Part shown: one piece after another, positions 1 to 64,000 of the stretch | Numbering within the stretch: the stretch's first letter is position 1 | How the letters are laid out: each line of letters begins with the position of its first letter | Origin: an uncultured Acidobacteriaceae bacterium | Lineage (GTDB): Bacteria; Acidobacteriota; Terriglobia; Terriglobales; Acidobacteriaceae | Assembly (NCBI GenBank): GCA_963846795.1 | Contig: CAWJXJ010000010.1 | Span: 35,673-99,672 of the forward strand | Reading direction: 5' to 3' | Length of the DNA stretch: 64,000 bases | Notes under the pieces: model-generated | The model's database searches: none | Told to the model about the DNA's origin: nothing | What the model saw: the letters and a program-made list of their open reading frames with translations, nothing else | Translations under genes and position numbers: made by a program

Positions 1-537
1 GTAGCAGGCCCACTCGCAACGCGCCTGCCCCACGCAGCACGACGGGGTGCGCAGGTCGGAGCCCGAGCCCCCCAGGTCAAAGCCGGCCTGCGCCAGCTCC
101 TGGAAGGTCGGCTCCAGTTGGTCGGTCGTGGTGCCCAGCAGAATGACGTCGCCGGTCGAGCCGTGCATGTTGGTCAAGCCCGAGCCGTGTTTCTCCCAGA
201 TGTCGCAGATGGTGCGCAGCGCCTCGCTGGTATAGAACCAGCCCGCGGGATGGTTGATGCGCATGGTATGGAAGTGCGCGATGTTAGGAAACTGCTCGCC
301 CAGGTCGCTGTAGCGGCCAATGACGCCGCCGCCGTAGCCCAGCACCCCCACCAGGCCGCCATGTTTCCAATGGCCTTTCTTCTCCTGGTAGGAGAGTTCC
401 AGTTGTCCCAACAGGTCCTTGGGAGCATCACTGGTCTGGCAGGCAGACTTGATCTCTTTTACGAAACTGGGCCAGGGGCCCTTCTCCAGCTCGTCCAGCA
501 GCGCCGTCTTGGGCTTGCCGTTGCCTTCTTCCGCCAT
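1..537 (-). CDS. dsrA: Dissimilatory sulfite reductase alpha subunit, second copy. Only the 5' part is present (about 179 codons); the gene runs off the left window edge.
   Basis: nt 1-537 match 12440-12976 of the complete dsrA. The one difference seen is synonymous (231 A vs 12670 G, Tyr TAT/TAC). ATG at 535-537 is preceded by AAGGAGA. Confidence 0.85.
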
Positions 538-885
538 ATCTCACATTCTCCTTGGCTGGCTGGTGGCGCCGACGGTGGACTGGGGATTCGCCATGGCAGC
601 CTGGCCATCGCAGCGCTTGCCGGCGGCTGATCGGCCATGCGGTGGGGCTGCGATGGACTCGCAAATCCACTATGCCTGAGCGGCGACGCACCCTACGGTG
701 ACGTCCGTCACTCTGTTGCGTGAGAGTTAGACGAACCCAGCATGACATGCTTAACTAACTAGAACTGACAATACCTACTTAGTCGAGTGTGTTAGTCGTG
801 TTACTTATCTCACCCCCTGACCCGCTGCTTCTCCCACCCCCCTACCCCTTCCCAATTATCTTCGTAACTACTCTCCACCCTACCC
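1..885. repeat. Copy 1 of an approximately 885-bp direct duplication (dsrA 5' half plus about 350 bp of upstream leader).
   Basis: Offset 12439 to copy 2. Virtually identical up to about 830. A 1-nt indel and scattered substitutions occur at 830-885, then the copies diverge completely. Confidence 0.95.
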
Positions 886-1309
886 GCTATTAATGGAGCT
901 TCACATCTTGTGCTCTATCACGCTATCCGACTTCGATACCGCTGCTGACTATTTCGGCTTACCAATAAATACGAGTTCTACTCATCGCTTTATTTAGGCT
1001 AATTACCTAAGACGCATATATGCACTGCGTCATAGCAACTCTATGCGAGCCGAGGTCGAGCAGTTTCTATCCCAGGTCCGACAATTTCCAAAGGAGCATT
1101 TGAATGGTGAGGGATTTTCAGAATATCGACACCAACGGATTGGGCGCAGATGGCCCGCACTGCAATGGCTGCGGTATCGAGTCACCTTGCTCCCCGGCCG
1201 CGAGCCATAACTGGTCTGCAGCAGGTGGCGCAATTGTACTCGGCAGCTAAGATGAACTATGCGATACTATCTATGGGAAGGAATATATTGAGTACATAGA
1301 GACTACTTA

Positions 1310-1975
1310 ATGCCGCTATTTCCAATTTTTCTAAAACTAGAGAGCCGCCTATGCGTTGTCGTGGGTGCCGGCAAGATTGCAGCCGGCAAGGCTGCCGGAC
1401 TACTCAGCGCCGGCGCTAACGTTGTGGTAATCGCACCCCGCGGAAATGACTGGATTCGGCAGCAGGAACGCGCGGGAAATTTGACCTGGAAGCGGCGCGC
1501 GTTTTCACCGGAAGACGTCTCCGGGGCTACGCTGGTGGTTGCCGCGACTAATTTGAAAGAAACTAACGAAGCTGTGTTTCACGCCTGCGTGCAGCATGGT
1601 GTGCTATGCAACGTCGTCGACGACCCCAATCACTGCGACTTCTTCTATCCCTCGGTGGTACGCCGCGGCGCTCTTCAGATCGCCATTTCAACAGCAGGGA
1701 AAAGCCCCTCCCTGGCCCGCAGGCTGCGTAAAGAATTGGAGCAGCAATTCGGGTCTGAGTACGCGGCCTGGGTGGAGTATCTAGGCAGGATGCGCTCAGA
1801 GGTGCTGCGTCGCAGTGTTACTCCTCAGGAGCGGCAGGCGCTAATAGAGGAACTCTCAAGCGGCGCCGCATTTGAGCAGTTCGTTGCAGCCCAGCCGCGT
1901 GCGCGACGAACGAAGCAGAAAGCGAAAAACCTCGACCATGATGCGGCGATGGACCGCAGATCTTCGAAGCGATGA
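1310..1975 (+). CDS. Precorrin-2 dehydrogenase / sirohydrochlorin ferrochelatase (siroheme synthase N-terminal-domain type, SirC/Met8/CysG-N like).
   Basis: 221 aa. Begins MPLFPIFLKL..CVVVGAGKIAAGKAAGLLSAGANVVVIAP (Rossmann fold), which is typical of this family. Divergent to dsrA copy 1. Confidence 0.75.
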   Translation: MPLFPIFLKLESRLCVVVGAGKIAAGKAAGLLSAGANVVVIAPRGNDWIRQQERAGNLTWKRRAFSPEDVSGATLVVAATNLKETNEAVFHACVQHGVLCNVVDDPNHCDFFYPSVVRRGALQIAISTAGKSPSLARRLRKELEQQFGSEYAAWVEYLGRMRSEVLRRSVTPQERQALIEELSSGAAFEQFVAAQPRARRTKQKAKNLDHDAAMDRRSSKR

Positions 1976-2153
1976 TCGCGCCATCTTCTTGCCCTAATGA
2001 CTCTTCCACGCTGAAACGCCCGCAATCAGGAGATCGGGGAGAGTCCCGGGGGATAAGCTCGCTCCGGCGCGTTGTTCGCCGCCACGATTCGCTTCGTCCG
2101 AATTCCTGTTGGCTGAGGCCGTGACGTTCTGGCCTTGCCTGGAGGAGCAGTCC

Positions 2154-2507
2154 TTAGTACGAATGCGTGCCCAGCACAACCTGAACCTTGTATCGCTTCT
2201 CCAGCCTCATCTTCAGATCATCGAAGTCTATCGGGCATTGGCTGGTCTCCATAGCAGATTTCATGCAGGTGCCGAGGTGGATGACTTCGATGTTACGGTC
2301 AAGGTTATCTGCAGTTTCCGTCAATAACCTGACTCTTGCCAGCGTCAAGCCCGGGCAGTCACCGCAATCCGTCATGGCCACCAAATCGATTTGATCGTGC
2401 CGGGCGAATTCTCCGTTTTTCTCAGCGATCCCCTTGTAGCACTTGGCACATGCAACGCATGAATGGTCTTTGATACGTTTACAGTAGAGAATTGCGATCT
2501 TTGCCAT
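2154..2507 (-). CDS. CGGC-domain-like Cys-rich protein.
   Basis: Start taken at MAKIAILYCKRIKDHSCVACAKC; also has DCGDCPG. GAAAGG lies upstream of the ATG at 2507. Confidence 0.55.
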   Translation of the reverse strand: MAKIAILYCKRIKDHSCVACAKCYKGIAEKNGEFARHDQIDLVAMTDCGDCPGLTLARVRLLTETADNLDRNIEVIHLGTCMKSAMETSQCPIDFDDLKMRLEKRYKVQVVLGTHSY

Positions 2508-2675
2508 GAGCCTTTCCTTTCCGGTGAAGCACTGCCTTAAGTTGTCAGCCAGCGACAAACGTCACTGTGGATGTATAGGCCGCGATGAAAGTCTCCGCGG
2601 AGTCGCGCGAGTGTAGCACCCGGCAGCATCACTCCTCCGCCAGCCACCTTGGCTTAAGCCAATAGTTCGCTCTCT

Positions 2676-3389
2676 CTACTCAAATGCCGACTGTGTCTTC
2701 CATTCCTTCCACACGTTGCCCACGAGGTCGATTCCCGGTTTTAGCGTTGGCTTGCCGGGACGCCAACCCGAGGGCGTTGCTAAAGTACCTTTCGACGCAC
2801 GGACTAACTGGAAGGCCTCAATCTGGCGGATTGACTCCAGAACATTGCGTCCGACGGGCGGCGTCAGAACCTCATAACCCTGAATGACGCCATCCGGATC
2901 GATCAGAAAACGGCCGCGCGTCTCCACCCCGGCGTCTTCGTCGTATACGCCATATACGCTGCCAACATGGCCGCCCGCATCCGACAACATGGGAAAGGGC
3001 ACACCTCCGGTGACCATCTTGCATAATTCTTGGTCGTTCCACATCTTGTGAACGAACATGCTGTCGACGCTCGCCGACAACACTTCCACACCAAGCTTCT
3101 GAAACTCAGGGTATTTCTCGGCGACCGCCGAGAGTTCCGTGCTTCAAATAAAGGTAAAGTCACCCGGATAGAAGCACAGCAGCACCCATTTCCCGAGATA
3201 TTCGGAGAGTTTAAGATTGATGAACTTGCCTTGGTGAAATGCCGGAGCAGTGAAATCCGGTGCCTTCCTTCCGATCAGGATCACTTTGGATATCTCCTTC
3301 CCTGCTTGATGTTCGTTCTCTTTCGGAGCCGTTCCAGACACCGTTCTGCTAACCGGTCGAGCACAACCAGCATTCAACTCTTCAGACAT
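2676..3389 (-). CDS. Peroxiredoxin (AhpC/Prx family) with an in-frame TGA (3144-3146) at the peroxidatic Cys position; candidate selenocysteine peroxiredoxin.
   Basis: ORFs 3144..3389 and 2676..3089 share one frame and are separated only by that TGA. The junction reads [23 protein letters not shown] against the canonical FYPxDFTFVCPTE. Confidence 0.75.
3116..3133 (-). promoter_or_regulatory. SECIS-like hairpin downstream of the Prx TGA.
   Basis: On the sense strand, 10 nt after UGA: UCUCGGC-GGUC-GCCGAGA (7-bp perfect stem, GGUC loop). The loop GU lies 22-23 nt from the U of UGA. Confidence 0.6.
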
Positions 3390-3724
3390 GCTTCCTTGCC
3401 GTAGGGGTAAATACCCGTAATGCCAAATACTAGATGCAAGTTACACCTATAGTATAGTGACACTGTCAAGCTTGCGACCACCTCGCATTCATTTCGCAAT
3501 CACGCAACCCACCGTTATGGTTGGCATGCTGGTCTGGTTCTGGCTTCGGAGGTGTCTCGGGGAGCCGGAGGGGAGAGCCTGATGAATTTCGATAACGGCG
3601 TGGTCGACATCCCTCGCGAACCCCTTGTTACCTCTCTTCTATGTCGGGTCGGATCCACGCGTGAGGGATTTGTTTGACAAACGGAGAGCTAGCGAATCAA
3701 TAGCCAAGCGCCTGCCAGCGAGCT

Positions 3725-4168
3725 TCAGCACCCGGCCTTTACCACCAATACAGGACACGGAGCGTGGCGGATGACTTCTTCTGCAACGCTCCCCAGAAGA
3801 GCCCGTTTGATGCCGCAGCGCCCGTGGCAACCAATAACGATGAAGCTGGCCCCCCACTGCTTGGCGGTGTTGACGATTTCCGCCGCCGATTTTCCCGTTT
3901 GGACGAATTCGAAAGCCTTCAACCCTTCGGGCAGGTGTCCACAGAAGACGGATAGCAGTTTCCTGGCGTCGTCATGCAGGCGAGCCGTCCGCTCCGTGAC
4001 CGAAATGCCGCTCTCCAGAGCGAAATCGCTTTTGGTATCGACGACGTGTACAAACGCCACTTCGGCTCCGAGCTCGCGGGCAAGTTCAATGCCGACGTCG
4101 GCGGCATGAGCCGCAACAGGTTCGCTATCCACGGCGATGAGGACCTTCTGTAAAGGCATAGCTGTCAC
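3725..4168 (-). CDS. Universal stress protein (UspA family).
   Basis: 147 aa. KVLIAVDSEP..., and C-terminal GCHGRCGIKRALLGSVAEEVIRHAPCPVLVV. Confidence 0.85.
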   Translation of the reverse strand: MTAMPLQKVLIAVDSEPVAAHAADVGIELARELGAEVAFVHVVDTKSDFALESGISVTERTARLHDDARKLLSVFCGHLPEGLKAFEFVQTGKSAAEIVNTAKQWGASFIVIGCHGRCGIKRALLGSVAEEVIRHAPCPVLVVKAGC

Positions 4169-4285
4169 ACTCCCAAAATCGCGCGGACGCTTCGTCCGCC
4201 CGGGCCAGTATCCCTGTTTATTTCAGCGCAAGTAGAGCACGGTGCTCTGTAACATACATCACATACGGCTATGACGTAGTAGCCA

Positions 4286-5029
4286 TTACAAGCTACTCAG
4301 CAGGTGTCCCAGCTTCCTCTTCTTTGTGTTGAGATACTTCAACGCAAAGGGATTCGATGGGACCTCGCACGGGATTCGCTCTACAATCTCGATCCCGGCG
4401 TTCCGCATAGCCGCAACCTTATCTGGATTATTAGTGATAAGCCTTACTTTACTGATTCCGAGGTGCCGCAGGATTCCAGCCGGCAGTTGAAATTCACGGT
4501 AGTCGTTCTTAAGGCCGAGCCGCTCGTTGGCTTCGACGGTGTCACACCCACGGTCCTGCAACTCGTAAGCCTCCAACTTAGAGGTCAACCCGATACCTCT
4601 TCCCTCTTTCTCTTCATAGATCAGGATTCCTCTGCCCTCTTCGGCAATCATGGACAGAGCGAGCCGCAATTGCTCGCCGCAGTCGCAGCGTAGCGAACCC
4701 AGAGCATCGCCGGTAACACACTGAGAGTGAATGCGCAATAGCGGCGGCATACTCTTTAAATCGCCCATGATCAGTGCCAACGCCGTCTCGCGCCGGCAGA
4801 CTGCCGAGGCAGGTAGATCCCGTTCAAACCCAATCATGCGGAACTGGCCCCAACGGGTTGGGAAATCAACAGATGCGGTTTGTCGAATAGAATCGGGAAA
4901 TGCCGCAATGGTCATCATTACAATATCTCGAAACTGTGCTGCCGTTATGTCTCGAGGTGATTCTACGGAGTGTACGCTCTGCGGTGCGGCGGTATGGGTC
5001 ACAGACCCTGGTGATTTATGCACATACAC
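4286..5029 (-). CDS. ribA: GTP cyclohydrolase II.
   Basis: RIHSQCVTGDALGSLRCDCGEQL and EGRGIGL motifs. The true start may be an internal Met (MMTIAAF). Confidence 0.85.
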   Translation of the reverse strand: MYVHKSPGSVTHTAAPQSVHSVESPRDITAAQFRDIVMMTIAAFPDSIRQTASVDFPTRWGQFRMIGFERDLPASAVCRRETALALIMGDLKSMPPLLRIHSQCVTGDALGSLRCDCGEQLRLALSMIAEEGRGILIYEEKEGRGIGLTSKLEAYELQDRGCDTVEANERLGLKNDYREFQLPAGILRHLGISKVRLITNNPDKVAAMRNAGIEIVERIPCEVPSNPFALKYLNTKKRKLGHLLSSL

Positions 5030-5702
5030 AACTTTCGCGACACGGTGGTGCAGCTTTGGCTCCTGTGACTCCAGAGCACTGAAATTCAGCTTGAGTCAGG
5101 CTAGCAAGCGCCGGCTGTGTACCGATCTCCCTGTATATGTCGCGCTTCGAGCCTAGGTCAAAATTGCGGCGCCCACATCGGGAGAGTTCCTAGTCGTAGC
5201 TAATTCGTTCTATAAAGACTATCGATTTACATAACTATCTTCCGCCAGTCACGTCCCGCCGTGACACTGGTCACTGAAGAACCATAGTCTTCCCAATAGG
5301 ATGCCACTAGCCTTTGGCCTCAATGCCTATCTTTAGATACTATTCGCCGCGATATGCTTCGATAGGAATCTTATGCCTTTTAGTATGTATCCTATCCCTG
5401 CAGACACGGTTGTATCCATTCGGCCCCCAGAAAGCACCCCTGAGAACTTTCGTCGACTCCGAACTTTGGAAGAGGGGACACAGCACAGAGTTATGCACCT
5501 CAAGCAATAGTAATGTTCTATATGAAACATCCGTGCCTTTTGTCCCTCCATGTCCAGATTCTTCCGTGATGAGATGCGTTCCTGAGAAGCCCGCCGCAGC
5601 CTTCAATGGCTTGGAGTGGGCAGACCGGTTGCAACGACCTCCACCGGGTCGAACGCCAGACGATGCTTTCTGGGGTTTCGCAAGAAATCTCAGGAGGATG
5701 CG

Positions 5703-7224
5703 ATGCGCAGCCTTTACTCCGTAATGGCGGCAGTTTTACTCGTTGTCAGCCACTGTTTTGCAGGGTCCAGCAGTACTCAACCTAGCGATCAACCTTCCGG
5801 CCAGAACACAACACAGGCAGTTGCGTCGGCAGCGCTTGCGTCCAATCTTGAAGTTCGCATGCAGGCAATCGAGCAGAAGCTTGAGCAGCTTGAGGATCGG
5901 CTGAATGCAGTACTTCCGGCAACTCCGTCGGAAGGTCCGGCACCCACTCCCCCTGCCGATCTCGTTGAGCGCATGGACTCGCTCGACGAAAAGCTCCAGT
6001 TGCTTGAACACAATGCGAAGGTGGAGGAAGGCCCGACCGTTACCGCGGGGCGCGACACATTTTCCATCTCCAGCCCGGACAAAGCATATCGTTTGAGGAT
6101 TGGCGGTCACTTGCAGTTGGACGCCAAGTTCTTTCCCGACGACACCGGCGACCTGCTGATCAACTCTTTCAACCTTCGTCGTGCCCGACCGATTTTTGAA
6201 GGCTCGCTCGGACAATATGTGGACTTCCGGTTTATGCCGGACTTCGGCAATGGTCAAACAGCAATTTATGATGCCTACGCCGACGTCAAGGTGTCGCCTT
6301 ACCTAGTTCTGCGTGGTGGTAAATTCAAGACTCCACTTGGCCTGGAACAGCTGGAAAACGACGCTGACCTGACCTTTATCGAGCGCTCCCTGGCGACCGA
6401 CCTGGTGCAGAACCGAGATGAAGGTTTGCAAGTCTACGGAGTTATCAACCAGCGCTTCACCTATCAGTTCGCCGTGGACAATGGCGCTCCCATCGGCGCC
6501 AGTATCACCGTTCCCACGCAGGGCGGAAAGAACATGGTCGAGCGTATCTTTTTTACGCCTTTCGCTCCCACTGACAACAAAGCTTTTGAAAGGGCTTGGA
6601 CTGGGCATTGCCTCATCCCAAGGACACCAGAACCCTGGCGCCACGCTACCTACCTTTCTCAGCACCGGCGGGCAGGCTGTATTCTTTAGCTATACCGGAA
6701 CGGCGTTGGTTAAATCTCCGTTTACAGATGGAAGCCTGACCAATATTTCGCCGCAGGCATACTACTATGCGGGCCCATTTGGTTTAATGGCCGAGTATGT
6801 AAGCTCCTCGCAAGACATTGGCGGAACAACCGTCGACAAAAAGACGATCGTGCGTGCCATCGACAATCATGCCTGGCAGATAGCTGCCTCATGGATACTT
6901 AGCGGCGAACCGAGTTCCTACAAAGCTATAGTGCCGTGCAAATGCCTTGAAAGCGGCCATCAGGTCAGAGGTTGGGGTGCGTGGCAGTTAGCCGCACGTT
7001 ATTCGCAACTGACGGTGGATCCGGATGCGTTTACTGCTGGATTGGCGGACATTACAAAATCGGCCAGGGCTTCGTACGACTGGGCCGTAGGCCTGAACTG
7101 GTACATAAACTTCTTCACCAAGCTACAAACAGATTACGAACAGTCAACGTTTACTCGCGGCGCTGTGAACGGTAATCGGCCAACCGAGCACGCCATCATG
7201 GAGAGGTTACAGATCGCTTTCTGA
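5703..7224 (+). pseudogene. Phosphate-selective porin O/P (OprO/OprP-like) outer-membrane porin, interrupted by a 1-nt frameshift.
   Basis: ORFs 5616..6689 and 6418..7224 join as ...FTPFAPTDNKA / LKGLGLGIASSQG if one T of the T4 run at 6584-6587 is removed. Has a signal peptide (MRSLYSVMAAVLLVVSHCFA), a coiled-coil N-terminus and a C-terminal ...LQIAF. Length 1522 = 3n+1. Confidence 0.7.
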
Positions 7225-7291
7225 AGATGAGCATGGCGTCTGCCCCCCCCGCACCTAAACTCGGCGAGAGCAGCGTTGGCGTCCATAAAGC

Positions 7292-7318
7292 TGGCCACAG
7301 CTTCACGAGCTGTGGCCA
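7292..7318. terminator. Perfect 11-bp hairpin between convergent genes (possible bidirectional terminator).
   Basis: TGGCCACAGCT-TCACG-AGCTGTGGCCA. No clear U-tract. Confidence 0.4.
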
Positions 7319-7399
7319 TTAACGTGGGCTTTGGTGGGCTTCGCTGGCGCGTTCGACTGTGAGTCCGAATTCTTGTTTCTTATCGCCTGTTAAGGTATG

Positions 7400-7883
7400 T
7401 CAGGCTGTTGGAATGAGGTTAGGCCCCTGCTTCGAGCAGATCGCGTCGCTCGGCTGCACCAAGGCTGGGGTATGTGAGCTGGACGGGACAGGAAGCCTGG
7501 CGGCCTGGTCGATAATTCGCCGCACAATCTTCTCGATGTTGCCGGCAATCTGGTCCAAACCGGAATCCGGGCAGAAGGTGGTGAGCGCTGAGGCCCGCAG
7601 CGTGCCAATCCGCGTCTCGCCCGCTTCGGTGTAGACGACGATCGGACACGGCAGCATGAGAGCCACGTTAACGTCTTTCTGCAGCACCTCATTGGCATAG
7701 CGCGCGTTACAAACTTCGACGATCTTCAGGGGACCGTGACTGATTCCATCGGAGCACAGGAGTGGCCGCAACATCGCAGGTATGTATCACCTGGCACCCA
7801 TTTTCCACCACGCTCTTTTCCAACTCATCGACTGCGGCGTCGAACAGCTTCGTGGTGGCTACGGTGTAGAGAAATCTTTTCAG
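7400..7883 (-). pseudogene. DUF302-domain protein, frameshifted.
   Basis: ORF 7400..7774 carries KIVEVCNARYANEVLQKDVNVALMLPCPIVVYTE. The N-terminal part (LKRFLYTVATTKLFDAAVDELEKSVVENGCQVIHTCDVAAT) lies in another frame upstream. The join needs a 1-nt deletion near 7757-7762. Length 484 = 3n+1. No canonical start was found (a CTG follows GGAGG). Confidence 0.5.
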
Positions 7884-8209
7884 CTCGAGCCTCCAGCCCC
7901 GCGTATCCTGACACCCTCAAGGCCCGGCGTCAGATCCTGAAGTTCGCAACCACATGGGTCAGCGTATCAGCGCGATCGCGAGTCGCCAATGCATGACAGT
8001 GGATGTGGCTACTCCTACGTTCTTCGAGATGGGCGCGCCAACTGCGTGAAAACATGCCCGACCGACAGACGCTCCACGCATCTTTCGCGGCGAGCGCTTC
8101 GTGCGAGCAACTAAAGCCAGGTGTCCGGCGAAGCCGCGCCGCCATTCGTTAATGCGAATCTCCCGTTGCGCTCAGCATTGCACGGACTGGGCGCGAGAGG
8201 TCATTGTAC

Positions 8210-8527
8210 CTAGACGCAGCCCGTAGGTTTGGGGAGGCCGGCCAGTTTGCAGGCGCCTTTAGCGGGGCCGGAGGGGAACAGGTCGTAGATCTGCTTGAGG
8301 GTGAAGCCGGTCTCCTTGCACACCTTGCGAACCATGGGCGCGATGCCGAACTGCAGGTAATAATTGCGAATGTAGTTGATCACTTTCCAGTGCGCGTCGG
8401 TCAGTTGGCTGATCGATTCTGTCTCCGCGAAGTCGGTCGCTACCTTCTCGCACCAGCTCTCCGGCTGCTGCAGGAATCCATCCTCATCCACGTCGTAGGT
8501 TGTTCCGTGTACTGCGAATGTCGGCAC
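8210..8527 (-). CDS. dsrC: DsrC (sulfite reductase gamma-like / TusE family) with both conserved C-terminal cysteines.
   Basis: 105 aa ending GACKLAGLPKPTGCV (Cys-x10-Cys-Val). Confidence 0.9.
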   Translation of the reverse strand: MPTFAVHGTTYDVDEDGFLQQPESWCEKVATDFAETESISQLTDAHWKVINYIRNYYLQFGIAPMVRKVCKETGFTLKQIYDLFPSGPAKGACKLAGLPKPTGCV

Positions 8528-8542
8528 AGTCTGACCTCCTGA

Positions 8543-10201
8543 TCAGTTCATTTCGATATAGCCGCAAGGACACGCCTCGGCGCACTTCTTGCAGCCGTTA
8601 CATAACTCCAGTTTCACCTTGTAGTGTTCGCCCTTGGGCAGGCGCACGAAGCAGCTATTGCTGCAGTACATCCAGCAGGTCTCGCAATCCATGCACATGC
8701 CGCAGGACATACAGCGCTTGGCCTCTTCCACCACGTCGGCTTCGGTCAAGCCCAGTTCCACTTCGGTGTCAGGCTCGCGCTCGGCCACTGCCACATGCTG
8801 CCGCTCGTGCCGCGGCGCCGCCTTGTACCACTCCGGATGCACCTTGTCTTTGCCCACCAGCACCGGCACCGCCGGCTTCTGCAGCGGAACCCCGCGCAAG
8901 CGGGCATCGATGGCCTCGGCAGCAAAGCGCCCCTGGGCAATGGCGATGGTCACCAGCCCCAGGTCGGTATCATCCCCGCCGGCATAGACGCCGTCGACCG
9001 GGGTCACCCCGTAGTCGCCGGTCTTGATCCAGTCTTTTCCCGAATGCAACTCGTCGAAGCCCGCAAACTCCGGCTCCTGGCTGATGGCGGCAATGATGGC
9101 CGTCACCGGCAGCTCAAACTCGCTGCCTTCGATCGCCACCGGCCGCCGCCGTCCTGAGGCATCCGGCTCGCCCAGCTTCATGCGCAGCGAGCGCAGCGCG
9201 ACAGCGCGTCCCTCCGCCTGCAGCACCTCGACCGGCGCCGCCAGGAACTCGATCTTCACACCCTCTTCAATCGCGCCTTCAATCTCGGAAGCCGCTGCCG
9301 GCATCTCCGCCCGCGTCCGGCGATAAAGCAGCGTCACATCGGCGCCCAGCCGGTGGCTTACCCGTGCGGCATCGATTGCCGTATCCCCGCCGCCGATCAC
9401 CATCACCTTCTCGCCGATCTCGACCTTCTCGCCGCGATTCACCAGGTTCAGAAACTCCGTCCCGCCGAAGACATTCGGCGCCTCTTCCCCCGGAATCCTC
9501 AGCCGCAAACTCTTCTGCGCCCCGATGCCGACAAACACCGCCTGGTACTGCTGGCGCAGCTCCGCCATGGTCAGCTCGCGCCCGATCATGCAATCGCACT
9601 TCAGCTCCACCCCCAAGTCCAGGATGCGTTGGATCTCCGCATCCAGTACCTCGCGCGGCAGCCGGTAGCGCGGTATGCCGTAGCGCAGCATCCCGCCGGG
9701 CTGGGGAAAGGCTTCAAACACCGTCACCGCATAGCCCCGCCGGGCCAGTTGATAGGCGCACGACAGGCCGGCCGGCCCCGCTCCCACCACCGCCACTTTC
9801 TCCGTATGGGTTCCGTTGCTCAGTTTCGAAAGCTTCAGACCCTGGCTGATGCCAAAGTCCCCGAGGAAGCGCTCGATGGCGTTCACCGCCACTCCGCCAT
9901 CCTTCGCCGTGCGGTTGCAGTTGTCCTCGCAGGGATGCGGACACACCCTCCCGCAGACCGCCGGGAACGGGTTACGTTCCGCCAGCCGCTGCCACACCTG
10001 CTCGAAGGCCTGCTGGTTCGTCTGCCCATAGGCTTCCGCCTGTGCGATGGTGGTCAGCAGCTCGCGTATCTCGTTGCCGTTGGGACAATGTCCGGCGCAA
10101 GGCGGCGACTTGGCGAGGTAGCGCGGACGCAGGGGGCTGATGTCCCCGCCCCCAGTCGCCGTCTTGATTACCGGCTTTTTAACCTCTTTGAACAGCCCCA
10201 T
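8543..10201 (-). CDS. dsrL: DsrL-like NAD(P)H:acceptor oxidoreductase (GltD-like flavoprotein with a C-terminal ferredoxin domain).
   Basis: 552 aa. N-terminal Cys clusters (CAGHCP, CGRVCPHPCEDNC), dinucleotide folds VAVVGAGPAGLSCA and VMVIGGGDTAIDAA, and a C-terminal CMSCGMCMDCETC...CNGCKKCAEACPC. Sits between dsrB and dsrC. Confidence 0.85.
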   Translation of the reverse strand: MGLFKEVKKPVIKTATGGGDISPLRPRYLAKSPPCAGHCPNGNEIRELLTTIAQAEAYGQTNQQAFEQVWQRLAERNPFPAVCGRVCPHPCEDNCNRTAKDGGVAVNAIERFLGDFGISQGLKLSKLSNGTHTEKVAVVGAGPAGLSCAYQLARRGYAVTVFEAFPQPGGMLRYGIPRYRLPREVLDAEIQRILDLGVELKCDCMIGRELTMAELRQQYQAVFVGIGAQKSLRLRIPGEEAPNVFGGTEFLNLVNRGEKVEIGEKVMVIGGGDTAIDAARVSHRLGADVTLLYRRTRAEMPAAASEIEGAIEEGVKIEFLAAPVEVLQAEGRAVALRSLRMKLGEPDASGRRRPVAIEGSEFELPVTAIIAAISQEPEFAGFDELHSGKDWIKTGDYGVTPVDGVYAGGDDTDLGLVTIAIAQGRFAAEAIDARLRGVPLQKPAVPVLVGKDKVHPEWYKAAPRHERQHVAVAEREPDTEVELGLTEADVVEEAKRCMSCGMCMDCETCWMYCSNSCFVRLPKGEHYKVKLELCNGCKKCAEACPCGYIEMN

Positions 10202-10211
10202 GGCCCTTCCC

Positions 10212-10676
10212 TCACGCGTACGGATACAGGTTGCGTTTGAAGTCTTCCAGCTGATTCAGCAGCCGGTCATGCTTCTGCTCGTCCTCGGTCAGGTAGGTCA
10301 GCAGGTGCCGCTGCACGAACAGCCGGCAACTCTTGCGCGCCTTCTCCGCCAGCTCCAGCGTTTCCTTCTCCGCCGCCGCGTGCTGTTCGATCAGGTCCCA
10401 CACCTCGCCCAGCTCTTCCGGGGTCAGGCTGAAGGCCTGCTTCTCCACACTGTCCAGAATCGCCTGCTGCACCCGCTTGTGCATGGCCGAGTCCTGGCGG
10501 ATGATCTCCATCACCAACTGGATCAGCGGATTGTGCGTCTTGCCGATGATGGCCGAGGTCTGCGCGATACTTTCCTGCTCGATCTCCTGCCAGCGCCGCA
10601 AGACGGTCTTCAGTTCGTCCAGGTTGCCGGCCGCCGGCTTCGCAACTGCTTGCTTCGTGATTGTCGACATGCTCAC
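10212..10676 (-). CDS. Uncharacterised all-helical 154-aa protein inside the dsr operon (possible ferritin-like / four-helix-bundle fold).
   Basis: Tightly packed between dsrB (12-nt gap) and dsrL (10-nt gap). Charged helical sequence with ExxH-type spacing (EDEQKH, SAMHKRV). I cannot assign a family. Confidence 0.7.
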   Translation of the reverse strand: MSMSTITKQAVAKPAAGNLDELKTVLRRWQEIEQESIAQTSAIIGKTHNPLIQLVMEIIRQDSAMHKRVQQAILDSVEKQAFSLTPEELGEVWDLIEQHAAAEKETLELAEKARKSCRLFVQRHLLTYLTEDEQKHDRLLNQLEDFKRNLYPYA

Positions 10677-10688
10677 TGTCTCCCCTCC

Positions 10689-11777
10689 TTAGTAGCGGAC
10701 ATGCGCTGAGCGGGCAAAGGTCAGCCCCGCGTGCTTGAAGTCGTCAATGTGGTAGCGGGTGAACTCGAAGCCGGTCAGCTGGAAGAAACGCGGCCAGCCC
10801 ACCCGCTCGATCCACTCGCCCATGCGCTCATACTTGCGGGCATGCTCGGCGTACACCTTGACGATGGTGGTCACCGCGTCCACCACTTCCGGCCAGCGCG
10901 GCGGGTTGTTGGGCAAAAACGGTATCGCCAGCTTGGAGAACTTCGGCGTACTGCGCGCGTTGCTCACCTTGCCCCCGACCCAGATCGAGAGCCCGTCGTT
11001 TTCCGGATCGGCCAGCGGCATGGCCGGGCACACCGTGTAGCAGTTGCCGCAGTACATGCACTGTTCCTCGATCACTTCCACCGAGTTCGTGCCCCCCACC
11101 GTCGCCGGCCGGATCGCCCCGGTCGGGCAGGAAGAGATCAGCGTCGGCACCTCGCATACCCGCGGCAGCAGTTCGTGCTTGATCTGCGGCGGCTTGCGGT
11201 GAACCCCCAGAATGGCGATATCGGAGCAATGCACCGCCCCGCACATGTTCAGGCAGCAGGCCAGCGCGATGCGCAACTTGGCCGGCAGGTCCTCATGCGT
11301 GAAGTGCTCGCACACCGCGTCCATCACCGCCTTCACGATGCCCGAGGCGTCGGTCGCCGCCGAGTGGCAATGCACCCAGCCCTGGGTGTGCACGATGTTG
11401 CTGATCGAGTTGTTGGTCCCGCCCACCGGAAAACCATTCGCCAACAGCTCCTGCTTCAACGGCTCGATCTGGCTCGCGTCCTCCAGCAGAAACTCAACGT
11501 TGTTGCGGCTGGTGAAGCGCAGATAGCCGCCGCAGTACTTGTCCGCCAGCGCGGCGAACAGGCGCAGCGTCTGGATGCTGATCAGCCGTGGCGAGGCGGC
11601 GCGCACCGTATACAGCCGCGCCCCCGACTCGGCTACGTGGCACAGCACTCCCGGCGCCAGGTTCTCGTGATACTTCCATAGCCCGTAGTTCTGCTTCACT
11701 AGCGGCGGCAGGAACTTGTCATAGGACGGCGGCCCTATATCGGTCAGTCTGGGTTGCGCAGTCACGGTCGTGCTCAT
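10689..11777 (-). CDS. dsrB: Dissimilatory sulfite reductase beta subunit.
   Basis: 362 aa. [16 protein letters not shown] and the ferredoxin motif [16 protein letters not shown] overlap with dsrA. Confidence 0.95.
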
Positions 11778-12976
11778 TGCTCACCTCCCTGGACTTTCTG
11801 TTGGAAGTAGATATATGGGTTGTCACGCGGCGCCGACACCATCTCCGGCACCGGATCCAGGCCAATGCCATCCAGAAACGCCGGCATTCCGATGCGCTGA
11901 ATCATCTCCCCCACTCGTTCCCGGTTCTTGCCGTACTCGTCCCAGAACTCCCAGATCCGCCCCACCAGCTCCTTGATCGTCTCTTCCAGCTCCGCGGCGG
12001 GAACGAACGGGATCAGCACCGACGACAGCAGCGCCCCCTGCATGATCGGCGCCTTGGCCCCGATCAAAAGCACCGCTCCCCGCTCTTTGCCCGGCCGCAG
12101 CGCCTTGGGCATCACGTTGATGCAGTGCATGCAATGCACGCATTCATGGTTCTGAATGCTCACCTGCTTGCCGTCCCACTGGAAACTCTTGGCGGGACAC
12201 ATCTCGCAGATCTCCTTCTGGATGTCCATCCCCGCCGCCACATACTTGGCCACTTCCGCCTGGTCCACCTGCATCTCGTCCTTCCAGGTGCCAATCACCG
12301 ACAGGTCGGCGCGCGCCGCCGAAGCCACGCAGTCATTGGGGCAGCCCGCACACTTGATCTTGAACTTGTAGGCGAAGGCCGGCCGGTGCAGCTCGTCCTG
12401 ATAGTTCATGGTCAGGTCGTAGCACAGCTTCATGGTGTCGTAGCAGGCCCACTCGCAACGCGCCTGCCCCACGCAGCACGACGGGGTGCGCAGGTCGGAG
12501 CCCGAGCCCCCCAGGTCAAAGCCGGCCTGCGCCAGCTCCTGGAAGGTCGGCTCCAGTTGGTCGGTCGTGGTGCCCAGCAGAATGACGTCGCCGGTCGAGC
12601 CGTGCATGTTGGTCAAGCCCGAGCCGTGTTTCTCCCAGATGTCGCAGATGGTGCGCAGCGCCTCGCTGGTGTAGAACCAGCCCGCGGGATGGTTGATGCG
12701 CATGGTATGGAAGTGCGCGATGTTAGGAAACTGCTCGCCCAGGTCGCTGTAGCGGCCAATGACGCCGCCGCCGTAGCCCAGCACCCCCACCAGGCCGCCA
12801 TGTTTCCAATGGCCTTTCTTCTCCTGGTAGGAGAGTTCCAGTTGTCCCAACAGGTCCTTGGGAGCATCACTGGTCTGGCAGGCAGACTTGATCTCTTTTA
12901 CGAAACTGGGCCAGGGGCCCTTCTCCAGCTCGTCCAGCAGCGCCGTCTTGGGCTTGCCGTTGCCTTCTTCCGCCAT
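11774..12976 (-). CDS. dsrA: Dissimilatory sulfite reductase alpha subunit.
   Basis: 400 aa. [25 protein letters not shown] and [13 protein letters not shown] motifs. RBS AAGGAGA. Confidence 0.95.
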
Positions 12977-13325
12977 ATCTCACATTCTCCTTGGCTGGCT
13001 GGTGGCGCCGACGGTGGACTGGGGATTCGCCATGGCAGCCTGGCCATCGCAGCGCTTGCCGGCGGCTGATCGGCCATGCGGTGGGGCTGCGATGGACTCG
13101 CAAATCCACTATGCCTGAGCGGCGACGCACCCTACGGTGACGTCCGTCACTCTGTTGCGTGAGAGTTAGACGAACCCAGCATGACATGCTTAACTAACTA
13201 GAACTGACAATACCTACTTAGTCGAGTGTGTTAGTCGTGTTACTTATCTCACCCCCTGACCCGCTGCTTTCCCACCCCCCTACCCCTTCCCAATTATCTT
13301 CATAACTACTTCACACCCTACTCGC
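12440..13325. repeat. Copy 2 of the approximately 885-bp duplication.
   Basis: See copy 1 (1-885). Confidence 0.95.
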
Positions 13326-14114
13326 CGAAAGTAGGTTATCTTAACCAGTGGCCATAAATCGTCTGTATTATGCAGATGTCATCGCCAACTATAGTAATAC
13401 AGGCATAAAAACTGATGATTTGTATTGTCTCGTCAATATAGTCTCGTAGTTACTGTATAGCGTCGAATGGCCATAGAATCGCTGATATATCTTGACTGCT
13501 CGCTATCTAATCGTAAATAGCTGGCCCCATCCAGGCGATATATATGAATGCGACATTGCAGAAGTTACATTTTCGAAATAACTCTATCGAGATGGTAGAC
13601 AATCTATAGTTGCTGGTTCTGCTTGGATAATAGTTCTCTTCTCACGTATGAACGTGACCCCGGTCACCGCAATAGACATCTGCCACAGTGCATAGTCAAC
13701 TAGTTCGATGATTCAGGGCCGCAATTCTGCCCTGCGAACACAGCAAAACATGTTGCGCGACGAGAGTTGTCACGGCGGCGATGAGGATCGGGCTGAGCAG
13801 GTCCGGCGAGACCAGGCGAACAGTGTCCTCCTGGTTTCAACGGATGCACGCGACTGCTTGACCACAGCGTTGCCGGGCAGTTCCCAGCGATCACCGCCTG
13901 ACTGTCACTACTGACGATCACTCCAGATGGATTCCAGACTGCCACGGCAGTCGGCTATTTGCGAAGAAGATGCTTACGATTCACAGTTCGGTTCGGCTTC
14001 ATTCAATGGTTTACCCGAGCAATACCGCAGTTTCTTCGCAGGTGCAGTCCGTCGGGGCCACACATATACCCCTGTTCGAGGCCGCCGGCAAACGCGACGG
14101 CCGGGAGGTGCTTA

Positions 14115-14573
14115 GTGCCGAGTTACGTAATTCCTGATAAATGCGATGGGTGCAAGGCGTTGGACAAAACAGCCTGCCAACACATTTGCCCCAACGATCT
14201 GATGGTGCTCGACAAGGAAAAGATGAAGGCTTACAACCGCGATCCTATGATGTGCTGGGAGTGCTACAACTGCGTGAAGATTTGCCCCACCCAGGCAGTG
14301 CAGGTTCGTGGCTATGCCGACTTCGTTCCCTTGGGAGCATCCGCGGTTCCTCTCCGCTCCACCGACACCATCCTCTGGACTGTCACGTTCAGGGATGGCA
14401 CGCTGAAGCGTTTCAAATTCCCCATCCGTAGCACACCGGAAGGCACAGCGGTACCGAGTGGTGGTTTTGAGACCAAAGCGGATCTCAACAGCACCGCCCT
14501 CTACACCGAGCCGGCCTCACTGGGCTTGCCCGAGGTGGTTGGTTTAAGCAAAACCGGAGGTGCTCATGCCTAA
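14115..14573 (+). CDS. aprB: Adenylylsulfate (APS) reductase beta subunit.
   Basis: GTG start after GGGAGG. (M)PSYVIPDKCDGCKALDKTACQHICPNDLMVLD and CWECYNCVKICP. The long upstream extension of ORF 13959.. is not AprB-like. Confidence 0.9.
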   Translation: MPSYVIPDKCDGCKALDKTACQHICPNDLMVLDKEKMKAYNRDPMMCWECYNCVKICPTQAVQVRGYADFVPLGASAVPLRSTDTILWTVTFRDGTLKRFKFPIRSTPEGTAVPSGGFETKADLNSTALYTEPASLGLPEVVGLSKTGGAHA

Positions 14574-16509
14574 GTTCGAAACTGTTGTAGTAGAAACTGA
14601 TGTCTTGATTCTGGGCGGTGGCATGGCAGCCTGTGGCGCCGCTGTAGAGGCCGCTTATTGGGCCAAGCAGAACGGTCTGAAAGTGGTCTTGGTAGACAAA
14701 GCCGCAGTCGATCGCTCTGGAGCCGTGGCCATGGGTCTGTCGGCCATCAACCAGTACGTTGGGCTGAAGGATGGCACCAACACCCTGAAGGACTATGTTG
14801 ACTACGTCCGCAACGATCTCATGGGCGTCACCCGTGAGGACCTGGTAGCCAACATTGCCCGTCACGTGGACTCTTCCGTCCATCTCTTCGAGAAGTGGGG
14901 TCTGCCCATCTGGAAGGACAAGGACGGCAAGTACGTTCATGAAGGCCGTTGGCAGCTCATGATCAACGGCGAGTCCTATAAGGTGATCGTCGCCGAAGCG
15001 GCCAAGAACGCGTTCCGCGAAACAGGTGTAGGAGAGATTTACGAACGCGTGTTCATCGTTGGTCCGCTGCTGGATGGGGACCGCTGCGCCGGCGCGGTGG
15101 GCTTCTCTATCCGCGAGAACAAGCTGTTCATCTTCCGGGCGAAAGCAACCCTGGATGCAATGGGCGGCGCGGTCCACGTATTCAAACCCCGGAGCAGTGG
15201 CGAAGGTATGGGCCGCGCGTGGTATCCACCGTGGAATTCCGGCTCCTCCGCCTACTTCACTCTCAAGGCCGGGGCGGAAATGACCTGCCAGGAAGTGCGG
15301 TTCATCCCGGTGCGTTTCAAGGATGCCTACGGACCGGTGGGTGCATGGTTCCTTCTGTTCAAGTCGCGTGCCACCAACGCCATGGGCGGCAATTACATGG
15401 TGGAGCGCGCAGCAGAATTGGAGAAGTGGGGACCTTACGGGCGGGTAAAGCCGGTTCCGGCCAACCTGCGCAACTATCTTGGAATGCTCGACGTGCTGGA
15501 TGGAAAAGGGCCGATTTCAATGCGTACGGAAGAAGCCCTGACCAAGATCGCCGATCAGTACAAGGACGACCCCAAGGCCTACCAGAAAAAGATGAAGGAG
15601 TTGGAGTCGGAAGCCTGGGAAGACTTCCTCGACATGACGATTTCGCAAGCTATTCTGTGGGCCGCAACCAATGTGCGACCGGAACAGAAGAGCTCCGAGA
15701 TCGCCGCTGCCGAGCCTTACTTCATTGGCTCCCACTCCGGTGCCTCCGGCGCCTGGGTCAGCGGTCCCGAAGACCTGCAAACCGGTGAAACCAAGTCGCA
15801 ATACTTCTGGGGATATCCCTGCATGTCAACCGTGAAAGGGTTGTTCTGCGCAGGGGATGCTTCCGGCGCATCGAGCCACAAGTTCTCCTCCGGCTCGCAT
15901 GCGGAAGGTCGTATCGCTGCCAAGGCTGCGGTAAAGTACGTGGTCGATAACAACACCCTACCCAAGCTGGATCAGGCTGCCATCGACAAGCTGGCCGCCG
16001 AAATCCTGCAGCCGATGGAGACGTTCGAGAAGAATAAGAACGCCACCACCGACGAAGATGTCAATCCCAACTACATCAAACCGCGCTCGTTCATGTTCCG
16101 TTTGCAGAAGATCATGGACGAATACGCCGGTGGGGTGACTGCCCAGTTCATGACCAACAAGCCCCAGTTAGAGCGGGCCCTCGAACTACTGGCCTTTCTG
16201 AAGGAAGACTCGGATAAGCTGGCCGCTTCGAACCTGCACGAACTGATGCGCTGCTGGGAGAACGTGCACCGTATGTGGCAGGCGGAAGCGCACGTCCGCA
16301 CGGTGCTGTTCCGTGAGGAGACGCGTTGGCCGGGCTACTACTTCCGTTCGGATACACCCAAGCTGGATGAAGACAAGTGGCACGTCTTCGCCAACTGCCG
16401 GTGCGATCCCGCCACTGGAAAGTGGGAGATGCTGACTCGTCCCATTCTCCACGTGTTCGAGACAGTAAAAACCAAAGAGCCGGAGCCGGTAGCGGCAGCG
16501 GCCCGTTAA
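14566..16509 (+). CDS. aprA: Adenylylsulfate (APS) reductase alpha subunit.
   Basis: MPKFETVVVETDVLILGGGMAACGAAVEAA (FAD fold). About 647 aa. 8-nt overlap with aprB. RBS GGAGG. Confidence 0.95.
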   Translation: MPKFETVVVETDVLILGGGMAACGAAVEAAYWAKQNGLKVVLVDKAAVDRSGAVAMGLSAINQYVGLKDGTNTLKDYVDYVRNDLMGVTREDLVANIARHVDSSVHLFEKWGLPIWKDKDGKYVHEGRWQLMINGESYKVIVAEAAKNAFRETGVGEIYERVFIVGPLLDGDRCAGAVGFSIRENKLFIFRAKATLDAMGGAVHVFKPRSSGEGMGRAWYPPWNSGSSAYFTLKAGAEMTCQEVRFIPVRFKDAYGPVGAWFLLFKSRATNAMGGNYMVERAAELEKWGPYGRVKPVPANLRNYLGMLDVLDGKGPISMRTEEALTKIADQYKDDPKAYQKKMKELESEAWEDFLDMTISQAILWAATNVRPEQKSSEIAAAEPYFIGSHSGASGAWVSGPEDLQTGETKSQYFWGYPCMSTVKGLFCAGDASGASSHKFSSGSHAEGRIAAKAAVKYVVDNNTLPKLDQAAIDKLAAEILQPMETFEKNKNATTDEDVNPNYIKPRSFMFRLQKIMDEYAGGVTAQFMTNKPQLERALELLAFLKEDSDKLAASNLHELMRCWENVHRMWQAEAHVRTVLFREETRWPGYYFRSDTPKLDEDKWHVFANCRCDPATGKWEMLTRPILHVFETVKTKEPEPVAAAAR

Positions 16510-16515
16510 CAGGTC

Positions 16516-16544
16516 GCGAGGTCCCGCGATAACCGGGACCTCGC
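16516..16544 (+). terminator. Strong intercistronic hairpin just after the aprA stop (attenuator or mRNA-stabiliser candidate).
   Basis: GCGAGGTCCCG-CGATAAC-CGGGACCTCGC, an 11-bp perfect stem. No U-tract. Confidence 0.45.
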
Positions 16545-16566
16545 ACCCTCATACAAAGGTTGGCCC

Positions 16567-16854
16567 ATGGCCGAGGAATCACAAAAAGTTTGTCCCCATT
16601 GCCACCGACCATTGGTGCGCTGGAAGAATCCCCCGCTGGCCTCTTGGGACGGCGAATACCAGTATGTGTGCTTCAACGATGACTGCGCCTATTTTGTGGG
16701 CGGCTGGGTATGGATGAAGGACCGTTTCAATGTGAATGCTTCCTATCGCTATCGCCTGGAGCCGAACACCGGGGACAGTGGTCCGCTGCCCGTGTGGTCG
16801 CGCGACGCGATGAAGAGCAATATTTTGCCGGACGAGGATGGACGAGATGTCTGA
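16567..16854 (+). CDS. Small Cys-rich (zinc-ribbon-like) protein of unknown function.
   Basis: 95 aa with CPHC...VCFNDDC. Lies between aprA and qmoA and overlaps the next gene. Confidence 0.6.
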
Positions 16855-17680
16855 AAACCAGGTAACACCCGAGCAGATTCTGCAGGAAAGCCCGCGCCTG
16901 AAGCTGGACAGTTGCTTCAACTTCGCCTGCGGACCCGATAAAGACTGTTTCAATTCCTGCTGCCACGACGTGGCAATTCTGCTTTCACCCTACGACGTGC
17001 TGCGGCTTAAGCATGCACTTAAGATGAACTCTTCCGAGTTTCTTGAGAAGTACACGCTCACCACCGCCTCTCACGACAAGCGTGTTCCCGCCGTCCTGCT
17101 CAAGATGGACGAGCAGAGCCTGAAGTGTCCTTTGGTGAGCCAGCAAGGTTGCACCGTCTATGCCAACCGCCCGTGGGCCTGCCGCATGTATCCGCTGGGG
17201 ATGGCTGAGCCCAAAGGTCCACAAGGCGCGGAGCAACGTTTTTATTTCATGGTCGAAGAAAAGCTCTGTCACGGACACGGCACGGGCAAGGAGTGCTCGG
17301 TGCGGGAGTGGATCGAGAACCAGGACATTGAGCCTTTCGACGAAATGCAGACTCCGTTTTTGGAATTCATGTCGCATCCGGGATGGGAGAAGCCGGAGGA
17401 GTTGAGCGCCGATTGTATGGCGATGTACTTCATGGCGCTGTACGACCTGGACCGCTTCCGCCGTTTTGTGTTCGACACCCGCTTCCTGGAACTGTTCGAA
17501 GTGGACGAGGCGCGCCTTCAGGCCCTGGCCGATGATGACGCAGAGTTGCTGGAGTTCGCCATCGACTGGCTGTCGTTCAGTCTGTTTCATGAGAAGCGGA
17601 TGAGGCTGAGAAAGCCCATCGCGTCCGCACCGTTGGCCACCTGCGGCGCAAGCCAAGCTAGCGCGAGTTCACCGGCCTAG
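16838..17680 (+). CDS. YkgJ/UPF0153-like putative Fe-S or Zn-chelating protein (CxxCxxCC family).
   Basis: [17 protein letters not shown] and [23 protein letters not shown]. An alternative start exists at 16847. Confidence 0.7.
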
Positions 17681-17686
17681 AGGATT

Positions 17687-18961
17687 ATGGCAAGCATTGA
17701 TTCAACAAATGGCAGGGGCGGCACCATTCTGGTGGTGGGCGGCGGCATCGCCGGCATCACCACTGCCCTGGAAGCGGCCGAGGCCGGCTGTGACGTGGTG
17801 CTGATAGAGAAGTCGGCGACCCTGGGAGGGCGAGTCGCAGGCTTTAATCAATATTTCCCGAAACTATGTCCTCCCTCCTGCGGCCTCGAAATCAATTTCA
17901 AACGTCTGAATGCCAACCCGAGGGTGACGGTCCTCACCTTGGCGGAATTGGAAAGTCTTAGCGGCTCCCCGGGCAGCTATGAAGCCGTTGTGCGGATTGC
18001 GCCACGCTACGTCACCCAGGACTGCACTCTCTGCGGTGAATGTTCTGCGGTGTGTCCGGTAGAGGTTCGCGACGAGTTCAACTACGGCCTGACCAGCGTC
18101 AAGGCGGCACGGCTGCCACGACGCACAGCTTATCCCGCACAGTATGTTATCGACCGGGCGGCTTGTCCCGCCGACTGCCATGCCTGCGTGGATGCCTGCA
18201 AGTACCGGGCGATTGATCTGGAGCAACCGCCGGTTAAGAAGACGTTCAAGGTCGCATCCGTCGTAATGGCTACCGGATGGACGCCCTACGACGCCACCAG
18301 GATCGAGAACCTGGGCTTTGGCAAGTGCGCCAATGTTCTGACGAACGTCCTTTTCGAGCGGATGGCTGCCGCCGACGGGCCCAGCCAGGGAAAAATTCTC
18401 CGGCCTTCAGACGGCAAAGCGCCGAAGGCGGTTGCGTTTGTACAATGTGCCGGCTCGCGGGATGAGAATCACCTCCCCTACTGCTCGTCCGTCTGCTGCA
18501 CCGCCTCCCTGAAACACGCCACCTATGTTCGCAGCCAATACCCGGAAGCGAAGATCACGATGTTCTACATCGACCTGCGCGCTCCCGGACATTTGCAGGA
18601 GTTTGCCGCAAAGATCGTCGCTGCTAACAACATCGAGCTGATTAAAGGGAAGGTGGGAACGGTGAGGGAACATCCGGGCAGCCGCGATGTTTTGCTAGTT
18701 GCCGAGGACGTGCTCGGGGGACGAAAGATCATGCGGGAATTTGATCTGGTGGTGCTAGCTACCGGAATGGTTCCGCAAAACAAAGGAATAGCCTCGCAAG
18801 TGCAGCTCGATCAATTCGGCTTTGTGATAGACGGCGAACTTGGCATCTACGCCGCCGGTTGCGCCAAACGGCCGGCGGAGGTCTCGGCGTCGGTACGCGA
18901 CGCCACGGGCGCAGCGTTGCAAGCTTGGCAGATGGCCACGGGAGCGGTTCGTCATGGATAA
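17687..18961 (+). CDS. qmoA: Quinone-interacting membrane-bound oxidoreductase subunit A (HdrA-like flavoprotein).
   Basis: ILVVGGGIAGITTALEAAEAG, plus CGLEINFKR and CAGSRDENHLPYCSSVCC. Confidence 0.9.
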   Translation: MASIDSTNGRGGTILVVGGGIAGITTALEAAEAGCDVVLIEKSATLGGRVAGFNQYFPKLCPPSCGLEINFKRLNANPRVTVLTLAELESLSGSPGSYEAVVRIAPRYVTQDCTLCGECSAVCPVEVRDEFNYGLTSVKAARLPRRTAYPAQYVIDRAACPADCHACVDACKYRAIDLEQPPVKKTFKVASVVMATGWTPYDATRIENLGFGKCANVLTNVLFERMAAADGPSQGKILRPSDGKAPKAVAFVQCAGSRDENHLPYCSSVCCTASLKHATYVRSQYPEAKITMFYIDLRAPGHLQEFAAKIVAANNIELIKGKVGTVREHPGSRDVLLVAEDVLGGRKIMREFDLVVLATGMVPQNKGIASQVQLDQFGFVIDGELGIYAAGCAKRPAEVSASVRDATGAALQAWQMATGAVRHG

Positions 18962-21206
18962 GCGACTGGGCGTATATGTTTGCAGCGGCTGCTCCATCGG
19001 CGAATCGGTGGATGTCGATCAGCTCTCGAAGGTCGCTACCAGCGAATATCAGGCGCCGGTCTGCCGGACTCACCCCTTCCTATGTGGCGAAGAGGGCCTG
19101 AAGCTGATCCACGACGATCTGCAACAGGGCAACGTCAATGCCATCGTTGTGGCCGCTTGCTCCCCTCGGGTGAAGACCCGGCAGTTTGCTTTCAACTCCG
19201 GCTCGGTGATGGACCGCGTCAATCTGCGCGAGCAGGTGGCGTGGTGTCATGAAGCCCGGCACGAAGATACCCAGATGCTGGCCGAAGATCTGCTGCGCAT
19301 GGGTATCGTACGCGCGCAGAAGATGGAGCCCTTGGAGCCGCTGGCCGAAGAGATTTCGCGAGACATCCTCATCGTGGGCGGCGGAGTCACAGGCATTACC
19401 GCCGCGTTAGAAGCTGCCGATGCGGGTTTCGACGTTATCCTGGTCGAGACGCAGGCCGAACTGGGCGGCATGGCGCGTTCGATGAAGCGGGATATTCCCT
19501 CCCCCCCTTCTTACACCGAAGCCCAGCCTAACCGTCTGGCCGAGCAGATCAACGCTGTAACTTCGCATCCCCGGATCAAGCTGTATTGCTCGTCGAAAAT
19601 CGTCAAGACAGAGGGGCAGCCGGGACGATTTGACATCACGCTGGAGACCAACGGAGAGGTCACAACCCACCGCGCCGGCTCCATTCTGCTGGCTACCGGC
19701 TGGAAGCCCTACGATGCAACCAAGCTCACTGCGCTTGGCTACGGGTTGACGGATGTTGTCACCAACCTCGAGTTCGAGACTATGGCAGCCGAAGGCCTGA
19801 TCCACCAGCCCTCAACCGGCGAACCGGTGGACAGCGTCTTGTTTGTTCAGTGTGCGGGCTCGCGCGATCCCGATCATCTCCCCTATTGCTCTTCGACCTG
19901 CTGTGTAAACACCCTCAAGCAGACCGAGTACATGCGCGAGCAGAACCCTGAGGCACAGGTCTTCATTGTCTACAAGGACATGATGACCCCCGGAGCTTAC
20001 GAGAAGTACTACCAGAAGCTTCAGCAAGAGCCGCTCAACTTCTTTGTAAAGGGAGTTGTGACTGAAGTTGAACGATGCTCCGACGGAAGGGTCATGGTCG
20101 GGGTGGATCAAACTTTGTTGGGCGTACCGATGCAGATTCCGGTCGACCTGGTGGTGCTGGCTACCGGGATGGCGCCGAACTCAGCCGACGGACCTGCCAT
20201 CCGCACCTTGCATGATGCCGAGGCCAAAGCGCTCAGGAACGAATCCGACACCCAACGCCAGGAAGCGGAGAAGGTGGTCGAGCAGTACAAGCAGCACGCG
20301 GGCACGGAAATCCTGAACCTCACCTATCGCCAGGGCCCTGACCTGCCGGTGTTGCAGGATGGTTTTCCTGATTCGCACTTCGTCTGCTTCCCCTACGAGA
20401 CATTGCGTACCGGCATTTATGCTGCCGGCGCGGTGCGCGCGCCAATGGACTCAACCCTGGCCCGGGAAGACGCCCGCGGCGCGGTGATGAAATCCATTCA
20501 GTGTATACAGATGGCCACGCATGGCGAGGCGGTGCATCCGCGCGCCGGCGACCTCTCATATCCCAGCTTCTTCCTGCAGCGCTGCACCTCGTGCAAGCGG
20601 TGCACCGAGGAGTGTCCGTTTGGCTCCATCGATGAAGACGAGAAAGGCACGCCCAAGTTCAATCCTTACCGCTGCCGTCGTTGCGGTATCTGCATGGGGG
20701 CTTGCCCGGAACGCATTATCTCCTTCAAGAACTACTCGGTCGACATGATCGCCAGCATGGTGAAGGCGATTGAGGTGCCGGACGAAACCGAAGACAAGCC
20801 GCGCATTTTGATCTTTGCTTGCGAAAACGACGCCTATCCGGCGCTGGATATCGCCGGCATGAACCGGGCTTCCTACGACGCCAGCGTGCGTGTCATCCCT
20901 CTGCGCTGCCTGGGGTCGATGAACATTGTCTGGATCGCCGATGCGTTGTCGCGCGGCATTGACGGCGTGCTGCTGCTGGGGTGCAAGTTCGGCGAGGACT
21001 ACCAGTGCCACTTCGTGCATGGCAGCGAGCTGGCCAGCCGTCGGCTGGAAAACGTTAAAGACACATTGACCCGACTGCAGTTGGAGTCCGATCGCGTGCG
21101 GCTGGTACAGGTTCCGATGGACGGGGCGGCACAGTTGCCGAGCATCATCGACGAATTTGCCGAGAAAATTCGCGAACTAGGACCCAATCCTTACAAGGGC
21201 TTTTGA
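18954..21206 (+). CDS. qmoB: Qmo subunit B (HdrA-like flavoprotein with ferredoxin and MvhD-like domains).
   Basis: Start at MDKRLGVYVCSGCSIG (ATGGATAA overlap with qmoA). ILIVGGGVTGITAALEAADAG. Ferredoxin motifs CTSCKRCTEECP and CRRCGICMGACP. Confidence 0.9.
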   Translation: MDKRLGVYVCSGCSIGESVDVDQLSKVATSEYQAPVCRTHPFLCGEEGLKLIHDDLQQGNVNAIVVAACSPRVKTRQFAFNSGSVMDRVNLREQVAWCHEARHEDTQMLAEDLLRMGIVRAQKMEPLEPLAEEISRDILIVGGGVTGITAALEAADAGFDVILVETQAELGGMARSMKRDIPSPPSYTEAQPNRLAEQINAVTSHPRIKLYCSSKIVKTEGQPGRFDITLETNGEVTTHRAGSILLATGWKPYDATKLTALGYGLTDVVTNLEFETMAAEGLIHQPSTGEPVDSVLFVQCAGSRDPDHLPYCSSTCCVNTLKQTEYMREQNPEAQVFIVYKDMMTPGAYEKYYQKLQQEPLNFFVKGVVTEVERCSDGRVMVGVDQTLLGVPMQIPVDLVVLATGMAPNSADGPAIRTLHDAEAKALRNESDTQRQEAEKVVEQYKQHAGTEILNLTYRQGPDLPVLQDGFPDSHFVCFPYETLRTGIYAAGAVRAPMDSTLAREDARGAVMKSIQCIQMATHGEAVHPRAGDLSYPSFFLQRCTSCKRCTEECPFGSIDEDEKGTPKFNPYRCRRCGICMGACPERIISFKNYSVDMIASMVKAIEVPDETEDKPRILIFACENDAYPALDIAGMNRASYDASVRVIPLRCLGSMNIVWIADALSRGIDGVLLLGCKFGEDYQCHFVHGSELASRRLENVKDTLTRLQLESDRVRLVQVPMDGAAQLPSIIDEFAEKIRELGPNPYKGF

Positions 21207-21209
21207 TTT

Positions 21210-22391
21210 ATGGCAGAGAAGCTTGTACTGCAACCAGACGCGAGGTTTATCCAGGAGGCGATTGCCAACGGCGGCGAGTTCAAGCAGTGCATGCAGTGCG
21301 CCACCTGCAGCTCAACCTGCTCGCTCTCGACGGAAGAGAACCCGTTTCCCCGCCGCCCCATGCTGCTGGCGCAGTTGGGCATGGAGCGCGAGCTGCTTCA
21401 GGATCCCTCGCCCTGGCTCTGCTTCTATTGCGGCGATTGCTCCAAGTCGTGCCCTCGTCAGGCCAATCCCGCCGAGAGCATGATGGCGCTCCGCCGCTAC
21501 CTCACCACCCGCTACGATTGGACCGGCGTGTCGCGTTTCATGTACCGGTCGGCCTGGGCCGAACTGGGAGTGCTGGCCCTGGTGGCGGCTTTTATGGTGG
21601 CGCTGTTTACGCTCCCCCAGAGCTTTGGCTTTGGCCTGCTGGCCCGCTCCACCCCGGAAGCGCGCAATGTCGTTATGCTCGACAAGTTCGCGCCGACCAT
21701 GGTGGTACATCACGGCGATGCAATTCTGGCGTCCTTGTTAAGCTTCTTCCTGCTTACTAACGCAGCGCGCATGTTTATTTTCCTGACGCGAGGTAAAAGG
21801 GCGCCTTTGCGCGTCTACCTAGCGCAGCTTCCGGAATTTTTGATTCAGGCTGTGACCCAGATTCGCTGGAAGCAGTGCGAAGACAAAAATGCGATCACCA
21901 ACTGGGTGCGTCATCTGTTTCTTGTAACCGGCTACGGCACGATTTTCACATTGGTAGTTATCTTCCTACCCTGGTTCCAGGTAGAAGACAGTAGTTTCCA
22001 TTGGACCAGCCTGCTTGGTTACTACTCCACCGTCGTCCTCATTGCCGCAACCCTCTGGATTCTCATCGACCGGATGGGCAAGCGCACGGAGATGCATCGC
22101 TTCAGCCATCTTTCCGATTGGCTATTTCCTATTCTGTTGTTCCTTACCGCGGTTACCGGAATCGCAGTGAACATCCTGCGGCTGGAGAATCTGGCCATGC
22201 CCACGTACATCCTGTACACGGTACACATGGCAATCGCGGTGCCAATGCTGATTGTGGAGGTGCCTTTCGGTAAATGGGCCCACCTTCTGTACCGGCCGAT
22301 TGCAATTTATGTGGCGGCGGTGAACAGAAAGGAGTTCGCAGCGTCAGGGCAGCAAGCCGCCATGGCAGCCCAAGCCGTCGATCCGGCGTAG
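21210..22391 (+). CDS. qmoC: Qmo subunit C (HdrC-like Fe-S domain fused to an HdrE/NarI-like membrane domain).
   Basis: CMQCATCSSTC and CFYCGDCSKSCP, followed by multiple hydrophobic helices. Confidence 0.9.
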   Translation: MAEKLVLQPDARFIQEAIANGGEFKQCMQCATCSSTCSLSTEENPFPRRPMLLAQLGMERELLQDPSPWLCFYCGDCSKSCPRQANPAESMMALRRYLTTRYDWTGVSRFMYRSAWAELGVLALVAAFMVALFTLPQSFGFGLLARSTPEARNVVMLDKFAPTMVVHHGDAILASLLSFFLLTNAARMFIFLTRGKRAPLRVYLAQLPEFLIQAVTQIRWKQCEDKNAITNWVRHLFLVTGYGTIFTLVVIFLPWFQVEDSSFHWTSLLGYYSTVVLIAATLWILIDRMGKRTEMHRFSHLSDWLFPILLFLTAVTGIAVNILRLENLAMPTYILYTVHMAIAVPMLIVEVPFGKWAHLLYRPIAIYVAAVNRKEFAASGQQAAMAAQAVDPA

Positions 22392-22517
22392 TGGGCTCGG
22401 TAGCGGCTTCAAATTGAATTGAGTGAAATGCGCAAGTTGGACTTATCGATTTCTGATACGGGAGTAGATAGCAGAATTCAAACTTAACTTCATTGCGAGT
22501 AGTCAAGGAGACATACA

Positions 22518-23783
22518 ATGGCGACGCTAGTTCCGCCCCATGGCAGTCCGGAGCTGAAGGTTCTCCTGCTTGATGGCAAAGCCAAGGCAGAAGAAATAAA
22601 GAAAGCAAATACTCTTAAAAAAATACCTCTCACCAGCCGGGAAACCGGCGACCTGATCATGATGGGCATCGGGGCCTTCACCCCGCTCGATGGCTTCATG
22701 GGCAAGGACGACTGGAAGGGCTGCTGTGACGAGTACAAGCTGCCCAGCAGGAACAACCTGTTCTGGCCGATTCCGATTACGCTCTCCGCCGACGAGGATC
22801 TTGCGAAGTCGATTGCTATCGGCGAGGAAGTGGCCCTCTGGGATGTCGAAACCGACTCGCTTGTGGGCACCATGCAGGTGAACGAGAAGTACACCATCGA
22901 CAAGGAGCACGAGTGCAAGCAGGTCTTCCGCACCACCGACCCGAAGCACCCAGGCGTGCAGAAGGTAATGGAGCAGGCGGCGGTGAACCTTGCCGGTCCG
23001 GTGAAGGTAGTCTCGGAGTCGTATTTCCCCGAGGATTTTCCAGAGATCTATCAGCGGCCGGCCGACGCGCGCAAGCGGTTCGCGGAGCGCGGCTGGACGA
23101 CTGTCGCTGCACTACAGTTGCGCAACCCGATGCACAACTCGCATGCTTATCTGGCATGGATTGCCATCGAAGTCTGCGACGGCGTTTACGTGCATCAATT
23201 GCTGGGCAAACTGAAGCCTGGCGACATCCCGGCCGACGTTCGCGTGAAGGCGATTGATGCGCTGGTAAACAAGTACTTCCGCAAGGAACGCGTGATCCAG
23301 GGTGGCTATCCCATGGAAATGCGGTATGCCGGTCCGCGCGAAGCCCTGTTGCACGCGTTGTTCCGCCAGAACTATGGATGCTCGCACCTCATCGTGGGCC
23401 GCGATCATGCCGGAGTAGGCGACTACTACGGGCCATTCGATGCTCAGAAGATCTTTGCCGAGATACCGGCAGGAGCCATGGCGATCCAGCCGCTGTGCAT
23501 GGACTGGACGTTCTACTGCTACGAGTGCGGCAGCATGGCCTCGATGAAGACCTGCCCACATGAGAGCAAGGCTGTGATCGATGACAGCGGCAACTACAAA
23601 GGCGGGGCTCGCCTACTGTTGTCGGGTACTCTGTTACGCAAGCTGATGAGCGAGGGCAAGCCGGTTCCGGCGGAATTCTCCAAGCCTGAGGTCATCGCCG
23701 TCCTGAAACAGTACTACGACACGCTCGAAGAAAAGGTCGAAGTTGAGCTCCACGGAGCAGCGACCGGAGCGGTCAAGAAATAA
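22518..23783 (+). CDS. sat: Sulfate adenylyltransferase (ATP sulfurylase).
   Basis: 421 aa with the [12 protein letters not shown] and GRDHAGVG motifs. Confidence 0.95.
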
Positions 23784-23893
23784 CCCTGTCGCTGGCACCC
23801 CTTTTTTACCGGGTTGCGAGTGGCAGTGAACTTCAGATGCAGCCTGTACCGGTGACTCTGGCGCAGGCCGCATCTGCTGGTGGAGAGAACGCC

Positions 23894-24703
23894 ATGGCTG
23901 TGATTACGATTTCCAGAGGATCGTTCAGCGGCGGCAAAATTCTGGCGGAATGTCTCGCAAAACAACTCGGTTACCGCTGCATCGACCGCGAGGTTATCGT
24001 CGCGAAAGCGGCAGCTTACGGCGCCTCGGAGCAGGAAATCAACGAGGCCCTGGAGAAGTCGCCGACCTTTCTTGATCGTTTCAACCACAAGCGCTACCTG
24101 TATCTGGCATTGGTACAGGCGGCCCTGACCGAAGAAGTGCGCGACGGACGGGCAGTCTATCACGGGCTGGCGGGACATCTGCTGCTGAAGGGCGGACGAC
24201 CCATTTTGCGCACCCGGATCATTGCACCAATGGAGATGCGCATTGAGATGATCCGCAAGCGGCTCAAGTACGACCGCAATGAAGCCATCGCTTGTATCGA
24301 GAAGGTCGACCAGCAACGAAAACGATGGACCCAATTCCTCTACGGCGTGGACTGGGGCGATCCGTCGCTCTATGACATCGTCATCAATTTGGAATACATC
24401 GATGTGGAACAAGCCTGCCGGATCATCTGTTCAGTTGTCAGCGACCGGCGTTTTGAGTTTACGCCGGAATGCCGGCAACAGATGGATGATTTGGCATTAG
24501 CCAGCCGTGTGCGCGCGGACCTGGCGATTAACCGGGAAACCTTCGGACTGGAATTCGAAGTGTCCGCCGATTGCGGTGTGGTTACGATTCGGGGGAAGGT
24601 TTCCGAACTTTACCAGATGGAGAAGATCCAGCGCGTAGTTTCAGAAGTGCCGGGGGTTAAGCAGCTTAATCTCGATCATCTGGCGCTGCCGGTGCGTGCT
24701 TGA
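23894..24703 (+). CDS. Cytidylate-kinase-like family protein with a C-terminal BON-like domain (paralog 1).
   Basis: MAVITISRGSFSGGKILAECLAKQLGY...; YDIVINLEYI; C-terminal VVTIRGKVSELYQMEKIQRVVSEVPGVKQLNLD. Confidence 0.7.
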   Translation: MAVITISRGSFSGGKILAECLAKQLGYRCIDREVIVAKAAAYGASEQEINEALEKSPTFLDRFNHKRYLYLALVQAALTEEVRDGRAVYHGLAGHLLLKGGRPILRTRIIAPMEMRIEMIRKRLKYDRNEAIACIEKVDQQRKRWTQFLYGVDWGDPSLYDIVINLEYIDVEQACRIICSVVSDRRFEFTPECRQQMDDLALASRVRADLAINRETFGLEFEVSADCGVVTIRGKVSELYQMEKIQRVVSEVPGVKQLNLDHLALPVRA

Positions 24704-24743
24704 CTGTCAGGGAAATGTCTTAGCCGGATAAAGGGTAGAGGCA

Positions 24744-25658
24744 ATGCATATATTTCTTCCAGTTGCAGGGATCAGCATCAATTTGCTCTTGCTCGTTGCA
24801 GTGGGCGCGGTGGTGGGTGTACTCACCGGTCTACTCGGAGTGGGCGGCGGTTTTCTGCTTACGCCAGTGTTGATGATGATTGGAGTGCCCCCTACAGTTG
24901 CTGCCGCATCCAGCACAAATTCGCTGGTGGCTACATCCTCCTCGGGCGTCGCGGCCCATTTTCGACTGGGGAATGTCGACTTAAAGCTGGGCAGCATAAT
25001 GCTGTTGGGAGGACTCGCCGGGGCAGAGGTAGGAGTCCAATTCATCAAATTTTTGCGCAGCACCGGAAATGCAGACTTCGTGATCACCGTCACCTATGTT
25101 GTGGTGCTGGGATCAGTTGGCAGCTTGATGTTCATTGAGAGCTTGTATAGCATGCATCGCGGCGTTATGGTCGCGGGCGGTTCCCGGAAAACGGAACGTA
25201 ACGGTCTGTTGCAACGGCTCCCCTTTCAAATGGATTTTCCCCGTTCCAACGTTCAGCATTCGGTTCTGGTGCCGTTCCTTTTGTGTTCGCTGGTGGCAAT
25301 TTTGGCGGCCATTATGGGAGTAGGTGGTGGTTTTATTATGGTGCCGATGATGGTCTATCTGCTGCGGATGTCAATGCACGTAGCCATAGGCACGGATCTT
25401 TTCCAGATCCTGTTTACCTGCGCCGGACTTACCCTCATGCAAGCGGTGAGTAACCAAACCGTCGACGTGGTGATTGCTCTGCTGTTGGCCGGCGGATCGA
25501 CTATAGGTGCACAGATCGGTGCAAGGCTCGCCCGGGTGCTGCGCGGAGATCAGCTCAAAATTGTGCTCGCCACCCTGGTTTTGCTGGTCACCGTCAAGAT
25601 GGGCTACAGCCTGATGGTCACGCCTTCAAACTTGCTGTCCTATGCTGGAGGGCAGTGA
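24744..25658 (+). CDS. TauE/SafE (TSUP) family anion/sulfite exporter-like permease.
   Basis: Two half-repeats carry GVGGGFLLTPVLM and GVGGGFIMVPMMVY. Polytopic membrane protein. Confidence 0.85.
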   Translation: MHIFLPVAGISINLLLLVAVGAVVGVLTGLLGVGGGFLLTPVLMMIGVPPTVAAASSTNSLVATSSSGVAAHFRLGNVDLKLGSIMLLGGLAGAEVGVQFIKFLRSTGNADFVITVTYVVVLGSVGSLMFIESLYSMHRGVMVAGGSRKTERNGLLQRLPFQMDFPRSNVQHSVLVPFLLCSLVAILAAIMGVGGGFIMVPMMVYLLRMSMHVAIGTDLFQILFTCAGLTLMQAVSNQTVDVVIALLLAGGSTIGAQIGARLARVLRGDQLKIVLATLVLLVTVKMGYSLMVTPSNLLSYAGGQ

Positions 25659-25703
25659 CATGGCAAGGCTTTATGCCTGCAAAGGTCTTAAAGAGAGGTA
25701 AAG

Positions 25704-26525
25704 ATGGCATTGCTGCTGATCTCACGAGGATCGTTTTCCGGCTGCCAGTTGATGAGCCAATGCCTGTCGAAATCGACTGGAATTCGGTGCCTAACCCGCG
25801 AGGATCTGATCGCGGCAGTGAATACCCATGGCGAACTGGCCAACAAAGTCCTAGCCAGTATGGCGAAGGCCGCCCACGATTACGGTCAGTTGAGCGCACT
25901 GCGCCGCCCCTACAAGATCCTGATGCAAAGGGCGCTTCTGGGATATGCGCGAGAGGGCGACATTGCCTACTTCGGTTACTCCGGACACCTGCTGCTGTCT
26001 GGGATTGCTCATGCGATCCGGGCGCGCGTCATCATGCCGGTGCAGCAGCGAGTCGAGCTGTTGAGGAAGAGCGAAGGGGTAACGGAGGCGGAGGCCCGCG
26101 AACGCATTTACCGGGAAGACGAGGAGCGCAGCCGCTGGACCCGCTTCATGTATGGCAAGAACCTAAGTGATCCTGCCCTGTTCGATACCTGTATCAACCT
26201 GAAACATATCTCCTACGGCACCGCCTGCTGCATCCTGCAAGGTCTGATGCAGCAACATGAGTTCCAGCCTACGCCCGAATCGTTGACCGCGATCGAAAAC
26301 AGCTATCTCTCCGCTTGCGTTTTAGCAGCGCTGGTTAGTAATCCCCAAACCGCCGAGCTTGCGATGGGAGCAACCGCCGAAGACGGCTGCGTAACACTCG
26401 AGGGTCCATATCTGCCTGAGGCAGAGCGCGCCGTGGTCCTCGACCTCGCCCATGCCGTTCCGGATATCGTGCAGGTGCGATACACCGAAGGGTACGCTCC
26501 GCCGTTTGACTTGGCTGCTTCATAA
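25704..26525 (+). CDS. Cytidylate-kinase-like family protein with a C-terminal BON-like region (paralog 2).
   Basis: MALLLISRGSFSGCQLMSQCLSKSTGI... Same architecture as 23894..24703 (RSRWTRFMYGKNLSDPALFDTCINL). Confidence 0.7.
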   Translation: MALLLISRGSFSGCQLMSQCLSKSTGIRCLTREDLIAAVNTHGELANKVLASMAKAAHDYGQLSALRRPYKILMQRALLGYAREGDIAYFGYSGHLLLSGIAHAIRARVIMPVQQRVELLRKSEGVTEAEARERIYREDEERSRWTRFMYGKNLSDPALFDTCINLKHISYGTACCILQGLMQQHEFQPTPESLTAIENSYLSACVLAALVSNPQTAELAMGATAEDGCVTLEGPYLPEAERAVVLDLAHAVPDIVQVRYTEGYAPPFDLAAS

Positions 26526-26536
26526 GGAGAACGGAA

Positions 26537-27316
26537 ATGGTTAGCGTCCCCCTCGAACCACAAGCTGCGGACGTCATCACCGACATCAAAGGTCTGCTCG
26601 CCAAGGGCGTCGACTGCGAAGAGAAGCAGATCGAGCTGATTGAAGAGCAGAACGAAATGGCGAAGCAGCGGACAGATGCCACAGCGAACCTGCTGCAGTA
26701 CTCCTCAACCACAGCCAGGCTCACCGAAGATCAGACAGCCATGGCGCGGGAAAGGACGTCGCTCACGCGGGCGCAGACCAATCTGTCGACGCGTAGCACA
26801 GAGCTGGCGTATATCCGCACCGACCTGGGTCGGGAACGCACTACCATGGCAGAACAGCGGACCGAGCTGGCGCTGCATCGCAATGAGCTCGCACGACAAC
26901 GTACAGGCCTTGCGTTTACAAGAACGCAACTGGCCAAAGACCGAAACCAGCTCGCTGACCAGCGCACCGTCCTCTCCCAACGACGGACCGATCTGGCGCA
27001 AGAGAGAAACGACTTTGCCGCCAGGCGAACCATGTGGGCGGTTACCCGCACCCGGCTGTCCGTGCAGAGAACCGAATTGGCCAGGGGCAGGACCTTTTTG
27101 GCGGTTATGCGAACCGGATTGGCCTTCCTGGTTCTCGGGCTAACGCTCTTCCGTTACTTTGGGATTTCCAAGTGGACGTTTTTTGATGCCGCCCTTGTGG
27201 CTTGCAGTTTGTTCCTGATTACGTGGGGTGCCAGGGGCTATCATCTGGCGTACAAGAATGATCGCCGGATTGAGGAGCGGCTCACTACCGATCCCGGGCT
27301 GAGGGCTTCCGTCTGA
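26537..27316 (+). CDS. DUF202/YidH-like membrane protein with an expanded heptad-repeat N-terminal domain.
   Basis: About 20 consecutive x-L-A-x-x-R-T heptads, then two hydrophobic helices (GLAFLVLGLTLFRYF, FFDAALVACSLFLITWG). Confidence 0.75.
   Translation: MVSVPLEPQAADVITDIKGLLAKGVDCEEKQIELIEEQNEMAKQRTDATANLLQYSSTTARLTEDQTAMARERTSLTRAQTNLSTRSTELAYIRTDLGRERTTMAEQRTELALHRNELARQRTGLAFTRTQLAKDRNQLADQRTVLSQRRTDLAQERNDFAARRTMWAVTRTRLSVQRTELARGRTFLAVMRTGLAFLVLGLTLFRYFGISKWTFFDAALVACSLFLITWGARGYHLAYKNDRRIEERLTTDPGLRASV
26654..27115 (+). repeat. Intragenic 21-nt-period (heptad) tandem repeat.
   Basis: EMAKQRT...AMARERT SLTRAQT NLSTRST ELAYIRT DLGRERT TMAEQRT ELALHRN ELARQRT GLAFTRT QLAKDRN QLADQRT VLSQRRT DLAQERN DFAARRT MWAVTRT RLSVQRT ELARGRT FLAVMRT, with no register break. 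Confidence 0.85.
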
Positions 27317-27341
27317 ACCTAGCACGGCGCGCAACGGGAGG

Positions 27342-29930
27342 TTGGCGTCCGCTCGTGTGTGCAACGTTACAGCGATGAACATTTGGTGGCGAAAGCGGAC
27401 GGCGGGCGAGGCTCCGGAATCGGCTGAGCAAAGCATCCGCAATAAGTACATCAGTTTTCGCGAATTGCTCTCGCTTAACAATGAATGCCTGGAATTGCTA
27501 GCCTCGGTGCAGGAAGACCTGCAATATGCCCTGCCCTGCAACGATGTCTTAGCCCACCGGACCGCTGCACTTTTCGCTCGGGCACAAAGCGTAGTGGAAA
27601 ATCTGGAGCGTCTTACCGGACGCAAGTATGAAAAGCTAACTCAAGCTGTCCGCCAGCAACATCAAGAAGTCGAGCGCCATATTGCCGCGTCCGAAGAGAT
27701 GATATCGCCCCGGCTCTCCGCCGGCCTCTCCGAAGTCAGCTTGAGCGATGCTGCGGAAATAGGCGGGAAGGCCGCGGCGTTGGCTGAGATCAAGAATAAG
27801 CTCGGATTGCCGGTCCCCGAAGGATATGTCCTTACCGCCGAAGCCTACCGCCAGTTTTGCGAGAAACCTCTGTGGACGCACATTCGCGATGCCACGCGAA
27901 ACGTGGACCTGAACGATCTTGATGCGTTGCACGTCACCTCCCTAAAGCTGATCGACGAAGTGCTGGCGAATTCGCTGCCTAGAGCGATTGAGGTTGCTCT
28001 GGCCGACCGGGCCATGCGACTGGCGAAAGATGGTCTGGGCCTGGCTGTGCGTTCCAGCGCCGTGGGGGAAGGCGGGGAGTGGAGCTTCGCGGGACAGTTC
28101 GTAAGCCTGATCAACGTTCTGCCGGAAAATCTGCTGGGGGCCTACAAGCAGGTGATTGCGGCACGATTCAGCGACAGAGCATTGTTCTACCGATTGTCGG
28201 CAGGTCTGACAGAAGTTGACACTCCACTGGCGGTGCTGTGTCTCCAGGTGGTTCGTGCGAGAGCTTCGGGGATCATGTACACGCGCGATCCCAATGACGC
28301 GGCCAGCGAGGCCCTGTGGATCACTGCGACCCATGGTCTTGGTATTGACATCGCCAATGGCGCCTCTCCCGCTGACTTGTTCTTGATGGCGCGCCGGCAT
28401 CCCTATCGTGTTTTGGAGCAGAAGATTGCTACCAAGCCCCAAAAGGTTGTTCCGGCAGAGTGCGGAGGGCTGCTGCGAATAGACGTCCCCCCCGAGGAGG
28501 CAGGCGCGCCCAGCCTCACGGAGAAGGAATTGGCGCTGCTCGCGGATTGGGGCATGCAGATCGAGAAGTACTTTGGAGCGGCACAGGACGTGGAGTGGGC
28601 CTTGGACGAGGACGGGCAATTGTGGATTCTTCAGTCCCGCCCACTGCTGACGGCGGATTCCGCCCGCATACGCGTCAGATCGAAAGTAAAACAGGCTGCG
28701 TTACTGGAGGGAGGTTACACGATTTTTCCGGGACTGGTCTCCGGCCCCGCCTACCTCGTGACAGAACGCTCAGCCTTGGCGAAAACGCCCCACGGGGCAG
28801 TGCTGTTCCTGCGACGGCCGTCACCGGAGATGGTAGAGGTCTTTCCCCGCATCGCCGGTCTAGTCGCGGAGTGGGGTAACGTGGCCGGGCATGGAGCGGC
28901 ACTATTGCGGGAGTTCAGGGTCCCGTCCGTCTTTCAGCTATCCGGAGCCTTCGAGCAGCTTCAAAATGGAGATCCGGTGAGTCTGGATGCGGTGCAACCA
29001 AGAATTTACACTGGTGCGCTCTGGCCCTCACCGGGGCCAAAATCGCCGCAGCACTTGCAGGTGCGGCGTGATGATGATCCTATCCGACGGTACATGCTCG
29101 AACTCAACCTGCTAGATCCTAACTCTATGAAATTCCGCCCTTCAGGCTGCAAGTCCGCTCACGACGTGCTGCGGTTTTGCCATGAAAAGGCGGTCGAAGC
29201 GATGTTCGAGATAGACGATAGAGAATTCGCCCGTCAAGCGCATTGTTCTAAGAAGTTGCTGGCAGCGGTTCCTATCAACCTTTGTGTGCTCGACTTGGGC
29301 GGCGGTCTGGTCGCTTCCGCTTCTTCATCATCGGAGGTGACGCCGGAGGAGATTGTCTCCCGTCCCTTTCAGGCGCTCTGGCAGGGCGTGACCCATCCTG
29401 GCGTGGCTTGGACTCGGACCATGCCGGCGAGCTTTACCGATATTGCCTTGGTAATGGCGACTTCTCTCTCCGCGCAAACCGGAGCGACCCGTGCGTTGGG
29501 CGAAAGAAGCTACTTGCTGATTGCAGACGAGTATATGAATCTCAATTCCAGACTGGCCTATCACTTCACTCTGGTTGATGCCTGCATGTCTGACGTTGCA
29601 GGCAATAACTACATTGCCTTCCGCTTTGCCGGAGGAGGCGCAACGCGACAAAGGCGCAATCTGCGGGCCTGCTTCATCGAAGCCTGTCTGGCGGACTATG
29701 GCTTCGTGGTCGACCGGCGTAACGATCTGGTAAATGCCTGGTTCAAGAAAGCGCCGGCCCGCGAAACCGGGGCCCATCTTGACATTCTCGGACGGCTGAT
29801 GGCCTGCACCAGTCAACTTGACATGTACATGACCAGCGACGAAGTGATGAGGTGGTATGTGCAACAATTCCTGGCCGGAAATTATAGTTTTCAGCTGGAA
29901 GAACATACGAAATCAACCACCCCTATCTAG
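27342..29930 (+). CDS. PEP-utilising enzyme family protein (pyruvate,water dikinase-like: PPDK_N ATP-grasp, swivelling His domain, unassigned approximately 300-aa C-terminal domain).
   Basis: GGKAAALAEIKNKLGLPVPEGYVLT (PEP/pyruvate-binding domain). AGLVAEWGNVAGHGAALLREFRVPSV (mobile His domain). An alternative start exists at 27375. Confidence 0.8.
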   Translation: MASARVCNVTAMNIWWRKRTAGEAPESAEQSIRNKYISFRELLSLNNECLELLASVQEDLQYALPCNDVLAHRTAALFARAQSVVENLERLTGRKYEKLTQAVRQQHQEVERHIAASEEMISPRLSAGLSEVSLSDAAEIGGKAAALAEIKNKLGLPVPEGYVLTAEAYRQFCEKPLWTHIRDATRNVDLNDLDALHVTSLKLIDEVLANSLPRAIEVALADRAMRLAKDGLGLAVRSSAVGEGGEWSFAGQFVSLINVLPENLLGAYKQVIAARFSDRALFYRLSAGLTEVDTPLAVLCLQVVRARASGIMYTRDPNDAASEALWITATHGLGIDIANGASPADLFLMARRHPYRVLEQKIATKPQKVVPAECGGLLRIDVPPEEAGAPSLTEKELALLADWGMQIEKYFGAAQDVEWALDEDGQLWILQSRPLLTADSARIRVRSKVKQAALLEGGYTIFPGLVSGPAYLVTERSALAKTPHGAVLFLRRPSPEMVEVFPRIAGLVAEWGNVAGHGAALLREFRVPSVFQLSGAFEQLQNGDPVSLDAVQPRIYTGALWPSPGPKSPQHLQVRRDDDPIRRYMLELNLLDPNSMKFRPSGCKSAHDVLRFCHEKAVEAMFEIDDREFARQAHCSKKLLAAVPINLCVLDLGGGLVASASSSSEVTPEEIVSRPFQALWQGVTHPGVAWTRTMPASFTDIALVMATSLSAQTGATRALGERSYLLIADEYMNLNSRLAYHFTLVDACMSDVAGNNYIAFRFAGGGATRQRRNLRACFIEACLADYGFVVDRRNDLVNAWFKKAPARETGAHLDILGRLMACTSQLDMYMTSDEVMRWYVQQFLAGNYSFQLEEHTKSTTPI

Positions 29931-30090
29931 TCGATAGTGTTGCTTTACTTGTGAGCTCACACCTGATCGTGTCGTGAATCACTGCAGTCTTTGGTGAGCT
30001 GTGTTTTGCTTCATTGCAGAGATCGGCGAACCGCAGTCGAGCGTGAGACACAGAAAGATGTACAGTTTTTACGCCGGTGATAGCAAACAC

Positions 30091-31047
30091 ATGAAATACC
30101 GTTGCACATCTCGAGCTCTTATTCATCTTTGCTCTGAATTGTTGCTGCTATGTATAGGTTGGAGCTGTCTGTCGCAGGCTGAAACTGTATCTATAAGCCT
30201 CTCACCCGACACTATCCAAATGGGCGCTTTCTATGATGGTTCAGCCATCAAGATTCAGGGTAGCGTTCCGCCTGATAGCGGCATAATTGTTGTGATTCGG
30301 GGCGATAAAAAAGATGAATTTTTCAATAAGAAGGGGCGTGTCGGCCCCATCTGGATTAATACCGACAAAGTCCATGTCGCAGCGGTGCCCGCGCTATTCC
30401 TGAGCTTCGCCAGCAGTGATATCAGCTCGCTCCTGAACCGGGAAAGTATCGACACTTATGAACTGGACGACGCTTCCATCGCCTCCCACCTGGTGTGCCG
30501 TATTCACTGCAAATGCTCCAGTCAGCAGTCCGCGAAGGCATCGGTGGATAGTTGTAAAGGCGTCGCCCCCGACCCGGCATATCAAGCTCTCATTCGAAAA
30601 AACTTCATCGCCCTCAAATCCAGCAGCGGAAGCTATCGCTCGTATCCAAACACGGTGCGACTCGCCCAAACAGGTGAGAGCCGCTACAATCTCACATTTG
30701 ACTGGATGAGGAATGCTCCGCCCGGTTCGTATCGTGTCGAGGTGTATGCCTGTCGAAATCGGGTCGTGATCGCCCGGGCTGACGCTTTGCTTCGTGTGGC
30801 CGAGGCTGGTTTCCCCGTGCAGATGGCTGCACAGGCCAAGAACCACCCCTTTGGCTACGGTGTATTCGCTGTTCTGACTGCCGTCATCGCCGGATTCGCC
30901 ATCGACGCTATAATCTCGCGGCTGCGTTTCAAGGGCCCGCGCCGGCCCCAAGCGGCGGAGCCAAGTTTGCCCGACCCCGAGCTGACAGCTCACGCTGAGT
31001 CACATTCTTCGGAGGTTCAACAGGAAGATACTGTGCATCACGTTTAA
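30091..31047 (+). CDS. Signal-peptide / C-terminal-TM protein resembling the TIGR02186 (Alph_Pro_TM) family.
   Basis: GIIVVIRGDKKDEFFNKKGRVGPIWINTDKV resembles the family core as I recall it. Has a C-terminal helix FGYGVFAVLTAVIAGFAIDAII. Confidence 0.5.
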   Translation: MKYRCTSRALIHLCSELLLLCIGWSCLSQAETVSISLSPDTIQMGAFYDGSAIKIQGSVPPDSGIIVVIRGDKKDEFFNKKGRVGPIWINTDKVHVAAVPALFLSFASSDISSLLNRESIDTYELDDASIASHLVCRIHCKCSSQQSAKASVDSCKGVAPDPAYQALIRKNFIALKSSSGSYRSYPNTVRLAQTGESRYNLTFDWMRNAPPGSYRVEVYACRNRVVIARADALLRVAEAGFPVQMAAQAKNHPFGYGVFAVLTAVIAGFAIDAIISRLRFKGPRRPQAAEPSLPDPELTAHAESHSSEVQQEDTVHHV

Positions 31048-31251
31048 ACAACTGCGCTTCAAAGACATCGCCGCTGGTTGAGGAGTGAATTCCTGGGCGC
31101 CGGCGTGCGCGCAATCACATCCCGATGTGACAAACAGCACTGAGAGTATCCATCCAGATAGGGATACTCAGCGTGGACGCTGTGCTCATCGCCGGACGTG
31201 CTCCTCTGAGCACCTTTGTCGAACTTCCTGCCCTCTGTCCAAAAGGACATC

Positions 31252-31767
31252 ATGAAGATCTCCCAAAAAGGGCTCTATGCGCTTGAGGCAATGACTATGC
31301 TCGCCCGTCACTATTGTGAGGGGCCGGTTAAGATCCACGACATTGCCGTCGAAGAGAACCTTCCGGAAAAGTTCCTGGAGATCATCCTTATTGAGCTGAA
31401 GAATGCACGCTTGGTCGAGAGTACACGGGGCGCGAGAGGTGGGTACCATCTGCGGCGGCCTCCTTCCGAAATCCGGGTCAGTGAGATTGTCCGCGTCATT
31501 GACGGACCAATCGCTCCCTTTGGCGATGTTGAGCAGCTACATACTTTTCTGCGGGAAGACGCTGCGCACGGCCCTCTCTACAGGTTGTTCCTGGACATCC
31601 GCGAGGCGGTCGCAAATATCCTGGACAACACCACGGTAGCTGACATCGCCGCTTTGGCGGCCCCAGTCGCTCCTGTGCCGGCGCGCAAAACGAGTCTCGG
31701 CGAGGAATCTGCAATCCCTCGAACCGGGCCGGTGGAGAACACGCCGAAGCGAACTCGCGTGTGTTGA
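31252..31767 (+). CDS. Rrf2-family transcriptional regulator (no Cys triad visible).
   Basis: MKISQKGLYALEAMTMLARH...IHDIAVEENLPEKFLEIILIELKNARLVESTRGARGGYHL. Confidence 0.85.
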   Translation: MKISQKGLYALEAMTMLARHYCEGPVKIHDIAVEENLPEKFLEIILIELKNARLVESTRGARGGYHLRRPPSEIRVSEIVRVIDGPIAPFGDVEQLHTFLREDAAHGPLYRLFLDIREAVANILDNTTVADIAALAAPVAPVPARKTSLGEESAIPRTGPVENTPKRTRVC

Positions 31768-32183
31768 GTTTTCGTAGGCGGTAATTCCCTGCGTCGAGAA
31801 TTCACCAAAGAACCCTTCGCGTAGAGCTGTAAAGCTGCACCACAGAAGCTCTGGCAAATAGGATTCGGCCTATTTCTAAGCGCCGGTCACCTTTGCAGCG
31901 AGCAGGCGTCGAAGTCATTCCATTTATCTTTTGACTTCTCAATTCCTTCCTCGTAACATCTAGCGCCAAGCAGCAGGAACGGCATCCAAAAGCGCCAGTG
32001 GCAATACAACTTGGCGCGACCCGGTTGCGCCGCATGCCTGTTCAGAGTTAAACGTGGGGTTTCAACCAAAAAGCAATCGCCTCCTTCGTCGGAGTCAATC
32101 GAGGGGCACGCGACAATAATTTCCCACGAGACGCCCGTCGCCTGATTCGTGTGAGTTCGATACATCTGTTAGTGGGGTTCACG

Positions 32184-33119
32184 ATGAACAGAACTCTTTG
32201 GTGGCTTCTCCTCTTGTTGCTAGTGAATGCCTCCGCCTCGCGAGGCTTCGCCGGTCCCAGGCAAGCGGGCAGCGCCCCTCCGCACACATCTCCCGCGCTT
32301 CCCGGCTCGGCCAGCGGGCAGTATGCAGAAAATGATATCTGTAAGACCTGCCATCAGGACCTCTGGGAGAAGCACTTCGCAGGCACGCCGCATGCGGCAT
32401 TGCTGAAGGGCGATCAGCATGGGTGCCAGTCCTGTCATGGTCCGGGACAGGCGCACGTCGACGGCGGAGGCGACGTTACCAAAATCATTCGGTTCGAAAC
32501 TCTAAGTCCCGCTCAGACCGCGGCGATTTGCATCGGCTGTCATCAGTCCAGCCTGGAGACCCAGAACTTTTCCAAGTCCGAGCATCTTGCTAACGGCGTG
32601 ACCTGCACTAGCTGCCACAACCCGCATAAATCCGCCGACGTGAATTTTATGCTCGTGAAGTCGCAGACTGAGCTTTGCTTTGGCTGCCACGCGGCGCAGA
32701 AGGCGCAATTCGCCCGGCCGTATCGCCATCGTGTGGAAGTTGGACTGATTCAATGCAGTGATTGCCACAACCCGCATGGAACCGAAGCCGGTCAGCAGGT
32801 CCGCACGGCCGCCGGACAGTTTGCCATTTGCACCAAGTGCCACACCGATACCATGGGGCCATTCGTCTTTGAGCATGCTCCGGTCAAGACTGATGAGGGA
32901 TGCCTCTCCTGCCACACGCCTCATGGCTCGACCAACCCGCGGTTGCTGCAGGTGAATAACGTGAATTTTCTCTGCCTGCGATGCCACACGCCCAACATGA
33001 ACGGGGCGGCTGGCAGGCCGGTAGGGCCCAACCACGATCAGTCAGCGAAGTACCAGGCGTGTACAACGTGCCACACCCAGATTCACGGTTCTAACTTTAG
33101 TCCGGTGTTCTTCCGCTAA
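32184..33119 (+). CDS. Periplasmic decaheme c-type cytochrome (MtrA/DmsE/PioA-like).
   Basis: Signal peptide plus ten CxxCH motifs: CKTCH, CQSCH, CIGCH, CTSCH, CFGCH, CSDCH, CTKCH, CLSCH, CLRCH, CTTCH. About 311 aa. Confidence 0.9.
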   Translation: MNRTLWWLLLLLLVNASASRGFAGPRQAGSAPPHTSPALPGSASGQYAENDICKTCHQDLWEKHFAGTPHAALLKGDQHGCQSCHGPGQAHVDGGGDVTKIIRFETLSPAQTAAICIGCHQSSLETQNFSKSEHLANGVTCTSCHNPHKSADVNFMLVKSQTELCFGCHAAQKAQFARPYRHRVEVGLIQCSDCHNPHGTEAGQQVRTAAGQFAICTKCHTDTMGPFVFEHAPVKTDEGCLSCHTPHGSTNPRLLQVNNVNFLCLRCHTPNMNGAAGRPVGPNHDQSAKYQACTTCHTQIHGSNFSPVFFR

Positions 33120-33128
33120 GAGGACGCT

Positions 33129-35483
33129 ATGCGATTCCCAACGATTTACCGATCGCATCAATGGCTCGGACTCGTGGTGGGCGGGCTTGTATTGACCACC
33201 CTAAGCTTCGCGCAGGCTCCATCGGCTTCTTCATCATCGTCGGCTACATCGGACGATGCGCAGGAAGGTAAAGACATTGGTGGCTTCCACGTGACGCAGT
33301 ATGTCGATTTTGGCGGGCGCATCAACGAGACCACGGGCAGCACGCCGATGTATGACACCTTGGTGAATTATCAAAGTGGTGCACGCATCCTCGATCAGTC
33401 GCTGACCATGCAGGCCAAGGACCAGCAAGAAATCTTCGACACACTTACGCTGTCGAGTTTTGGATGGGGCGGCGATCCCGAACAGGCGGCTCGGCTGCGG
33501 ATCGCGAAATATCACTGGTACAACTTCTCCGGCAGCTACCAGCACATGCAGAACTACTTCGACTACGACCTGTTGGCGAACCCTCTGAACCCGGCCCCAC
33601 CCGCAGGCAGTCCTTCGGCCCCGGTTCTGTTTTCACCGCACAGCTACTTCGACCGGCAGAATCTCTACAATTTCGATCTCGTCGTGCTGCCTATGCACAA
33701 GCTGTCTTTTCGAGCCGGCTACAACCGCAACCGCATCATCGGGCCCGCTTTCAGCAGCCTCCATGAGGGAACGGAAGCTCTGCTTGATCAAAACTGGAAC
33801 AACCAGTTAAACGGATTTCGCTTTGGCGCCGACTGGCGTGCGAACGAGAAAACGACAATCAGCTACACGCAGCTTTTGCAGTACTACACCGGCGGCACAA
33901 CCGATTCCCTTAGCCCGTATAACACCTGGCCCCTGTCGAATTCGACCTTGGTCAGCTTAGGACTGCCATGGTTCAACAGCGGCAGTCCGTGCTCGGCGCC
34001 CTTGAAGAACGGTATTGCCAATCCGTCTTGCAACGGCTTTCTGGACTATAGCCTTTATCAGCACGAGCACACATTTATGCCTACCGAGCAGCTCAACATG
34101 CGCTCGTCGTCGTTGAAGTGGCTCGACTTTAACGGGCAATGGGAGTACAGCCACGCGCAGATGAACACGCCGCTGACCGCAATCTTCAGCGGCTTGAGCA
34201 GTCGAACGGGTGAATTGGGTTACAACACCGCCGGCAGCAGCTCTAGTGCCAAGTGGAATTCTTCATCAGCAGATGTCTCTGCCACGATACATGTCAACGA
34301 TCGTCTGAGATTCGTCGATTCCTTCCGCTTCCGCAACTTCAGTGTCTCGGGCGATTTTCTCGACTATGAAAATAGTCTTTTCCCTGCTGCGCCGACCACG
34401 GCCTCGCTGCTGACGCCGCCGGCGTACTTCCCGGGAAATATCCTGACCCACGCGTCGGGTTCGCCGGCCGACGTTATCAACGACCTGTACGCCAGCCTGC
34501 TCGGGCAGTCATCCTACTCGAACGATTTCCAGGCGCAATACGACATCACGCGCAGCTTCGGTGTGCGCGCCGGATTTAACTGGACGCAGCTCAGCATTCA
34601 GCCCGGCGACAGCTACGAAGCGGCGCTCGGCGATATCTACTATCCCAACAATCCCAGCCGCGGTGAATGCGCAGGACAGCCCCTGAATGCAAATGGCAGT
34701 TGCACTTTTGCTGGTGTGCTCACCCCGTGGGCTGATCCGCTGAGCGGAACAACGCAACTCAACCGTTACACCGGCGTGCTTGGCGCCTGGTATCGCAAGG
34801 GAGCTTTGCACGCCGACGTCGACGCGGAATACGGCGCGGCCGATAACTGGATCTACCGCACCGACCCGCTGAACTTCCTCAACTTTCGGGGAAACGTCTC
34901 GTATGCTCCGCGTCCCTGGCTGATGCTGGGAGGCAATTTCACCTATCAAAAGGCGAGCAACAACACCCCCGGCATCAACCTCAGCCAGCACAATTACAGC
35001 ACCATGGTGAATGCCACCATCATGCCTAACAAGAAGTGGGGAATCGACCTGGCCTACAACTTCGACGCTATCCAGCAGAACCTCTTCCTCTGCTTCCAGG
35101 ACAGCACGCCCCCGGCCGGCTCGACGGCTTGCGCCGGCGACAGCACACTGCAGCAGACCTACGGCCTGTACCAGACGCACACGCAATATGGATATGTAGC
35201 GCTAACTTTGTCTCCATTGGACCGTGTCAGCATGCGCATGGGATACAGTATCGTGGATAACCAGGGCAACACGACAGACTTCAACGCCTTGCTTCCGCTC
35301 GGCCCGCTCGCCTCGACCTATCAGACTCCGCTGGCCACGGTAGAGGTGAAGCTGTACAAGGGCGTCGCCTTCAAGGGCGGCTGGAATTACTACCAGTACG
35401 GTGAAGGCTCATTCGTGGGTCCAACCGCGCCGCGGTATTTTCACGCCAACAACACCACCCTCGCGCTGCGCTACGCCTTTTAA
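33129..35483 (+). CDS. Large outer-membrane beta-barrel protein, MtrB/PioB-like partner of the decaheme cytochrome.
   Basis: 784 aa. Signal peptide, alternating aromatic/polar beta-strand pattern, terminal ...TLALRYAF. Starts 9 nt after the cytochrome gene. Confidence 0.7.
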   Translation: MRFPTIYRSHQWLGLVVGGLVLTTLSFAQAPSASSSSSATSDDAQEGKDIGGFHVTQYVDFGGRINETTGSTPMYDTLVNYQSGARILDQSLTMQAKDQQEIFDTLTLSSFGWGGDPEQAARLRIAKYHWYNFSGSYQHMQNYFDYDLLANPLNPAPPAGSPSAPVLFSPHSYFDRQNLYNFDLVVLPMHKLSFRAGYNRNRIIGPAFSSLHEGTEALLDQNWNNQLNGFRFGADWRANEKTTISYTQLLQYYTGGTTDSLSPYNTWPLSNSTLVSLGLPWFNSGSPCSAPLKNGIANPSCNGFLDYSLYQHEHTFMPTEQLNMRSSSLKWLDFNGQWEYSHAQMNTPLTAIFSGLSSRTGELGYNTAGSSSSAKWNSSSADVSATIHVNDRLRFVDSFRFRNFSVSGDFLDYENSLFPAAPTTASLLTPPAYFPGNILTHASGSPADVINDLYASLLGQSSYSNDFQAQYDITRSFGVRAGFNWTQLSIQPGDSYEAALGDIYYPNNPSRGECAGQPLNANGSCTFAGVLTPWADPLSGTTQLNRYTGVLGAWYRKGALHADVDAEYGAADNWIYRTDPLNFLNFRGNVSYAPRPWLMLGGNFTYQKASNNTPGINLSQHNYSTMVNATIMPNKKWGIDLAYNFDAIQQNLFLCFQDSTPPAGSTACAGDSTLQQTYGLYQTHTQYGYVALTLSPLDRVSMRMGYSIVDNQGNTTDFNALLPLGPLASTYQTPLATVEVKLYKGVAFKGGWNYYQYGEGSFVGPTAPRYFHANNTTLALRYAF

Positions 35484-35614
35484 ACATGCTTTAGCCTCGA
35501 CCGCTAAATCGTGAAGGCCGCGACTTCCGCACCATCAATGAGCGCTGAGCATACTCTCGACGAAGCGTTCCACGTGCTTGTGATGGGAGTCGGCCGCAGC
35601 AGCGCGAACAGCTG

Positions 35615-35670
35615 GAGCCCGGAGGGCGTGCCATGACAGCCCAGGATGGAGCGCAGCGGAATCCTGGGTA
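35615..35670 (-). repeat. REP-like element (inverted partner of 35925..35980).
   Basis: Its reverse complement TACCCAGGATTCCGCTGCGCTCCATCCTGGGCTGTCATGGCACGCCCTCCGGGCTC aligns with the 35925 copy and with the REPs flanking rayT. Confidence 0.7.
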
Positions 35671-35924
35671 ATCGGGTGAGAGATTAATGGCAGTCCCTCG
35701 GGGACGACACATGTTCCGGATGGAGCACTGCTTGAGCGATGCAGGGGAGTGCCAAGTTGACGGGCGGCTTCAGCCGCCGAGGGAATTCCCAAGCAATTAC
35801 CTCAGCGGCTGAAGCCGTCCCAGAGAAGGCGCTGGTTTCAATTGCACTCCTGAAGACGTGCTCCACCCTTTACGAAAGGACCCTGTCGCTGGCTGAAGCC
35901 GGCTCGTATTTTAATGGGCCAGCG

Positions 35925-35980
35925 TACCCAGCGTTCCGCTGCGCTTCACGCTGGGCTGTCATCGCACGCCCTTCGGGCTC
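35925..35980 (+). repeat. REP-like element.
   Basis: TACCCAGCGTTCCGCTGCGCTTCACGCTGGGCTGTCATCGCACGCCCTTCGGGCTC. Confidence 0.7.
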
Positions 35981-36288
35981 TAATTTTCCGCCTGGTAACC
36001 CAAACCGTCACTTGTGGCGGAAGAGGTGGGGAAGCAAGATTTAGAGACTCAGGGAGGTGGTGCGTTGATCGAAATCGGGGATCAGGTAAAAGAGATTGGA
36101 TCGGGCCGGCTTCTTACCGTCGTGGGGTACAGCAGTGCTACGAAGCAGTTTCAAGTTCAGCTGGGGAATAATTCAATCCCAATCAGGTTCGTGGACGAAG
36201 ATCGCCTTGAGCTTGTCACAAAGCGTGCCAATCATGACCAAGCTTGGCCGGGGTTGATACCCGAACATTGGATATTGCGATAAGCGGG

Positions 36289-36654
36289 ATGGCAAATACA
36301 CGCAGGATCATCGTGCTTCTCGCTCTCTTTCTGGCGGAAGGAATAGCGATCCAGGCCGACGTTAAGCCAGTGAAGGTCGCCCTCACCGCTGAAACACCTT
36401 CCTCCGTTCCTGCCATCCCGACAGCCGACATCGCTGGAGAATTCTCAAAACAATGCGCCAACGTGACTGTAACGCGAAACTCTGAAGCGGCGGATTATTC
36501 GCTCGAGGCGATAGGTGGTGACAGAACAAATCCGCACGGCCAGCGGCTCTACAAGTTCACCTTGTTTGACCATAGCGGAAACGTCGCGTTTACGACTGAG
36601 ACTCGTCAGCTTCACAATGCAATAAAGGACGTTTGTCACTTCATCAATAACTAG
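36289..36654 (+). CDS. Hypothetical secreted protein.
   Basis: MANTRRIIVLLALFLAEGIAIQA signal-like N-terminus. No family recognised. Confidence 0.45.
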   Translation: MANTRRIIVLLALFLAEGIAIQADVKPVKVALTAETPSSVPAIPTADIAGEFSKQCANVTVTRNSEAADYSLEAIGGDRTNPHGQRLYKFTLFDHSGNVAFTTETRQLHNAIKDVCHFINN

Positions 36655-36739
36655 CGCTCAACCGGGCCCTTTCGGCGCGTTATAATGCACACCCGGCCTC
36701 AGGATATTCACCGTTAACAAGCACGTAGAGAGTCTAAGC

Positions 36740-37099
36740 GTGGTCGTTGATAAACAACGGGCTTTAGAAAAATTATCGGAGCTGCAGATAAGGGAATCGC
36801 CGGTATTGATCTCTCTTGCAGTACGTGGGCCTTACGCTGTGATGTCGGGACACGACACAGTGACCGAAGTCTCAGAGGAAGGATTCACCATTATCGGCCG
36901 TTCCTCCAGACTGGTGTTTACGTTCGACAAGTCAATCGTGTTTGATCTGAGTGGTCACTACCCTCTCGGGGAGGTTAGACGGGACCTAGTCACCGAATCG
37001 GATCCATACTTCAGGCGCCTGAATCGCGTCCGCTCACTCTCAATCCGTTCCGAGCATGGCGAAGCAAATGTGGTATTCGGGGTAGGCAAAGAGACCTGA
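36740..37099 (+). CDS. Hypothetical protein.
   Basis: 119-aa ORF with no opposing-strand gene. No family recognised. Confidence 0.35.
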   Translation: MVVDKQRALEKLSELQIRESPVLISLAVRGPYAVMSGHDTVTEVSEEGFTIIGRSSRLVFTFDKSIVFDLSGHYPLGEVRRDLVTESDPYFRRLNRVRSLSIRSEHGEANVVFGVGKET

Positions 37100-37120
37100 T
37101 TTCGCAGGAGAAGCCGAGTC

Positions 37121-40100
37121 TCACGCCACAAAATACTTCGCTGCGGGATGGTGTACCACAATGGCGGACGTGCTTTGCTCGGGATCGAGCAGGTACCCCG
37201 TTGTCAGATGTACACCGATCGCCTCATCCGGATGGAGCAGCGCGAAAAGCTTCGTCTGGTCTTCGAGACTCGGGCACGCGGGATAACCGAATGAATAGCG
37301 CGAGCCGCGATACTTCTGGTGGAACAAATCGCGGATATGCGACGAATCGTCGCCAGCGATGCCGAGTTCTTCCCGCACCCGCTTGTGGTTCAGCTCGGCC
37401 AGCGCCTCGGCAGTCTCGACGCTCAGCCCGTGCAGGTAGAGATACTTCGTATACTCGCCGCCTTCGAAGAGTTTCTGCGTTTCATGCGAAGCCTGCGCAC
37501 CGATGGTGACGCAGGTCATGCCCAGCACGTCCATCTGGCCGCTGGATTTCTTGAGGAAGAAGTCGGAGATGCACAGGCCTCTTCCCTCTCGCTGGCGTGG
37601 GAAGGTGAAGCGCAGTGCCTCTGCCGGAGCAGCGTCGCCCTGCTTCCAGCCTTCTGGCAGGTTGTAGACGATGACGTCGTTGCCTTCGCCCTGCGCGCCG
37701 AAGTAGCCGTTCACGACTTTCGGCTCGAACCAGCCAGCGACGATGACTTCTTCTTCCAGCTCTTTCAGGATCGGCCGGTACTTCTCCGCGATCAGGCGCG
37801 CGTAGTCTTCCTGCGACGCGGTCTTGAGCTGCCACTGGTTCTTGAACAGCGCGGTCTCGTTGATGTACTGGAAGACTTCGTGCAAATCGAAGTCCTTCAC
37901 CACGCGTGTTCCCCAGAACGGCGGGTGCGGAATATTCGGCGCCGCTGGAATTTCGATGTTGGGACTTGTTCCGCCACCACCATCGCCCGCTCCGGCGACA
38001 GCCGCGCGAGCGAATTCTTTGACCTGCTTGCCTTCGGCGATGCGCTTCTCGCGCGCGCCATTCGGCGACGCAAGGTCTTCCATGATGTGCAGACCCGCGA
38101 AGGCATCATCGGCGTAAAAGATTCCGCCGGTGTATTCGCGGCGAAGGTCGTCTTCCACATACTTACGCGTGAGCGCCGCACCGCCGCAGATGACCGGGAA
38201 CTCAAGCTTCTGATGATGCAGGTCCTGCACCACGTACTTCATCTCGAGCGTGGACTTCACCAGCAGTCCGCTCAGTCCGATGGCGTCGGCCTTGTGCTCG
38301 ATGGCGGCGTTTATGATGGTGTCGGACGGCTGCTTGATGCCGAGGTTCACCACGCGATAGCCATTGTTGGTAAGGATGATGTCCACCAGGTTCTTGCCAA
38401 TGTCGTGGACGTCGCCCTTCACCGTGGCCAGCACGATGGTGGCTTTCTGGCTGCCCTCTTTCTTCTCCATCTTCGGCTCGAGATACGCGACCGCGGCCTT
38501 CATCACGCCGGCCGAGTCGAGTACCGAAGGAAGCTGCATCTTGCGCGCGCCAAACAGGTCGCCGACCGTGCGCATGCCGTCGAGCAGGACGTTGTTAATA
38601 ATGTCGAGCGGCGTGTAGGTCTCGAGCGCGGTCTCCAGCAGTTGGTCGAGCGTCTGCTTGTGCTCGCCGTCGCCAATCTGCTTTTCGCCGTTGATGATGA
38701 CCCACTTCAGCTTGTCTTCAATCGACAGCGTATCGACATGCGCGGTGGTCTTCTCTTCTTTACCCGTGGTGCCGGCAAAATACTTCATGTAGAACTGCAG
38801 TGGATCCCCGTTCGAGCGGTCCTGGAAGATGAGCTTGCGCGCCACATCGACTTCGGCCTCGGGAATCTTGTACAGCGGATAAATCTTGCTGTAGTTCACG
38901 ATGGCCATGTCGAGCCCGTTCTCGACCGCCTCGTGCAAGAAGACGCTGTTCAGCACCCGCCGCGCATAGGTGTTCAGACCGAAGGAAATGTTGCTGACGC
39001 CCAGCACAGTCTTCGCCAGCGGCATCTCCTGCTTGATCGCCTTCACCGCCTTCAGCGTTTCCATGCCGGCGGTGCGATAGTCTTCCTGTCCGGTCGAGAT
39101 CGGCAGCGTCAGCGCGTCGAAGATGAGATCGACAGGGCGAATGCCATACTTGTTCACCGCGAGATCGTAGATGCGTTTGGCAATGGCCAGCTTCTTCTCC
39201 GCCGTGAGCGCCATGCCGTCTTCGTCGATGGTCAGCGCGATTACGGCGGCCCCATAACGCTTCGCCATCGGCAGAACTTTCGAGGTGCGCTTCTCGCCGT
39301 CTTCCAGATTGATCGAGTTGATAATCGCCTTGCCGGGAATACGCTTCAGCGCTTCTTCGACTACGTCGGCCTCGGTCGAGTCGACCAGGATCGGCGCGGG
39401 CACGCGCGTGGCAATCTTCTCCAGGATGGCGCTGATGTAACCCTTCTCGTCCTCGCCCACGATGGCGCAGCATAGGTCGAGCATGTGCGAGCCTTCGTTC
39501 ACCAGCTTCTTGGCCAGCGTCAGGATCGCGTCGTAGTTCTGGGTGCGCACCATGTTCTTGAAGTGCTCGACGCGCGTGGTGGTATTCATCTCCTCGGCGA
39601 TCACCAGCGGCTTGGGATCGAGCTCAAGCGGAACCATCGAATACGCGCTCGCCGCCGCTCCGATGATCTTCGGATCACGTGCCTCAGGTTCGAGATTCGC
39701 GCAGGCATCGACGACAGCCTTCAGGTGCTCGGGCCGTGTGCCGCAGCAGCCGCCGACGACGCGCACGCCGTACTCGGTGATGAACTGCTTGTGATAGTGC
39801 GCCAGATCTTCTGGCGTGAGCTTGTACATCGCAACGCCGCCAACGTTCTCTGGCAGGCCCGCGTTCGGCAGAACCGACACCGGCTTGGGCGAATTCAGCC
39901 CCAGGTAGCGGACGCCGTCGTTCATCTCCTTGGGCCCGGTAGCGCAATTCATGCCGATAACGGCCACGTCAAACATCTCCAGCGTGGTGAGCGCCGCACC
40001 GATTTCGGTGCCCAGCAGCATTGTCCCCGTGGCCTCAAGTGTTACTTGAACTTGTACCGGGATCTGCTTCCCTGCCTGCTTCAACGCGTCGAAGATGCCG

Positions 40101-40609
40101 ACCAGCCCGGCCTTGGCCTGAAGAATGTCCTGGCAGGTCTCAAGCAGCAGAACATCCACGTCGCCTTCGATCAACGCGAGCGCCTGCTCGGTGTAGGCCG
40201 AGACCATATCGTCCCACTTGATGTGGCCTAGCGAGGGCAGCTTGGTGGTCGGACCCATCGATCCCGCGACAAAACGCTTCCGGCCATTCACCGAGAAACT
40301 GGAGGCGACTTCGCGCGCGAGCTTCGCAGCGGCCAAATTTACCTCGTGGACATCGTCTTCCATCTGATACTCGGCCATCACGATCCGCGTGGAGTTGAAA
40401 GTATTCGTCTCCACCACGTCGCAGCCGACCTTGAAAAACGCCGAATGAATGTCGGCGATCAGGTCAGGCCGGCTCAGTACAAGGATGTCGTTGTAGCCTT
40501 CTTTGCCGCGGAAATCGTCAATCGACGGGTTGCGAAGCTGGATGTTCGTGCCCATCGCACCGTCAAAGATGACGACGCGCTCTTGAATCGCTTTGAGATA
40601 TTCGCTCAT
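37121..40609 (-). CDS. metH: Cobalamin-dependent methionine synthase.
   Basis: 1162 aa. Hcy-binding, pterin-binding, B12-binding (GDVHDIGKNLV) and AdoMet-activation regions are all recognisable. Confidence 0.95.
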   Translation of the reverse strand: MSEYLKAIQERVVIFDGAMGTNIQLRNPSIDDFRGKEGYNDILVLSRPDLIADIHSAFFKVGCDVVETNTFNSTRIVMAEYQMEDDVHEVNLAAAKLAREVASSFSVNGRKRFVAGSMGPTTKLPSLGHIKWDDMVSAYTEQALALIEGDVDVLLLETCQDILQAKAGLVGIFDALKQAGKQIPVQVQVTLEATGTMLLGTEIGAALTTLEMFDVAVIGMNCATGPKEMNDGVRYLGLNSPKPVSVLPNAGLPENVGGVAMYKLTPEDLAHYHKQFITEYGVRVVGGCCGTRPEHLKAVVDACANLEPEARDPKIIGAAASAYSMVPLELDPKPLVIAEEMNTTTRVEHFKNMVRTQNYDAILTLAKKLVNEGSHMLDLCCAIVGEDEKGYISAILEKIATRVPAPILVDSTEADVVEEALKRIPGKAIINSINLEDGEKRTSKVLPMAKRYGAAVIALTIDEDGMALTAEKKLAIAKRIYDLAVNKYGIRPVDLIFDALTLPISTGQEDYRTAGMETLKAVKAIKQEMPLAKTVLGVSNISFGLNTYARRVLNSVFLHEAVENGLDMAIVNYSKIYPLYKIPEAEVDVARKLIFQDRSNGDPLQFYMKYFAGTTGKEEKTTAHVDTLSIEDKLKWVIINGEKQIGDGEHKQTLDQLLETALETYTPLDIINNVLLDGMRTVGDLFGARKMQLPSVLDSAGVMKAAVAYLEPKMEKKEGSQKATIVLATVKGDVHDIGKNLVDIILTNNGYRVVNLGIKQPSDTIINAAIEHKADAIGLSGLLVKSTLEMKYVVQDLHHQKLEFPVICGGAALTRKYVEDDLRREYTGGIFYADDAFAGLHIMEDLASPNGAREKRIAEGKQVKEFARAAVAGAGDGGGGTSPNIEIPAAPNIPHPPFWGTRVVKDFDLHEVFQYINETALFKNQWQLKTASQEDYARLIAEKYRPILKELEEEVIVAGWFEPKVVNGYFGAQGEGNDVIVYNLPEGWKQGDAAPAEALRFTFPRQREGRGLCISDFFLKKSSGQMDVLGMTCVTIGAQASHETQKLFEGGEYTKYLYLHGLSVETAEALAELNHKRVREELGIAGDDSSHIRDLFHQKYRGSRYSFGYPACPSLEDQTKLFALLHPDEAIGVHLTTGYLLDPEQSTSAIVVHHPAAKYFVA

Positions 40610-40941
40610 GCAGGTTCACTTAGTATGGCAGATTCAGCGCCTTACAACGAGTCGCGAAGGGCATGCTCCATTCGATGTTTATACGTCACTCTTCGCACTT
40701 CGCTCTTCGCCTTTCGCTGTTCACTTCCAGAGGTACTGCGCGAAGACGCAGAGCGCCAATTCCCAAAATGGCACTCGCTGTATGAATTTCGAAGCCTTGA
40801 GCGCGCTTTCTGCTTTTTCCCATAGCTGGTGCGGAATAAGCTTGGCTCGTACGGCTTGGTTCCCTTCCTTAAAGCAGCTTTTTTCCGCGCCCTTTGTATT
40901 TCACTGGCTGCTCGCCCGGGCAGTCATCGAAGGAGAAAATC

Positions 40942-41700
40942 ATGAAAGGGTTAATCTTTGCACTTCTACTGGTTCTTGCTACCACGGCGCTGTGGGCTGA
41001 CTGCCCCACCTGCTACTTCTATAGCGGCGACTTCGGCTACGTGGCTTCTCCGACAGCCCGCGGGTATCTGAACCCTGATGGCTTGGCGAATGAGAACGAT
41101 GCCATAGTCGGCGGCGACCCTTACGGAGCCGCCACTTATCAAAACTTTGTCGTGAACGGAGGTATTACTGTCACCGGGCTATTCACCAACAACCTAAGCG
41201 GCCTCAATCCATCCACCGGTTACTGGGAAATTCGCTCCGGCGTGTCGGAGGGCAATGGAGGCACCTTGATCGCTTCCGGCACCGGCGCGATGATGCAGAC
41301 TCCTACTGGGCGCAGCGCCTATGGCTACACCGAATATCAAGACCTCGTGTCGGGCTTGAGCGTCAATCTCACTCCCGACACCTACTGGTTCTCAGTAGTG
41401 CCCAACGACGTCAACAACGCCAACCGCTCGTTCAACAGCAATACGACCGGATGGAATTCGGTCGGCACCGAAATCACTAATGAGCAGTACTTCAACTCCG
41501 CGTTCTTTGGAGCGGACTTCACTAATGCTCTTAACGAGGGGCCGGACTATCCGAGGTTTTCCAGCGGGGTATTCGCCGGGAGCGATCAGTCCGCCGGACA
41601 GACTGTGCCTGCCGTTCCTGAGCCCGCCAGCCTCGTGCTGCTTGGCTCGGGTCTGATGGGCGCTGCGGTCGCGATGCGGCGGCGCTTGACTCGGCAATAA
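40942..41700 (+). CDS. PEP-CTERM sorting-domain secreted protein.
   Basis: Signal peptide MKGLIFALLLVLATTALWA. C-terminal VPEPASLVLLGSGLMGAAVAMRRR. Confidence 0.85.
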   Translation: MKGLIFALLLVLATTALWADCPTCYFYSGDFGYVASPTARGYLNPDGLANENDAIVGGDPYGAATYQNFVVNGGITVTGLFTNNLSGLNPSTGYWEIRSGVSEGNGGTLIASGTGAMMQTPTGRSAYGYTEYQDLVSGLSVNLTPDTYWFSVVPNDVNNANRSFNSNTTGWNSVGTEITNEQYFNSAFFGADFTNALNEGPDYPRFSSGVFAGSDQSAGQTVPAVPEPASLVLLGSGLMGAAVAMRRRLTRQ

Positions 41701-41751
41701 ACAGTCGCTCAAAGCGTTGCCGAAGCGGTGGCACTACAATCGGGAGGTCGA

Positions 41752-42060
41752 TCAACCTATTACCACTACCTTGTAAATCAGCAGCACAATGATCGTGGCC
41801 GCAGCAGTGAGCGCCGCGACGCGTGGCTTGCGCCAGAACAGCAGAACCACCGTTATGAGGCACAGCACCGTATTGATGAGCAGTCCTCCAATATATGGCT
41901 CATAACGGACGAGCGCCTCGGTCGCCCCGTAATAGTGCCGCAAACGGTAGAACTCGGCGATGGTGCGGATCAGGATGGCGAGCTGCACGATCACCCCTAC
42001 CCGTGCCCAATGTTCGGGAGTAAGGCCCCGCCAGGTCGAGGATGTCTTGTTATCGATCAC
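41752..42060 (-). CDS. Small membrane protein (hypothetical).
   Basis: 102 aa with three hydrophobic segments. Confidence 0.4.
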   Translation of the reverse strand: MIDNKTSSTWRGLTPEHWARVGVIVQLAILIRTIAEFYRLRHYYGATEALVRYEPYIGGLLINTVLCLITVVLLFWRKPRVAALTAAATIIVLLIYKVVVIG

Positions 42061-42252
42061 AAGAGGTCCCAGAATGCCGCGCGTCGCAGCGGAACTGCAG
42101 GTCCTTCGACTGCGCTCTTAGCCTTTGGCGAATCGCTTGGCTCACACTCATACAGGTTCATCCTCCATGTACTCTGTGTCTCCGTGGTGAACTCTTCCTT
42201 CGCAAACGAAAAGGCACAGCCGCAGCCGTGCCCGAAAACATCTCCAAACCGA

Positions 42253-42786
42253 TTAGTGTTTCGGAACCGATCGGCCCGTGGGATCTCCCTGACCCGCGCC
42301 TTCAATGTTGAACACCGCATTGGCGCCGATATGCGCGGGCACGCCGGCGAGCAATTGCTCTTTGCGATACACCAGACTGCTGGCATTGAACGTAGCCAAC
42401 TCGAAGCCGTGTCCGTGAGTGATGGCGTCGGTGGGGCAGGCCTCGACGCAGTAGCCGCAGAAGATGCAGCGGTTGTAATCGATGTTGTAGACCTTGGCGT
42501 AACGCTCGGCGCCGCTCACGCGATGGGTCGCAGTATTCTCGGCCGCTTCGATGTAAATGCAATTCGAAGGGCAGGCCGCAGCGCACAGGAAGCACGCAAC
42601 GCATTTCTCCAATCCGTTCTCATCGCGCTGCAACACGTGCATGCCGCGAAAACGCTCCTGAAACACTGCCCCGCGTAAAGGGCCGGGGCCATCGGGATAG
42701 TTCTCCACAATCGTCGGCCGGAACATCTCGCGGAAGGTGATGCTCATGCCCTTGGCGATGGCTGCGATGTTCTTGACAATGCCCAT
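42253..42786 (-). CDS. nuoI: NADH-quinone oxidoreductase subunit I (2x[4Fe-4S]).
   Basis: CVACFLCAAACP and CIFCGYCVEACP. N-terminal MGIVKNIAAIAKGMSITFREMF. No other nuo genes are adjacent. Confidence 0.85.
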   Translation of the reverse strand: MGIVKNIAAIAKGMSITFREMFRPTIVENYPDGPGPLRGAVFQERFRGMHVLQRDENGLEKCVACFLCAAACPSNCIYIEAAENTATHRVSGAERYAKVYNIDYNRCIFCGYCVEACPTDAITHGHGFELATFNASSLVYRKEQLLAGVPAHIGANAVFNIEGAGQGDPTGRSVPKH

Positions 42787-42979
42787 TTCTTAGTCAGTAT
42801 AACAAGGCCGTCAGTATAACAAGGCCACTCTAAATCAGAGTCGCCGGTTGACCAGGTTTTCGGAACCAAGTCATAGCGCCCTGCGTACCACGCTGCGACG
42901 GCGCCCAGGGCAGGCTGTCCCTTCGCAGGATCGCAGGGGCCTTGATGTCCAGAACACATAACAATCGCCGAGGAGGCCA

Positions 42980-43729
42980 ATGATGCCAGACCGAAGCGTT
43001 GAAGCATCGCCGCAAATATACGCGCGAATTGGCGGGTTCCTTTACCTACTGATCATCATGATTGGTTTGTGGGGCGAAGCTTTCGTCCGCGGCAAGCTGA
43101 TCGTCTCCGGCGACGCCATTCGGACTGCCGCTAACATTCTGGCGCATGAATCGTTGTGGCGCGCTCACATTGCCGGTGAACTGGTACTGCTGATCTGCGG
43201 CGTCGGCCTGTTGATGAGCGAGTACCTGATATTGCGGCCAGTCAGCCGCGAAATTGCTCTCCTGATGGCGTTTTTCGGAATGATGTCGATCACCACCGAG
43301 GCCGCAATCACCATGTATCTCATTCAGCCGTTGTTTCCGCTGGGCAACGATGCTTATCTAAAGGCTTTCACCCCCGAGCAGCTTGCAACACTCGCCAGAA
43401 TATCGTTGCGTGCGCATGGTTATGGCTTCGGCCTCAGCCTGGTCTTTTTTGGCTGTTTCTGCATCGTGATCGGATATCTCATTTTTCGCTCGGGATATCT
43501 ACCAAAGCTGATCGGCACGCTCATGGCGATTGCGGGCATTTGCTACCTGATCAACAGCTTCGCACTCATTCTGTCGCCAAGCGTGGCCGACCGGCTGTAT
43601 CCCACGATCCTCATTCCATCGTTCCTCGGCGAGCTGTCATTCTGCCTGTGGCTTCTGATCATGGGCGTCAATGTCCGCAGGTGGAAAGAACGCCTCGCGG
43701 GCGGACGGCTCGCCCTGGCCGCCCACTAG
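42980..43729 (+). CDS. DUF4386-like polytopic membrane protein.
   Basis: IYARIGGFLYLLIIMIGLWGEAFVRGKLIV... pattern, assigned from memory of the family. Confidence 0.55.
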   Translation: MMPDRSVEASPQIYARIGGFLYLLIIMIGLWGEAFVRGKLIVSGDAIRTAANILAHESLWRAHIAGELVLLICGVGLLMSEYLILRPVSREIALLMAFFGMMSITTEAAITMYLIQPLFPLGNDAYLKAFTPEQLATLARISLRAHGYGFGLSLVFFGCFCIVIGYLIFRSGYLPKLIGTLMAIAGICYLINSFALILSPSVADRLYPTILIPSFLGELSFCLWLLIMGVNVRRWKERLAGGRLALAAH

Positions 43730-43748
43730 CTCTGGGAGGGATGCTCAC

Positions 43749-44705
43749 ATGCGGACACGGTTATGGCTGGGCACTCTGGTACTGATGATGGTGGCTGCGA
43801 TCGCCACCGCCCAGCCACAAATCAGCGTATACGTGAATCTCGTCAATGTTGGTTTCTCGGCGCGCGATGCCCGGGGAAAGCTCGTGCAGAGCCTGACACG
43901 GGATGACATTGAGCTGTTGGAAGATGCCGTTCCGCAGAAAATCGAGTTCTTCGCCCGGGGCACCGACCTGCCCCTGACGCTTGGCCTGATCATCGATGAT
44001 AGCGGCAGCCAGGATCATTTCGGCAAACAACATAAGAAGGACCTGGAGATCTTCCTCAGACAAGTTTTGCGCCCGCAGGACCGCGTGTTCCTGCTCTGCT
44101 TCGGAAACCATCTGCGGCTGGTGAGCGACTACACCAATTCGCCGGACCAGATCCTCGAAAGCTACACGCGCTACGAGAAAAGCTCGAAAGGCTTTCCCGA
44201 GATAGGACCGCATGAAGACAGGGATCTCGGCACGGCATTTTATGACTCCCTCTACTACAGCGTGAGCGAAAAGCTGGCGCAGGCCGAGGGACGCAAGGCC
44301 ATCCTCATGTTCAGCGACGGCGAAGACAATTCCAGCGCGCACGATATGATGACGACGATCGAAACTGCGCAGGCCGCGAACGTTCCCGTTTACGCGATTC
44401 GCTATACGGAGACCAAACACGGGAAGCTCACGGCGCGCAACAAATACGGCATCAGCGTGATGGACCGCATCGCGAAGGAGACTGGCGGACTGCACATCAA
44501 CGCCGAACGTACGGCCCCGGACGAATACTTCCAGCAGATCGCAGAAGAGTTGCGCTCGTCTTACGATGTGGGATACTACTCGACCAACAAAGTAAAGGAC
44601 GATACCTTTCGCAAGATCGCCATCCGGACGAAATTGGAAGGCGTGACCATTCGGTCGAAGACGGGCTATTTCGCAAGTGCGCCGGCGAGTGCGGAGCAGC
44701 GCTGA
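43749..44705 (+). CDS. VWA-domain protein (acidobacterial TIGR03436-like).
   Basis: Signal peptide; VYVNLVNVGFSARD; MIDAS-like LIIDDSGSQ. Confidence 0.8.
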   Translation: MRTRLWLGTLVLMMVAAIATAQPQISVYVNLVNVGFSARDARGKLVQSLTRDDIELLEDAVPQKIEFFARGTDLPLTLGLIIDDSGSQDHFGKQHKKDLEIFLRQVLRPQDRVFLLCFGNHLRLVSDYTNSPDQILESYTRYEKSSKGFPEIGPHEDRDLGTAFYDSLYYSVSEKLAQAEGRKAILMFSDGEDNSSAHDMMTTIETAQAANVPVYAIRYTETKHGKLTARNKYGISVMDRIAKETGGLHINAERTAPDEYFQQIAEELRSSYDVGYYSTNKVKDDTFRKIAIRTKLEGVTIRSKTGYFASAPASAEQR

Positions 44706-44751
44706 TCCGTGAACGCTTGTCCTTCCACTCTCCACTGAAATTGGGTTCCAT

Positions 44752-45285
44752 TTAAGCGGTGTGAATCTGCGAGTGCTTGCTCTTCTTCTGGCACCCTTCG
44801 CAAATACCATAGATCTGAAACGTGTGCCGTGTGGTGGCGTAATGATTGGCGCGGCCGATCTCCTGCTCCACGCGTTCAATTTCAGGTGAAAAGAATTCTA
44901 CCGAGCGGCCGCACTCGGTACACACCATGTGATGGTGATTGCGCCGGTTGTATACCGCTTCGTAGCGCGTGATGCCATCGTTGAATGCGACCTCGCTGGC
45001 CAGCCCACATTCAGCCAGCAACTTCAGGGTGCGATATACCGTAGTGAAACCAATCGTGTCGTCTTTCTTCTTGACCAGCCGGTAAAGTTCATCGGTCGAG
45101 AGGTGCTCGCGTGTATCAAGAAAGGCGCGCACGATGATGTCTCGCTGGGCAGTCCGCTTCAGGCCGACGCGACGCAAATGGTTCTGAAATATGGATTGCG
45201 CCTCGCGAGCCTTCTCGCGCGAGATAGCTGGGTGATCGTCCACCCTGCTCTGTAACGCAGACTTGCTGGTCCGTTTGCCCGGCAT
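44752..45285 (-). CDS. fur: Fur-family metal-responsive regulator.
   Basis: KRTAQRDIIVRAFLDTREHLSTDELY, HHHMVCTECG, ICEGC. Start taken at MPGKRT. Confidence 0.8.
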   Translation of the reverse strand: MPGKRTSKSALQSRVDDHPAISREKAREAQSIFQNHLRRVGLKRTAQRDIIVRAFLDTREHLSTDELYRLVKKKDDTIGFTTVYRTLKLLAECGLASEVAFNDGITRYEAVYNRRNHHHMVCTECGRSVEFFSPEIERVEQEIGRANHYATTRHTFQIYGICEGCQKKSKHSQIHTA

Positions 45286-45484
45286 AAATTTACGACGCGG
45301 AGAAGACGCCAACAGCATAGCACCGCAAGAGGCTGGCTTGATCCGGATTACGAATGTACTCAGTGCAGCAGCGGGGGTTGTGCATTCCGGCGGAGCGGAG
45401 TCATCCAAATACGGAACGACCCGCGCCGCCACGCATCCGCTGGCGCGAGGGCCTAGCCATTCCCAACCTCCACAGGCCCCGTAG

Positions 45485-46180
45485 GGCCGACTCAGCTTAG
45501 CCCAGTGCGCAGCGAAGCGGAGCGCTGGGTAGGGGCAGGATGACCATCGGAGCCCCAGCGGGGCTCCAAGGATTTACAGAACTCACCCAAATACGAATCG
45601 CGGATCGTATTCGAGTCCAGACTTCTTCAACAGCGTTAGAAACTCCTGCTCGAAGCTCCACGTCTTATGATGTTCCGCTTGTCCATCGATGTAATCGATA
45701 ACTACCTGGCGTTGCGATTGCGAAACGCTAAAGGCACCATAGCCCTCCTGCCATGAGAATCTGCATCCATGTTCGCCGATCCAGCGGGAACTGTGCGCCT
45801 TCAGGTCGCGCAATCCTGTCGAAAGGCACATGGCTGGAGAAATTCCGAGAAGAAGATGTACGTGATTCGTTGTACCGCCCGCAGCCATCAACAGTAGCTT
45901 CTTATCTCGAGCAACAACCCCCAAGTAGCGCCAGAGGGCCTCGGGATCCGGAATGTTGTCAGTCCGCCCCTTCGTGCTAAAGACGCAATGGACCAACATG
46001 GAGGAATAGGTGTGGGACATGCTTGCAGGGTACGGGAAGCGCCCATTGCGTTCGGTGATATCTGGCACAGTCCGGTGCTCAGCAAATCGCTCAGCGTAAG
46101 AGCCCCTACCGGGGCTCTGATTCATTGGCTACCTTACCCAGCGCTCCGCTTCGCTACGCGCTGGGCTAAGCTAAGTCGCC
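45485..46180. mobile_element. RayT (REP-associated tyrosine transposase) unit flanked by inverted REPs.
   Basis: Left REP 45485-45531 is the reverse complement of right REP 46135-46180 (TACCCAGCGCTCCGCTTCGCT.CGC.CTGGGCTAAGCT.AGTCG). Inner GC hairpins lie at 45549-45567 and 46099-46118. Confidence 0.8.
45583..46020 (-). CDS. rayT: IS200/IS605-like Y1 transposase of the REP-associated (RayT) type.
   Basis: MSHTYSSMLVHCVFSTKGR...NHVHLLLGI...SSRWI...WQEGYGAFSVS (HUH and Tyr regions). Confidence 0.85.
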   Translation of the reverse strand: MSHTYSSMLVHCVFSTKGRTDNIPDPEALWRYLGVVARDKKLLLMAAGGTTNHVHLLLGISPAMCLSTGLRDLKAHSSRWIGEHGCRFSWQEGYGAFSVSQSQRQVVIDYIDGQAEHHKTWSFEQEFLTLLKKSGLEYDPRFVFG

Positions 46181-46279
46181 CCTTCGGGGCTGTCGTAATC
46201 AAGCCCGTAACGCGATCCTTGCAGGCCGACAAGATGTTCTACCCAGGTTCTGCGCCAGCGTGGTGTCGCTTGGGATAAT

Positions 46280-47536
46280 CTACTCCGATCCGGGCGCCCG
46301 CTTCAGCGTCGGGCGATCCGGGTCGTCGCTGGTTTGGCTGGACGAGGAGTCGCTCCCCGGATTCGGCTGTGTGCTGCTAGTCTCGGTGCGCTTGAGCAAT
46401 ACCGGCCGGTGGCTGTCGGCGCCGCCGAGTTGCTGCTTCATTTCGAGTCCCAGCAGCCGCGCCTTCACCTGATCGAACTCGCTGGTATCCACAATGTAGC
46501 TTTCGCGATCGGGAAGGTACTGACGAATCTCATTCTGCGCCGCCGTCACCCGATCGGCGTTCATCGGATGCGTGGAGAACATTTTTGCCAGCTTGTTGTG
46601 TTTGGTCTTTTCCTCTACGTTCAGCTTTTCAAAAAATTGTACGAATGCTTGTGGATCGTAACCGGCGGCATAGTCGTACTCGAGTCCCAGCAGGTCGGCT
46701 TCACGCTCGGCATCGCGCGAGAATTTCAGGAATGTCATGGGCACGGCAATGCTGGCAATTTCAGCGATGGCGTATCCCGCGGGGCCACCGACAAACATCA
46801 AGGGAATCGAAGCCAGATTCCATATATCCGACTTGGTCATGTTCTTGGTGGCGTGTCGCGCCGCCACATGCGCGATCTCATGCGCCATCACGGCAGCCAG
46901 CTCGGCTTCGTTGTCGGCAGCCAGGATAAGCCCGCTGTCAACGTAGAAGAAGCCGCCGGGCAGCGCGAAGGCGTTGACCTCTTCGTTGTCGAGCACCTTG
47001 ATGGTGAAGGGCACCCGCGCGTCGGAGTTGCGCACCAGGTTCTGACCGATGCGATTGACGTATTCGGTGACGACGGGATCGCTGACTAGTTTCGAGGTGG
47101 CTTCAACTTGTTTGGAAAGATCGCGTCCCAGCGCTACCTCGCGATCCAGTGAATAGAAGTTCAAGCCCCCGGCGACTTCGCGTTGTCCGATGAGGCGAAC
47201 ATCGTACTTCGGCTTCAGCGGCTCAGCCGGGGCGACGCTCGGGCTGGGCACCATCGACTTCGCCGCAGTGGGCGGCGGGGCTGGCACGGGCTCGTCGGCA
47301 ACGCTAGTGGGTATTATCGTCTGCGGAGCATCGGGTGGCAGCGCAGTATCGGGCGGCAGAGAAACGGTCTGCAGCTTCAGGGCGCCCACCTGTTGAGCAA
47401 TCGAATCACCAGCTGTCGCGGCAGGTATGCGCTGCGCTAATAGTGCGGCCGGTAATAGCAGCGCAAAGAAGCAGACACAAGAGAACCATCTGGAGCCGTG
47501 GGGATTCATGGACCGAGCGCTGTGGAGGAGCTGCAC
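46280..47536 (-). CDS. M48-family Zn metalloprotease, secreted.
   Basis: VMAHEIAHVAARH, a signal peptide and a Pro-rich linker. Confidence 0.85.
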   Translation of the reverse strand: MQLLHSARSMNPHGSRWFSCVCFFALLLPAALLAQRIPAATAGDSIAQQVGALKLQTVSLPPDTALPPDAPQTIIPTSVADEPVPAPPPTAAKSMVPSPSVAPAEPLKPKYDVRLIGQREVAGGLNFYSLDREVALGRDLSKQVEATSKLVSDPVVTEYVNRIGQNLVRNSDARVPFTIKVLDNEEVNAFALPGGFFYVDSGLILAADNEAELAAVMAHEIAHVAARHATKNMTKSDIWNLASIPLMFVGGPAGYAIAEIASIAVPMTFLKFSRDAEREADLLGLEYDYAAGYDPQAFVQFFEKLNVEEKTKHNKLAKMFSTHPMNADRVTAAQNEIRQYLPDRESYIVDTSEFDQVKARLLGLEMKQQLGGADSHRPVLLKRTETSSTQPNPGSDSSSSQTSDDPDRPTLKRAPGSE

Positions 47537-47860
47537 AGTGGCACCCTTGATGTAGTGCTGTAATTATCCTGCGAAACCACCGAGTCGAAAAGTAAAAGTT
47601 TTGCTTGCCCCGAACTTGGCTTATCGGCCTGCCAACGCTTCCGTATCGCTGCGTCTGGGGAACATAGATGCCGCAGGAGTACAAGTGGCGGTCTGAAGCT
47701 GGGTGTCAGGTGTCAGGTGGAGGCGGCTAGCCGCCAGCCGCCAGCTTCCCGCCTAGGACAGGTTGTGCCTACTTCGAATGCTCCCGGCTGCGCGACGCTC
47801 CCCATCACTTCGAAGCGTCAGCGCTTTCGACTCGCACATCGTGCAACCAGGGATTGGGTT

Positions 47861-47937
47861 TAGCTGGTGGCTGGTGGCTGGTAGCTGGTGGCTGGTAGCT
47901 GGTGGCTGGTAGCTGGTAGCTGGCCGCTGATGGCTCG
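47861..47937. repeat. Heptanucleotide tandem array (about 11 units TRGCTGG).
   Basis: TAGCTGG TGGCTGG TGGCTGG TAGCTGG TGGCTGG TAGCTGG TGGCTGG TAGCTGG TAGCTGG CCGCTGA TGGCTCG. Further 7-mers occur at 47702-47720 (GGTGTCA x2) and 47948-47967 (GATACCY). Confidence 0.9.
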
Positions 47938-48005
47938 ACATCTGAGACCTGATACCCGATACCTGACGCCCCTTCCCTTGACAACCGCCCTATCAACCTT
48001 TATGA

Positions 48006-48032
48006 TTAGCACTCGTTGGGAGTGAGTGCTAA
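48006..48032 (+). promoter_or_regulatory. CIRCE operator (HrcA binding site).
   Basis: TTAGCACTC-GTTGGGAGT-GAGTGCTAA, a perfect match to the consensus TTAGCACTC-N9-GAGTGCTAA, 148 nt upstream of groES. Confidence 0.95.
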
Positions 48033-48179
48033 CACTCTGGCCAGCCGGCCGTCCAACAAGGGACTGCCCTAAGTTTTCATGGGAATTACCGGTCAAGCGC
48101 AACTTCATATATAGCGCCCAAATCGGTGATTCCTCAGCCCAAATAAATAGACCTAAGAGCATTGAAAGGAGTATCACGA

Positions 48180-48503
48180 ATGGCTACCAAGCTGACTCCC
48201 CTGCACGATCGGATCGTAATTCGTCGTGTGGAAGAGGCTGAAACCACCCGTGGCGGCATCATCATTCCTGACTCGGCGAAAGACAAGCCGCAGGAAGGTG
48301 AAGTGATTTCTGTCGGCCGCGGCAAGACCAACGACAAAGGCGAAACCTTCCCCCTCGATGTTAAAGCGGGCGATCGCGTCCTGTTCGGCAAGTATGCCGG
48401 CACCGAAATCAAAATCGACGGCGAAGACTTCCTGATCATGCGCGAGGAAGAAGTGCTCGGCATCCTGGAAGGCGCCAGCAAGCCCGCAATGGCCCACAAG
48501 TAA
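48180..48503 (+). CDS. groES: Co-chaperonin GroES.
   Basis: [42 protein letters not shown]... RBS AAGGAG. Confidence 0.95.
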
Positions 48504-48513
48504 TTTGTGAAAG

Positions 48514-48567
48514 GGCACGACTTTAGTCGTGCCGAAAAGGCCAAACAAAGTTCGGGGCTTTAGCCCC
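48514..48567 (+). other. Two GC hairpins with TTTA loops in the groES-groEL spacer.
   Basis: GGCACGAC-TTTA-GTCGTGCC (48514-48533) and GGGGC-TTTA-GCCCC (48554-48567). Confidence 0.6.
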
Positions 48568-48577
48568 TGAGAATTCA

Positions 48578-50285
<1,708 letters not shown>

Positions 50286-50289
50286 AGAC

Positions 50290-50314
50290 AGTGGCTAGTG
50301 ACTAGTGGCTAGTC
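50290..50314. repeat. Heptanucleotide tandem repeat.
   Basis: AGTGGCT AGTGACT AGTGGCT AGTC, starting 5 nt after the groEL stop. Confidence 0.8.
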
Positions 50315-50321
50315 AAAAGTT

Positions 50322-50350
50322 GGGCCTCGTGGAAACGCGGGGCCCTTTTT
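50322..50350 (+). terminator. Probable Rho-independent terminator of groESL.
   Basis: GGGCC...GGCCC imperfect stem followed by TTTTTCTT. Confidence 0.5.
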
Positions 50351-50360
50351 CTTGCGTTCA

Positions 50361-50390
50361 CCGACAACCGACAACTGGCCACCGACAACT
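50361..50390. repeat. Heptanucleotide tandem repeat (CCGACAA type).
   Basis: CCGACAA CCGACAA CTGGCCA CCGACAA CT. Confidence 0.8.
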
Positions 50391-50538
50391 CATATTGGGT
50401 GCCCCACTCCGGCTTCGTTTGCCGGGGTGAGGTTTTTTTCTTGCGCTGATTCTGAGTGCAGCCGTCGAGCCGAGTGGGTGTCCGGCTCCGGCTGTAAAAT
50501 TCTGTCGCGCTCAGCCTATGACCAGATGCTGGGCGTTC

Positions 50539-51549
50539 TCAAAAGCTGCCGGCCGACCCACCAGGCTCGTTGTTTCTCGGTGTCCGCCCCGGCGTCCCAG
50601 CCGAGCCTTGGGAAAGTTTCTCCAGATCAACCCAGTTCGATGAATTCACATCGCAATTGTTGTCCGCAGCCATGCACACCTGGAACATCGTCACCGGATG
50701 TAGTTCCCAAACAGTAGCGCGCCAACAGTTGCTGGTTGCTCCTGTCACGCCGCAGTCATCCTTCGTATCGTTGTGATCGTTGTCGACCATGAGTTGCCCA
50801 ACGACTTTGACCTTTCGGCCGCGCACCGACTTGACCACTTCAGAAGTCCAGTTCGGCTGAAAGGCGGCGCGATAGTGGGGCGTCATCTCGACCACAATAC
50901 TCTTTGCCTTGTCTGCCAGCTTGGCGCTGTTCGGACTGGTAAGAATTTCCGCTGCCCGGTTGGAATCGAAGCCAATGAAGATATGAAAATCCACGTCCGA
51001 TTCGGACTGGGTCAGCTTGCAGTTGCTGGTTTCACCGGTTCCGCCCGTCTCCGGAGTTATGGCATACAGATAACCGAGAGCTCCCTGCAACGATCCTTCG
51101 CCCAGATTTTTCAAAGGTTCGGCAAAGCTGTTGTGATTGCCCGTACCTAACTTAACCCCTTGCTTTTGTTCCAGGGCCTGTAATTGTTGCTCTTTCGCCT
51201 GAAACTGTTCGAGAGTGTTCCAGAAGCTGGCCGGCTGCGCTGCTCCCGAAAAATCGATCGTGTTCTTGACGTAATTCAGGTACGTATCGTAACTCTGACT
51301 CGAGTTGTTGCATCCCGAGCGGTACTTAGCATGGCACTCCGCAGAGTCCTGCACATCCTCGCATTGTTCCACCTGCAGATCGCCAGCCTTCACACCAGCG
51401 ACCGTGGCTGAGGGCGAACTGACGGCAGTAACCGTGGACGATGGTCCACCGGGGGATGCAGCCCCCACGGCCAATGCGAGCGCCAGCGGCGCAAATGGCG
51501 CAACACGCCGCGAAAACGTAGACGAAGAACGACTCTTAGTGGCTGCCAT
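50539..51549 (-). CDS. Secreted Cys-containing protein of unknown function.
   Basis: 336 aa. N-terminal FSRRVAPFAPLALALAVGA (possibly Tat-like). No family recognised. Confidence 0.6.
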   Translation of the reverse strand: MAATKSRSSSTFSRRVAPFAPLALALAVGAASPGGPSSTVTAVSSPSATVAGVKAGDLQVEQCEDVQDSAECHAKYRSGCNNSSQSYDTYLNYVKNTIDFSGAAQPASFWNTLEQFQAKEQQLQALEQKQGVKLGTGNHNSFAEPLKNLGEGSLQGALGYLYAITPETGGTGETSNCKLTQSESDVDFHIFIGFDSNRAAEILTSPNSAKLADKAKSIVVEMTPHYRAAFQPNWTSEVVKSVRGRKVKVVGQLMVDNDHNDTKDDCGVTGATSNCWRATVWELHPVTMFQVCMAADNNCDVNSSNWVDLEKLSQGSAGTPGRTPRNNEPGGSAGSF

Positions 51550-51569
51550 AGGTTCCTCGTTTCTCTAGC

Positions 51570-52127
51570 TCAGGCATTCGGCGGTGGAGTTACAACGGTG
51601 GTGTGAGTCACGGCGCCACCTGTTTCTGGCGGAGCTACTACCGTCGTATGGGTTACAACCCCTGCCGGAGGCGTAGACCCATCCCCACCGTCACCATCGC
51701 CGGCGCCATCGCTGCCCACCTGGATTCCCTTGCTAACCGCGTAAGTCGTCGCACTGATACCCAGCAAAGCCAGTACGCCAGTGGGTATCGCTTTAGGGAA
51801 GTCATGAACATCGACGACGATCAGGAGAAGACTGATCGCCACGACAAAAGTGAATATCAATAGTTGGAAACGGGACATACTAGCCCCGCCGCCCGGTGAG
51901 CCCTTCTCCTCGAGGAGCTGTGAGATATCGATTTTGCCACTGGCGATTGCCGCCAGGACCATGAAGCCAAACAGGAAAGTAATGACCAATGCGCCATACT
52001 CTATGGCGTAGACAACCTTCTCGTCAGGCTTGCCAGGAACCCAGATTGCGATGATGAACGCTACCACGATAGCTAGCGCCAGGCTTGCCCAAAATTCAAT
52101 GGTTGACGAATGGGCGTCGGTTTTCAT
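51570..52127 (-). CDS. Membrane protein of unknown function with a Gly/Asp- and Thr/Pro-rich tail.
   Basis: 185 aa, about 4 hydrophobic helices. The tail carries the duplicated GAVTHTTVV(A/T)PP. Confidence 0.55.
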   Translation of the reverse strand: MKTDAHSSTIEFWASLALAIVVAFIIAIWVPGKPDEKVVYAIEYGALVITFLFGFMVLAAIASGKIDISQLLEEKGSPGGGASMSRFQLLIFTFVVAISLLLIVVDVHDFPKAIPTGVLALLGISATTYAVSKGIQVGSDGAGDGDGGDGSTPPAGVVTHTTVVAPPETGGAVTHTTVVTPPPNA

Positions 52128-52507
52128 GGTGTTCTCCTATTGAGCAAAGCGATTAGATCCCGTGCTCGTCCCAGATACAAGGATTGCGCCTTCCCGCCCA
52201 GATAAACTGCGTGACTTCCGGCCAGCACTGCGAGCAAACCATCCGGCACATCAGGAAAATGGGTTGGATCCTGTATAACTTGCAGCAGATAGTATCCGGC
52301 GAAGCTTACGCTCATCATCAGCATTTGCGCACGGCCGGGGCTGAAGAAGACTGAAGGGCCCGCACCCCGCCGGACGCGCCTCGCATCTCCATAGAGCAGA
52401 TAATCAAGGCTGATGCCGCCCGTTATCAGCTTCCAGAGGACGACGCCAATGAACCCAAACAGCAGTATGACGCCTTCCCATATCGCTAGTTCGGCGGCGT
52501 TTGGCAT
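52124..52507 (-). CDS. Small membrane protein of unknown function.
   Basis: 127 aa. ATGA overlap with the downstream 185-aa gene. Confidence 0.5.
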   Translation of the reverse strand: MPNAAELAIWEGVILLFGFIGVVLWKLITGGISLDYLLYGDARRVRRGAGPSVFFSPGRAQMLMMSVSFAGYYLLQVIQDPTHFPDVPDGLLAVLAGSHAVYLGGKAQSLYLGRARDLIALLNRRTP

Positions 52508-52638
52508 GGCTTATCAGCCTATCTGCGGAGAAAATTGCGATTATCGTACACCCAGTGTCAAGTAGCAGCAATGATTGCTTTCGTCCGCCAAGCTATCGGA
52601 GTGGTCAGAAGCTTTCCTTGCCGATCGCTAGTAATTGT

Positions 52639-54054
52639 TTATCTCACCGGAGGCATATAAGCCATATAGCGCGCAAAAAGCCAGCACAGACAAAACACTA
52701 TAGGAATATGGATAAACATCTGTAAGACGGTGTAGCCCACCAAGTCTCGCGCCTTAAGCTTCAATATTCCAAGCAGCGGAAGCATCCAGAATGGATTGAT
52801 TAAATTCGGCAGCGCCTCTGCAGCATTATAGATTTGCACCACCCAACCTAGATGCACCTGATGAAGGTTTGCCGCCTGCAAAACATAAGGCGCTTCGATA
52901 ATCCACTTACTGCCGCCGGAAGGCACGAAGGTTCCCAGTATTGCCGAGTACAGCGCAACCAGCAGCGGATAGGTTCCGTGAGTAGTCACGCGCGCGAAGA
53001 GAGCGGCCAGCCAGGTTGAAATCCCAGTGCCGACGATCATCCCGAAGATCACCGCATAGAAGGGAAACTGGATGAGCACTCCGCCAGTTGCGGGCACTGC
53101 GTCTGCGACGGAGCGAACAAAGTTGCGTGGCTTCCAGTGCAACAATAACCCAACGGTGATGAAGATCAGGTTATAGGTATTCAGGTCGAGCGCAGCCAGC
53201 GCGCCTTGCGGCGAGCTGCGGAAGAAGTCGATGAGATACCAAACCATCAGTGCGCCGACGAAGATTGTCAGCAGCGGACTGTATTCCAGCCACTCGCCCG
53301 GCTTGGTGCGCTTTTCCGCGGCCAGGGGCCTGACGTCGTCTGTAATCCCAAACTGCTCCGCCGTTCGCGCGTTCTCCGGCGACGGCGCCGAGAGGTACGC
53401 GATCACCACCGAGACCACGACCAGCACCGCTGCCATGGTCATGCTTTGCCACAGAAACAATGTCTGACGCAGTGGGATAAGCCCGGACACAGCGAAGAGC
53501 GCTGGCGGAATCGAACTCTTCGTGGCCATCAGCATGGCGGCCGATGACGAAAGCCCGAGCGCCCACGTCGCTCCCAGTCCCAGGTAAGCTGCCGCTCCCG
53601 CTGCGCGGTAGTCCATGCCCTTCACACGGCGCGCCATCTCGCGTGCCAGCAGGCCGCTGAAGATCAGGCTCAGTCCCCACGAGATCAGCGACGTCAACAT
53701 CGAGAAGAGCGCTATCAGCGCGATCGCGCCACGCCCGGTTTTCGGCACGCGCGCCAGCGCCACGATGAGCCGGTTCACCAGCGGAGTGGTGGCAACCACG
53801 TAGCCGCCGATGATGATCATCACCATCTGCATGGTGAAGGGCACCAGCGTCCAGAAGTTCTTTACCCCCTGCACCGCGAGCTTTGAGGCGGATTCGTGCA
53901 GGCACAGGCCGATAAGAAACACGAGCACAATACCAAGCAGCGCGAAGACCAGCGGATCGGGGAACCAACGTTCGCTCCAATTAGCCAGGCCGAGCCCAAA
54001 ACGCGCCAGTCCGGATTCGGTATTTCTGTTGCCCACCTTCGATTGAGCCGCCAT
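52639..54054 (-). CDS. atoE: Short-chain fatty acid transporter (AtoE family).
   Basis: GLANWSERWFPDPLVFALLGIV... Polytopic, about 471 aa. Start taken at MAAQSKV. Confidence 0.8.
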   Translation of the reverse strand: MAAQSKVGNRNTESGLARFGLGLANWSERWFPDPLVFALLGIVLVFLIGLCLHESASKLAVQGVKNFWTLVPFTMQMVMIIIGGYVVATTPLVNRLIVALARVPKTGRGAIALIALFSMLTSLISWGLSLIFSGLLAREMARRVKGMDYRAAGAAAYLGLGATWALGLSSSAAMLMATKSSIPPALFAVSGLIPLRQTLFLWQSMTMAAVLVVVSVVIAYLSAPSPENARTAEQFGITDDVRPLAAEKRTKPGEWLEYSPLLTIFVGALMVWYLIDFFRSSPQGALAALDLNTYNLIFITVGLLLHWKPRNFVRSVADAVPATGGVLIQFPFYAVIFGMIVGTGISTWLAALFARVTTHGTYPLLVALYSAILGTFVPSGGSKWIIEAPYVLQAANLHQVHLGWVVQIYNAAEALPNLINPFWMLPLLGILKLKARDLVGYTVLQMFIHIPIVFCLCWLFARYMAYMPPVR

Positions 54055-54369
54055 GCCGATTCCCTTCTCCACTTGAAAAATTTCGTGGTGTGTTAAATGC
54101 CGCAAAGTCTAGCACAGACGGCAAGTGGGCGATTTCCTGATTGCATGAGCATCCGACACCAGGCAGACGCTCTGCTTCAGCGCGGCAAGGTCGCTGGCTT
54201 TGCTGAACCCAGCTCGCATTCTTTGACATGGCAAAAGTCCGGGTGGGGACTGCGGCCATACAACCGCGAGAGTGCTTTTGCCACTCCAATTGTTGAGGAG
54301 GAACTCTCGATCCGCGCCGCGACCACATGGTTGCCATATGCGGAGCGAGCAGCCACCTCAAGGAGAAGA

Positions 54370-54588
54370 ATGCGACCTCTAGCTCTCATCGGACTCGTCG
54401 TTTTGGTGCTCGGCATTCTGGCTTTCTTTGTGCCCTTCCCCAGCAGCAATACTCACGAAGCCAAAGTTGGAGACGCTTCGATCGGCATCACCACTCATCA
54501 CGATCAAAAGCTTTCACCGGCAGTCGGCGGCGTGCTTTGCGCTGTAGGCGCTGTCATGCTGATAGCCGGCTCTCGCAAGCCGGCATAG
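54370..54588 (+). CDS. Small two-helix membrane protein.
   Basis: MRPLALIGLVVLVLGILAFFVP...GGVLCAVGAVMLIAGSRK. RBS AGGAGAAG. Confidence 0.5.
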   Translation: MRPLALIGLVVLVLGILAFFVPFPSSNTHEAKVGDASIGITTHHDQKLSPAVGGVLCAVGAVMLIAGSRKPA

Positions 54589-54591
54589 CTC

Positions 54592-55029
54592 ATGCGCAAG
54601 GTGGCGAATGGCTCGTCCTCAAAACGGCAGGCGGTGAAGAAGCCTGCATCGGACTGGTTCGGCCAATTTTCATCGACGTGCTCTTCGTACCTGGGATCGC
54701 GATGGGCGTTCGCCGGAGCCGTCTCAGTCATCGTCGTCTGGGCGATGCTGGGTCCCATCTATCACTACTCCGACACCTGGCAACTCATCATCAACACCGG
54801 CACAACCATCGTCACCTTTCTCATGGTGTTCTTGATTCAAAACACACAGAACCGCGACGCCCGAGCCATCAATTTAAAGCTAAACGAACTGATACACGCC
54901 ATCAGCACCGCCCAGGACCAAATGATGGATATCGAGAACCTCTCCGACGACGAACTGGCTGTGCTCTCGCACCGCTACGAAAAGCTTCGCAAGGAATGCC
55001 TGCGCCGCCAGAAGGTGAAGTCGGCGTAA
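54592..55029 (+). CDS. Low-affinity iron permease family protein.
   Basis: WQLIINTGTTIVTFLMVFLIQNTQNRDARAINLKLNELI. Confidence 0.75.
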   Translation: MRKVANGSSSKRQAVKKPASDWFGQFSSTCSSYLGSRWAFAGAVSVIVVWAMLGPIYHYSDTWQLIINTGTTIVTFLMVFLIQNTQNRDARAINLKLNELIHAISTAQDQMMDIENLSDDELAVLSHRYEKLRKECLRRQKVKSA

Positions 55030-55041
55030 CCCTAACCCTGG

Positions 55042-55083
55042 CTATCAGCCGTCAGCCATCAGTTGTCAGCCGTCGGCTTTCAG
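55042..55083. repeat. Heptanucleotide tandem repeat (YRTCAGC type).
   Basis: TATCAGC CGTCAGC CATCAGT TGTCAGC CGTCGGC TTTCAGT, starting 13 nt after the stop at 55029. Confidence 0.8.
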
Positions 55084-55644
55084 TGGGACCACGACAATTG
55101 GTAACCTCCGACGGCATCTGCCGTGATTTGTTGAGGATTAGCGGCAATCAGAAATCCATCTGAGAGTTATCTCCCAGACATTGCATCGCAAGCCGACCTG
55201 CCGCATTGTTTGCCACACTTGGCACAATTGGATGCTTTCCCCGTAGGCCGCCAGATGGATGAAGGAGGTCGCGTATGAAACACCTGGTCGAAACCCAGCT
55301 TTCTCCAGCGCCGAAGCGAATTGGTCTCGGTTTATGCGACGGGGCAGGTGGATGGATTTTGCTCCGTGTTCTTGTCTCCCCTGCCGCATTTCAGTCCGTT
55401 CATCTCAGGCGTAAGCTTCGTCACGCCAGCGGGTCCTTACCAGTTGGCACATTCAACGCCCGATCTTAGTCCGCAGCCGTTAGAGGCTTTTGCTCCCGGG
55501 TCTAGAGCAGGGGCAAGTGAGTCCTTCGAGCTAGACGCTAAATTCGGGCCGGCATCGTACCTCGTCCCATGAGTAACGCTAAGCTAGCGCTCCTCATTGT
55601 GGGTAGTAGGCAGACAAACTACTACCCACACCTAGTCACGCCCG

Positions 55645-55968
55645 CTACTTTTGGTTCAGCGCGTCGATCTGATCCACCAGGGTCTCAATTTCCGAAGGCG
55701 TGAGTTTGCGGGTGTACTTCGGCATGAGGCCTTTGCCATTGTTAATAATATGATTCACATCGTTCTTGTTGGCCGCAGCAAGCTTTTCTGAAATGAGCGA
55801 TGATCCTAAGAAGTGCCGGCCCTTGGCATCCCGTCCGTGACATTTCGCGCATTGTTTCTGGTAAATCGGGTTGTCCGTCAGCTTTGCTTCCGGGCTTGAA
55901 TCCTGGGCAGTCGTCGCGATGGAAGCGGAGAAACAGAGGCAGGCTGCAATGAGTTGCGAAAGCTTCAA
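55645..55968 (-). CDS. Monoheme class I c-type cytochrome.
   Basis: CAKCHG motif. Signal peptide (M)KLSQLIAACLCFSASIATTAQ from a putative TTG start. Confidence 0.65.
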   Translation of the reverse strand: MKLSQLIAACLCFSASIATTAQDSSPEAKLTDNPIYQKQCAKCHGRDAKGRHFLGSSLISEKLAAANKNDVNHIINNGKGLMPKYTRKLTPSEIETLVDQIDALNQK

Positions 55969-56114
55969 GTTGACCTCGGACAACCTAAACCCAAACGGCC
56001 GGGCGTTGCCCAATATGATACCAGCGGGTACTCGTCGTTTGGCTGGCGATGAGAGCCGGGTCCTGCAGACGAAGCGTACACTGCTTTGCGTGTCGCCGGC
56101 TAAACCGGCTTCCA

Positions 56115-59100
56115 CTACAGCTTCACCCTTCGCAACCTCAACGCATTGGTAATTACCGACACGCTGCTGAAGCTCATAGCTGCGGCAGCGATGATGGGCG
56201 ACAAGAGCAGGCCGAACTTGGGATAGAGGATTCCGGCGGCGATGGGAACTCCGACCGAGTTGTAGACGAACGCGAAGAACAAATTCTGCTTGATGTTACG
56301 CATGACAGCGTGGCTCAGGTGACGGGCACGCACCAGCGCGCGCAGGTCTCCTTTGAGCAGCGTGATGCCGGCGCTCTCCATGGCAACGTCGGAGCCGGTC
56401 GCCATGGCGACGCCCACGTTGGCTTGCGCCAGCGCCGGAGCGTCGTTGATGCCGTCGCCCGCCATCGCCACCGTGCTCCCCTGCTGTTGCAGCCTCTTGA
56501 TGACGTCGGCTTTGTGATCGGGCAGCACACCGGCCTCGAAATCGCGGATGCCCAGCTTGCGCGCAACTGCTTGCGCGGTGGTCTGGTTGTCGCCGGTGAG
56601 CATGACGACGCGCAATCCCGCGCGCTGCAGATCGCGAACCGCTTCGGGCGCTTCGGGCTTGATGGGATCGGCAATGCCCAGCAGTCCTGAGGGTCGTCCG
56701 TCGATGACGGCGTAGACCACGGTCTGTCCATCGCGACGGAGTGCGTCGGCCTTTTCTCTTATGGAAGCGACGTCGAGACGCGACCGTTCGTCGTCCCAGG
56801 CTAGCCCAGAAGATGGGCGAACCTGGGGCACCTGGCGTTCCTCCAAGATCGCTGGCTCGATGATAGGGGTCCTTGGACTCCGTTCGGCTGCGCCTCATTG
56901 CGCTCAGGATGACGAGATTGATTTTTGTGCGTCTCGGCGGTTTGCTCCAGGAAAATTCCCAGTTCTTCCAATAGTCTGTCATTCCCCGCCGCGACTTCGT
57001 GTCCCCCAACCACACCGATGACGCCTTTGCCGGTGAGCGAACGGAAGCCATCGGGCGGAATCAGTCGCATGCCGTTGGCGAGCGCCGCGTCAACAATTGC
57101 CGCGCCCAGCGGATGCTCACTGCCACGCTCCAGGCTGGCCACCAGTTTGACGATGCTCTCTTCGGTCTCGCCGCTGAAGGCGACGACCTCTTGCAGTTCG
57201 GGCTTGCCCTGGGTGAGTGTGCCAGTTTTGTCGAGCACGATGGTCGTGACTTTGTCGAAGGTCTCAAGCGCTTCGGCGTTCTTGATGAGGATTCCGGCGC
57301 GCGCGGCGCGGCCAGTGCCGACCATAATCGCCATCGGCGTGGCGAGGCCAAGTGCGCAGGGACACGCGATGATGAGCACGGCTACGGCGTTCACGACAGC
57401 GTTAGCCAGTCGCGGCTCAGGCCCACGCAGCAACCACACAAAGAACGTGATGACGGAGATCGTCAGCACGGTGGGAACGAAGAATGCGGCGACACGATCG
57501 GCGAGGCGTTGAATGGGCGCGCGGCTGCGTTGCGCGGCACTCACCATCTGCACAATTTGCGCCAGCATGGTGTCGCTACCCACGCGTTCGGCGCGCATCA
57601 GCAGCCATCCCGTAGCGTTCACGGTTGCGCCGATCACTTTGTCGCCCATACGCTTCTCGACCGGCATGGGCTCGCCGGTAATCATCGATTCATCGACCGC
57701 GCTAAGGCCGTCGATCACGGTGCCGTCAGTCGGAATCTTTTCGCCGGGCCGCACCCGCAACTTGTCGCCGACCTTCACCTGATCGAGTGGGACGTCGTAT
57801 TCGCTGCCGTCGTCGCGCATGATGCGCGCCAGCTTGGGCGAGAGATCAAGCAGCGCGCGAATGGCTGAGCCGGTGCGACTGCGCGCTTTGAGTTCCAAGA
57901 CCTGGCCGAGCAGCACCAGCGCGATGATCGCGGCTGCGGCTTCGAAGTAGACCTCCGGCTGGCCGCCGTGCGTGCGCATGGTGTCGGGAAAAATCTGCGG
58001 CAGCAGCGTCGCCACCGCGCTATAGATGTACGCCACGCCGACGCCCAGCGCGATGAGCGTGAACATGTTCGGGCTGCGATGCTTCACCGAGGCCCATCCG
58101 CGCTGGAAGAACGGCCATCCTGCCCATAAGACAACGGGCGTCGCGAGCAGAAACTCGATCCACGTCGCTGCGCGCGGCGAGACAACGTGCATGAGCGGTC
58201 CCATGCGAAGCATTGCAAGAGCCACCAGCGGCACGCCGAGAATGATGCTCCACCAGAAGCGGCGCGTCATGTCGCGCAGCTCGGGATTCTCTTCCTCGGC
58301 TGCGGCCACCGTGCGCGGCTCCAGCGCCATGCCGCAGATGGGACAGAAGCCCGGCTGCGAGCGCACGATTTCGGGATGCATGGGGCAGGTCCACTCGGTG
58401 CGAGTGGCGGGCGCGAGTGGAGTCTCGGGTTCCAACGCCATGCCGCACTTGGGACAGGGTACGGGCTTGGTCTCGCGCACCTCCGGACACATGGGGCAGA
58501 CCCAGACGGTCCCCGCCGCTGACGGAGGAGCGGGAGGGGCAGCTGCTTTCGTGCCTGCCGGAGCGAGATACTTTTCGGGGCTCGCCCCTGAACTTCTCTG
58601 CACAGCCGCGGCAGCAGAAGTAGTAGGTCGTGCCTTTGTGGGCAAACGTTGCGGCCGCTTTCGCCGGATCGACATTCATGCCGCAGACCGGATCGCGCTG
58701 CGGCTTGGGAGCTGTCATCGGCTGCCCGAATCCGCCGATGCTCACCATCTGAGGCTTGTGCGACATGCCTCCGGGGCTGTAGCTCGGGGCCAGATATTTC
58801 TGCGGATCGGACTTGAATTTCTCGGCGCAGCCCTTGCAGCAGAAGTGATAGAGCTTGTGTTCGTACTCAACGCTCGCCGCGGCATTCGCGGGATCGACGT
58901 TCATGCCGCAGACTGGATCGCGATCGATCTTGCAGCTGGCGCCGATCTGGACGGTGGCTTCGCTGGACATGCCTCCGGGCTTGTATGAGGCCGATAAGTA
59001 TTTCCCGGGATCGGAGACGAATTTGTGCATGCATCCCGGCGAACAGAAGTAATAGGATTCGCCCTGGTGCTGCGCCCGCCCGCGCGCCTGCGCCGGATCG

Positions 59101-59174
59101 ACGCTCATACCGCAGACGGGGTCGTGGATTGCTGAGGGCGCGGGAACCTGCTGATTTGTTTCGGTGTCGCTCAT
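56115..59174 (-). pseudogene. copA: Copper-translocating P1B-type ATPase with an extended metal-binding N-terminus, disrupted twice.
   Basis: Fragments 58020..59174, 56801..58675 and 56115..56846 together give 3x YHS/TRASH (DPVCGM..YYFC..GC..KF), 2x CPM.PE...CP.CGMALE, CPC ([13 protein letters not shown]), DKTGTLT and [10 protein letters not shown]. The lesions are an extra G in the G4 run at 58577-58580 and a 128-bp insertion at 56788-56915. Confidence 0.8.
56788..56915 (-). mobile_element. 128-bp MITE-like insertion inside copA.
   Basis: Sense-strand ends are TCGTCATCCTGAGCG...CTGGGACGACGA (imperfect TIR). Deleting exactly these 128 nt restores one frame: ...THKNQS|[24 protein letters not shown]. 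Confidence 0.65.
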
Positions 59175-59230
59175 GCGCTCCTGATAAGCTGCTCTTTACC
59201 TCATTCTTACACCTTTATTCGGGGGTTGTG

Positions 59231-59458
59231 ATGACGAGTGTGGAAGTGATGTTCCGCTATGGCTTGCCGCCGGGTGAGACCGAAATGACCGCCATGGGCC
59301 AATTCAACGATGTTTACGGAATCCGGCGAGTGCGGATGAACGAAAAAGAGAAGACCATTCTTATCGAGTACGACGCAACGCGCCTGACGGAGACAGCTGT
59401 CGAGAAGTTGCTGCGGAGCGCTGGAATCGACATCCGCGAAAAGCTGGCGCTGGCTTAG
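59231..59458 (+). CDS. Small hypothetical protein divergent from copA (HMA-like tail, no CxxC).
   Basis: 75 aa: MTSVEVMFRYGLPPGE...KTILIEYDATRLTETAVEKLLRSAGIDI. Confidence 0.45.
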   Translation: MTSVEVMFRYGLPPGETEMTAMGQFNDVYGIRRVRMNEKEKTILIEYDATRLTETAVEKLLRSAGIDIREKLALA

Positions 59459-59854
59459 GAGTCGGCGCTACAGGTGGTTGACCAGAGAGGCTGCCTTGGA
59501 AGTTTGGCAGGCACTAAAAAGGGCCACCTGTGTGAGAGCTCTGGCCGATACTCCCAATCAGGTGGCCCTTATGCGCCACTTCGTCTGTTCGTATTATATG
59601 CATGAAGCGGGCCAAAAGTTCCGCGCCGCAAATAAAAGAGTTACGAGCCACCCGGTTGCCACGACCCAGCAAGTTTTTCCTACCGCAAAGCACTTTTTAC
59701 GTCTGGCGCGAAGGTGGGGGCTCTTGGAGCCTCACACTGATAAAGGAGCCATCGCCGACGTCATCGAGCAGGCTGTGGAAAACTCGGGAAGAAACACGTG
59801 TCGCGGGCTGAAAACCGGCACAGAAATTTCTTGTCACCGGCACCCTGCACTAGA

Positions 59855-59980
59855 TTGTCATCACGAGCGGAGCGAGGGATCTGTTCTCTGGTCGATAGTT
59901 GCAGGATTGTCGCGCTGGGAAGTCTTGCATGCAACAAACAAGAGCAGATCCCTCACGCCAAGAGGCGCTCGTGATGACAA
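59855..59980. mobile_element. 126-bp MITE-like palindromic element.
   Basis: Perfect 15-bp termini (TTGTCATCACGAGCG / CGCTCGTGATGACAA) plus an inner 10-bp inverted repeat (GAGGGATCTG / CAGATCCCTC). Confidence 0.7.
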
Positions 59981-60000
59981 ATCATCGGCGATCCTAGGCT

Positions 60001-60031
60001 CTGACAACCGACAACTGACAACCGACAACTG
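60001..60031. repeat. Heptanucleotide tandem repeat (CYGACAA type).
   Basis: CTGACAA CCGACAA CTGACAA CCGACAA CTG, ending 5 nt beyond the stop of the minus-strand M28 gene. Confidence 0.85.
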
Positions 60032-60035
60032 TTCC

Positions 60036-61712
60036 TCACTTCCCTGCCGCAAACCGTTCGAAGAAGCTGCCGCTGTTCCACGCCGGAGGCTTGGGAGCAT
60101 CGGCCACTCGCAAAGCGATGTCGGCCATGATGTCTTCAAACTTGCCGGCCGCCGCCAGATCGACCGGTTGGTTCAGGTCGTCGGAGGGAGCGTGGTAGCG
60201 ATCGTGCAGCCACTTCTTCGCCGTCGCTTCTTCCGGACTCCCCTTGGTGTAACCCACCTTCATCGCCAGCGATGGCACTCCCTGCTTGATAAAGCTGTAC
60301 TGATCGCTGCGTATAAAGATGTTGCGCAGCGGCTCGGGATCGGGCTGCACCTCGACATCGTTCTTCTGCGCTGCCCAACGTGCGTCATCGCCAAGTGTCG
60401 ACTCGTCAAGGCCGTACACGGTCACGATCTTCATCGGGAAAATCGGCAGAAACATGTCGGTGTTCAAGTCGGCGACGATGTCCCTCTTAGGCACTGTGGG
60501 TTTGCTGGCAAAGTAGCGTGAGCCAAGCAGTCCCTTTTCTTCCGCCGTCAGAAAGAGGAACAGCAGCGAGCGTTTCGGCTTGATACCTGCGGCATGCAAC
60601 TGGTCGGCTATATCGAGCACCAAGGCTGAGCCCGAAGCGTTATCCATCGCGCCGTTATAAATTTTGTCGCCATTGATTGGCTCGCCGATGCCGAGGTGGT
60701 CAAGGTGCGCCGAGAGCACTACATACTGCGAAGCCAGTTGCCGATCGGAGCCCGGCAGTTTGGCGACGATGTTCGCCGACTCCACCTGTTTGGTGATCTG
60801 CTTCGCCTTCGCCCTGATGCTCATGGTCAGCGGAAAGTGCGGTAATGGTTTGCGGTCTTTCCCCAGGGCAGCGATCTCAGCAAAGGTATGGCCTGAGCCT
60901 TCGAAAAGCTCTTCCGCCAATTCCGGATTCCACACAGCGGCCAATCCGATTCCCTTCCAGTCGTTGAACATTGGGTCGGCGAGCGACATACTTGGCCGCT
61001 TGCGGGCCAGCGTCATGCGGCTCCACGGAATGTCCATGGCCGCGGGATTGGGGATGATGATGTAGCCAATGGCTCCTGCTTTGCGCAACTCTTTGGCACG
61101 CTCTGTCGAAGACTGATAGTGCGAAGCCAGCGCCGCCGGCATGTCCTCGGGCGAACCACTGAAGATGACTGCGACCTTGCCTTTCACATTCACCCCGGCA
61201 TAGTCGTCATATTTCTTCTCCGGCACGTTCAGCCCGTAGCCGACAAAGACCAGCGGCGCTTCGGTTTGGGGAGCCAGGTCCACGCGCGTGCTGAACATCG
61301 CGTCTTCGCCAAGTTTGACGAACTGAGTGTTGCCGTCGCGTATCAGCTCCATGCTTGAGCCGTTCTCGTCAATCTCGCGGCTGACCAGCTTCACCGGCTG
61401 GTAGTAGCCTTTGTTACCCGCGGGCTGCAATCCATCCTTCTTCAACTGATCGACGACATACGCCGACGCGCGTTGCAGTCCCGGGCTACCGGTTTCGCGG
61501 CCCTCCATGTTGTCGTCAGCGAGGACCTTGACGTACTCCCACCAGCGCTTGCCATCGAACGTGGGCGCCGACTGGGCGAATGACAAATGTGAAACAGAGA
61601 CACAAGCGGAGAGGACAACCAGCGGCAGAAGCTGCAACGCCCGACGAGTTAGCAAGACAAAACTCCAGAGAGAGAATGCGGCTATTGTCGCGCACGGCGC
61701 TGATAGACACAA
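60036..61712 (-). CDS. M28-family aminopeptidase with a PA domain, secreted.
   Basis: 558 aa. Signal peptide. GRETGSPGLQRASAYV, GAMDNASGSA, FLFLTAEEKGLLGS. Confidence 0.85.
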   Translation of the reverse strand: MCLSAPCATIAAFSLWSFVLLTRRALQLLPLVVLSACVSVSHLSFAQSAPTFDGKRWWEYVKVLADDNMEGRETGSPGLQRASAYVVDQLKKDGLQPAGNKGYYQPVKLVSREIDENGSSMELIRDGNTQFVKLGEDAMFSTRVDLAPQTEAPLVFVGYGLNVPEKKYDDYAGVNVKGKVAVIFSGSPEDMPAALASHYQSSTERAKELRKAGAIGYIIIPNPAAMDIPWSRMTLARKRPSMSLADPMFNDWKGIGLAAVWNPELAEELFEGSGHTFAEIAALGKDRKPLPHFPLTMSIRAKAKQITKQVESANIVAKLPGSDRQLASQYVVLSAHLDHLGIGEPINGDKIYNGAMDNASGSALVLDIADQLHAAGIKPKRSLLFLFLTAEEKGLLGSRYFASKPTVPKRDIVADLNTDMFLPIFPMKIVTVYGLDESTLGDDARWAAQKNDVEVQPDPEPLRNIFIRSDQYSFIKQGVPSLAMKVGYTKGSPEEATAKKWLHDRYHAPSDDLNQPVDLAAAGKFEDIMADIALRVADAPKPPAWNSGSFFERFAAGK

Positions 61713-61810
61713 ATTGCGGCTGATCGCCTGAAAGTTGGTGGCTGATTCTCGCTGCCGTAGCTACCCGGAACGATCCGTAGAGCAACCACACGTCTGGATG
61801 ACGCCGGCTG

Positions 61811-62776
61811 CTAGGGTACGATCACCAGTCGACGCCCTGGCTGGTCGCGCTGCCAGGCGTTCTCGATATCGGCGAGAGGTACCCTTTCCGTATCCAGATG
61901 AAGCTCGCCCTTCGCGGCGTGCGTCATCACCTGCTGAAAAGCTTCCGCCAGAACGTCGCGAGGTGGAATCCCCGCGGTTCCCATAATTGTTAATGCCGAA
62001 CTTCGCAGCACGGCTGCTGGAAGCGTGATGGTCGGCGCAGCGCTCTCCCCAACTTGAACAAAGCGGGTTTCAGTTTGGATAGCCGCAAATTCTGCTCTTG
62101 TCATCGCGGCAAAAAATGCCTCCGCAGGCGCTCCCCAGACGTAATCGATGACAACTTGAAATCCGGACTGGCCGGCTTCCCGCAGAAATGCCTCGCTCAG
62201 TTCGGGGGTCGGTAGTGCGAGAGAAATGGTGGTGTCGGCGCCCATATCGCGTAGCGCATTCAGCGCCTGTTGGTTGCGTCCGGCCGCAACCACTCGAGCG
62301 GCGCCAAGCAGCTTGGCTATTTGTACAGCCAGCTTACCGGTCACTCCGGTCGCGCCCAGGATGAGGGCGTTTTCACCTGGCTGCAACTTCGCACGGTAAG
62401 CAAGTGTAAGCCACGCTGAGATACCGGGATTCGGCAAAGCAGCGGCAGTGTCGTCATTCACATTGTCAGGGACTGGAAAGGTGAATGCGCGCGGCACGAC
62501 CGTACGCTGCGCCATGGCGCCGTGAGGTGGTCGAGGCCCACCGAAGAAGACCCGTTGCCCATCGTCCAGATGCCCGACTCCATCCGTGCCGGGAACGCGG
62601 GGTAATGCGCCGCCGCTTGCATAATGCGCCCCGCTGGCCATTTGCTTGTCAACCGGTTTCAGCGATGCGGCGTGAACATGTACCATCACCTCACGGTCTT
62701 TGTCGCCGATGACCGGCTCCGGGAATTCTTCGTATCGAGGCACGCTCCCTATCGTGCGCAGGACGGCTGCTTGCAT
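61811..62776 (-). CDS. Zn-dependent alcohol dehydrogenase / quinone oxidoreductase (MDR superfamily).
   Basis: MQAAVLRTIG...; NALILGATGVTGKLAVQIAKLLGA. Confidence 0.85.
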   Translation of the reverse strand: MQAAVLRTIGSVPRYEEFPEPVIGDKDREVMVHVHAASLKPVDKQMASGAHYASGGALPRVPGTDGVGHLDDGQRVFFGGPRPPHGAMAQRTVVPRAFTFPVPDNVNDDTAAALPNPGISAWLTLAYRAKLQPGENALILGATGVTGKLAVQIAKLLGAARVVAAGRNQQALNALRDMGADTTISLALPTPELSEAFLREAGQSGFQVVIDYVWGAPAEAFFAAMTRAEFAAIQTETRFVQVGESAAPTITLPAAVLRSSALTIMGTAGIPPRDVLAEAFQQVMTHAAKGELHLDTERVPLADIENAWQRDQPGRRLVIVP

Positions 62777-63106
62777 GCGAGTTCCCCTTTCGACCTCAGA
62801 TTCTAGCGGCAGGTAAGCCACCCCGCAATCAGCGTAGGATGGGCAATCCGGAAACCAAGCCCCCAAATGCGGGCAAGACCGCTAACGAGAGATTTACGAA
62901 ACGCGATATAAATGTCAGCCGGAGTGCGAGTCTGCCCCAAGCGGACTCAAACCGCGTTGCCCTGACGCCCAGCATTCATGATCGGGTGACCCAGGTGTTG
63001 TTGCAATGTTCGTTACCGGGCGCGTATACCGTCCAAATTCGCCCATGTAGCGTGCTATCCTGATTTTTCCCGGACATCACAGCTTGTACTGTTGAAGTTC
63101 CTACAG

Positions 63107-64000
63107 ATGGCATCAAAAATTCCCGTCGGAATCCTGGGCGCAACCGGAGTTGTCGGTCAGCGCTTTATCCAACTGCTTGAGGCCCATCCCTGGTTTGAAG
63201 TCGCATGGCTGGCGGCTTCCGATCGCTCAGAGGGCAAGCCTTACGGCGAAGCTACGCGCTGGCGTCTAAAGACGCCAATGCCTGCTCAAGTGCGCGACAT
63301 GATGGTCTCGCCGGCATCGCCTGATGGCGCGCCCCAGGTTATCTTCGCTGCGCTCGATGCCGGCATCGCTCGCGAGTTGGAGCCGCCGTTTGCCGCCGCC
63401 GGGTGCGCGGTGGTCAGCAACTCCAGCGCATTTCGCATGGACCCTACCGTGCCGCTGGTGATCCCGGAAGTTAACGGCGATCATCTGCCGCTTCTCGAAC
63501 GCCAGAGCTGGCGCAAGCAATCCGGTGGATATATCGTCACTAATCCGAACTGCTCGGTAATAGGGCTGGTGTTAGCGCTTGCACCCCTGCAGCGCCAATT
63601 CGGCATTGAAACCATCTTCGTCACCACCATGCAGGCGGTCAGCGGGGCGGGATATCCCGGCGTGGCTTCGCTCGACATCCTTGGCAACGTGATTCCCTAC
63701 ATCGCCAAAGAAGAAGAGAAGATGGAGGAAGAGGCGCGCAAGCTGCTGGGCAAGCTGAATGGCGCAGGGGTGGAAGATGCCGGGTTTCGCATGACCGCGC
63801 ACTGCAATCGCGTGGCAGTCGAAGACGGGCACACCGAATCAGTTTCGATAAAGCTAAACCAAACGGTAGAGGCAGACGCCGTCATTGCCGCGCTCGAAGG
63901 CTTCCAATCGGCGCCCCATGAGATGGGCTGTCCCTCGGCCCCGCGTCAGCCGATTGCCTACGACAATGCGCCCGATCGCCCCCAGCCGCGCTTCGATATC
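63107..64000 (+). CDS. asd: Aspartate-semialdehyde dehydrogenase (partial; runs off the right window edge).
   Basis: My own translation: MASKIPVGILGATGVVGQRFIQLL...IVTNPNCSVIGL...MQAVSGAGY. The frame stays open to nt 64000. Confidence 0.9.
   Translation, partial: MASKIPVGILGATGVVGQRFIQLLEAHPWFEVAWLAASDRSEGKPYGEATRWRLKTPMPAQVRDMMVSPASPDGAPQVIFAALDAGIARELEPPFAAAGCAVVSNSSAFRMDPTVPLVIPEVNGDHLPLLERQSWRKQSGGYIVTNPNCSVIGLVLALAPLQRQFGIETIFVTTMQAVSGAGYPGVASLDILGNVIPYIAKEEEKMEEEARKLLGKLNGAGVEDAGFRMTAHCNRVAVEDGHTESVSIKLNQTVEADAVIAALEGFQSAPHEMGCPSAPRQPIAYDNAPDRPQPRFDI

Follow-up and report, generated by a model that had tools for sequence, protein, structure and literature searches.

The near-identical DNA at the left end of the window (the whole 64,000-nt stretch of contig that was analysed) is best explained as one end of a genuine intragenomic duplication, in an uncultured Acidobacteriota (Terriglobia) bacterium, of the 5.1-kb core dissimilatory sulfite reductase operon together with 349 nt of its upstream region. 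According to this explanation, copy 1 would be in the ancestral place (dsrV <> dsrAB...C-dsrT-dsrMKJOP, where <> marks divergent neighbors) and copy 2 would be derived, lying 7.3 kb away and head-to-head with aprBA. Both copies would be intact, encode essentially the same proteins and be driven by the same promoter, in which a CRP/FNR-like palindrome lies ~42 nt before the presumed start. The duplication would be fairly young, and the near-identity of the copies (~99.6%) would most likely also be maintained by recombination or gene conversion that takes place now and then. That the duplication is real is almost certain, and the full explanation, including exchange between the copies and a co-regulated dosage of their products, is held with moderate confidence.

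A preliminary description of this DNA had reported an 885-nt match between two dsrA loci, and this was confirmed by a repeat search and pairwise alignment, in which window positions 1-887 match 12440-13325. A match of this length at >99% identity cannot have arisen by chance. Both dsrA genes are on the minus strand, with the ATG at 537 in copy 1 and at 12976 in copy 2, and the lone coding substitution between their 5′ parts is at 232 (A) versus 12671 (G), one nucleotide away from where it had first been placed (231/12670). The change had rightly been called synonymous, as the two 179-aa DsrA N-terminal translations are identical. The leader regions of both copies are identical up to 830, where they are followed by a 1-nt indel at 831 within a G-rich run and by substitutions at 864, 873-875, and 884, and similarity between the loci ends at 887/13325 with unrelated sequence beyond, much as had been described. 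The gene opposite copy 1, previously termed siroheme-synthase-like, is by profile match CysG-N-terminal/precorrin-2 dehydrogenase-like (1310-1975, plus strand), a gene known as dsrV in the dsr clusters of acidobacteria (PMC6018796), and gene annotation likewise places aprBA opposite copy 2. The term "dsrA 5′ half" used for the repeat is a product of the window cut at position 1, and the stretch noticed first is the right-hand 17% of the duplicated operon (Table 1).

Table 1. Coordinates in the window of the two operon copies, their leaders, and neighboring elements
Feature	Position	Strand	Remarks
Copy 1 dsrA, 5′ part, 179 codons	1..537	-	Pfam NIR_SIR_ferr; protein the same as that of copy 2
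Copy 1 duplicated promoter/leader, ~350 nt upstream of dsrA ATG	538..887	-
GTGAC-N4-GTCAC palindrome (core GTGA-N6-TCAC), copy 1	698..711	-	23 nt, then CATAGT (674-669)
Unique 7.3-kb spacer between copies	888..8209		Pfam-annotated genes
Copy 2 dsrC	8210..8527	-	PF04358, TIGR03342; repeat ends at stop codon
Copy 2 dsrL-like NAD(P)H oxidoreductase, 552 aa	8543..10201	-	
Copy 2 conserved 154-aa protein	10212..10676	-	Syntenic in relatives; not DsrD
Copy 2 dsrB	10689..11777	-	TIGR02066, 509 bits (cutoff 341.5)
Copy 2 dsrA, 400 aa	11774..12976	-	TIGR02064, 579.5 bits (cutoff 392.85)
Copy 2 duplicated promoter/leader	12977..13325	-	Outer ~25 nt (13302-13325) with copy-specific substitutions
GTGAC-N4-GTCAC palindrome, copy 2	13137-13150	-	CATAGT at 13113-13108
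aprB-side promoter-like element, outside repeat	13654..13696	+	Palindrome 13654-13667, 23 nt, CATAGT 13691-13696
aprBA, divergent from copy 2, then qmoABC and sat	14115..16509	+	

The full extent of the duplicated unit was defined by BLAST. It is a direct repeat of 5,116 nt, of which copy 2 is window 8210-13325, and it contains 349 nt of promoter/leader followed by dsrA, dsrB, a gene for a conserved 154-aa protein, dsrL, and dsrC. The repeat boundaries are sharp and one of them is exactly at the dsrC stop codon (8210). The guess that the repeat extends into a full second dsrAB was not only correct but exceeded, as in three sister assemblies the whole of dsrA-dsrB-154aa-dsrL-dsrC lies to the left of the position where the window starts. 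The DNA in that region, where dsrB and more had been anticipated, contains the full 400-aa copy 1 dsrA, then dsrB and the remaining three genes of the unit, and continues with dsrT-dsrMKJOP. The window cuts copy 1 at position 1, and its left 4.2 kb are therefore deduced from strains that are 99.8% identical.

Both DsrA and DsrB exceed the curated equivalog cutoffs for dissimilatory sulfite reductase (TIGR02064, TIGR02066), and the cluster is called reductive-type acidobacterial by its context (dsrT-MKJOP and aprBA-qmoABC-sat) and by its nearest matches, which are to Acidobacteriota MAGs. No dsrEFH genes were seen in the dsr cluster context. The spacer between the copies contains, according to Pfam, genes for the dsrV-like protein, CGGC, AhpC, Usp, ribA, a porin, and DUF302. 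The gene encoding the 154-aa protein, located between dsrB and dsrL, had no match in Pfam, NCBIfam, or PDB sequences, and the protein is not DsrD. The protein is apparently helix-rich as judged from its sequence, and the gene keeps this position in many Acidobacteriota as well as in some Ignavibacteria and further dsr clusters (tblastn identity, 44-88%); it may be one of the "syntenic genes of unknown function" of Hausmann et al. (2018).

Three sister contigs were found in ENA by exact-protein look-ups with the dsrV-like protein, DsrB, DsrA, DsrC, and AprB, namely ERZ25039467 contig_34591 (strain A, 436 kb), ERZ25039458 contig_39467 (strain B, 220 kb), and ERZ25039540 contig_5258 (strain C, 1.27 Mb). 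All are Microflora Danica assemblies of uncultured Acidobacteriota from soils and sediments. The window has ~99.8% identity to each of them in unique DNA and is identical to none, and it must therefore represent a fourth strain or assembly. The gene order is the same in all, sat-qmoCBA-aprAB <> [leader-dsrA-dsrB-154aa-dsrL-dsrC] - spacer - dsrV <> [leader-dsrA-dsrB-154aa-dsrL-dsrC] - dsrT(RsbRD_N)-dsrMKJOP, with the spacer genes in the order DUF302, porin, ribA, Usp, AhpC, CGGC, and dsrV from copy 2 to copy 1, and each contig (220 kb, 436 kb, and 1.27 Mb) carries both copies, 12.4 kb apart.

Three origins had initially been considered for the repeat, a very recent duplication, ongoing gene conversion, and an assembly collapse or chimera. 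The last of these, that a false duplication or chimera was created from strain mixtures during long-read metagenome assembly, would be helped by the facts that these are metagenome assemblies and that the length of the repeat is close to that of many reads. Against this, the order and junctions are identical in four independent assemblies, in which each copy has its own locus and is bordered on either side by unique DNA that the other copy lacks, and several junctions are crossed by separate contigs from other sources. The NCBI MAG contig JBAPQI010000004.1 starts within copy-2 dsrC, of which it has the last 127 nt, crosses the entire spacer, and continues into the leader, dsrA, and dsrB of copy 1. 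A second NCBI MAG contig, JBAPQI010000605.1, spans the edge of copy 2 that faces aprB, and in Logan contigs, which come from different SRA runs, dsrC leads into either dsrT or the DUF302 flank, so that both dsrC-end junctions are crossed. In addition, five fixed paralog-specific sites that distinguish copy-1 from copy-2 sequences recur across strains. Bases diagnostic of one copy or the other lie at window 11157, 11133, 9797, and 9257. The same architecture in four assemblies, together with the junction-crossing NCBI and Logan contigs, makes an assembly artefact very unlikely, and next to no probability is assigned to it; recent duplication and gene conversion both remain. One feature of the second NCBI contig could be cited for an artefact. 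Positions 1-83 of JBAPQI010000605.1 (GCA_049280535.1) are coding-like, are unrelated to the repeat, to which they are joined at a point ~25 nt inward from the outer edge of copy 2, and have no match among the sequences compared in this analysis. They are probably a chimeric contig end, and they could represent an alternative junction.

The sister assemblies were generated with metaFlye/Medaka from Nanopore reads only (PMC12313526), and 1-nt indel errors are visible in them. In the window, the gene for the phosphate-selective porin (5616-7224, plus strand) is interrupted by a 1-nt insertion near 6582-6584, absent from strains A and C and from the NCBI contig, and so appears as two ORFs, and further 1-nt indels are found in short runs at 7250 (a G8 run) and 7760. 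These are likely Nanopore consensus errors, and they bear on the trust that can be placed in single-base indels.

The relatives of this lineage indicate which of the copies came first. Among GTDB genomes and JGI contigs, the nearest relatives (78-88% identity in DsrA) all belong to Acidobacteriota/Terriglobia and are all single-copy, with the arrangement dsrV <> dsrAB-(154aa)-dsrL-dsrC-dsrT-dsrMKJOP and with aprBA often a few kb past dsrV. Of 160 related loci examined in GTDB genomes and JGI metagenomes, none has a second dsrA, dsrB, dsrL, or dsrC within 10 kb. With the exception of dsrV, the spacer genes are absent from the corresponding interval of the relatives, and this lineage alone has copy 2 and the 7.3-kb spacer. 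Since copy 1 keeps the neighbors of the close relatives on both sides, it is on gene context the ancestral copy, and copy 2, beside aprBA, the derived one.

How copy 2 came to lie beside aprBA is a separate question. An origin from a mobile element was rejected, as there are no inverted repeats or mobility genes at the boundaries. Inverted repeats of at least 40 nt are lacking in window 1-20000, no transposase, integrase, or tRNA is found near the copies, where the flanking genes are metabolic, and the repeat boundaries share no microhomology beyond the repeat itself. It is also conceivable that copy 2 was not copied within the genome and was instead gained as a lateral dsr cassette, by homologous or illegitimate recombination from a close strain. 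The spacer genes and the position of copy 2 are without counterpart in the relatives and the repeat is a neat unit that ends at the dsrC stop codon, both of which would suit such an acquisition. It is nevertheless highly improbable, because copy 2 and the resident copy have 99.6% identity, which extends to non-coding DNA, while the nearest other lineages reach at most 88% in DsrA, and because transposase, integrase, tRNA, and inverted repeats are all missing nearby. The closest relative outside Denmark is on a 4.4-kb contig (L123, JGI Ga0335085_10076682; DsrB 95%, DsrC 95%) with the apparent order dsrA-dsrB-(154aa, partial)-dsrC and no dsrL, which may be an operon variant.

In strain B (ERZ25039458), where all five genes are intact in both copies, copies 1 and 2 (B1 and B2) differ by 21 substitutions in 5116 nt, and only two codon changes alter the protein, such that there is one residue difference in the 154-aa protein, one in DsrL, and none in DsrA, DsrB, or DsrC. 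In general, the copies differ by ~0.4%, and almost all of the differences are synonymous. With copy 2 of strain A (ERZ25039467) excepted, the distances between paralogs are 17-35 substitutions versus 11-19 between orthologs, so the paralogs within a genome are not closer to each other than are orthologs between genomes. Most of these distances would be accounted for if the duplication slightly predated the radiation of the strains.

As the paralog distances exceed the ortholog distances by only a modest amount, most strains also fit a duplication that is real but simply young and has experienced no gene conversion. A paralog divergence of ~0.4% is only two to three times that between strains, and the differences between B1 and B2 have no visible clustering, by an eye estimate from the variant table. 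The anomalies described below, which are a diverged copy 2 in strain A, a mosaic repeat edge, and alleles shared between the copies, would then be the result of recombination with other strains or of mis-phasing in assemblies that are Nanopore-only and contain indel errors. This reading is possible but doubtful, as all three anomalies are awkward for it.

The diverged copy 2 of strain A (A2) is 65-70 substitutions away from all of the other copies over 3,771 nt (1.8%), the stretch compared being L001 16898-20666 (ERZ25039467 contig_34591) exclusive of its dsrA and leader. The AprB, QmoA, and DsrA proteins of this locus also differ from those of the window. Its changed codons have a high non-synonymous share (41 synonymous, 25 non-synonymous) and its dsrL is broken by two extra indels; in addition, dsrL of both copies in this strain shares a +C in a GC-rich run. 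At the private sites of A2 (n = 55), the outgroups carry its base at 27-30 and the common base at 15-20, and the differences are therefore real old divergence and not sequencing error. That about half of these private bases are ancestral argues against a simply young duplication, as does the distribution of the divergence, which rises within ~300 nt outside the repeat boundary and is not spread through the flanks. The pattern fits an older duplication in which copy 2 would have been overwritten by copy 1 in the other strains. The A2 haplotype is found on one contig only, a point in favor of the young duplication, and A2 could represent a paralog in decay, have been imported from another strain, or be a chimera of the assembly.

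Signs of exchange are also found elsewhere in the repeat. The outer ~25 nt of the B2 leader are mosaic, with copy-1 bases at four sites and a copy-2 base at one, and the same mosaic edge is repeated in the independent NCBI contig JBAPQI010000605.1, a recurrence that speaks against the simply young duplication. Five polymorphisms have both alleles in both sets of copies, compared to 0.07 expected from independent hits, a number that mis-phasing of Nanopore assemblies may mimic, since an assembler or polisher may assign interior variants of a 5.1-kb repeat to the wrong copy. The outgroups were uninformative for polarizing the paralog-diagnostic sites. Taken as they are, the data lean towards some exchange between the copies, as the preferred explanation proposes, with the reservation that phasing errors in the repeat could produce similar signals. 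An extended version, put forward tentatively, is that the duplication is old, that A2 is an unconverted paralog (1.8% diverged, under relaxed constraint, and with dsrL frameshifts), and that repeated conversion of copy 2 by copy 1 maintains a second, fully functional, co-regulated DsrAB-DsrL-DsrC module in the other strains. If true, selection in this soil acidobacterium would act on the dosage of the sulfite-reducing module as a whole, and the decay of copy 2 would be visible where conversion had lapsed.

The duplicated leader contains a conserved element. When aligned with the relatives, the palindrome, the following 23 nt, and CATAGT form one conserved block in otherwise diverged intergenic DNA. 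The GTGA-N6-TCAC core is kept upstream of dsrA in four lineages and is also found at aprB, with sites before dsrA and some aprB genes in the relatives at L025 9853 and 6025, L026 9852 and 5363, and L028 9795. The window has four perfect palindromes, all of which are intergenic (698-711 and 13137-13150 in the dsrA leaders, 13654-13667 on the aprB side, and 5261-5274), and 10 sites with one mismatch or fewer, compared to 1.8 expected. The palindrome at 5261-5274 sits between ribA and the porin gene.

The spacing of GTGA-N6-TCAC is that of CRP/FNR-type half-sites, and in Desulfovibrio, HcpR-type sites of the CRP/FNR family have been proposed to lie before genes for sulfate reduction. With CATAGT as the −10 element, the palindrome would be centered near −42, the position of a class II activator. 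The arrangement before both dsrA and aprB, with GTGA-N6-TCAC ~42 nt upstream of the presumed start, resembles CRP/FNR class II promoters; the −10 element and start site here come from conservation only. The palindrome is a candidate CRP/FNR-type operator of a sulfur-respiration regulon. A standard promoter was also sought but a scan with the sigma-70 consensus had no match in either intergenic region, and a riboswitch or structured leader was dropped after an Rfam gathering scan without a match and a fold of the presumed 5′ UTR with z = 0.14. As the duplication carried the complete promoter, the signal that acts on aprBA should also act on both copies. Furthermore, with the same promoter and the same proteins, the two copies should be turned on at the same time, with twice as much template for DsrAB, DsrL, and DsrC, the putative outcome being a co-regulated dosage of these proteins.

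Duplicated dsr genes are known in other organisms. In Chlorobaculum tepidum the duplicated block is dsrCABL, which is the gene set A, B, L, and C as seen here. The genome of Chlorobaculum (Chlorobium) tepidum has two nearly identical dsrAB copies, one of which is frameshifted (PMC2702494), and this dsrAB duplication is the closest precedent. The present case differs in that the cluster is of the reductive acidobacterial type, by context and nearest relatives, that at least one strain has two intact copies, and that the promoter is duplicated as well. More than one dsrAB(L) set is also present in Nitrospirae CG2_30_53_67, Desulfopila/Desulforhopalus strains, and an Actinomycetota MAG, in which distinct oxidative and reductive sets were proposed to allow a switch in direction (PMC7596348; bioRxiv 10.1101/2023.06.27.546762). 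By contrast, the copies described here are ~99.6% identical and encode the same proteins. The layout of the locus matches that of the acidobacterial dsr clusters of Hausmann et al. (2018), which have dsrAB, syntenic unknown genes, a dsrL-dsrC pair, dsrT-MKJOP, and dsrV/N/Wa, with aprBA-qmoABC-sat nearby (PMC6018796). In term searches, duplication or copies are not mentioned in that paper (PMC6018796), nor dsr or sulfite reductase in the Microflora Danica long-read paper (PMC12313526). A literature search found no published report of this acidobacterial dsr operon duplication.

A broader parallel is provided by concerted evolution, as in tufA/tufB and rRNA operons, where dispersed direct repeats of several kb stay near-identical and alleles are shared between copies. 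The dsr repeats resemble these in being several-kb direct repeats that are near-identical within a genome and apparently share alleles between copies, and differ from them in that a single lineage is involved and the signs of conversion are indirect and depend on assembly phasing.

The duplication is thus a new example of a known phenomenon rather than a new kind of system and is a fairly ordinary gene duplication that does not overturn current understanding. It matters mainly for gene dosage and for the counting of dsrAB genes, and possibly as a small case of concerted evolution. The dsrAB genes are the standard marker for sulfate- and sulfite-reducing microbes, and two near-identical copies inflate gene-based estimates of dsrAB abundance about twofold. 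The repeat also breaks short-read assemblies at this locus, as seen in the fragmented contigs of the NCBI MAG. Whether these acidobacteria use the dsr pathway for reduction or for oxidation is still debated. The content of the duplicated unit, a promoter together with DsrAB, DsrL, and DsrC, suggests selection for more capacity of the soluble sulfite-reducing module in a terrestrial acidobacterium, and the palindrome common to dsrA and aprB is a testable handle on the regulation of sulfur respiration in these uncultured organisms.

The sole Rfam match in the window is an Acido-Lenti-1 sRNA at 46137-46191 on the plus strand (50.5 bits; gathering score 37), which is consistent with an acidobacterial origin.

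Follow-up and report, generated by a model that had tools for sequence, protein, structure and literature searches.

Reading frame and gene structure at the prxU locus

The window, i.e. the whole stretch of 64,000 nucleotides of DNA that was analysed, carries on its minus strand a peroxiredoxin reading frame, designated here as prxU, with one in-frame UGA codon at its active site. The features of the locus, in the numbering of the window, are as follows:

3389..2676, minus strand: long prxU frame, 237 codons including the predicted Sec82, then the TAG stop at 2678..2676
3387..3397, minus strand: first start, ATG at 3389..3387, with the SD-like AAGGAAG at 3397..3391
3363..3365, minus strand: codon of Cys9, invariant among the 80 proteins aligned
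3282..3300, minus strand: second in-frame start, GTG at 3284..3282 (codon 36), with the SD GAAGGAGA at 3300..3293
3174..3176, minus strand: codon of Cys72 (LLCFYPGDF), which precedes Sec by ten residues and is likewise invariant among the 80 proteins
3144..3146, minus strand: UGA codon of the predicted Sec82, which is peroxidatic and ends the PxxxTxxU motif (P75..U82, 3167..3144)
3116..3133, minus strand: predicted SECIS hairpin, 7-bp stem UCUCGGC/GCCGAGA with the GGUC loop at 3126..3123; covariation across 80 sequences
3125 and 3124, minus strand: loop G22 and loop U23, respectively (the U of UGA being 1), invariant in 80/80 sequences
2775..2777, minus strand: Thr205, standing where canonical enzymes have their C-terminal resolving Cys, VCP reading ATP here (alignment to 4fh8 and 7kj1)

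Translation of the minus strand from 3389 to 2673 revealed only one internal stop in the frame 3389..2676, the TGA at 3146..3144, the 155 codons behind it containing no further stop or frameshift. The ORF lister cuts the gene into two pieces, 3144..3389 and 2676..3089, both on the minus strand, and the public gene calls at this place (ENA, Logan) are likewise split in two. That both pieces share one frame and are parted by a single TGA had already been claimed in a sequence-only reading of this DNA, and the translation confirms it. The locus very probably represents one intact gene for a selenocysteine (Sec) peroxiredoxin of the Prx1/AhpC fold, as predicted from its sequence. With regard to annotation, the entries 3144..3389 and 2676..3089 should become one selenoprotein gene; in the homologues, the public gene calls render the UGA as Trp or Gly.

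The surroundings of the codon read FYPGDFTFI-UGA-STE, and the alignment to solved peroxiredoxins, including 4fh8 and 7kj1, puts the UGA column exactly on the peroxidatic Cys of ...DFTFVCPTE, as the same reading had proposed. The active-site motif P75-G-D-F-T79-F-I-U82 is present in the window protein—the motif PxxxTxxU being described in PMC13188914—and its R158 aligns to the Arg of RG.F, i.e. the catalytic arginine, of both 4fh8 and 7kj1.

Family assignment and fold

For the protein searches, Cys was put in place of the UGA. Against the NCBIfam equivalog model NF040737 (peroxi_PrxU), the window protein scores 398.1 bits, the curated cut-off being 270, and the match covers the profile positions 2–232 of 233. 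The runner-up model, AhpC TIGR03137, gives 185 bits, which is under its cut-off of 272, and in the same NCBIfam search none of the Prx models other than PrxU reaches its own cut-off. The Pfam family matched is AhpC-TSA (4.7e-37), and the nearest solved structures are those of typical 2-Cys peroxiredoxins (5e-47). An AF2 model was made for P0057, a natural Cys-form member of the family that is 64% identical to the window protein. With this model, having a mean pLDDT of 85.9, the top Foldseek matches in the PDB were PrxA, Prx2, Prx3 and AhpC, with E-values of about 1e-22 to 1e-20 and target-normalised TM-scores of 0.86–0.94. Because the score exceeds the PrxU cut-off and both the relatives and the fold are those of peroxiredoxins, the locus belongs to an already curated selenoprotein family. 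prxU is thus an ordinary member of the known and widespread PrxU family, not a new kind of gene, and it leaves the known selenoprotein biology unchanged.

The founding, experimentally characterised member of the family is reportedly the PrxU of Eubacterium (Peptoclostridium) acidaminophilum, said to have been described by Soehling and colleagues in 2001. The window protein resembles it in being of the Prx1/AhpC type, in having UGA/Sec at the peroxidatic position and in missing the C-terminal resolving Cys. The window gene differs, however, in the residues flanking Sec, with Ile instead of Val before it and Ser instead of Ala after it, as well as in the host, here an acidobacterium carrying a dissimilatory sulfur island and there an amino-acid-fermenting Firmicute. 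With the typical 2-Cys peroxiredoxins and AhpC, such as human Prx2 (7kj1/1qmv) and Salmonella AhpC (1n8j), the window protein shares the fold—the likeness, with a TM-score of about 0.9, having been measured on the model of the family member P0057—the loop of the PxxxTxxC type and the catalytic Arg. In contrast to them, the predicted Sec replaces the peroxidatic Cys and Thr the resolving Cys of VCP, whereas an extra invariant Cys72, a family-specific C-terminal tail and an N-terminal arm, which is about 35 residues long and contains the invariant Cys9, are present. The Cys72 column is occupied by Phe in 4fh8 and 7kj1, and Phe is what typical Prx1/AhpC enzymes have there. In recent reviews (including PMC13188914), Prx is counted among the verified prokaryotic/bacterial selenoprotein families.

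Conservation of the UGA codon and selection on the gene

Species-representative genomes were scanned with the C-terminal half of the protein as the query, and relatives of PrxU were found in at least 596 genome stretches (596 of 600 among the matches listed). The best 80 of these at least 596 relatives cover Thermodesulfobacteriota, Nitrospirota, Spirochaetota, Fibrobacterota, Caldithrix, KSB1, Acidobacteriota and Anaerolineae. Among these best 80, the motif could be located in 78 loci from at least eight phyla, and the peroxidatic codon is TGA in all of them (78/78). The nearest relatives among the matches listed are a Bryobacterales MAG (86%) and an Acidobacteria MAG (84%), both values applying to the C-terminal half; they also share with the window the unusual AGC codon for the Ser right after the UGA.

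Such a distribution does not agree with the view, expressed in the sequence-only reading, that Sec-containing peroxiredoxins are rare and known mainly from anaerobic Firmicutes. In the survey by Zhang et al. (2006; PMC1794560), Prx ranked fifth among the bacterial selenoprotein families by the number of selenoproteins, the Sec-Prx were found mostly in anaerobes and the Acidobacteria were recorded as holding selenoproteins. The Sec-Prx of Deltaproteobacteria, Clostridia and Symbiobacterium reported there (PMC1794560) are of the same family as the window protein and have the same T/SxxU active site.

Compared with two acidobacterial homologues (L008 and L011), from which the window gene is separated by a saturated synonymous divergence (dS 1.3–3.4), dN/dS amounts to 0.02–0.05 before the UGA and 0.045–0.067 after it. 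Both halves of prxU are thus under purifying selection, which is strong downstream of the TGA. Two checks had been proposed together with the original reading, an alignment of homologues at the Sec column and a look for decay of the downstream half: the former gave TGA in 78 of 78 genome loci, and in the latter the half behind the TGA proved intact, its dN/dS of 0.045–0.067 being similar to that of the upstream half.

The SECIS hairpin

The stem of the hairpin begins 10 nt 3' of the UGA. All that had been said of it at the outset, i.e. a perfect 7-bp stem with a GGUC loop, located 10 nt past the UGA and having the GU at 22–23, was found to be correct. A 56-nt stretch of the window folds with an MFE of −20.3 kcal/mol (z = −3.1), one of 200 shuffled sequences being as stable; such a single-sequence energy is suggestive but not decisive, and it is the covariation across the family that makes the hairpin more than a chance structure. 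The alignment used for this purpose comprises 54 nt counted from the UGA in 80 distinct sequences and is gap-free. Its RNAalifold consensus consists only of the 7-bp stem, pairing columns 14–20 with 25–31, and 99.7% of the stem cells are paired across the 80 sequences. A lower stem including the UGA itself, predicted in the MFE fold of the window sequence, is absent from the family consensus and was excluded from the element.

Of the seven stem pairs, four follow from the codons of Ser-Ala-x-Ala-Glu, so that the informative ones are the three pairs formed by third codon positions:

Pair 15–30, third position of Leu/Ile/Val with third position of Glu: UA 62, CG 17, GC 1
Pair 18–27, third position of Ser with third position of Ala: AU 37, GC 32, UA 8, GU 2, CG 1
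Pair 21–24, closing the loop, third position of Ala with third position of Val: AU 41, GC 39, with zero mismatches

At these synonymous-site pairs (15–30, 18–27 and 21–24), 240 of 240 combinations can pair, compared with 72.5 ± 1.6% after shuffling, and the observed level was equalled by none of the 500 shuffles; when the 3' partners were slid by 1–3 columns, pairing fell to 30–73%. In one sequence (L043), a joint change of Ser to Ala and Glu to Ala keeps the pair 16–29. The hairpin is thus selected as RNA, its stem being held by compensatory synonymous changes.

The geometry had been likened to that of the E. coli fdhF element, which holds for the GGUC loop, but not for the spacer (10 versus 11 nt) or for the bulged U, which is missing here. 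The fdhF SECIS is described as an upper stem-loop of nt 15–31, 11 nt from the UGA, with the bulged U17, which is required by the E. coli SelB, and the loop G23/U24 (PMC8659212). Both elements are hairpins within the ORF that follow the UGA directly and have GGUC as their apical loop, its G and U being invariant; in PrxU, however, the loop G/U occupies positions 22/23 instead of 23/24, the spacer is 10 instead of 11 nt, and the stem is a perfect one of 7 bp, the bulged U17 being found in 0/80 sequences. Sharing the loop while differing in the spacer and the bulge, the PrxU SECIS would act like the fdhF element without being a copy of it. In other phyla, SelB proteins are known to recognise bulge-free hairpins as well. 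Structures of SelB bound to SECIS show the two bases in the middle of the loop flipped outwards, and the G-C/A-U pair flanking the GU in PrxU fits such an arrangement. A permissive Rfam search of the positions 2950–3300 gave only chance hits (a snoRNA, a miRNA and a frameshift element; E-values of 0.55–8) and no SECIS model, so that Rfam speaks neither for nor against the hairpin.

Cys forms within the PrxU clade

Among the 120 nearest database proteins, the active-site TE is followed by SAVA in 96 of the 109 UGA-type homologues; in the 11 Cys forms the peptide varies, reading SAIA, SALA, AATS, TAVA or SAMA. Four Cys forms could be followed at the DNA level, one (L170) originating from a metagenome pattern scan and three from look-ups of Cys-form proteins. 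The scan, which used DFTFVCATE to obtain a Cys-form control, retrieved mostly other Prx subfamilies (CATEFAALAE...), L170 being the only PrxU-like sequence in it. Of the four, L208 has kept a perfect hairpin behind its TGC and L209 has kept the stem but lost the loop G, while L210 and L170 have broken stem pairs. These hairpins look like fossil SECIS elements surviving a Sec-to-Cys conversion within the PrxU clade, the observation being anecdotal at n = 4. For Prx, Zhang et al. (2006; PMC1794560) inferred Cys-to-Sec conversions only; compared with that survey, the putative fossil SECIS in some Cys-form relatives (n = 4) would point to conversions in the Sec-to-Cys direction.

Genomic context and selenocysteine machinery

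The window represents a dissimilatory sulfur-metabolism island with dsrAB, dsrC, aprBA, qmoABC, sat and a TauE exporter. The dsrC-to-dsrA block occurs twice as a 5.1-kb direct repeat, and prxU is situated in the 7.3-kb segment that separates the two copies; next to it are genes for a CGGC-domain protein, for a universal stress protein (Usp) and for GTP cyclohydrolase II. No conserved neighbourhood was found when the adjoining genes were compared by tblastn with 82 homologous loci, which gave just weak CGGC and Usp matches. Proteins identical to those of window genes are assigned in NCBI to a MAG of Candidatus Korobacteraceae, a family of the Terriglobales (Acidobacteriota) that includes Candidatus Sulfotelmatobacter. 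The window also contains an Acido-Lenti-1 RNA at 46137–46191, consistent with this placement. A second selenoprotein was sought in the window by the combination of an in-frame TGA, open frames on both its sides and a GU-loop hairpin; only prxU was convincing, the frames of the other candidates lying antisense to known genes or overlapping them.

Concerning the Sec machinery, ARAGORN found no tRNA genes in the 64-kb window, hence no selC there; selA, selB and selD were absent from the window ORFs scanned against NCBIfam and Pfam, and none of selA, selB, selC and selD appears among the genes called on near-identical contigs, which extend over the window and about 9–10 kb on each side of it. The retention of both the UGA and the SECIS across a saturated synonymous divergence argues for Sec machinery in the host, and a full set of it is predicted in the host genome. 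prxU would thereby add a selenium-dependent peroxide defence to a Sulfotelmatobacter-like soil acidobacterium, and its location inside the sulfur island fits an oxygen-sensitive metabolism under fluctuating oxygen.

Alternative explanations of the in-frame TGA

The two ORFs made of the locus by gene callers, as well as the Sec machinery not being found in the window, would also suit a pseudogene, i.e. a Cys-peroxiredoxin cut by a nonsense mutation, whose downstream half is an untranslated remnant. The stop, however, stands exactly at the catalytic codon, where the homologues from many phyla have TGA in 78 of 78 cases; the 155 downstream codons are free of stops and frameshifts, their dN/dS is as low as that upstream, and the SECIS stem persists through compensatory synonymous changes, all of which leaves the pseudogene with a very slight probability. 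If, on the other hand, the lineage had lost its Sec machinery, which was seen neither in the window nor in the flanks of about 9–10 kb, a leaky read-through independent of the SECIS might place a near-cognate Cys or Trp at the UGA and yield a low level of a Cys-peroxiredoxin; the Cys forms with their putative fossil SECIS would illustrate that lineages do leave Sec usage. Those that dropped Sec, however, turned the codon into TGY, and the window hairpin is perfect, including G22/U23, and common to L008 and L011 at dS 1.3–3.4; being shared despite saturated synonymous divergence, it is evidently being maintained, and we regard such read-through as unlikely.

An error of sequencing or assembly, the real codon being TGC or TGT, might be suspected from the frameshifts in the window that are typical of long-read assemblies (a porin at 5616–7224 and copA at 56115–59174) and from the indels between the window and an ENA contig. 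The TGA and the hairpin are nevertheless identical in three other assemblies—ENA ERZ25039467 and ERZ25039458, with contigs of 436 kb and 220 kb, and the Logan assembly of ERR11523672—two of which match the window exactly across the whole gene, an agreement of some weight, given that indels distinguish the window from the ENA contig and that each of the two has frameshifted genes of its own. With the TGA being moreover family-wide, a coincidental error is implausible and its probability practically nil. The same may be said of a code in which UGA means Trp or Gly throughout the genome (code 4 or 25), which the database homologues might seem to suggest: in the 120 nearest proteins from a collection of 5.8 billion sequences, the peroxidatic column has W in 107, G in one and C in 10 cases. 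Two of the W proteins were, however, checked as DNA (five loci) and the codon is TGA, so that the letters W and G are artefacts that arise when genes on short contigs are called with code 4 or 25. In the window itself, TGA is the stop of 8 of the 27 Pfam-supported genes, including dsrA, qmoB and metH, which means that the host genome uses the standard code, and Trp at the peroxidatic position would make a dead enzyme. The candidate PrxU-type selenoprotein recognised in the sequence-only reading is thus supported by the NF040737 score, the conservation of the UGA, the stem covariation, the selection on the gene and the other assemblies.

Proposed mechanism

For a Sec-containing PrxU, the established course of bacterial Sec insertion suggests that the hairpin at nt +14 to +31 after the UGA would serve as a bacterial SECIS during translation. 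Its loop G22/U23 would be bound by SelB.GTP.Sec-tRNA(Sec), from which the UGA, placed in the A site of the ribosome, would receive its Sec, and 155 more codons would then be translated. In the finished enzyme, the selenolate of Sec82, placed in the PxxxTxxU/Arg158 site, would reduce peroxides and become a selenenic acid, to be recycled by a thiol. Since the canonical C-terminal resolving Cys is absent, this thiol would be supplied either directly by thioredoxin, on which the window enzyme presumably depends, or—more speculatively—by Cys9 in the arm of a long isoform. Both the Sec insertion in the host and the role ascribed to Cys9 are what we infer from the features of the gene.

N-terminal arm, two starts and additional cysteines

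The N-terminal arm preceding the peroxiredoxin core is conserved throughout the family. In all 78 loci having enough upstream DNA, an ATG preceded by an SD-like 4-mer is found 7–9 codons before the invariant Cys, and all 78 have the arm motif M-x-E-E-x-x-x-G-C-A-R-P-T-G-G-P-V-G-E; the entropies of 0.68, 0.53 and 1.62 for the three codon positions of the arm are a coding signature. The second start sits exactly 46 codons ahead of the Sec codon, at a position where the homologues have ATG in 74, GTG in four (the window included) and ATT in one case. It is preceded by an AAGGAGG-like SD in 78 of 79 loci, within an otherwise variable linker rich in Lys and Glu. Translation from it would give a product of 202 residues with Sec at residue 47. 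The PrxU of E. acidaminophilum is said to have been published as a 203-residue protein with U47, the size of which fits the short isoform.

Two isoforms are the simplest reading of the conserved starts. It is possible, albeit rather doubtful at present, that the dual starts with their own SDs give rise to a 202-residue core and a 237-residue isoform, in which Cys9, tethered through the arm, would take the resolving role by entering into a selenenylsulfide bond with Sec82. In that case, PrxU would stand for a mechanistic subtype not described before, working by a Sec/Cys pair whose resolving Cys is N-terminal, and not for a 1-Sec enzyme. The latter designation had been given to it in the sequence-only reading, and the missing C-terminal resolving Cys agrees with it, but the label of a single-residue enzyme is doubtful because both Cys9 and Cys72 are invariant. 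In the literature searched, the original PrxU paper lying outside it, no description of an architecture with dual starts and an N-terminal Cys arm was found, and the dual starts together with the Cys arm might be the sole part of the locus that is new. In the P0057 model, the first two ten-residue blocks of the arm have pLDDT values of 61 and 52, and the linker residues 19–36 are below 50.

Selenocysteine position and starts of PrxU

Among the 120 database proteins nearest to PrxU (P0001–P0120), the catalytic position of this selenocysteine peroxiredoxin is occupied by Trp in 107 and by Gly in one. The DNA of two Trp-bearing proteins, covered by five loci, has TGA as the catalytic codon; on short contigs, therefore, the gene callers had gone over to genetic code 4 or 25. 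The PrxU selenoprotein family is subject to systematic mis-annotation in databases.

Window 3282–3397, minus strand: two-start region of prxU (homologous loci L001, L002 and L008–L087)

Both in the window and in these loci, the PrxU genes exhibit two conserved in-frame starts, each with a Shine–Dalgarno sequence. The first one, M1, is followed eight codons further on by an invariant Cys located within the motif GCARPTGGPVGE, and the second one lies exactly 46 codons upstream of Sec, being ATG in 74, GTG in four and ATT in one of the loci. This pair of starts implies that PrxU would be made as two isoforms, a long one carrying a Cys arm and a short one limited to the core.

SECIS hairpin in PrxU homologues

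L208:1001–1612, L209:1001–1795, L210:360–1070 and L170: Cys-form PrxU relatives, decay series of the SECIS hairpin
L043:2998–3051: homologue in which Ser (UCN) and Glu (GAR) have both been replaced by Ala (GCG and GCA, respectively)

In the Cys form at L208, TGC precedes a perfect hairpin closed by a GGUC loop; that at L209 retains the stem, the loop G being replaced by A; and those at L210 and L170 have hairpin pairs broken. The remnants in these four relatives look like fossil SECIS elements that a Sec-to-Cys conversion would have left behind, whereas for peroxiredoxins Cys-to-Sec events were the sole direction inferred by Zhang et al. 2006 (PMC1794560). Concerning L043, found in one homologue, the paired Ser and Glu to Ala substitutions turn stem pair 16–29 (counted from the U of UGA) from U-A into G-C; the double substitution is compensatory at the protein-coding level, the SECIS stem being kept.

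Genomic surroundings

Window 1–887 and 8210–13325: 5.1-kb direct repeat, copy 1 extending upstream past the window start (L006:4461–9578)
Window 2154–2507, minus strand: CGGC-domain (PF08821) gene
Window 8210–33119: complete dissimilatory sulfur island

The prxU gene sits in a 7.3-kb segment flanked on both sides by copies of the direct repeat, 99.6% identical and spaced by 12,439 nt, which duplicate the dsrC/GltD-like oxidoreductase/dsrB/dsrA block. The repeat is probably real and not an assembly artefact, because it is also found in the independent ENA contig of the same population. The sulfur island comprises dsrAB, dsrC, aprBA, a CxxCxxCC protein, qmoABC, sat and a TauE exporter, as well as an Rrf2 regulator and a multihaem cytochrome, its host being a Sulfotelmatobacter-like Candidatus Korobacteraceae MAG.

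In every assembly of this population, the CGGC-domain gene follows prxU on the same strand at a distance of 168 nt. The two genes may be functionally linked, since a CGGC homologue (32% identical) is close to prxU also in the Syntrophaceae locus L046.

Split genes and Acido-Lenti-1 motif

Window 5616–7224, plus strand: Porin_O_P gene, split over overlapping frames
Window 56115–59174, minus strand: copA-type P-type ATPase gene, split over overlapping frames
Window 45583–46125, minus strand: IS200-type Y1 transposase gene
Window 46137–46191, plus strand: Acido-Lenti-1 RNA motif (Rfam RF01687, 50.5 bits)

The porin is whole in the ENA contig (99.3% identical); qmoA, qmoB and aprA are broken there and intact in the window. 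The split porin and copA, together with the breaks in the ENA contig, are probably long-read indel errors and not pseudogenes.

The Acido-Lenti-1 motif, positioned 12 nt upstream of the transposase start codon on the opposite strand, may belong to the insertion sequence as its subterminal hairpin and not be an independent sRNA.

Follow-up and report, generated by a model that had tools for sequence, protein, structure and literature searches.

The 64-kb stretch of DNA analyzed here (hereafter the window) probably encodes the cytoplasmic core of a dissimilatory sulfate respiration pathway operating in the reductive direction, with a 5.1-kb dsrA-dsrB-x-dsrL-dsrC unit that this species has twice, most simply explained by recent duplication or ongoing gene conversion. 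The host is a Candidatus Korobacteraceae bacterium (Terriglobales, Acidobacteriota), a peat or soil acidobacterium from the family that contains Ca. Sulfotelmatobacter. The acidobacterial origin proposed in the initial annotation was confirmed, with the nearest named relatives being Ca. Korobacteraceae, Ca. Sulfotelmatobacter, and Terriglobales. The species differs from the peatland Acidobacteria described earlier, and its nearest GTDB representative has a DsrA with 87% identity.

Gene content of the sulfur island

Profile searches recovered every dsr, apr, qmo, and sat gene named in the initial annotation at the coordinates it had given, with dsrA, dsrB, x, dsrL, and dsrC on the minus strand (8210-12976) and aprB, aprA, qmoA, qmoB, qmoC, and sat on the plus strand (14115-23783). 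Gene identities were borne out by these positions and by family scores that, with the exception of qmoC, were far over curated cut-offs (Table 1). The TIGR02060 match of aprB starts at residue 53 of a long ORF, and the N-terminus is VPSYVIPDKCDGC. The divergent intergenic region was searched for a sigma-70 consensus and for Rfam families, and none was found.

Table 1. Features of the window and the evidence for each
Feature	Position	Strand	Evidence
dsrA copy 2, 5' part (179 codons)	1-537	-	runs past left window edge
Duplicated upstream (promoter / 5'-UTR) region of dsrA copy 2	538-887	-	blastn
dsrV-like siroheme synthase N-terminal domain protein (precorrin-2 dehydrogenase type)	1310-1975	+	PF13241, PF14824; TIGR01470 158 bits
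Repeat copy 1, 5.1 kb	8210-13325	-	~350 nt upstream plus dsrA-dsrB-x-dsrL-dsrC; ends at dsrC stop codon
dsrC	8210-8527	-	PF04358 130 bits
dsrL of type 2; iron-sulfur flavoprotein, NADP(H)-type	8543-10201	-	NF009410 588 bits, 552 aa
x, 152 aa, putative four-helix protein	10212-10670	-	conserved, upstream partner of dsrL
dsrB	10689-11777	-	TIGR02066 509 bits (cut-off 341)
dsrA, reductive bacterial type	11774-12976	-	TIGR02064 579 bits (cut-off 393), PDB matches, NJ tree
Divergent intergenic region, 1.1 kb	12977-14114	.	dsrA-proximal ~350 nt within repeat; AT-rich center
aprB	about 14115-14573	+	TIGR02060 193 bits (cut-off 136); GTG start inferred
aprA	14560-16509	+	TIGR02061 897 bits (cut-off 642)
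Zinc-ribbon protein, 95 aa	16567-16854	+	PF04606 28 bits
CxxCxxCC protein, 280 aa	16838-17680	+	PF03692 37.5 bits, synteny
qmoA	17687-18961	+	HdrA-like flavoprotein, 354 bits to HdrA2; position and synteny
qmoB, 750-aa form as called in L003	about 18954-21206	+	HdrA-like with FlpD/MvhD domain PF02662 142 bits
qmoC	21210-22391	+	NF038018 206 bits, below cut-off 300; alignment full-length, 9-366
sat (ATP sulfurylase)	22518-23783	+	NF003166 479 bits (cut-off 387); PUA_2 and ATP-sulfurylase domains
Cytidylate-kinase-like protein with BON domain	23837-24703	+	PF13189 and PF04972; possible accessory
TauE/SafE anion permease	24744-25658	+	PF01925 161 bits; possible accessory

Two conserved unknown genes in the aprA-qmoA interval had been overlooked in the first reading. 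The zinc-ribbon gene 3' of aprA is syntenic in each related locus with the aprA 3' flank in range, and the gene for the PF03692 protein is kept between aprA and qmoA in related loci. The two genes beyond sat may be accessories of the pathway, and homologs of the cytidylate-kinase-like gene occur near apr or dsr in three related loci (L017, L030, and L035). The dsrV-like gene is divergent from the second dsrA copy, in a position that matches dsrV in SbA1, SbA7, and relatives L007-L010.

Gene x matched no Pfam or NCBIfam family in profile searches. Its homologs number 617 (72-95% identity among the best 120 of these), and of 26 loci, 25 have x directly 5' of dsrL. An AF2 model contained four helices (pLDDT 84), for which fold comparison returned weak ferritin-like matches. 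We regard x as a putative conserved four-helix protein paired with dsrL; the parts of the DsrL-2 literature consulted (PMC7596348 and PMC10591310) held no discussion of this gene.

DsrAB, DsrC, and DsrL types

DsrA was 62% identical to the A. fulgidus sequence, 59% to that of D. vulgaris, and 62% to that of Smithella, compared to 42% for an rDsrA of the oxidative type from SUP05 phage Lau218. When a neighbor-joining tree with this single oxidative reference sequence was rooted on DsrB, the reference fell outside a clade of the window DsrA, all Acidobacteriota, and canonical reducers. The DsrAB placement proposed as a check in the initial annotation puts DsrA in the reductive bacterial-type clade. 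The C-terminus of DsrC is GACKLAGLPKPTGCV, in which both functional cysteines are kept.

DsrL contains Fer4_20, Pyr_redox_2, and C-terminal ferredoxin domains, and combines a YRR motif (within 'LLYRRTRAEMP') with a short architecture of 552 aa. According to PMC7596348, this motif and architecture are the hallmark of DsrL-2, the DsrL accompanying reductive DsrAB is always type 2, and the Desulfurella DsrL-2 is strictly NADP(H)-dependent. On motif and length, DsrL is of type 2, in agreement with the earlier suggestion of a second-type DsrL accompanying reductive DsrAB.

Genes beyond the left edge of the window

The initial annotation had reported dsrD, dsrEFH, and dsrMKJOP as absent. This was correct for the window, where neither the large ORFs nor 53 small ORFs matched a DsrD, DsrE/DsrH, DsrM/DsrK, DsrN, or DsrT family, and no TusA or Sox family occurred within the 64 kb. 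It did not hold for dsrMKJOP and dsrD as a feature of the genome, because their absence reflects where the window was cut. Genes outside the window record were read from same-species assemblies (99.8% nucleotide identity), in which the second copy continues as dsrB-x-dsrL-dsrC-dsrT-dsrMKJOP (L001 and L002). The dsrT-dsrMKJOP segment starts ~4 kb past the left edge, and all five of dsrM, K, J, O, and P scored over NCBIfam equivalog cut-offs. After this segment lies a gene for a YeiH-like permease, and ~12 kb past the edge a trio made up of dsrWa, a gene for an 83-aa protein, and dsrN. The search recommended earlier thus located dsrMKJOP, dsrN, dsrT, and a DsrD-like gene of divergent form.

The 83-aa protein is DsrD-like and was assigned as a probable divergent DsrD mainly by synteny, together with a weak profile match. 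The gene order corresponds to the dsrWa-dsrD-dsrN order of SbA1 and SbA5 (Hausmann Table S2), and members of the same family are encoded directly 3' of dsrB in most of 80 related loci. Alignment to canonical DsrD by hhalign covered 61 columns (E 1e-4, probability 56%), and of 31 family members only two were hit by the Pfam DsrD model (E ~0.08).

Pathway direction

Based upon established family knowledge and published relatives, Sat would activate sulfate to APS, and AprBA would use quinol-pool electrons delivered via QmoABC to turn APS into sulfite. Sulfite would then be reduced by DsrAB and DsrC to a DsrC trisulfide, from which DsrMKJOP would release sulfide and regenerate DsrC. DsrL-2 would supply NADPH-derived electrons to DsrAB, and the divergent DsrD would be expected to activate DsrAB.

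The ambiguous pathway direction put forward in the initial annotation was poorly supported. It is largely resolved because DsrA is of the reductive type, DsrL has the YRR motif and short form of DsrL-2, and dsrT-dsrMKJOP and dsrWa/DsrD-like/dsrN lie nearby. Reductive DsrAB together with a dsrD elsewhere in the genome, the combination named there as marking an ordinary sulfate-reduction locus, is essentially what was found, with a divergent DsrD recognized mainly by synteny. In Diao et al. 2023 (PMC10591310), DsrD and DsrL-2C beside reductive DsrAB indicate a reductive pathway, and for a related acidobacterium with both dsrL and dsrD, bioreactor metatranscriptomics led to the conclusion that the pathway ran reductively (Dyksma and Pester 2023, PMC10564751).

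It is unlikely that the enzymes run in reverse or disproportionate, at least part-time, with sulfide or sulfur converted to sulfate via DsrC, DsrAB, AprBA, and Sat, DsrL-2 electrons passed to NADP+, and quinol electrons passed to an aerobic chain, which is the ambiguous scenario of the initial annotation and also the alternative hypothesis of Hausmann. The dsrL gene does lie within the operon, and true, established sulfur oxidizers also have DsrL-2 (PMC7596348), but the scheme of Diao et al. assigns DsrL-2 beside reductive DsrAB and DsrD to reduction. Moreover, a DsrD-type gene is present, whereas organisms with oxidative rDsrAB are without DsrD. Desulfurivibrio alkaliphilus and cable bacteria use reductive-type Dsr for sulfide oxidation or disproportionation (PMC6018796, PMC13293266), and related Acidobacteriota have aerobic respiratory chains; however, the sole acidobacterium examined under controlled conditions ran reductively. 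Life at an oxic-anoxic interface is hinted at by genes in or beside the cluster for a peroxiredoxin and a universal stress protein, and by the ferritin-like x, but dsrEFH (Pfam families), sqr, sox, and tusA were not found in the 64 kb, and Acidobacteriota do not figure among the phyla highlighted for DsrEFH type II.

Use of the cluster chiefly for sulfite or organosulfonate respiration, with apr-qmo-sat recent or little used (compare the dsr-only Ca. Sulfotelmatobacter relatives), is quite improbable. Although SbA1, SbA4, SbA5, and SbA6 have dsr with incomplete sulfate-activation sets (Hausmann et al.), and a TauE/SafE sulfite-exporter-family permease gene lies 3' of sat, the sat, aprBA, and qmoABC genes are intact, tightly packed, and syntenic in many relatives, and one dsr copy directly adjoins the apr-qmo-sat side.

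Duplicated dsr unit

The left edge of the window lies in a second dsrA-dsrB-x-dsrL-dsrC copy, also overlooked in the first reading, and identity between the 5.1-kb copies is ~99.6%. Using blastn, positions 1-887 aligned to 12440-13325 at 99.3% identity (the dsrA 5' end and upstream region), and the partial translation of dsrA copy 2 shows no difference from residues 1-179 of the copy 1 DsrA. The copies are 12.4 kb apart, with copy 1 adjoining aprBA and copy 2 preceding dsrT-dsrMKJOP. Both have the same 350 nt upstream and intact ORFs, and coding differences between them within one assembly amount to 18 nt and 2 aa. Multiple alignment of three to four assemblies revealed unique flanks on both sides of each copy, distinct for each, and six fixed copy-specific differences that were consistent across three assemblies per copy.

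The simplest reading is recent duplication or ongoing gene conversion of the unit, through which the soluble sulfite-reducing module has twice the dosage. A genome with a single dsrA-dsrB-x-dsrL-dsrC-dsrT-dsrMKJOP operon, as in relatives (L007, L008, and L010 have one copy within 21 kb), and a second copy created by assembly (through repeat collapse or expansion, or as a two-strain chimera) is very improbable: the source assemblies are long-read, error-prone, and contain frameshifts, and a short-read MAG is interrupted at the repeat, but both copies and the same unique 7.3-kb spacer occur on single contigs in the window and in two independent assemblies (ERZ25039458 and ERZ25039467), copy 1 matches in a third (ERZ25039540), the flanks and six differences noted above separate the copies, and short-read contigs stop precisely at the repeat borders, as expected of a true repeat. 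The near-identical second sulfite-reductase operon is the sole unusual feature of a cluster otherwise of a well-described kind.

Comparison with known systems

The cluster is a sulfate-respiration locus of a kind already well described for peat and soil acidobacteria, and the literature link drawn in the initial annotation was apt, since the gene set was described in 2018 for peatland Acidobacteria (Hausmann et al. 2018, PMC6018796). It is shared with Ca. Sulfotelmatobacter SbA1 and SbA7, Ca. Sulfotelmatomonas SbA5, and Ca. Sulfopaludibacter SbA2 and SbA3, including sat, aprBA, qmoABC, dsrAB, a dsrL-dsrC pair 3' of dsrAB, dsrT, dsrMKJOP, dsrV, dsrWa-dsrD-dsrN, and syntenic unknowns. DsrA is ~81% identical to one of the Ca. 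Sulfotelmatobacter sequences. In contrast to those clusters, the window species has dsrA-dsrB-x-dsrL-dsrC twice, with one copy moved beside aprBA; its closest relatives instead have dsrM2K2 and dsrV between aprB and dsrA.

The best physiological proxy is MAG CO124 (a Ca. Sulfopaludibacter relative; PMC10564751), which likewise combines a full sat-apr-qmo-dsr set with reductive-type DsrAB, DsrL-2, and DsrD, and was reductive in a bioreactor. It belongs to a different order (Bryobacterales-type, former subdivision 3), so its direction is not surely transferable to the window species.

Desulfurella amilsii DsrL-2 and the DsrL-2C subgroup (Loffler et al. 2020, PMC7596348; PMC10591310) share with the window DsrL the short form (552 aa, against 654 aa for A. 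vinosum DsrL-1A), the YRR motif, an N-terminal two-cluster domain, a C-terminal ferredoxin domain, and a gene beside reductive dsrAB. They differ in that x lies 5' of dsrL in the window and 25 other loci, and type 2 was assigned here at the level above subgroups.

Canonical Desulfovibrio-type dsrABD and sat / aprBA-qmoABC loci encode the same enzymes and chemistry (59% identity to D. vulgaris DsrA, 2v4j). Unlike these, the window species has no dsrD directly 3' of dsrB, the divergent DsrD having moved beside dsrN; it also has dsrL, x, and the two extra conserved genes of the aprA-qmoA interval, and its modules all lie within ~30 kb. Precedent for a second dsrAB copy in one genome comes from Chlorobaculum tepidum (Loy et al. 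2009, PMC2702494), in which dsr is oxidative-type and the second dsrAB is a putative pseudogene, whereas both copies in the window species have intact ORFs and only 2 of the 18 coding differences alter an amino acid.

Gene content of the sulfur island

The sulfur island reported by the initial annotation is real and was correctly identified, and islands of its kind have been described since 2018. What is added here is an intact operon duplication, a relocated, candidate divergent DsrD that standard models miss, and three conserved uncharacterised genes. Gene identities and the location at 8210-23783 were borne out, with family profiles placing every named gene there. The gene list was correct, although it left unmentioned the zinc-ribbon and CxxCxxCC ORFs between aprA and qmoA. 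The sole member that scored under its curated cut-off was qmoC. The dsr (-) and apr-qmo-sat (+) arms are separated by a 1.1-kb intergenic region (12977-14114), in which no sigma-70 consensus promoter, convincing terminator or Rfam family was found.

Genes of the island, in window coordinates, with the profile evidence for each
Gene	Position	Strand	Profile evidence and remarks
dsrA	11774-12976	-	TIGR02064, 579 bits, above equivalog cut-off
dsrB	10689-11777	-	TIGR02066, 509 bits, above equivalog cut-off
x (152 aa, unassigned)	10212-10670	-	
dsrL	8543-10201	-	NF009410, 588 bits; Fer4_20, Pyr_redox_2, C-terminal ferredoxin domain
dsrC	8210-8527	-	PF04358
aprB	about 14115-14573	+	Above curated cut-off
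aprA	14560-16509	+	Above curated cut-off
Zinc-ribbon protein (95 aa)	16567-16854	+	Between aprA and qmoA
CxxCxxCC-domain protein (280 aa)	16838-17680	+	PF03692; between aprA and qmoA
qmoA	17687-18961	+	HdrA-like
qmoB	about 18954-21206	+	HdrA-like with MvhD/FlpD domain
qmoC	21210-22391	+	Membrane HdrC/HdrE-like; NF038018, 206 bits against a cut-off of 300, full-length model alignment
sat	22518-23783	+	Above curated cut-off

Types of DsrAB, DsrL and DsrC

DsrA and DsrB are full-length subunits, and the siroheme/[4Fe-4S] cysteine motifs CX5C and CX3C are visible in DsrA (CVGQARC and CPNDC). When DsrA was searched against the PDB using phmmer, the reductive enzymes of A. fulgidus and Desulfovibrio scored 573 bits and 498-506 bits. 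A tblastn search of a phage collection matched only the oxidative-type rdsrA of the SUP05 phage Lau218 at 276 bits and 38% identity, and a tblastn search against plasmids returned zero matches. The nearest species by DsrA in the genome-contig search (87% identity) differs from that of the window. In a trimmed alignment, the window DsrA shared 87% and 86% identity with a pair of "Acidobacteriaceae" MAGs from Microflora Danica, 75-79% with further Terriglobia and Bryobacteraceae, 62% with both Smithella and A. fulgidus, 59% with D. vulgaris and 42% with Lau218. A neighbor-joining tree, a distance method applied to DsrA only with DsrB as the outgroup and Lau218 rDsrA as the one oxidative reference, placed the window DsrA within Acidobacteriota, in a clade with D. 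vulgaris, A. fulgidus and Smithella, and Lau218 outside it. One tip (Terriglobia MFD04944) was a DsrB sequence and was disregarded. The phylogenetic placement that the initial annotation had called for thus puts DsrA with the reductive enzymes. A published statement that the reductive type is present in every dsrAB-bearing acidobacterium known so far (PMC10564751) is in line with this, and the window DsrAB is predicted to be of the reductive bacterial type.

[quoted passage not shown] (LLYRRTRAEMP). At 552 aa, DsrL is shorter than its A. vinosum counterpart (654 aa); judged by length alone, it is without the two extra segments of DsrL-1A, an insertion of ~32 aa in the substrate domain and a linker extension of ~30 aa. 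For Loffler et al. 2020 (PMC7596348), the hallmarks of DsrL-2 are the YRR motif and a lack of the DsrL-1A insertions; they found that the Desulfurella DsrL-2 works with NADP(H) only, and that any DsrL occurring with reductive DsrAB belongs to type 2. By motif and short length, the window DsrL was classified as type 2 and is predicted to be NADP(H)-specific. DsrC ends in ...GACKLAGLPKPTGCV, with Cys93 and Cys104 among its 105 residues (GAC(93)KLAGLPKPTGC(104)V). CysB stands 11 residues ahead of the penultimate CysA, so both redox-active cysteines are present.

Genes beyond the left edge of the window

A DsrA of exactly the same sequence was found as NCBI MFZ0703972.1 in the "Candidatus Korobacteraceae bacterium" MAG GCA_049280535.1, and three long-read assemblies from ENA carry it on long contigs. 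Ca. Sulfotelmatobacter belongs to this family, Ca. Korobacteraceae (Terriglobales, Acidobacteriota). The other assemblies match the window at 99.8% identity and give the gene order across both dsr copies. The order begins with sat, qmoC, qmoB, qmoA, the CxxCxxCC gene, the zinc-ribbon gene, aprA and aprB (all directed away from dsrA), followed by the first dsr copy. Genes for DUF302, a porin, GTP cyclohydrolase II, Usp, a peroxiredoxin, CGGC and dsrV lie between the copies, and past the second copy come dsrT, dsrM, dsrK, dsrJ, dsrO, dsrP and a YeiH-like permease. Scores against the NCBIfam equivalog cut-offs in the same-species assemblies were 479/300 for DsrM, 735/400 for DsrK, 147/100 for DsrJ, 302/200 for DsrO and 454/350 for DsrP.

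The permease (P0121, 100% identical) leads to contig JBAPQI010000090.1 (L087) of the same MAG (GCA_049280535.1), which starts with the last 127 nt of dsrC and overlaps L002, a locus of the same species, at 99.8%. Past the permease, L087 carries a 50-aa ORF, dsrWa (uroporphyrinogen-III methyltransferase), a gene for an 83-aa protein and dsrN (CobB-like amidase, 425 bits). The start of dsrT lies ~4.2 kb, and the 83-aa gene ~12.1 kb, from window position 1. On the opposite strand past dsrN (L087 9950-14737) are genes for a CCG/HdrD-like protein, a 253-aa DsrM-like membrane protein, a Fer4_11 protein and an NrfD-class III cytochrome c fusion, a four-gene set resembling an additional DsrMK(OP)-like complex or a Tmc/Hmc-like one.

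The initial annotation had reported dsrD, dsrEFH and dsrMK(JOP) as missing. Within the window this is true: the DsrD, DsrE/DsrH, DsrM/DsrK, DsrN and DsrT families were found neither among its large ORFs nor among 53 small ORFs outside annotated genes. The absence of dsrMKJOP and dsrD is a consequence of where the window was cut, since same-species assemblies carry dsrMKJOP and a DsrD-like gene, together with dsrT and dsrN, beyond the left edge. DsrE/DsrH families were also not found in the 21-kb loci around either copy.

A candidate divergent DsrD

The 83-aa gene (L087 8037-8285) sits between dsrWa and dsrN, the same order as the consecutive dsrWa, dsrD and dsrN a few genes past dsrP in the peatland Acidobacteria SbA1 and SbA5 (Hausmann et al., PMC6018796). 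The protein had zero Pfam or NCBIfam matches, and a PDB sequence search, DsrD structures included, returned zero matches. Its family is present in most of 80 related dsr loci, nearly always directly 3' of dsrB, which is the canonical position of dsrD. In this species and in a close relative (L010, past dsrP and a YeiH-like gene), the DsrD-like gene is instead downstream of dsrMKJOP. Examples of the family were seen at about 12300-12600 in loci L014, L021, L022 and others.

An alignment of 31 family members was compared using hhalign with three canonical DsrD, namely a D. vulgaris sequence and two locus-derived sequences, and matched at E 1e-4 and a probability of 56% over 61 of about 80 columns. 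PF08679 was weakly matched by two of the 31 members (E about 0.08), and several matched winged-helix domains. A search with the canonical DsrD profile built from these three sequences found nothing in the window or in loci L001-L006 and gave weak matches elsewhere. From strong support by synteny and moderate support by sequence, we conclude that the 83-aa protein is a putative divergent DsrD of a large uncultured clade, and that its gene was shifted from dsrB to dsrN in Terriglobales.

Direction of the pathway

The combination of reductive DsrAB, DsrL-2, a DsrD-type gene, dsrT-dsrMKJOP and QmoABC, with no dsrEFH (by DsrE and DsrH family models), sox or sqr within the 64-kb window, points to sulfate or sulfite respiration. 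An oxidative (reverse) Dsr pathway is not what the locus resembles: dsrEFH is not adjacent, DsrA is of the reductive type and DsrL carries YRR. Diao et al. 2023 (PMC10591310) propose a reductive pathway for DsrL-2C found beside reductive DsrAB with DsrD in the genome, and the setting of dsrL here fits their description of subcluster 2C. Bioreactor evidence on a related acidobacterium likewise favours reduction (PMC10564751). The ambiguous direction that the initial annotation had seen is therefore largely removed by genes that lie shortly beyond the window's edge and by papers published since. Residual doubt is legitimate because D. alkaliphilus and cable bacteria oxidise sulfide with systems of the reductive type (PMC6018796; PMC13293266), and because a 2026 study describes a second DsrEFH type in many "sulfate reducers", with Acidobacteriota unnamed among the carriers. 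The question of direction is not newly opened by this locus.

Conserved uncharacterised genes

Homologs of x, the ORF between dsrB and dsrL, numbered 617, all unnamed or misnamed, and the top 120 were 72-95% identical. Among the 60 dsrL loci, 34 are without x; of the 26 that have it, 25 carry x at a distance of 18-150 nt upstream of dsrL. The AF2 model (pLDDT 84) consists of four long helices, and the residues E31, E55, D60, H64, E101, E131 and H134 are invariant, with ExxH in helix 4 only. These invariant Glu, Asp and His residues recall ferritin-like metal sites. Matches to known families were weak, comprising Pfam Rubrerythrin (E 0.033), a best Foldseek hit at E 0.045 (TM 0.36-0.40) and, in a PDB profile search, a de novo diiron protein (E 0.15). 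A displaced or fused DsrD was considered as an identity for x and rejected: x is all-helical, 152 aa long and without similarity to the DsrD family, and many loci have both genes, in the order dsrB-dsrD-x-dsrL.

The zinc-ribbon/CxxCxxCC pair is found 3' of aprA in every related locus with a visible flank, across Acidobacteriota, Ignavibacteria, Zixibacteria, Planctomycetota and Myxococcota. The two genes probably correspond to genes marked in Fig. 2 of Hausmann et al. (PMC6018796).

Additional features of the window

The stretch downstream of sat (23837-27316) holds a pair of genes for cytidylate-kinase-like proteins (PF13189), of which one has a BON domain, together with a TauE/SafE permease gene and a 259-aa ORF. 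Loci L017, L030 and L035 have a homolog of the kinase-like gene near apr or dsr, and the gene may be a nucleotide-recycling or transport accessory. In the region 31216-35483, the gene for an Rrf2-family regulator precedes those for an NrfB-like multihaem cytochrome c (paired-CXXCH) and for a 784-aa protein without a Pfam match; this may be a further electron-transfer module. An Acido-Lenti-1 sRNA (RF01687, 50.5 bits; 46137-46191), which fits Acidobacteriota, lies 12 nt from an opposite-strand IS200-like Y1 transposase gene (45583-46191 region).

A phosphate-selective porin (5616-7224), a P-type ATPase (56115-58675) and a peroxiredoxin (2676-3163) are each split in two frames. They were not accepted as pseudogenes; long-read frameshift errors are most likely, because the frames break at different places from assembly to assembly and two same-species loci (L001 and L004) have an intact porin.

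Duplication of the dsrA-dsrB-x-dsrL-dsrC unit

Window positions 1-887 and 12440-13325 are 99.3% identical. Bases 1-537 (-) encode residues 1-179 of a second DsrA, with no amino-acid difference from the first copy, and about 350 nt of identical sequence lie upstream of the second dsrA. The repeat unit spans 5.1 kb (8210-13325), from ~350 nt upstream of dsrA through the dsrC stop codon. The second copy starts 12.44 kb from the first, and the two are about 99.6% identical.

Copies were aligned using the window, L003 and L004 for the first, aprB-adjacent copy and L002, L001 and L005 for the second, dsrT-adjacent copy. The flanks are unique on both sides of each copy, and six positions are consistently copy-specific across the three plus three sources. 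Within one assembly, the coding regions of the copies differ at 18 nt and in only two amino acids, and all ten ORFs are intact. Contigs of short-read MAGs stop exactly at the repeat borders, and such MAGs therefore hide the duplication.

The closest relatives have a single copy in the order aprBA / dsrM2K2-dsrV / dsrA-dsrB-x-dsrL-dsrC-dsrT-dsrMKJOP. Since this copy precedes dsrT, the dsrT-adjacent copy is probably ancestral and the aprB-adjacent copy a recent, species-specific addition. As a separate observation, the G+C content of the repeat unit (8000-12000) is 63%, against 54-58% in the spacer and surrounding genes, which may reflect the codon bias of highly expressed genes or a foreign origin.

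Significance and comparison with known systems

Acidobacteriota that carry dsr genes, most of them uncultured, are major participants in the cryptic sulfur cycling of peat and soil, a competitor of methanogenesis. The locus offers a long-read, contiguous view of an acidobacterial dsr cluster, in which x and the zinc-ribbon and CxxCxxCC genes represent real knowledge gaps for the pathway in these lineages. A speculative reading, which we consider improbable, would join x, as a four-helix protein that may bind metal, and DsrL-2 in a two-gene module so far overlooked and widespread in DsrL-2 lineages (Acidobacteriota, Ignavibacteria, Kapabacteria and others), which in sulfate reducers capable of aerobic life would couple NADPH to DsrAB or shield this step from oxygen. 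On this reading, the recent duplication of the whole soluble dsrA-dsrB-x-dsrL-dsrC unit would have linked one copy to the genes of APS reduction and the other to those of the membrane complex, raising dose or allowing separate regulation.

For annotation, automated "dsrD absent" calls in DsrL-2-bearing lineages may be false negatives, because the putative DsrD has diverged beyond the reach of the Pfam model and, in Terriglobales, has moved from dsrB. Window-limited or Pfam-only annotation would misreport "no dsrD, no dsrMKJOP" in this clade. Abundances estimated from dsrAB are likewise affected where the sulfite-reductase operon is present in two near-identical copies. In the literature consulted on dsr genes, an intact, near-identical dsrA-dsrB-x-dsrL-dsrC duplicate was not found reported. 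The second dsrAB copy of C. tepidum is a putative pseudogene (PMC2702494), whereas here both copies are intact.

Follow-up and report, generated by a model that had tools for sequence, protein, structure and literature searches.

Why should the genes for APS reductase (aprBA) and for the Qmo complex (qmoABC) be separated by two further cysteine-rich genes, and what would the products of these genes do there? APS reductase and Qmo together carry out the step with which reduction begins in dissimilatory sulfate reduction and with which sulfur oxidation by the reverse pathway ends, and the electron supply of AprBA and energy conservation at that step are still debated. The canonical (sat-)aprBA-qmoABC operons of Desulfovibrio and the green sulfur bacteria have the same core genes in the same order as the window, the 64,000-nucleotide stretch of DNA from an uncultured Acidobacteriaceae bacterium analysed here, but lack the two genes. 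A sequence-only reading of the window had proposed that their products are accessory redox or assembly partners of an AprBA-Qmo module. The relevant features, in window coordinates, are:

14115–14573, + strand: aprB, APS reductase beta subunit; GTG start with a GGGAGG Shine-Dalgarno sequence
14560–16509, + strand: aprA, APS reductase alpha (FAD) subunit; Pfam FAD_binding_2 and Succ_DH_flav_C
16516–16544, + strand: GC-rich hairpin, 7 nt past the aprA stop, without a U tract
16567–16854, + strand: ZnR gene, 95-aa zinc-ribbon protein
16847–17680, + strand: YkgJ-type gene, 277-aa PF03692-type protein
17687–18961, + strand: qmoA
18954–21206, + strand: qmoB
21210–22391, + strand: qmoC
22518–23783, + strand: sat, ATP sulfurylase

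Both intercalated ORFs are present on the + strand between aprA and qmoA, and the flanking genes are aprBA and qmoABC, as the sequence-only reading had named them. AprA shares 70–95% identity with the AprA proteins of related loci; the aprB product has eight cysteines, for two [4Fe-4S] clusters, and PF12139 (APS-reductase_C) is recorded on the aprB orthologue of locus L001. The claimed overlap of stop and start codons between the inserted genes is also found. It spans 8 nt (ATGTCTGA), with the YkgJ-type gene starting at its second ATG, 16847 (MSENQ...), on which homologues and database gene calls agree; the ATG at 16838 would have implied 17 nt. This start is preceded, at a distance of about 11 nt, by a GAGGA Shine-Dalgarno sequence, and a further GAGGA overlaps the YkgJ stop, 6 nt past which is the qmoA ATG (17687). 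An Rfam search of positions 12900–24000 gave no match. The gene of an Rrf2-type regulator is also nearby (31216–31767).

The second inserted gene had been described as coding for a 280-aa YkgJ/CxxCxxCC-type protein. The family assignment stands: the protein matches the Pfam CxxCxxCC family PF03692 over residues 33–118 (37.5 bits; cut-off 23) and contains the motifs quoted for it; its length has to be corrected to 277 aa. It combines a cysteine-rich N-terminal domain with a helical C-terminal domain and has a pI of 5.0. Eight cysteines (C28-X5-C34-X3-C38-C39, C94, C102, C112 and C141) are invariant across 24 acidobacterial sequences and in a 10-sequence alignment (A3) in which other lineages are represented by the YkgJ proteins of their apr loci L082, L084, L086 and L092. 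The N-terminal motif is accordingly CX5CX3CC and not CX2CX2CC, and the protein has no cluster motif of the ferredoxin or CCG type. An AF2 model was obtained with a pLDDT of 77 and a pTM of 0.71; comparison with the PDB by sequence and by fold recovered no relative. In Pfam, even at E ≤ 5, PF03692 is the sole match, with nothing of Qmo, AprM or Hdr, and a comparison with NCBIfam gave no match at E ≤ 0.01.

The first inserted gene codes for the 95-aa zinc-ribbon-like protein with CPHC and CFNDDC that had been described, here termed ZnR; its cysteines C9, C12, C35 and C40 have the spacing CX2CX22CX4C. It marginally exceeds the cut-off of the Pfam Ogr_Delta zinc finger PF04606 (28.1 against 26.3 bits), and its cysteine spacing is that of Ogr of phage P2. 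Unlike the Ogr/Delta activators of P2-like phages, ZnR is acidic (pI 5.2) rather than basic and has an additional conserved domain in its C-terminal half, absent from Ogr, with an invariant GPLPVWS motif. Moreover, whereas the Ogr/Delta proteins belong to a phage late-gene context, ZnR is encoded in a respiratory operon, not in a prophage, and always adjoins the YkgJ-type gene. Its AF2 model has a pLDDT of 82, and no relative was found in the PDB by sequence or by fold. At E ≤ 5 Pfam offers, besides PF04606, three weak matches (E 0.06–0.26), and families of Qmo, AprM or Hdr are not among these. For ZnR and the YkgJ-type protein alike, viral predicted structures gave no significant match and the membrane-protein families in Pfam and NCBIfam gave no match. 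Judging from their sequences, both proteins are probably soluble, and they share no homology with AprM, HdrB/C or the Qmo subunits. AprM and QmoAB-HdrBC are alternative partners of AprBA, and provide a precedent for lineage-specific partner modules.

Is the arrangement a peculiarity of this genome? The order aprB-aprA-ZnR-YkgJ is seen in 80 of the 80 best related genome loci, a set that was not seeded with AprA. Absence of the pair from the apr-qmo loci of relatives is clearly ruled out. The pair lies between aprA and qmoA in 79/80 of these acidobacterial-type loci, and the ZnR and YkgJ genes overlap in 72/80 (by 8 nt in 46 and by 11 nt in 20). The carrier lineages include Acidobacteriota, Zixibacteria, Ignavibacteria-like and Phycisphaerae-like organisms and other MAGs. 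Outside the acidobacterial type, the pair is again found directly behind aprA in Zixibacteria (CP070796.1), a Phycisphaerae-like MAG and Bacteroidota-like loci; in these it closes a sat-aprBA operon, with qmo elsewhere or upstream and without an adjacent qmoA downstream of the pair. The place behind aprA is kept through wide reshuffling of all other genes of the island in several phyla. The pair is tied to AprBA and not to Qmo, because it keeps its place after aprBA also in loci that lack an adjoining qmo. Homologues of both proteins number in the hundreds to thousands; the family sizes of 1,671 representatives, at least 4,728 clusters and at least 581 genomes are upper bounds for the apr-linked clade, since linkage to apr is not uniform in the lower half of the family tree (from this half, P0238 and P0283 occur in other contexts, and L088 has no visible ZnR or QmoA). 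Two apparent natural fusions were rejected: a 377-aa ZnR-YkgJ protein (P0424) is read-through junk, and a 509-aa YkgJ-QmoA protein (P0220) is a frameshifted call.

Both genes evolve under purifying selection as strong as that on QmoA (dN/dS 0.06–0.19). With these values, the many homologues and the 80/80 synteny, the genes are real and their conservation is far above chance. Partial mirror-tree correlations over 41 taxa couple the YkgJ-type protein most closely to APS reductase (0.45 with AprA and 0.26 with AprB, both p = 0.001), with a weaker value for QmoA (0.18, p = 0.03) and a non-significant one for QmoB (0.05). The control pair AprA-AprB reaches only 0.15, and apr and the pair may have been horizontally transferred together, which would account for the signal without contact. 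The earlier placement of the partner at the Apr-Qmo junction is to be revised in the light of this weaker co-variation with QmoA and of the unlinked or upstream qmo genes in the three other lineages: the conserved partner is aprBA.

The window's own DNA occurs in no RNA run and was found only in soil and wetland DNA metagenomes; expression was therefore read from two relatives, SbA3 and MAG CO124. Error-free RNA contigs cross both aprA-ZnR-YkgJ and YkgJ-qmoA in SbA3, and aprA-ZnR and YkgJ-qmoA in CO124. In both, the depth of the contigs decreases from aprBA to the pair, which is at or above the depth of qmo, although depth in such assembler contigs is a poor measure of expression. The pair is translationally coupled and, in these two relatives, co-transcribed with aprA and qmoA.

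The same genes can be recognized in published loci. SbA3, locus L067 in our set, has ZnR-YkgJ between aprA and qmoA, and the SbA2 and SbA3 loci were depicted with syntenic unknown genes (Hausmann 2018, PMC6018796, Fig. 2). In the locus sat-aprBA-hyp-hyp-qmoC from Ca. Thermonerobacter thiotrophicus the pair appears as conserved hypothetical (Thiel 2019, PMC6338057). These are the same pair in the same place as in the window; both studies showed it without a family assignment, distribution, expression analysis or function.

For the biochemistry of the YkgJ-type protein there are two guides, FliB and DpdM, its sole characterised relatives; both are metal-dependent N-methyltransferases with a comparable layout of eight cysteines. 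The fliB gene adjoins that of FliB's protein substrate. FliB is the SAM-dependent flagellin lysine N-methylase of Salmonella (PF03692), with a CX4CX3CC motif, eight conserved cysteines and one [4Fe-4S] cluster that is oxygen-sensitive (PMC8598068). Its N-terminal motif ends in CC, as does the CX5CX3CC of the window protein with its eight invariant cysteines. The likeness is, however, confined to the cysteine-rich domain, with no orthology at the sequence level, and FliB is longer, membrane-associated, oligomeric and without a ZnR partner. DpdM is a phage YkgJ homologue (DUF3109/YkgJ-like) validated as a dPreQ1 N-methylase, with CxxxCxxCC, four more cysteines and two predicted metal sites (PMC10516641); one site would be made of three motif cysteines and a distal one, the other of the fourth motif cysteine and three central ones. 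By linear spacing, cysteines 42, 92, 102, 112 and 150 of phiSM DpdM approximate 39, 94, 102, 112 and 141 of the window protein; the substrate of DpdM, in contrast, is DNA. The DpdM of VH7D (KC131129, 41694–42605), which was found by its cysteine pattern, scores 16.4 bits on PF03692, under the cut-off. An hhalign comparison of the family alignment A1 with this protein was not significant (probability 0.2%), and hmmsearch with the family profile against all VH7D ORFs gave no match. The parallel with DpdM consists only of the cysteine layout and the HHpred statement of the DpdM authors. No SAM-binding motif could be named in the YkgJ-type protein, and we know of no methylated AprA or AprB from these lineages.

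The wider family occurs in diverse settings. In one type of non-apr locus (L183/L184) the gene after that of a YkgJ-like paralogue encodes a protein with a ZnR-like N-terminal domain (hhalign 99.4%, E 4.5e-21). The core motifs of the family are common to paralogues standing alone, beside radical-SAM genes, or fused to a radical-SAM domain, a spread that fits a common chemistry better than an Apr-specific wire. Other paralogues adjoin metal-homeostasis genes (DtxR/FeoAB, NikR/CbiMQO). A link of the wider family to dsrC, suggested by one paralogue beside that gene, was discarded: the arrangement is kept in only 1/81 related loci. In 41 of the same 81 loci a convergent PFOR gene is present, probably as lineage synteny.

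What, then, is the pair likely to do? An accessory role in the APS-reduction step is very likely, because the genes are conserved, translationally coupled and co-transcribed in two relatives. Of the earlier proposal of an accessory redox or assembly partner of AprBA-Qmo, the accessory part is supported by synteny, coupling and co-transcription, the Qmo part is not supported, and redox and assembly are inseparable by sequence. Of the two, an enzymatic or maturation role is more likely than an electron relay, because FliB and DpdM are N-methyltransferases. We tentatively propose, with slightly less than even confidence, that ZnR and the YkgJ-type protein form a soluble zinc-ribbon/Fe-S heterodimer dedicated to AprBA, with an enzymatic role in its modification or maturation. 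Arising by coupled translation of the apr-qmo transcript, the two would constitute a cytoplasmic metal-protein heterodimer serving AprBA and not Qmo. The YkgJ-type subunit would hold an oxygen-sensitive [4Fe-4S] cluster on CX5CX3C(C) and C141, whereas C39, C94, C102 and C112 would bind a second metal, in line with what is proposed for DpdM and has in part been shown for FliB. This subunit may modify or mature AprA or AprB, most simply in the manner of an N-methyltransferase, with ZnR as a putative adaptor docking it on the target.

A rather unlikely but credible alternative is that the pair is an electron-transfer adaptor: ZnR would hold the YkgJ-type Fe-S protein, which as a redox subunit would relay electrons between AprB and QmoA/B, or would be where a second donor of low potential enters, making possible the confurcation proposed for Qmo-AprAB. 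The location between aprA and qmoA in 79/80 loci, with tight coupling to qmoA, is consistent with this; an Fe-S protein in that position fits a relay equally well, eight invariant cysteines suffice for one or two clusters, the mRNA contig depth of the pair is at or above that of qmo, and the YkgJ-QmoA correlation is significant. Against it, the pair remains with aprBA where qmo is unlinked or upstream, full-length paralogues occur in unrelated, non-respiratory contexts, the characterised relatives are enzymes and not ferredoxin-like carriers, and ferredoxin-type and CCG-type cluster motifs are lacking. Furthermore, green sulfur bacteria run sat-aprBA-qmoABC without the two genes (PMC6338057), and the Apr-Qmo step hence does not generally need them. 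A bolder version, which we hold to be improbable, would make the pair the long-postulated extra Qmo-AprBA partner of these lineages: a new kind of redox module, soluble, with Fe-S and Zn and no relation to HdrB/C, which would bind AprBA and gate Qmo electrons or admit a second, low-potential donor. Energy-conserving or reversible APS reduction would then be possible in facultatively aerobic, DsrL-carrying sulfate reducers.

Two further explanations are less probable. The pair might be a generic metal or Fe-S handling factor, such as a cluster or zinc chaperone, or a hitchhiker in a horizontally transferred sat-apr-qmo-dsr island, in either case devoid of a specific role in APS reduction. The metal-homeostasis neighbours of the paralogues and the apparent lateral mobility of the whole sulfur island across phyla are in keeping with this, but the place behind aprA outlasts rearrangement of every other island gene in several phyla and purifying selection equals that on QmoA; genes that were only carried along would have been lost or moved, and we regard this explanation as very unlikely. 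Least probable is a regulatory pair, with ZnR as an Ogr/Delta-like factor and the Fe-S protein as a redox or O2 sensor, tuning apr-qmo in facultatively aerobic sulfate reducers. The Ogr_Delta score above threshold, the P2 Ogr-like cysteine spacing and the oxygen sensitivity of the FliB cluster could all be read in this way, and carriers such as MAG CO124 alternate between O2 respiration and sulfate reduction (PMC10564751). Yet ZnR lacks the basic surface expected of a DNA binder and has the C-terminal domain absent from Ogr, the genes are translationally coupled within a structural operon with contigs at least as deep as those of qmo, and there is the nearby gene of the Rrf2-type regulator.

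The textbook Apr-Qmo module is incomplete for a large and environmentally dominant share of the diversity of sulfur-cycling organisms in peat, soils and sediments, because a strictly conserved, co-transcribed pair of predicted metal proteins stands behind aprA in many uncultured lineages. If the YkgJ-type protein is a FliB/DpdM-like Fe-S methyltransferase, a dissimilatory sulfur enzyme would for the first time be known to have a post-translational modifier dedicated to it, and an enzyme superfamily that is almost unexplored would gain a third substrate class. As a redox subunit, the protein would instead bear directly on the questions of the "third partner" and of confurcation. Under either reading, the pair offers a cheap extra genomic marker for such apr loci.

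The spacer between aprA and ZnR contains the GC-rich hairpin listed above. Folding of 81 nt gives −37.1 kcal/mol (z = −3.6), and of 66 relatives folded, most have a comparable hairpin with other stem sequences in this spacer. The depth of the RNA contigs drops past aprA in the two relatives. Probably the hairpin stabilises the 3′ end or acts as a partial terminator, allowing more mRNA of AprBA than of the downstream genes.

Two Cys-rich ORFs lie between aprA and qmoA in the window, as the sequence-only reading had reported: the first codes for a zinc-ribbon protein (ZnR) with the signature CPHC...CFNDDC, and the second for a YkgJ-type protein. The genes of the locus are:

14115-14573, forward strand: aprB
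14560-16509, forward strand: aprA
16567-16854, forward strand: ZnR ORF, 95 aa, Pfam Ogr/Delta zinc finger
16847 or 16838 to 17680, forward strand: YkgJ-type ORF, 277 or 280 aa, PF03692 (CxxCxxCC)
17687-18961, forward strand: qmoA
18954-21206, forward strand: qmoB
21210-22391, forward strand: qmoC
22518-23783, forward strand: sat

Upstream of aprB is a divergent set of dsrAB, a 154-aa gene without assigned family and dsrL. The second ORF is real, but its length, initially read as 280 aa, is 277 aa by the starts of its homologues: these and database gene calls place the start at ATG 16847 (MSENQ), with a GAGGA about 11 nt upstream. Hence, the overlap with the ZnR gene is 8 nt, ATGTCTGA; qmoA starts 6 nt past the stop of the YkgJ-type gene.

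ZnR is an acidic (pI 5.2) C4 zinc ribbon with the Cys spacing CX2CX22CX4C, and scores just above the 26.3-bit cut-off of the Pfam Ogr/Delta zinc finger (28.1 bits). Its second half is strongly conserved and aromatic-rich, with an invariant GPLPVWS, and its AF2 model has a compact fold (pLDDT 82). The YkgJ-type protein, likewise acidic (pI 5.0), matches PF03692 with 37.5 bits (cut-off 23). It combines an N-domain with eight invariant Cys (C28-X5-C34-X3-C38-C39, C94, C102, C112 and C141) and a helical C-domain carrying YDLDRFRxFVF and DDxELLEF (AF2 model: pLDDT 77, pTM 0.71). NCBIfam has no model for either protein, and neither the PDB, searched by sequence and by fold, nor the viral structure library yielded a relative of either.

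The source organism is an acidobacterium, with its closest locus in an uncultured Acidobacteriaceae MAG (86-95% protein identity). Scanning one genome per GTDB species recovered at least 581 genomes with a YkgJ-type relative, the best 80 of which (49-86% identity; nearly all Acidobacteriota, with the published MAGs SbA3 and CO124 among them) form our synteny set. The order aprB-aprA-ZnR-YkgJ is found in all 80 of these loci and qmoA follows next in 79, the exception (L040) having dsrAB after the pair and qmoBA upstream; the two genes overlap in 72, most often by 8 nt (46 loci) or 11 nt (20 loci). Both genes are under purifying selection (dN/dS 0.06-0.19), and the proteins evolve at about the rate of QmoA. 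Several Terriglobia MAGs (L011, L016-L020) have aprA and ZnR separated by an additional gene, coding for a 451-aa protein that is citrate-synthase-like by eye (L016, ~6250-7605), and two other loci have an H+-pyrophosphatase gene there (L082/L083, 5925-7992). Such insertions probably explain why SbA2 has three genes in the aprA-qmoA interval.

More distant lineages preserve the pair behind aprBA with qmo variously placed: aprBA-ZnR-YkgJ-qmoABC (L084); qmoB-sat-aprBA-PPase-ZnR-YkgJ-qmoC (L082); qmoC(-)/sat-aprBA-ZnR-YkgJ with unrelated genes after it, on a Bacteroidota-like contig (L086) and on the 2.85-Mb Zixibacteria contig CP070796.1 (L093); and qmoCAB-sat-aprBA-ZnR-YkgJ in a Phycisphaerae-labelled MAG (L094). 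The invariant neighbor is therefore aprA, not qmoA. Of the proposed partnership with an AprBA-Qmo module, the link to aprBA holds across the 80 loci and these distant lineages, but that to qmo does not, the latter being unlinked or upstream in L086, L093 and L094.

A mirror-tree analysis of 41 taxa, using partial correlations of pairwise distances that control for the other four proteins and a Mantel permutation test, couples the YkgJ-type protein to AprA (partial r 0.45, p 0.001), AprB (0.26, p 0.001) and QmoA (0.18, p 0.03), with no significant value for QmoB (0.05); AprA-AprB gave 0.15 (p 0.032) and the positive control QmoA-QmoB 0.71 (p 0.001). This agrees with the synteny in pointing to AprBA as the partner, though a shared transfer history could give the same signal. 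Within the otherwise syntenic acidobacterial loci (L002-L081), QmoC identity to that of the window is bimodal (~60-70% or ~27-34%), and in three loci (L066, L069, L072) qmoB is not followed by qmoC; the pattern suggests that the membrane subunit is swapped inside a fixed operon frame.

None of the RNA runs searched contained the window's own sequence; the transcription data come from two relatives, SbA3 (L067; peat metatranscriptomes) and CO124 (L062; bioreactor metatranscriptomes). In SbA3, mismatch-free RNA contigs (7505-8615 and 7505-8696) join the aprA 3' end, ZnR and YkgJ, and another (8586-8952) runs from YkgJ into qmoA; in CO124, contigs run from aprA into ZnR (6731-7942) and from YkgJ into qmoA (7987-8872). 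Contig depth, a poor measure of expression, falls from aprBA (~35-100) through the pair (~7-16) to qmoABC (0-10), which is not as expected from contaminating DNA. Seven nt past the aprA stop the window has a perfect, GC-rich hairpin without a U tract (16516-16544; z = -3.6), and in most of the 66 relatives whose spacer between aprA and ZnR was folded, a comparable hairpin with other stem sequences occurs. Its probable role is that of an mRNA stabilizer or attenuator, holding AprBA above the downstream genes. Separately, SbA3 RNA contigs from all four metatranscriptomes end loosely at one point in aprA (~7503-7505), where the gene is annotated as two (SBA3_840014-13); a local assembly error is probable at this point of the published contig.

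A phmmer search of 1.84 billion representatives returned 1,671 matches (143 below 1e-30), and the whole 250-residue architecture is common to paralogues without an apr link (hhalign probability 100%, 248 columns). One standalone clade (around the homologue P0239; 80 metagenome loci) has neither ZnR nor apr; dsrC is adjacent in one of 81 loci, and a convergent pyruvate:ferredoxin oxidoreductase gene lies directly downstream in 41 (among L095-L174), probably as lineage synteny. Other paralogues have a separate radical-SAM gene directly upstream (L090/L091), adjoin DtxR/FeoAB and NikR/CbiMQO genes or, in the 690-aa metagenomic P0329, form the C-terminal part (PF03692, 39.7 bits) of a fusion with an N-terminal Pfam Radical_SAM domain bearing CX3CX2C. 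Beside a TetR/RND efflux locus lacking apr (L183, 6001-7582; L184, 2711-4292), a YkgJ-like gene precedes one for a 229-aa protein whose N-terminal 95 residues are homologous to ZnR (hhalign 99.4%, E 4.5e-21), followed by what looks by eye like a HEAT-type repeat region and then by a C-terminal second zinc ribbon. The ZnR/YkgJ partnership thus occurs outside apr loci, which argues that the two work as one unit recruited to aprBA.

The only characterized relatives are two enzymes, FliB and DpdM, both N-methyltransferases. For phage DpdM, N-methylation of dPreQ1 was validated in vivo; its authors' HHpred makes it a YkgJ homologue, with CxxxCxxCC, four more Cys and two predicted metal sites; Cys 42, 92, 102, 112 and 150 of phiSM DpdM nearly match 39, 94, 102, 112 and 141 of the window protein. 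VH7D DpdM (KC131129, 41694-42608) reaches only 16.4 bits against PF03692, and neither hmmsearch nor hhalign gives it significant similarity to the family; hence, we treat the relationship as a lead rather than demonstrated membership.

We consider the pair very likely to be a two-protein metal module, presumably cytoplasmic, that functions with AprBA. Tentatively, we favor a catalytic role, in which the YkgJ-type protein would act in modification or maturation in the manner of FliB and DpdM, with ZnR as its docking adaptor: the two characterized relatives have N-methyltransferase activity, paralogues placed outside respiratory contexts have the family core too, Apr-Qmo operates in green sulfur bacteria with no such pair (PMC6338057), and the pair mRNA is clearly under that of aprBA. 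In the main rival reading, the pair would serve as an Fe-S electron adaptor, or as the 'third partner' that Ramos et al. (2012) proposed; the gene position ahead of qmoA and the Cys content favor this reading, which we hold to be possible if somewhat less likely. Strict retention behind aprA makes a passenger or generic metal-handling role improbable, and a regulatory, Ogr-like function is highly improbable given the acidity of ZnR and the location of the coupled genes inside the operon.

The pair is real and its conservation strong, and in the literature its genes appear only as hypothetical: locus tags in Hausmann (2018) leave two (SbA3) or three (SbA2) between aprA and qmoA, and Thiel (2019; PMC6338057) gives 'sat-aprBA-hyp-hyp-qmoC', both leaving function uncommented, while our literature search found no paper tying YkgJ or PF03692 to apr. 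The function given here is a proposal; the present analysis adds that aprBA, rather than qmo, is the fixed partner, together with co-transcription data from two independent sets, the occurrence of the pair away from apr loci, the parallel to DpdM and the bounds of the apr-linked clade.

Two further features of the window merit mention. The helical 154-aa protein between dsrB and dsrL (10212-10676, reverse strand) has no Pfam or NCBIfam match, and its relatives (60-81% identity) adjoin dsrB or dsrL in many related loci. The region 3' of sat (23837-29930) codes for Cytidylate_kin2+BON, TauE, a second Cytidylate_kin2, DUF202 and an 862-aa PPDK_N/PEP-utilizers protein. The apr loci of other phyla (L082-L087) likewise have Cytidylate_kin2, TauE and PPDK-like genes beside them, and a PPDK-like enzyme could in principle allow recycling of AMP and PPi from Apr and Sat.
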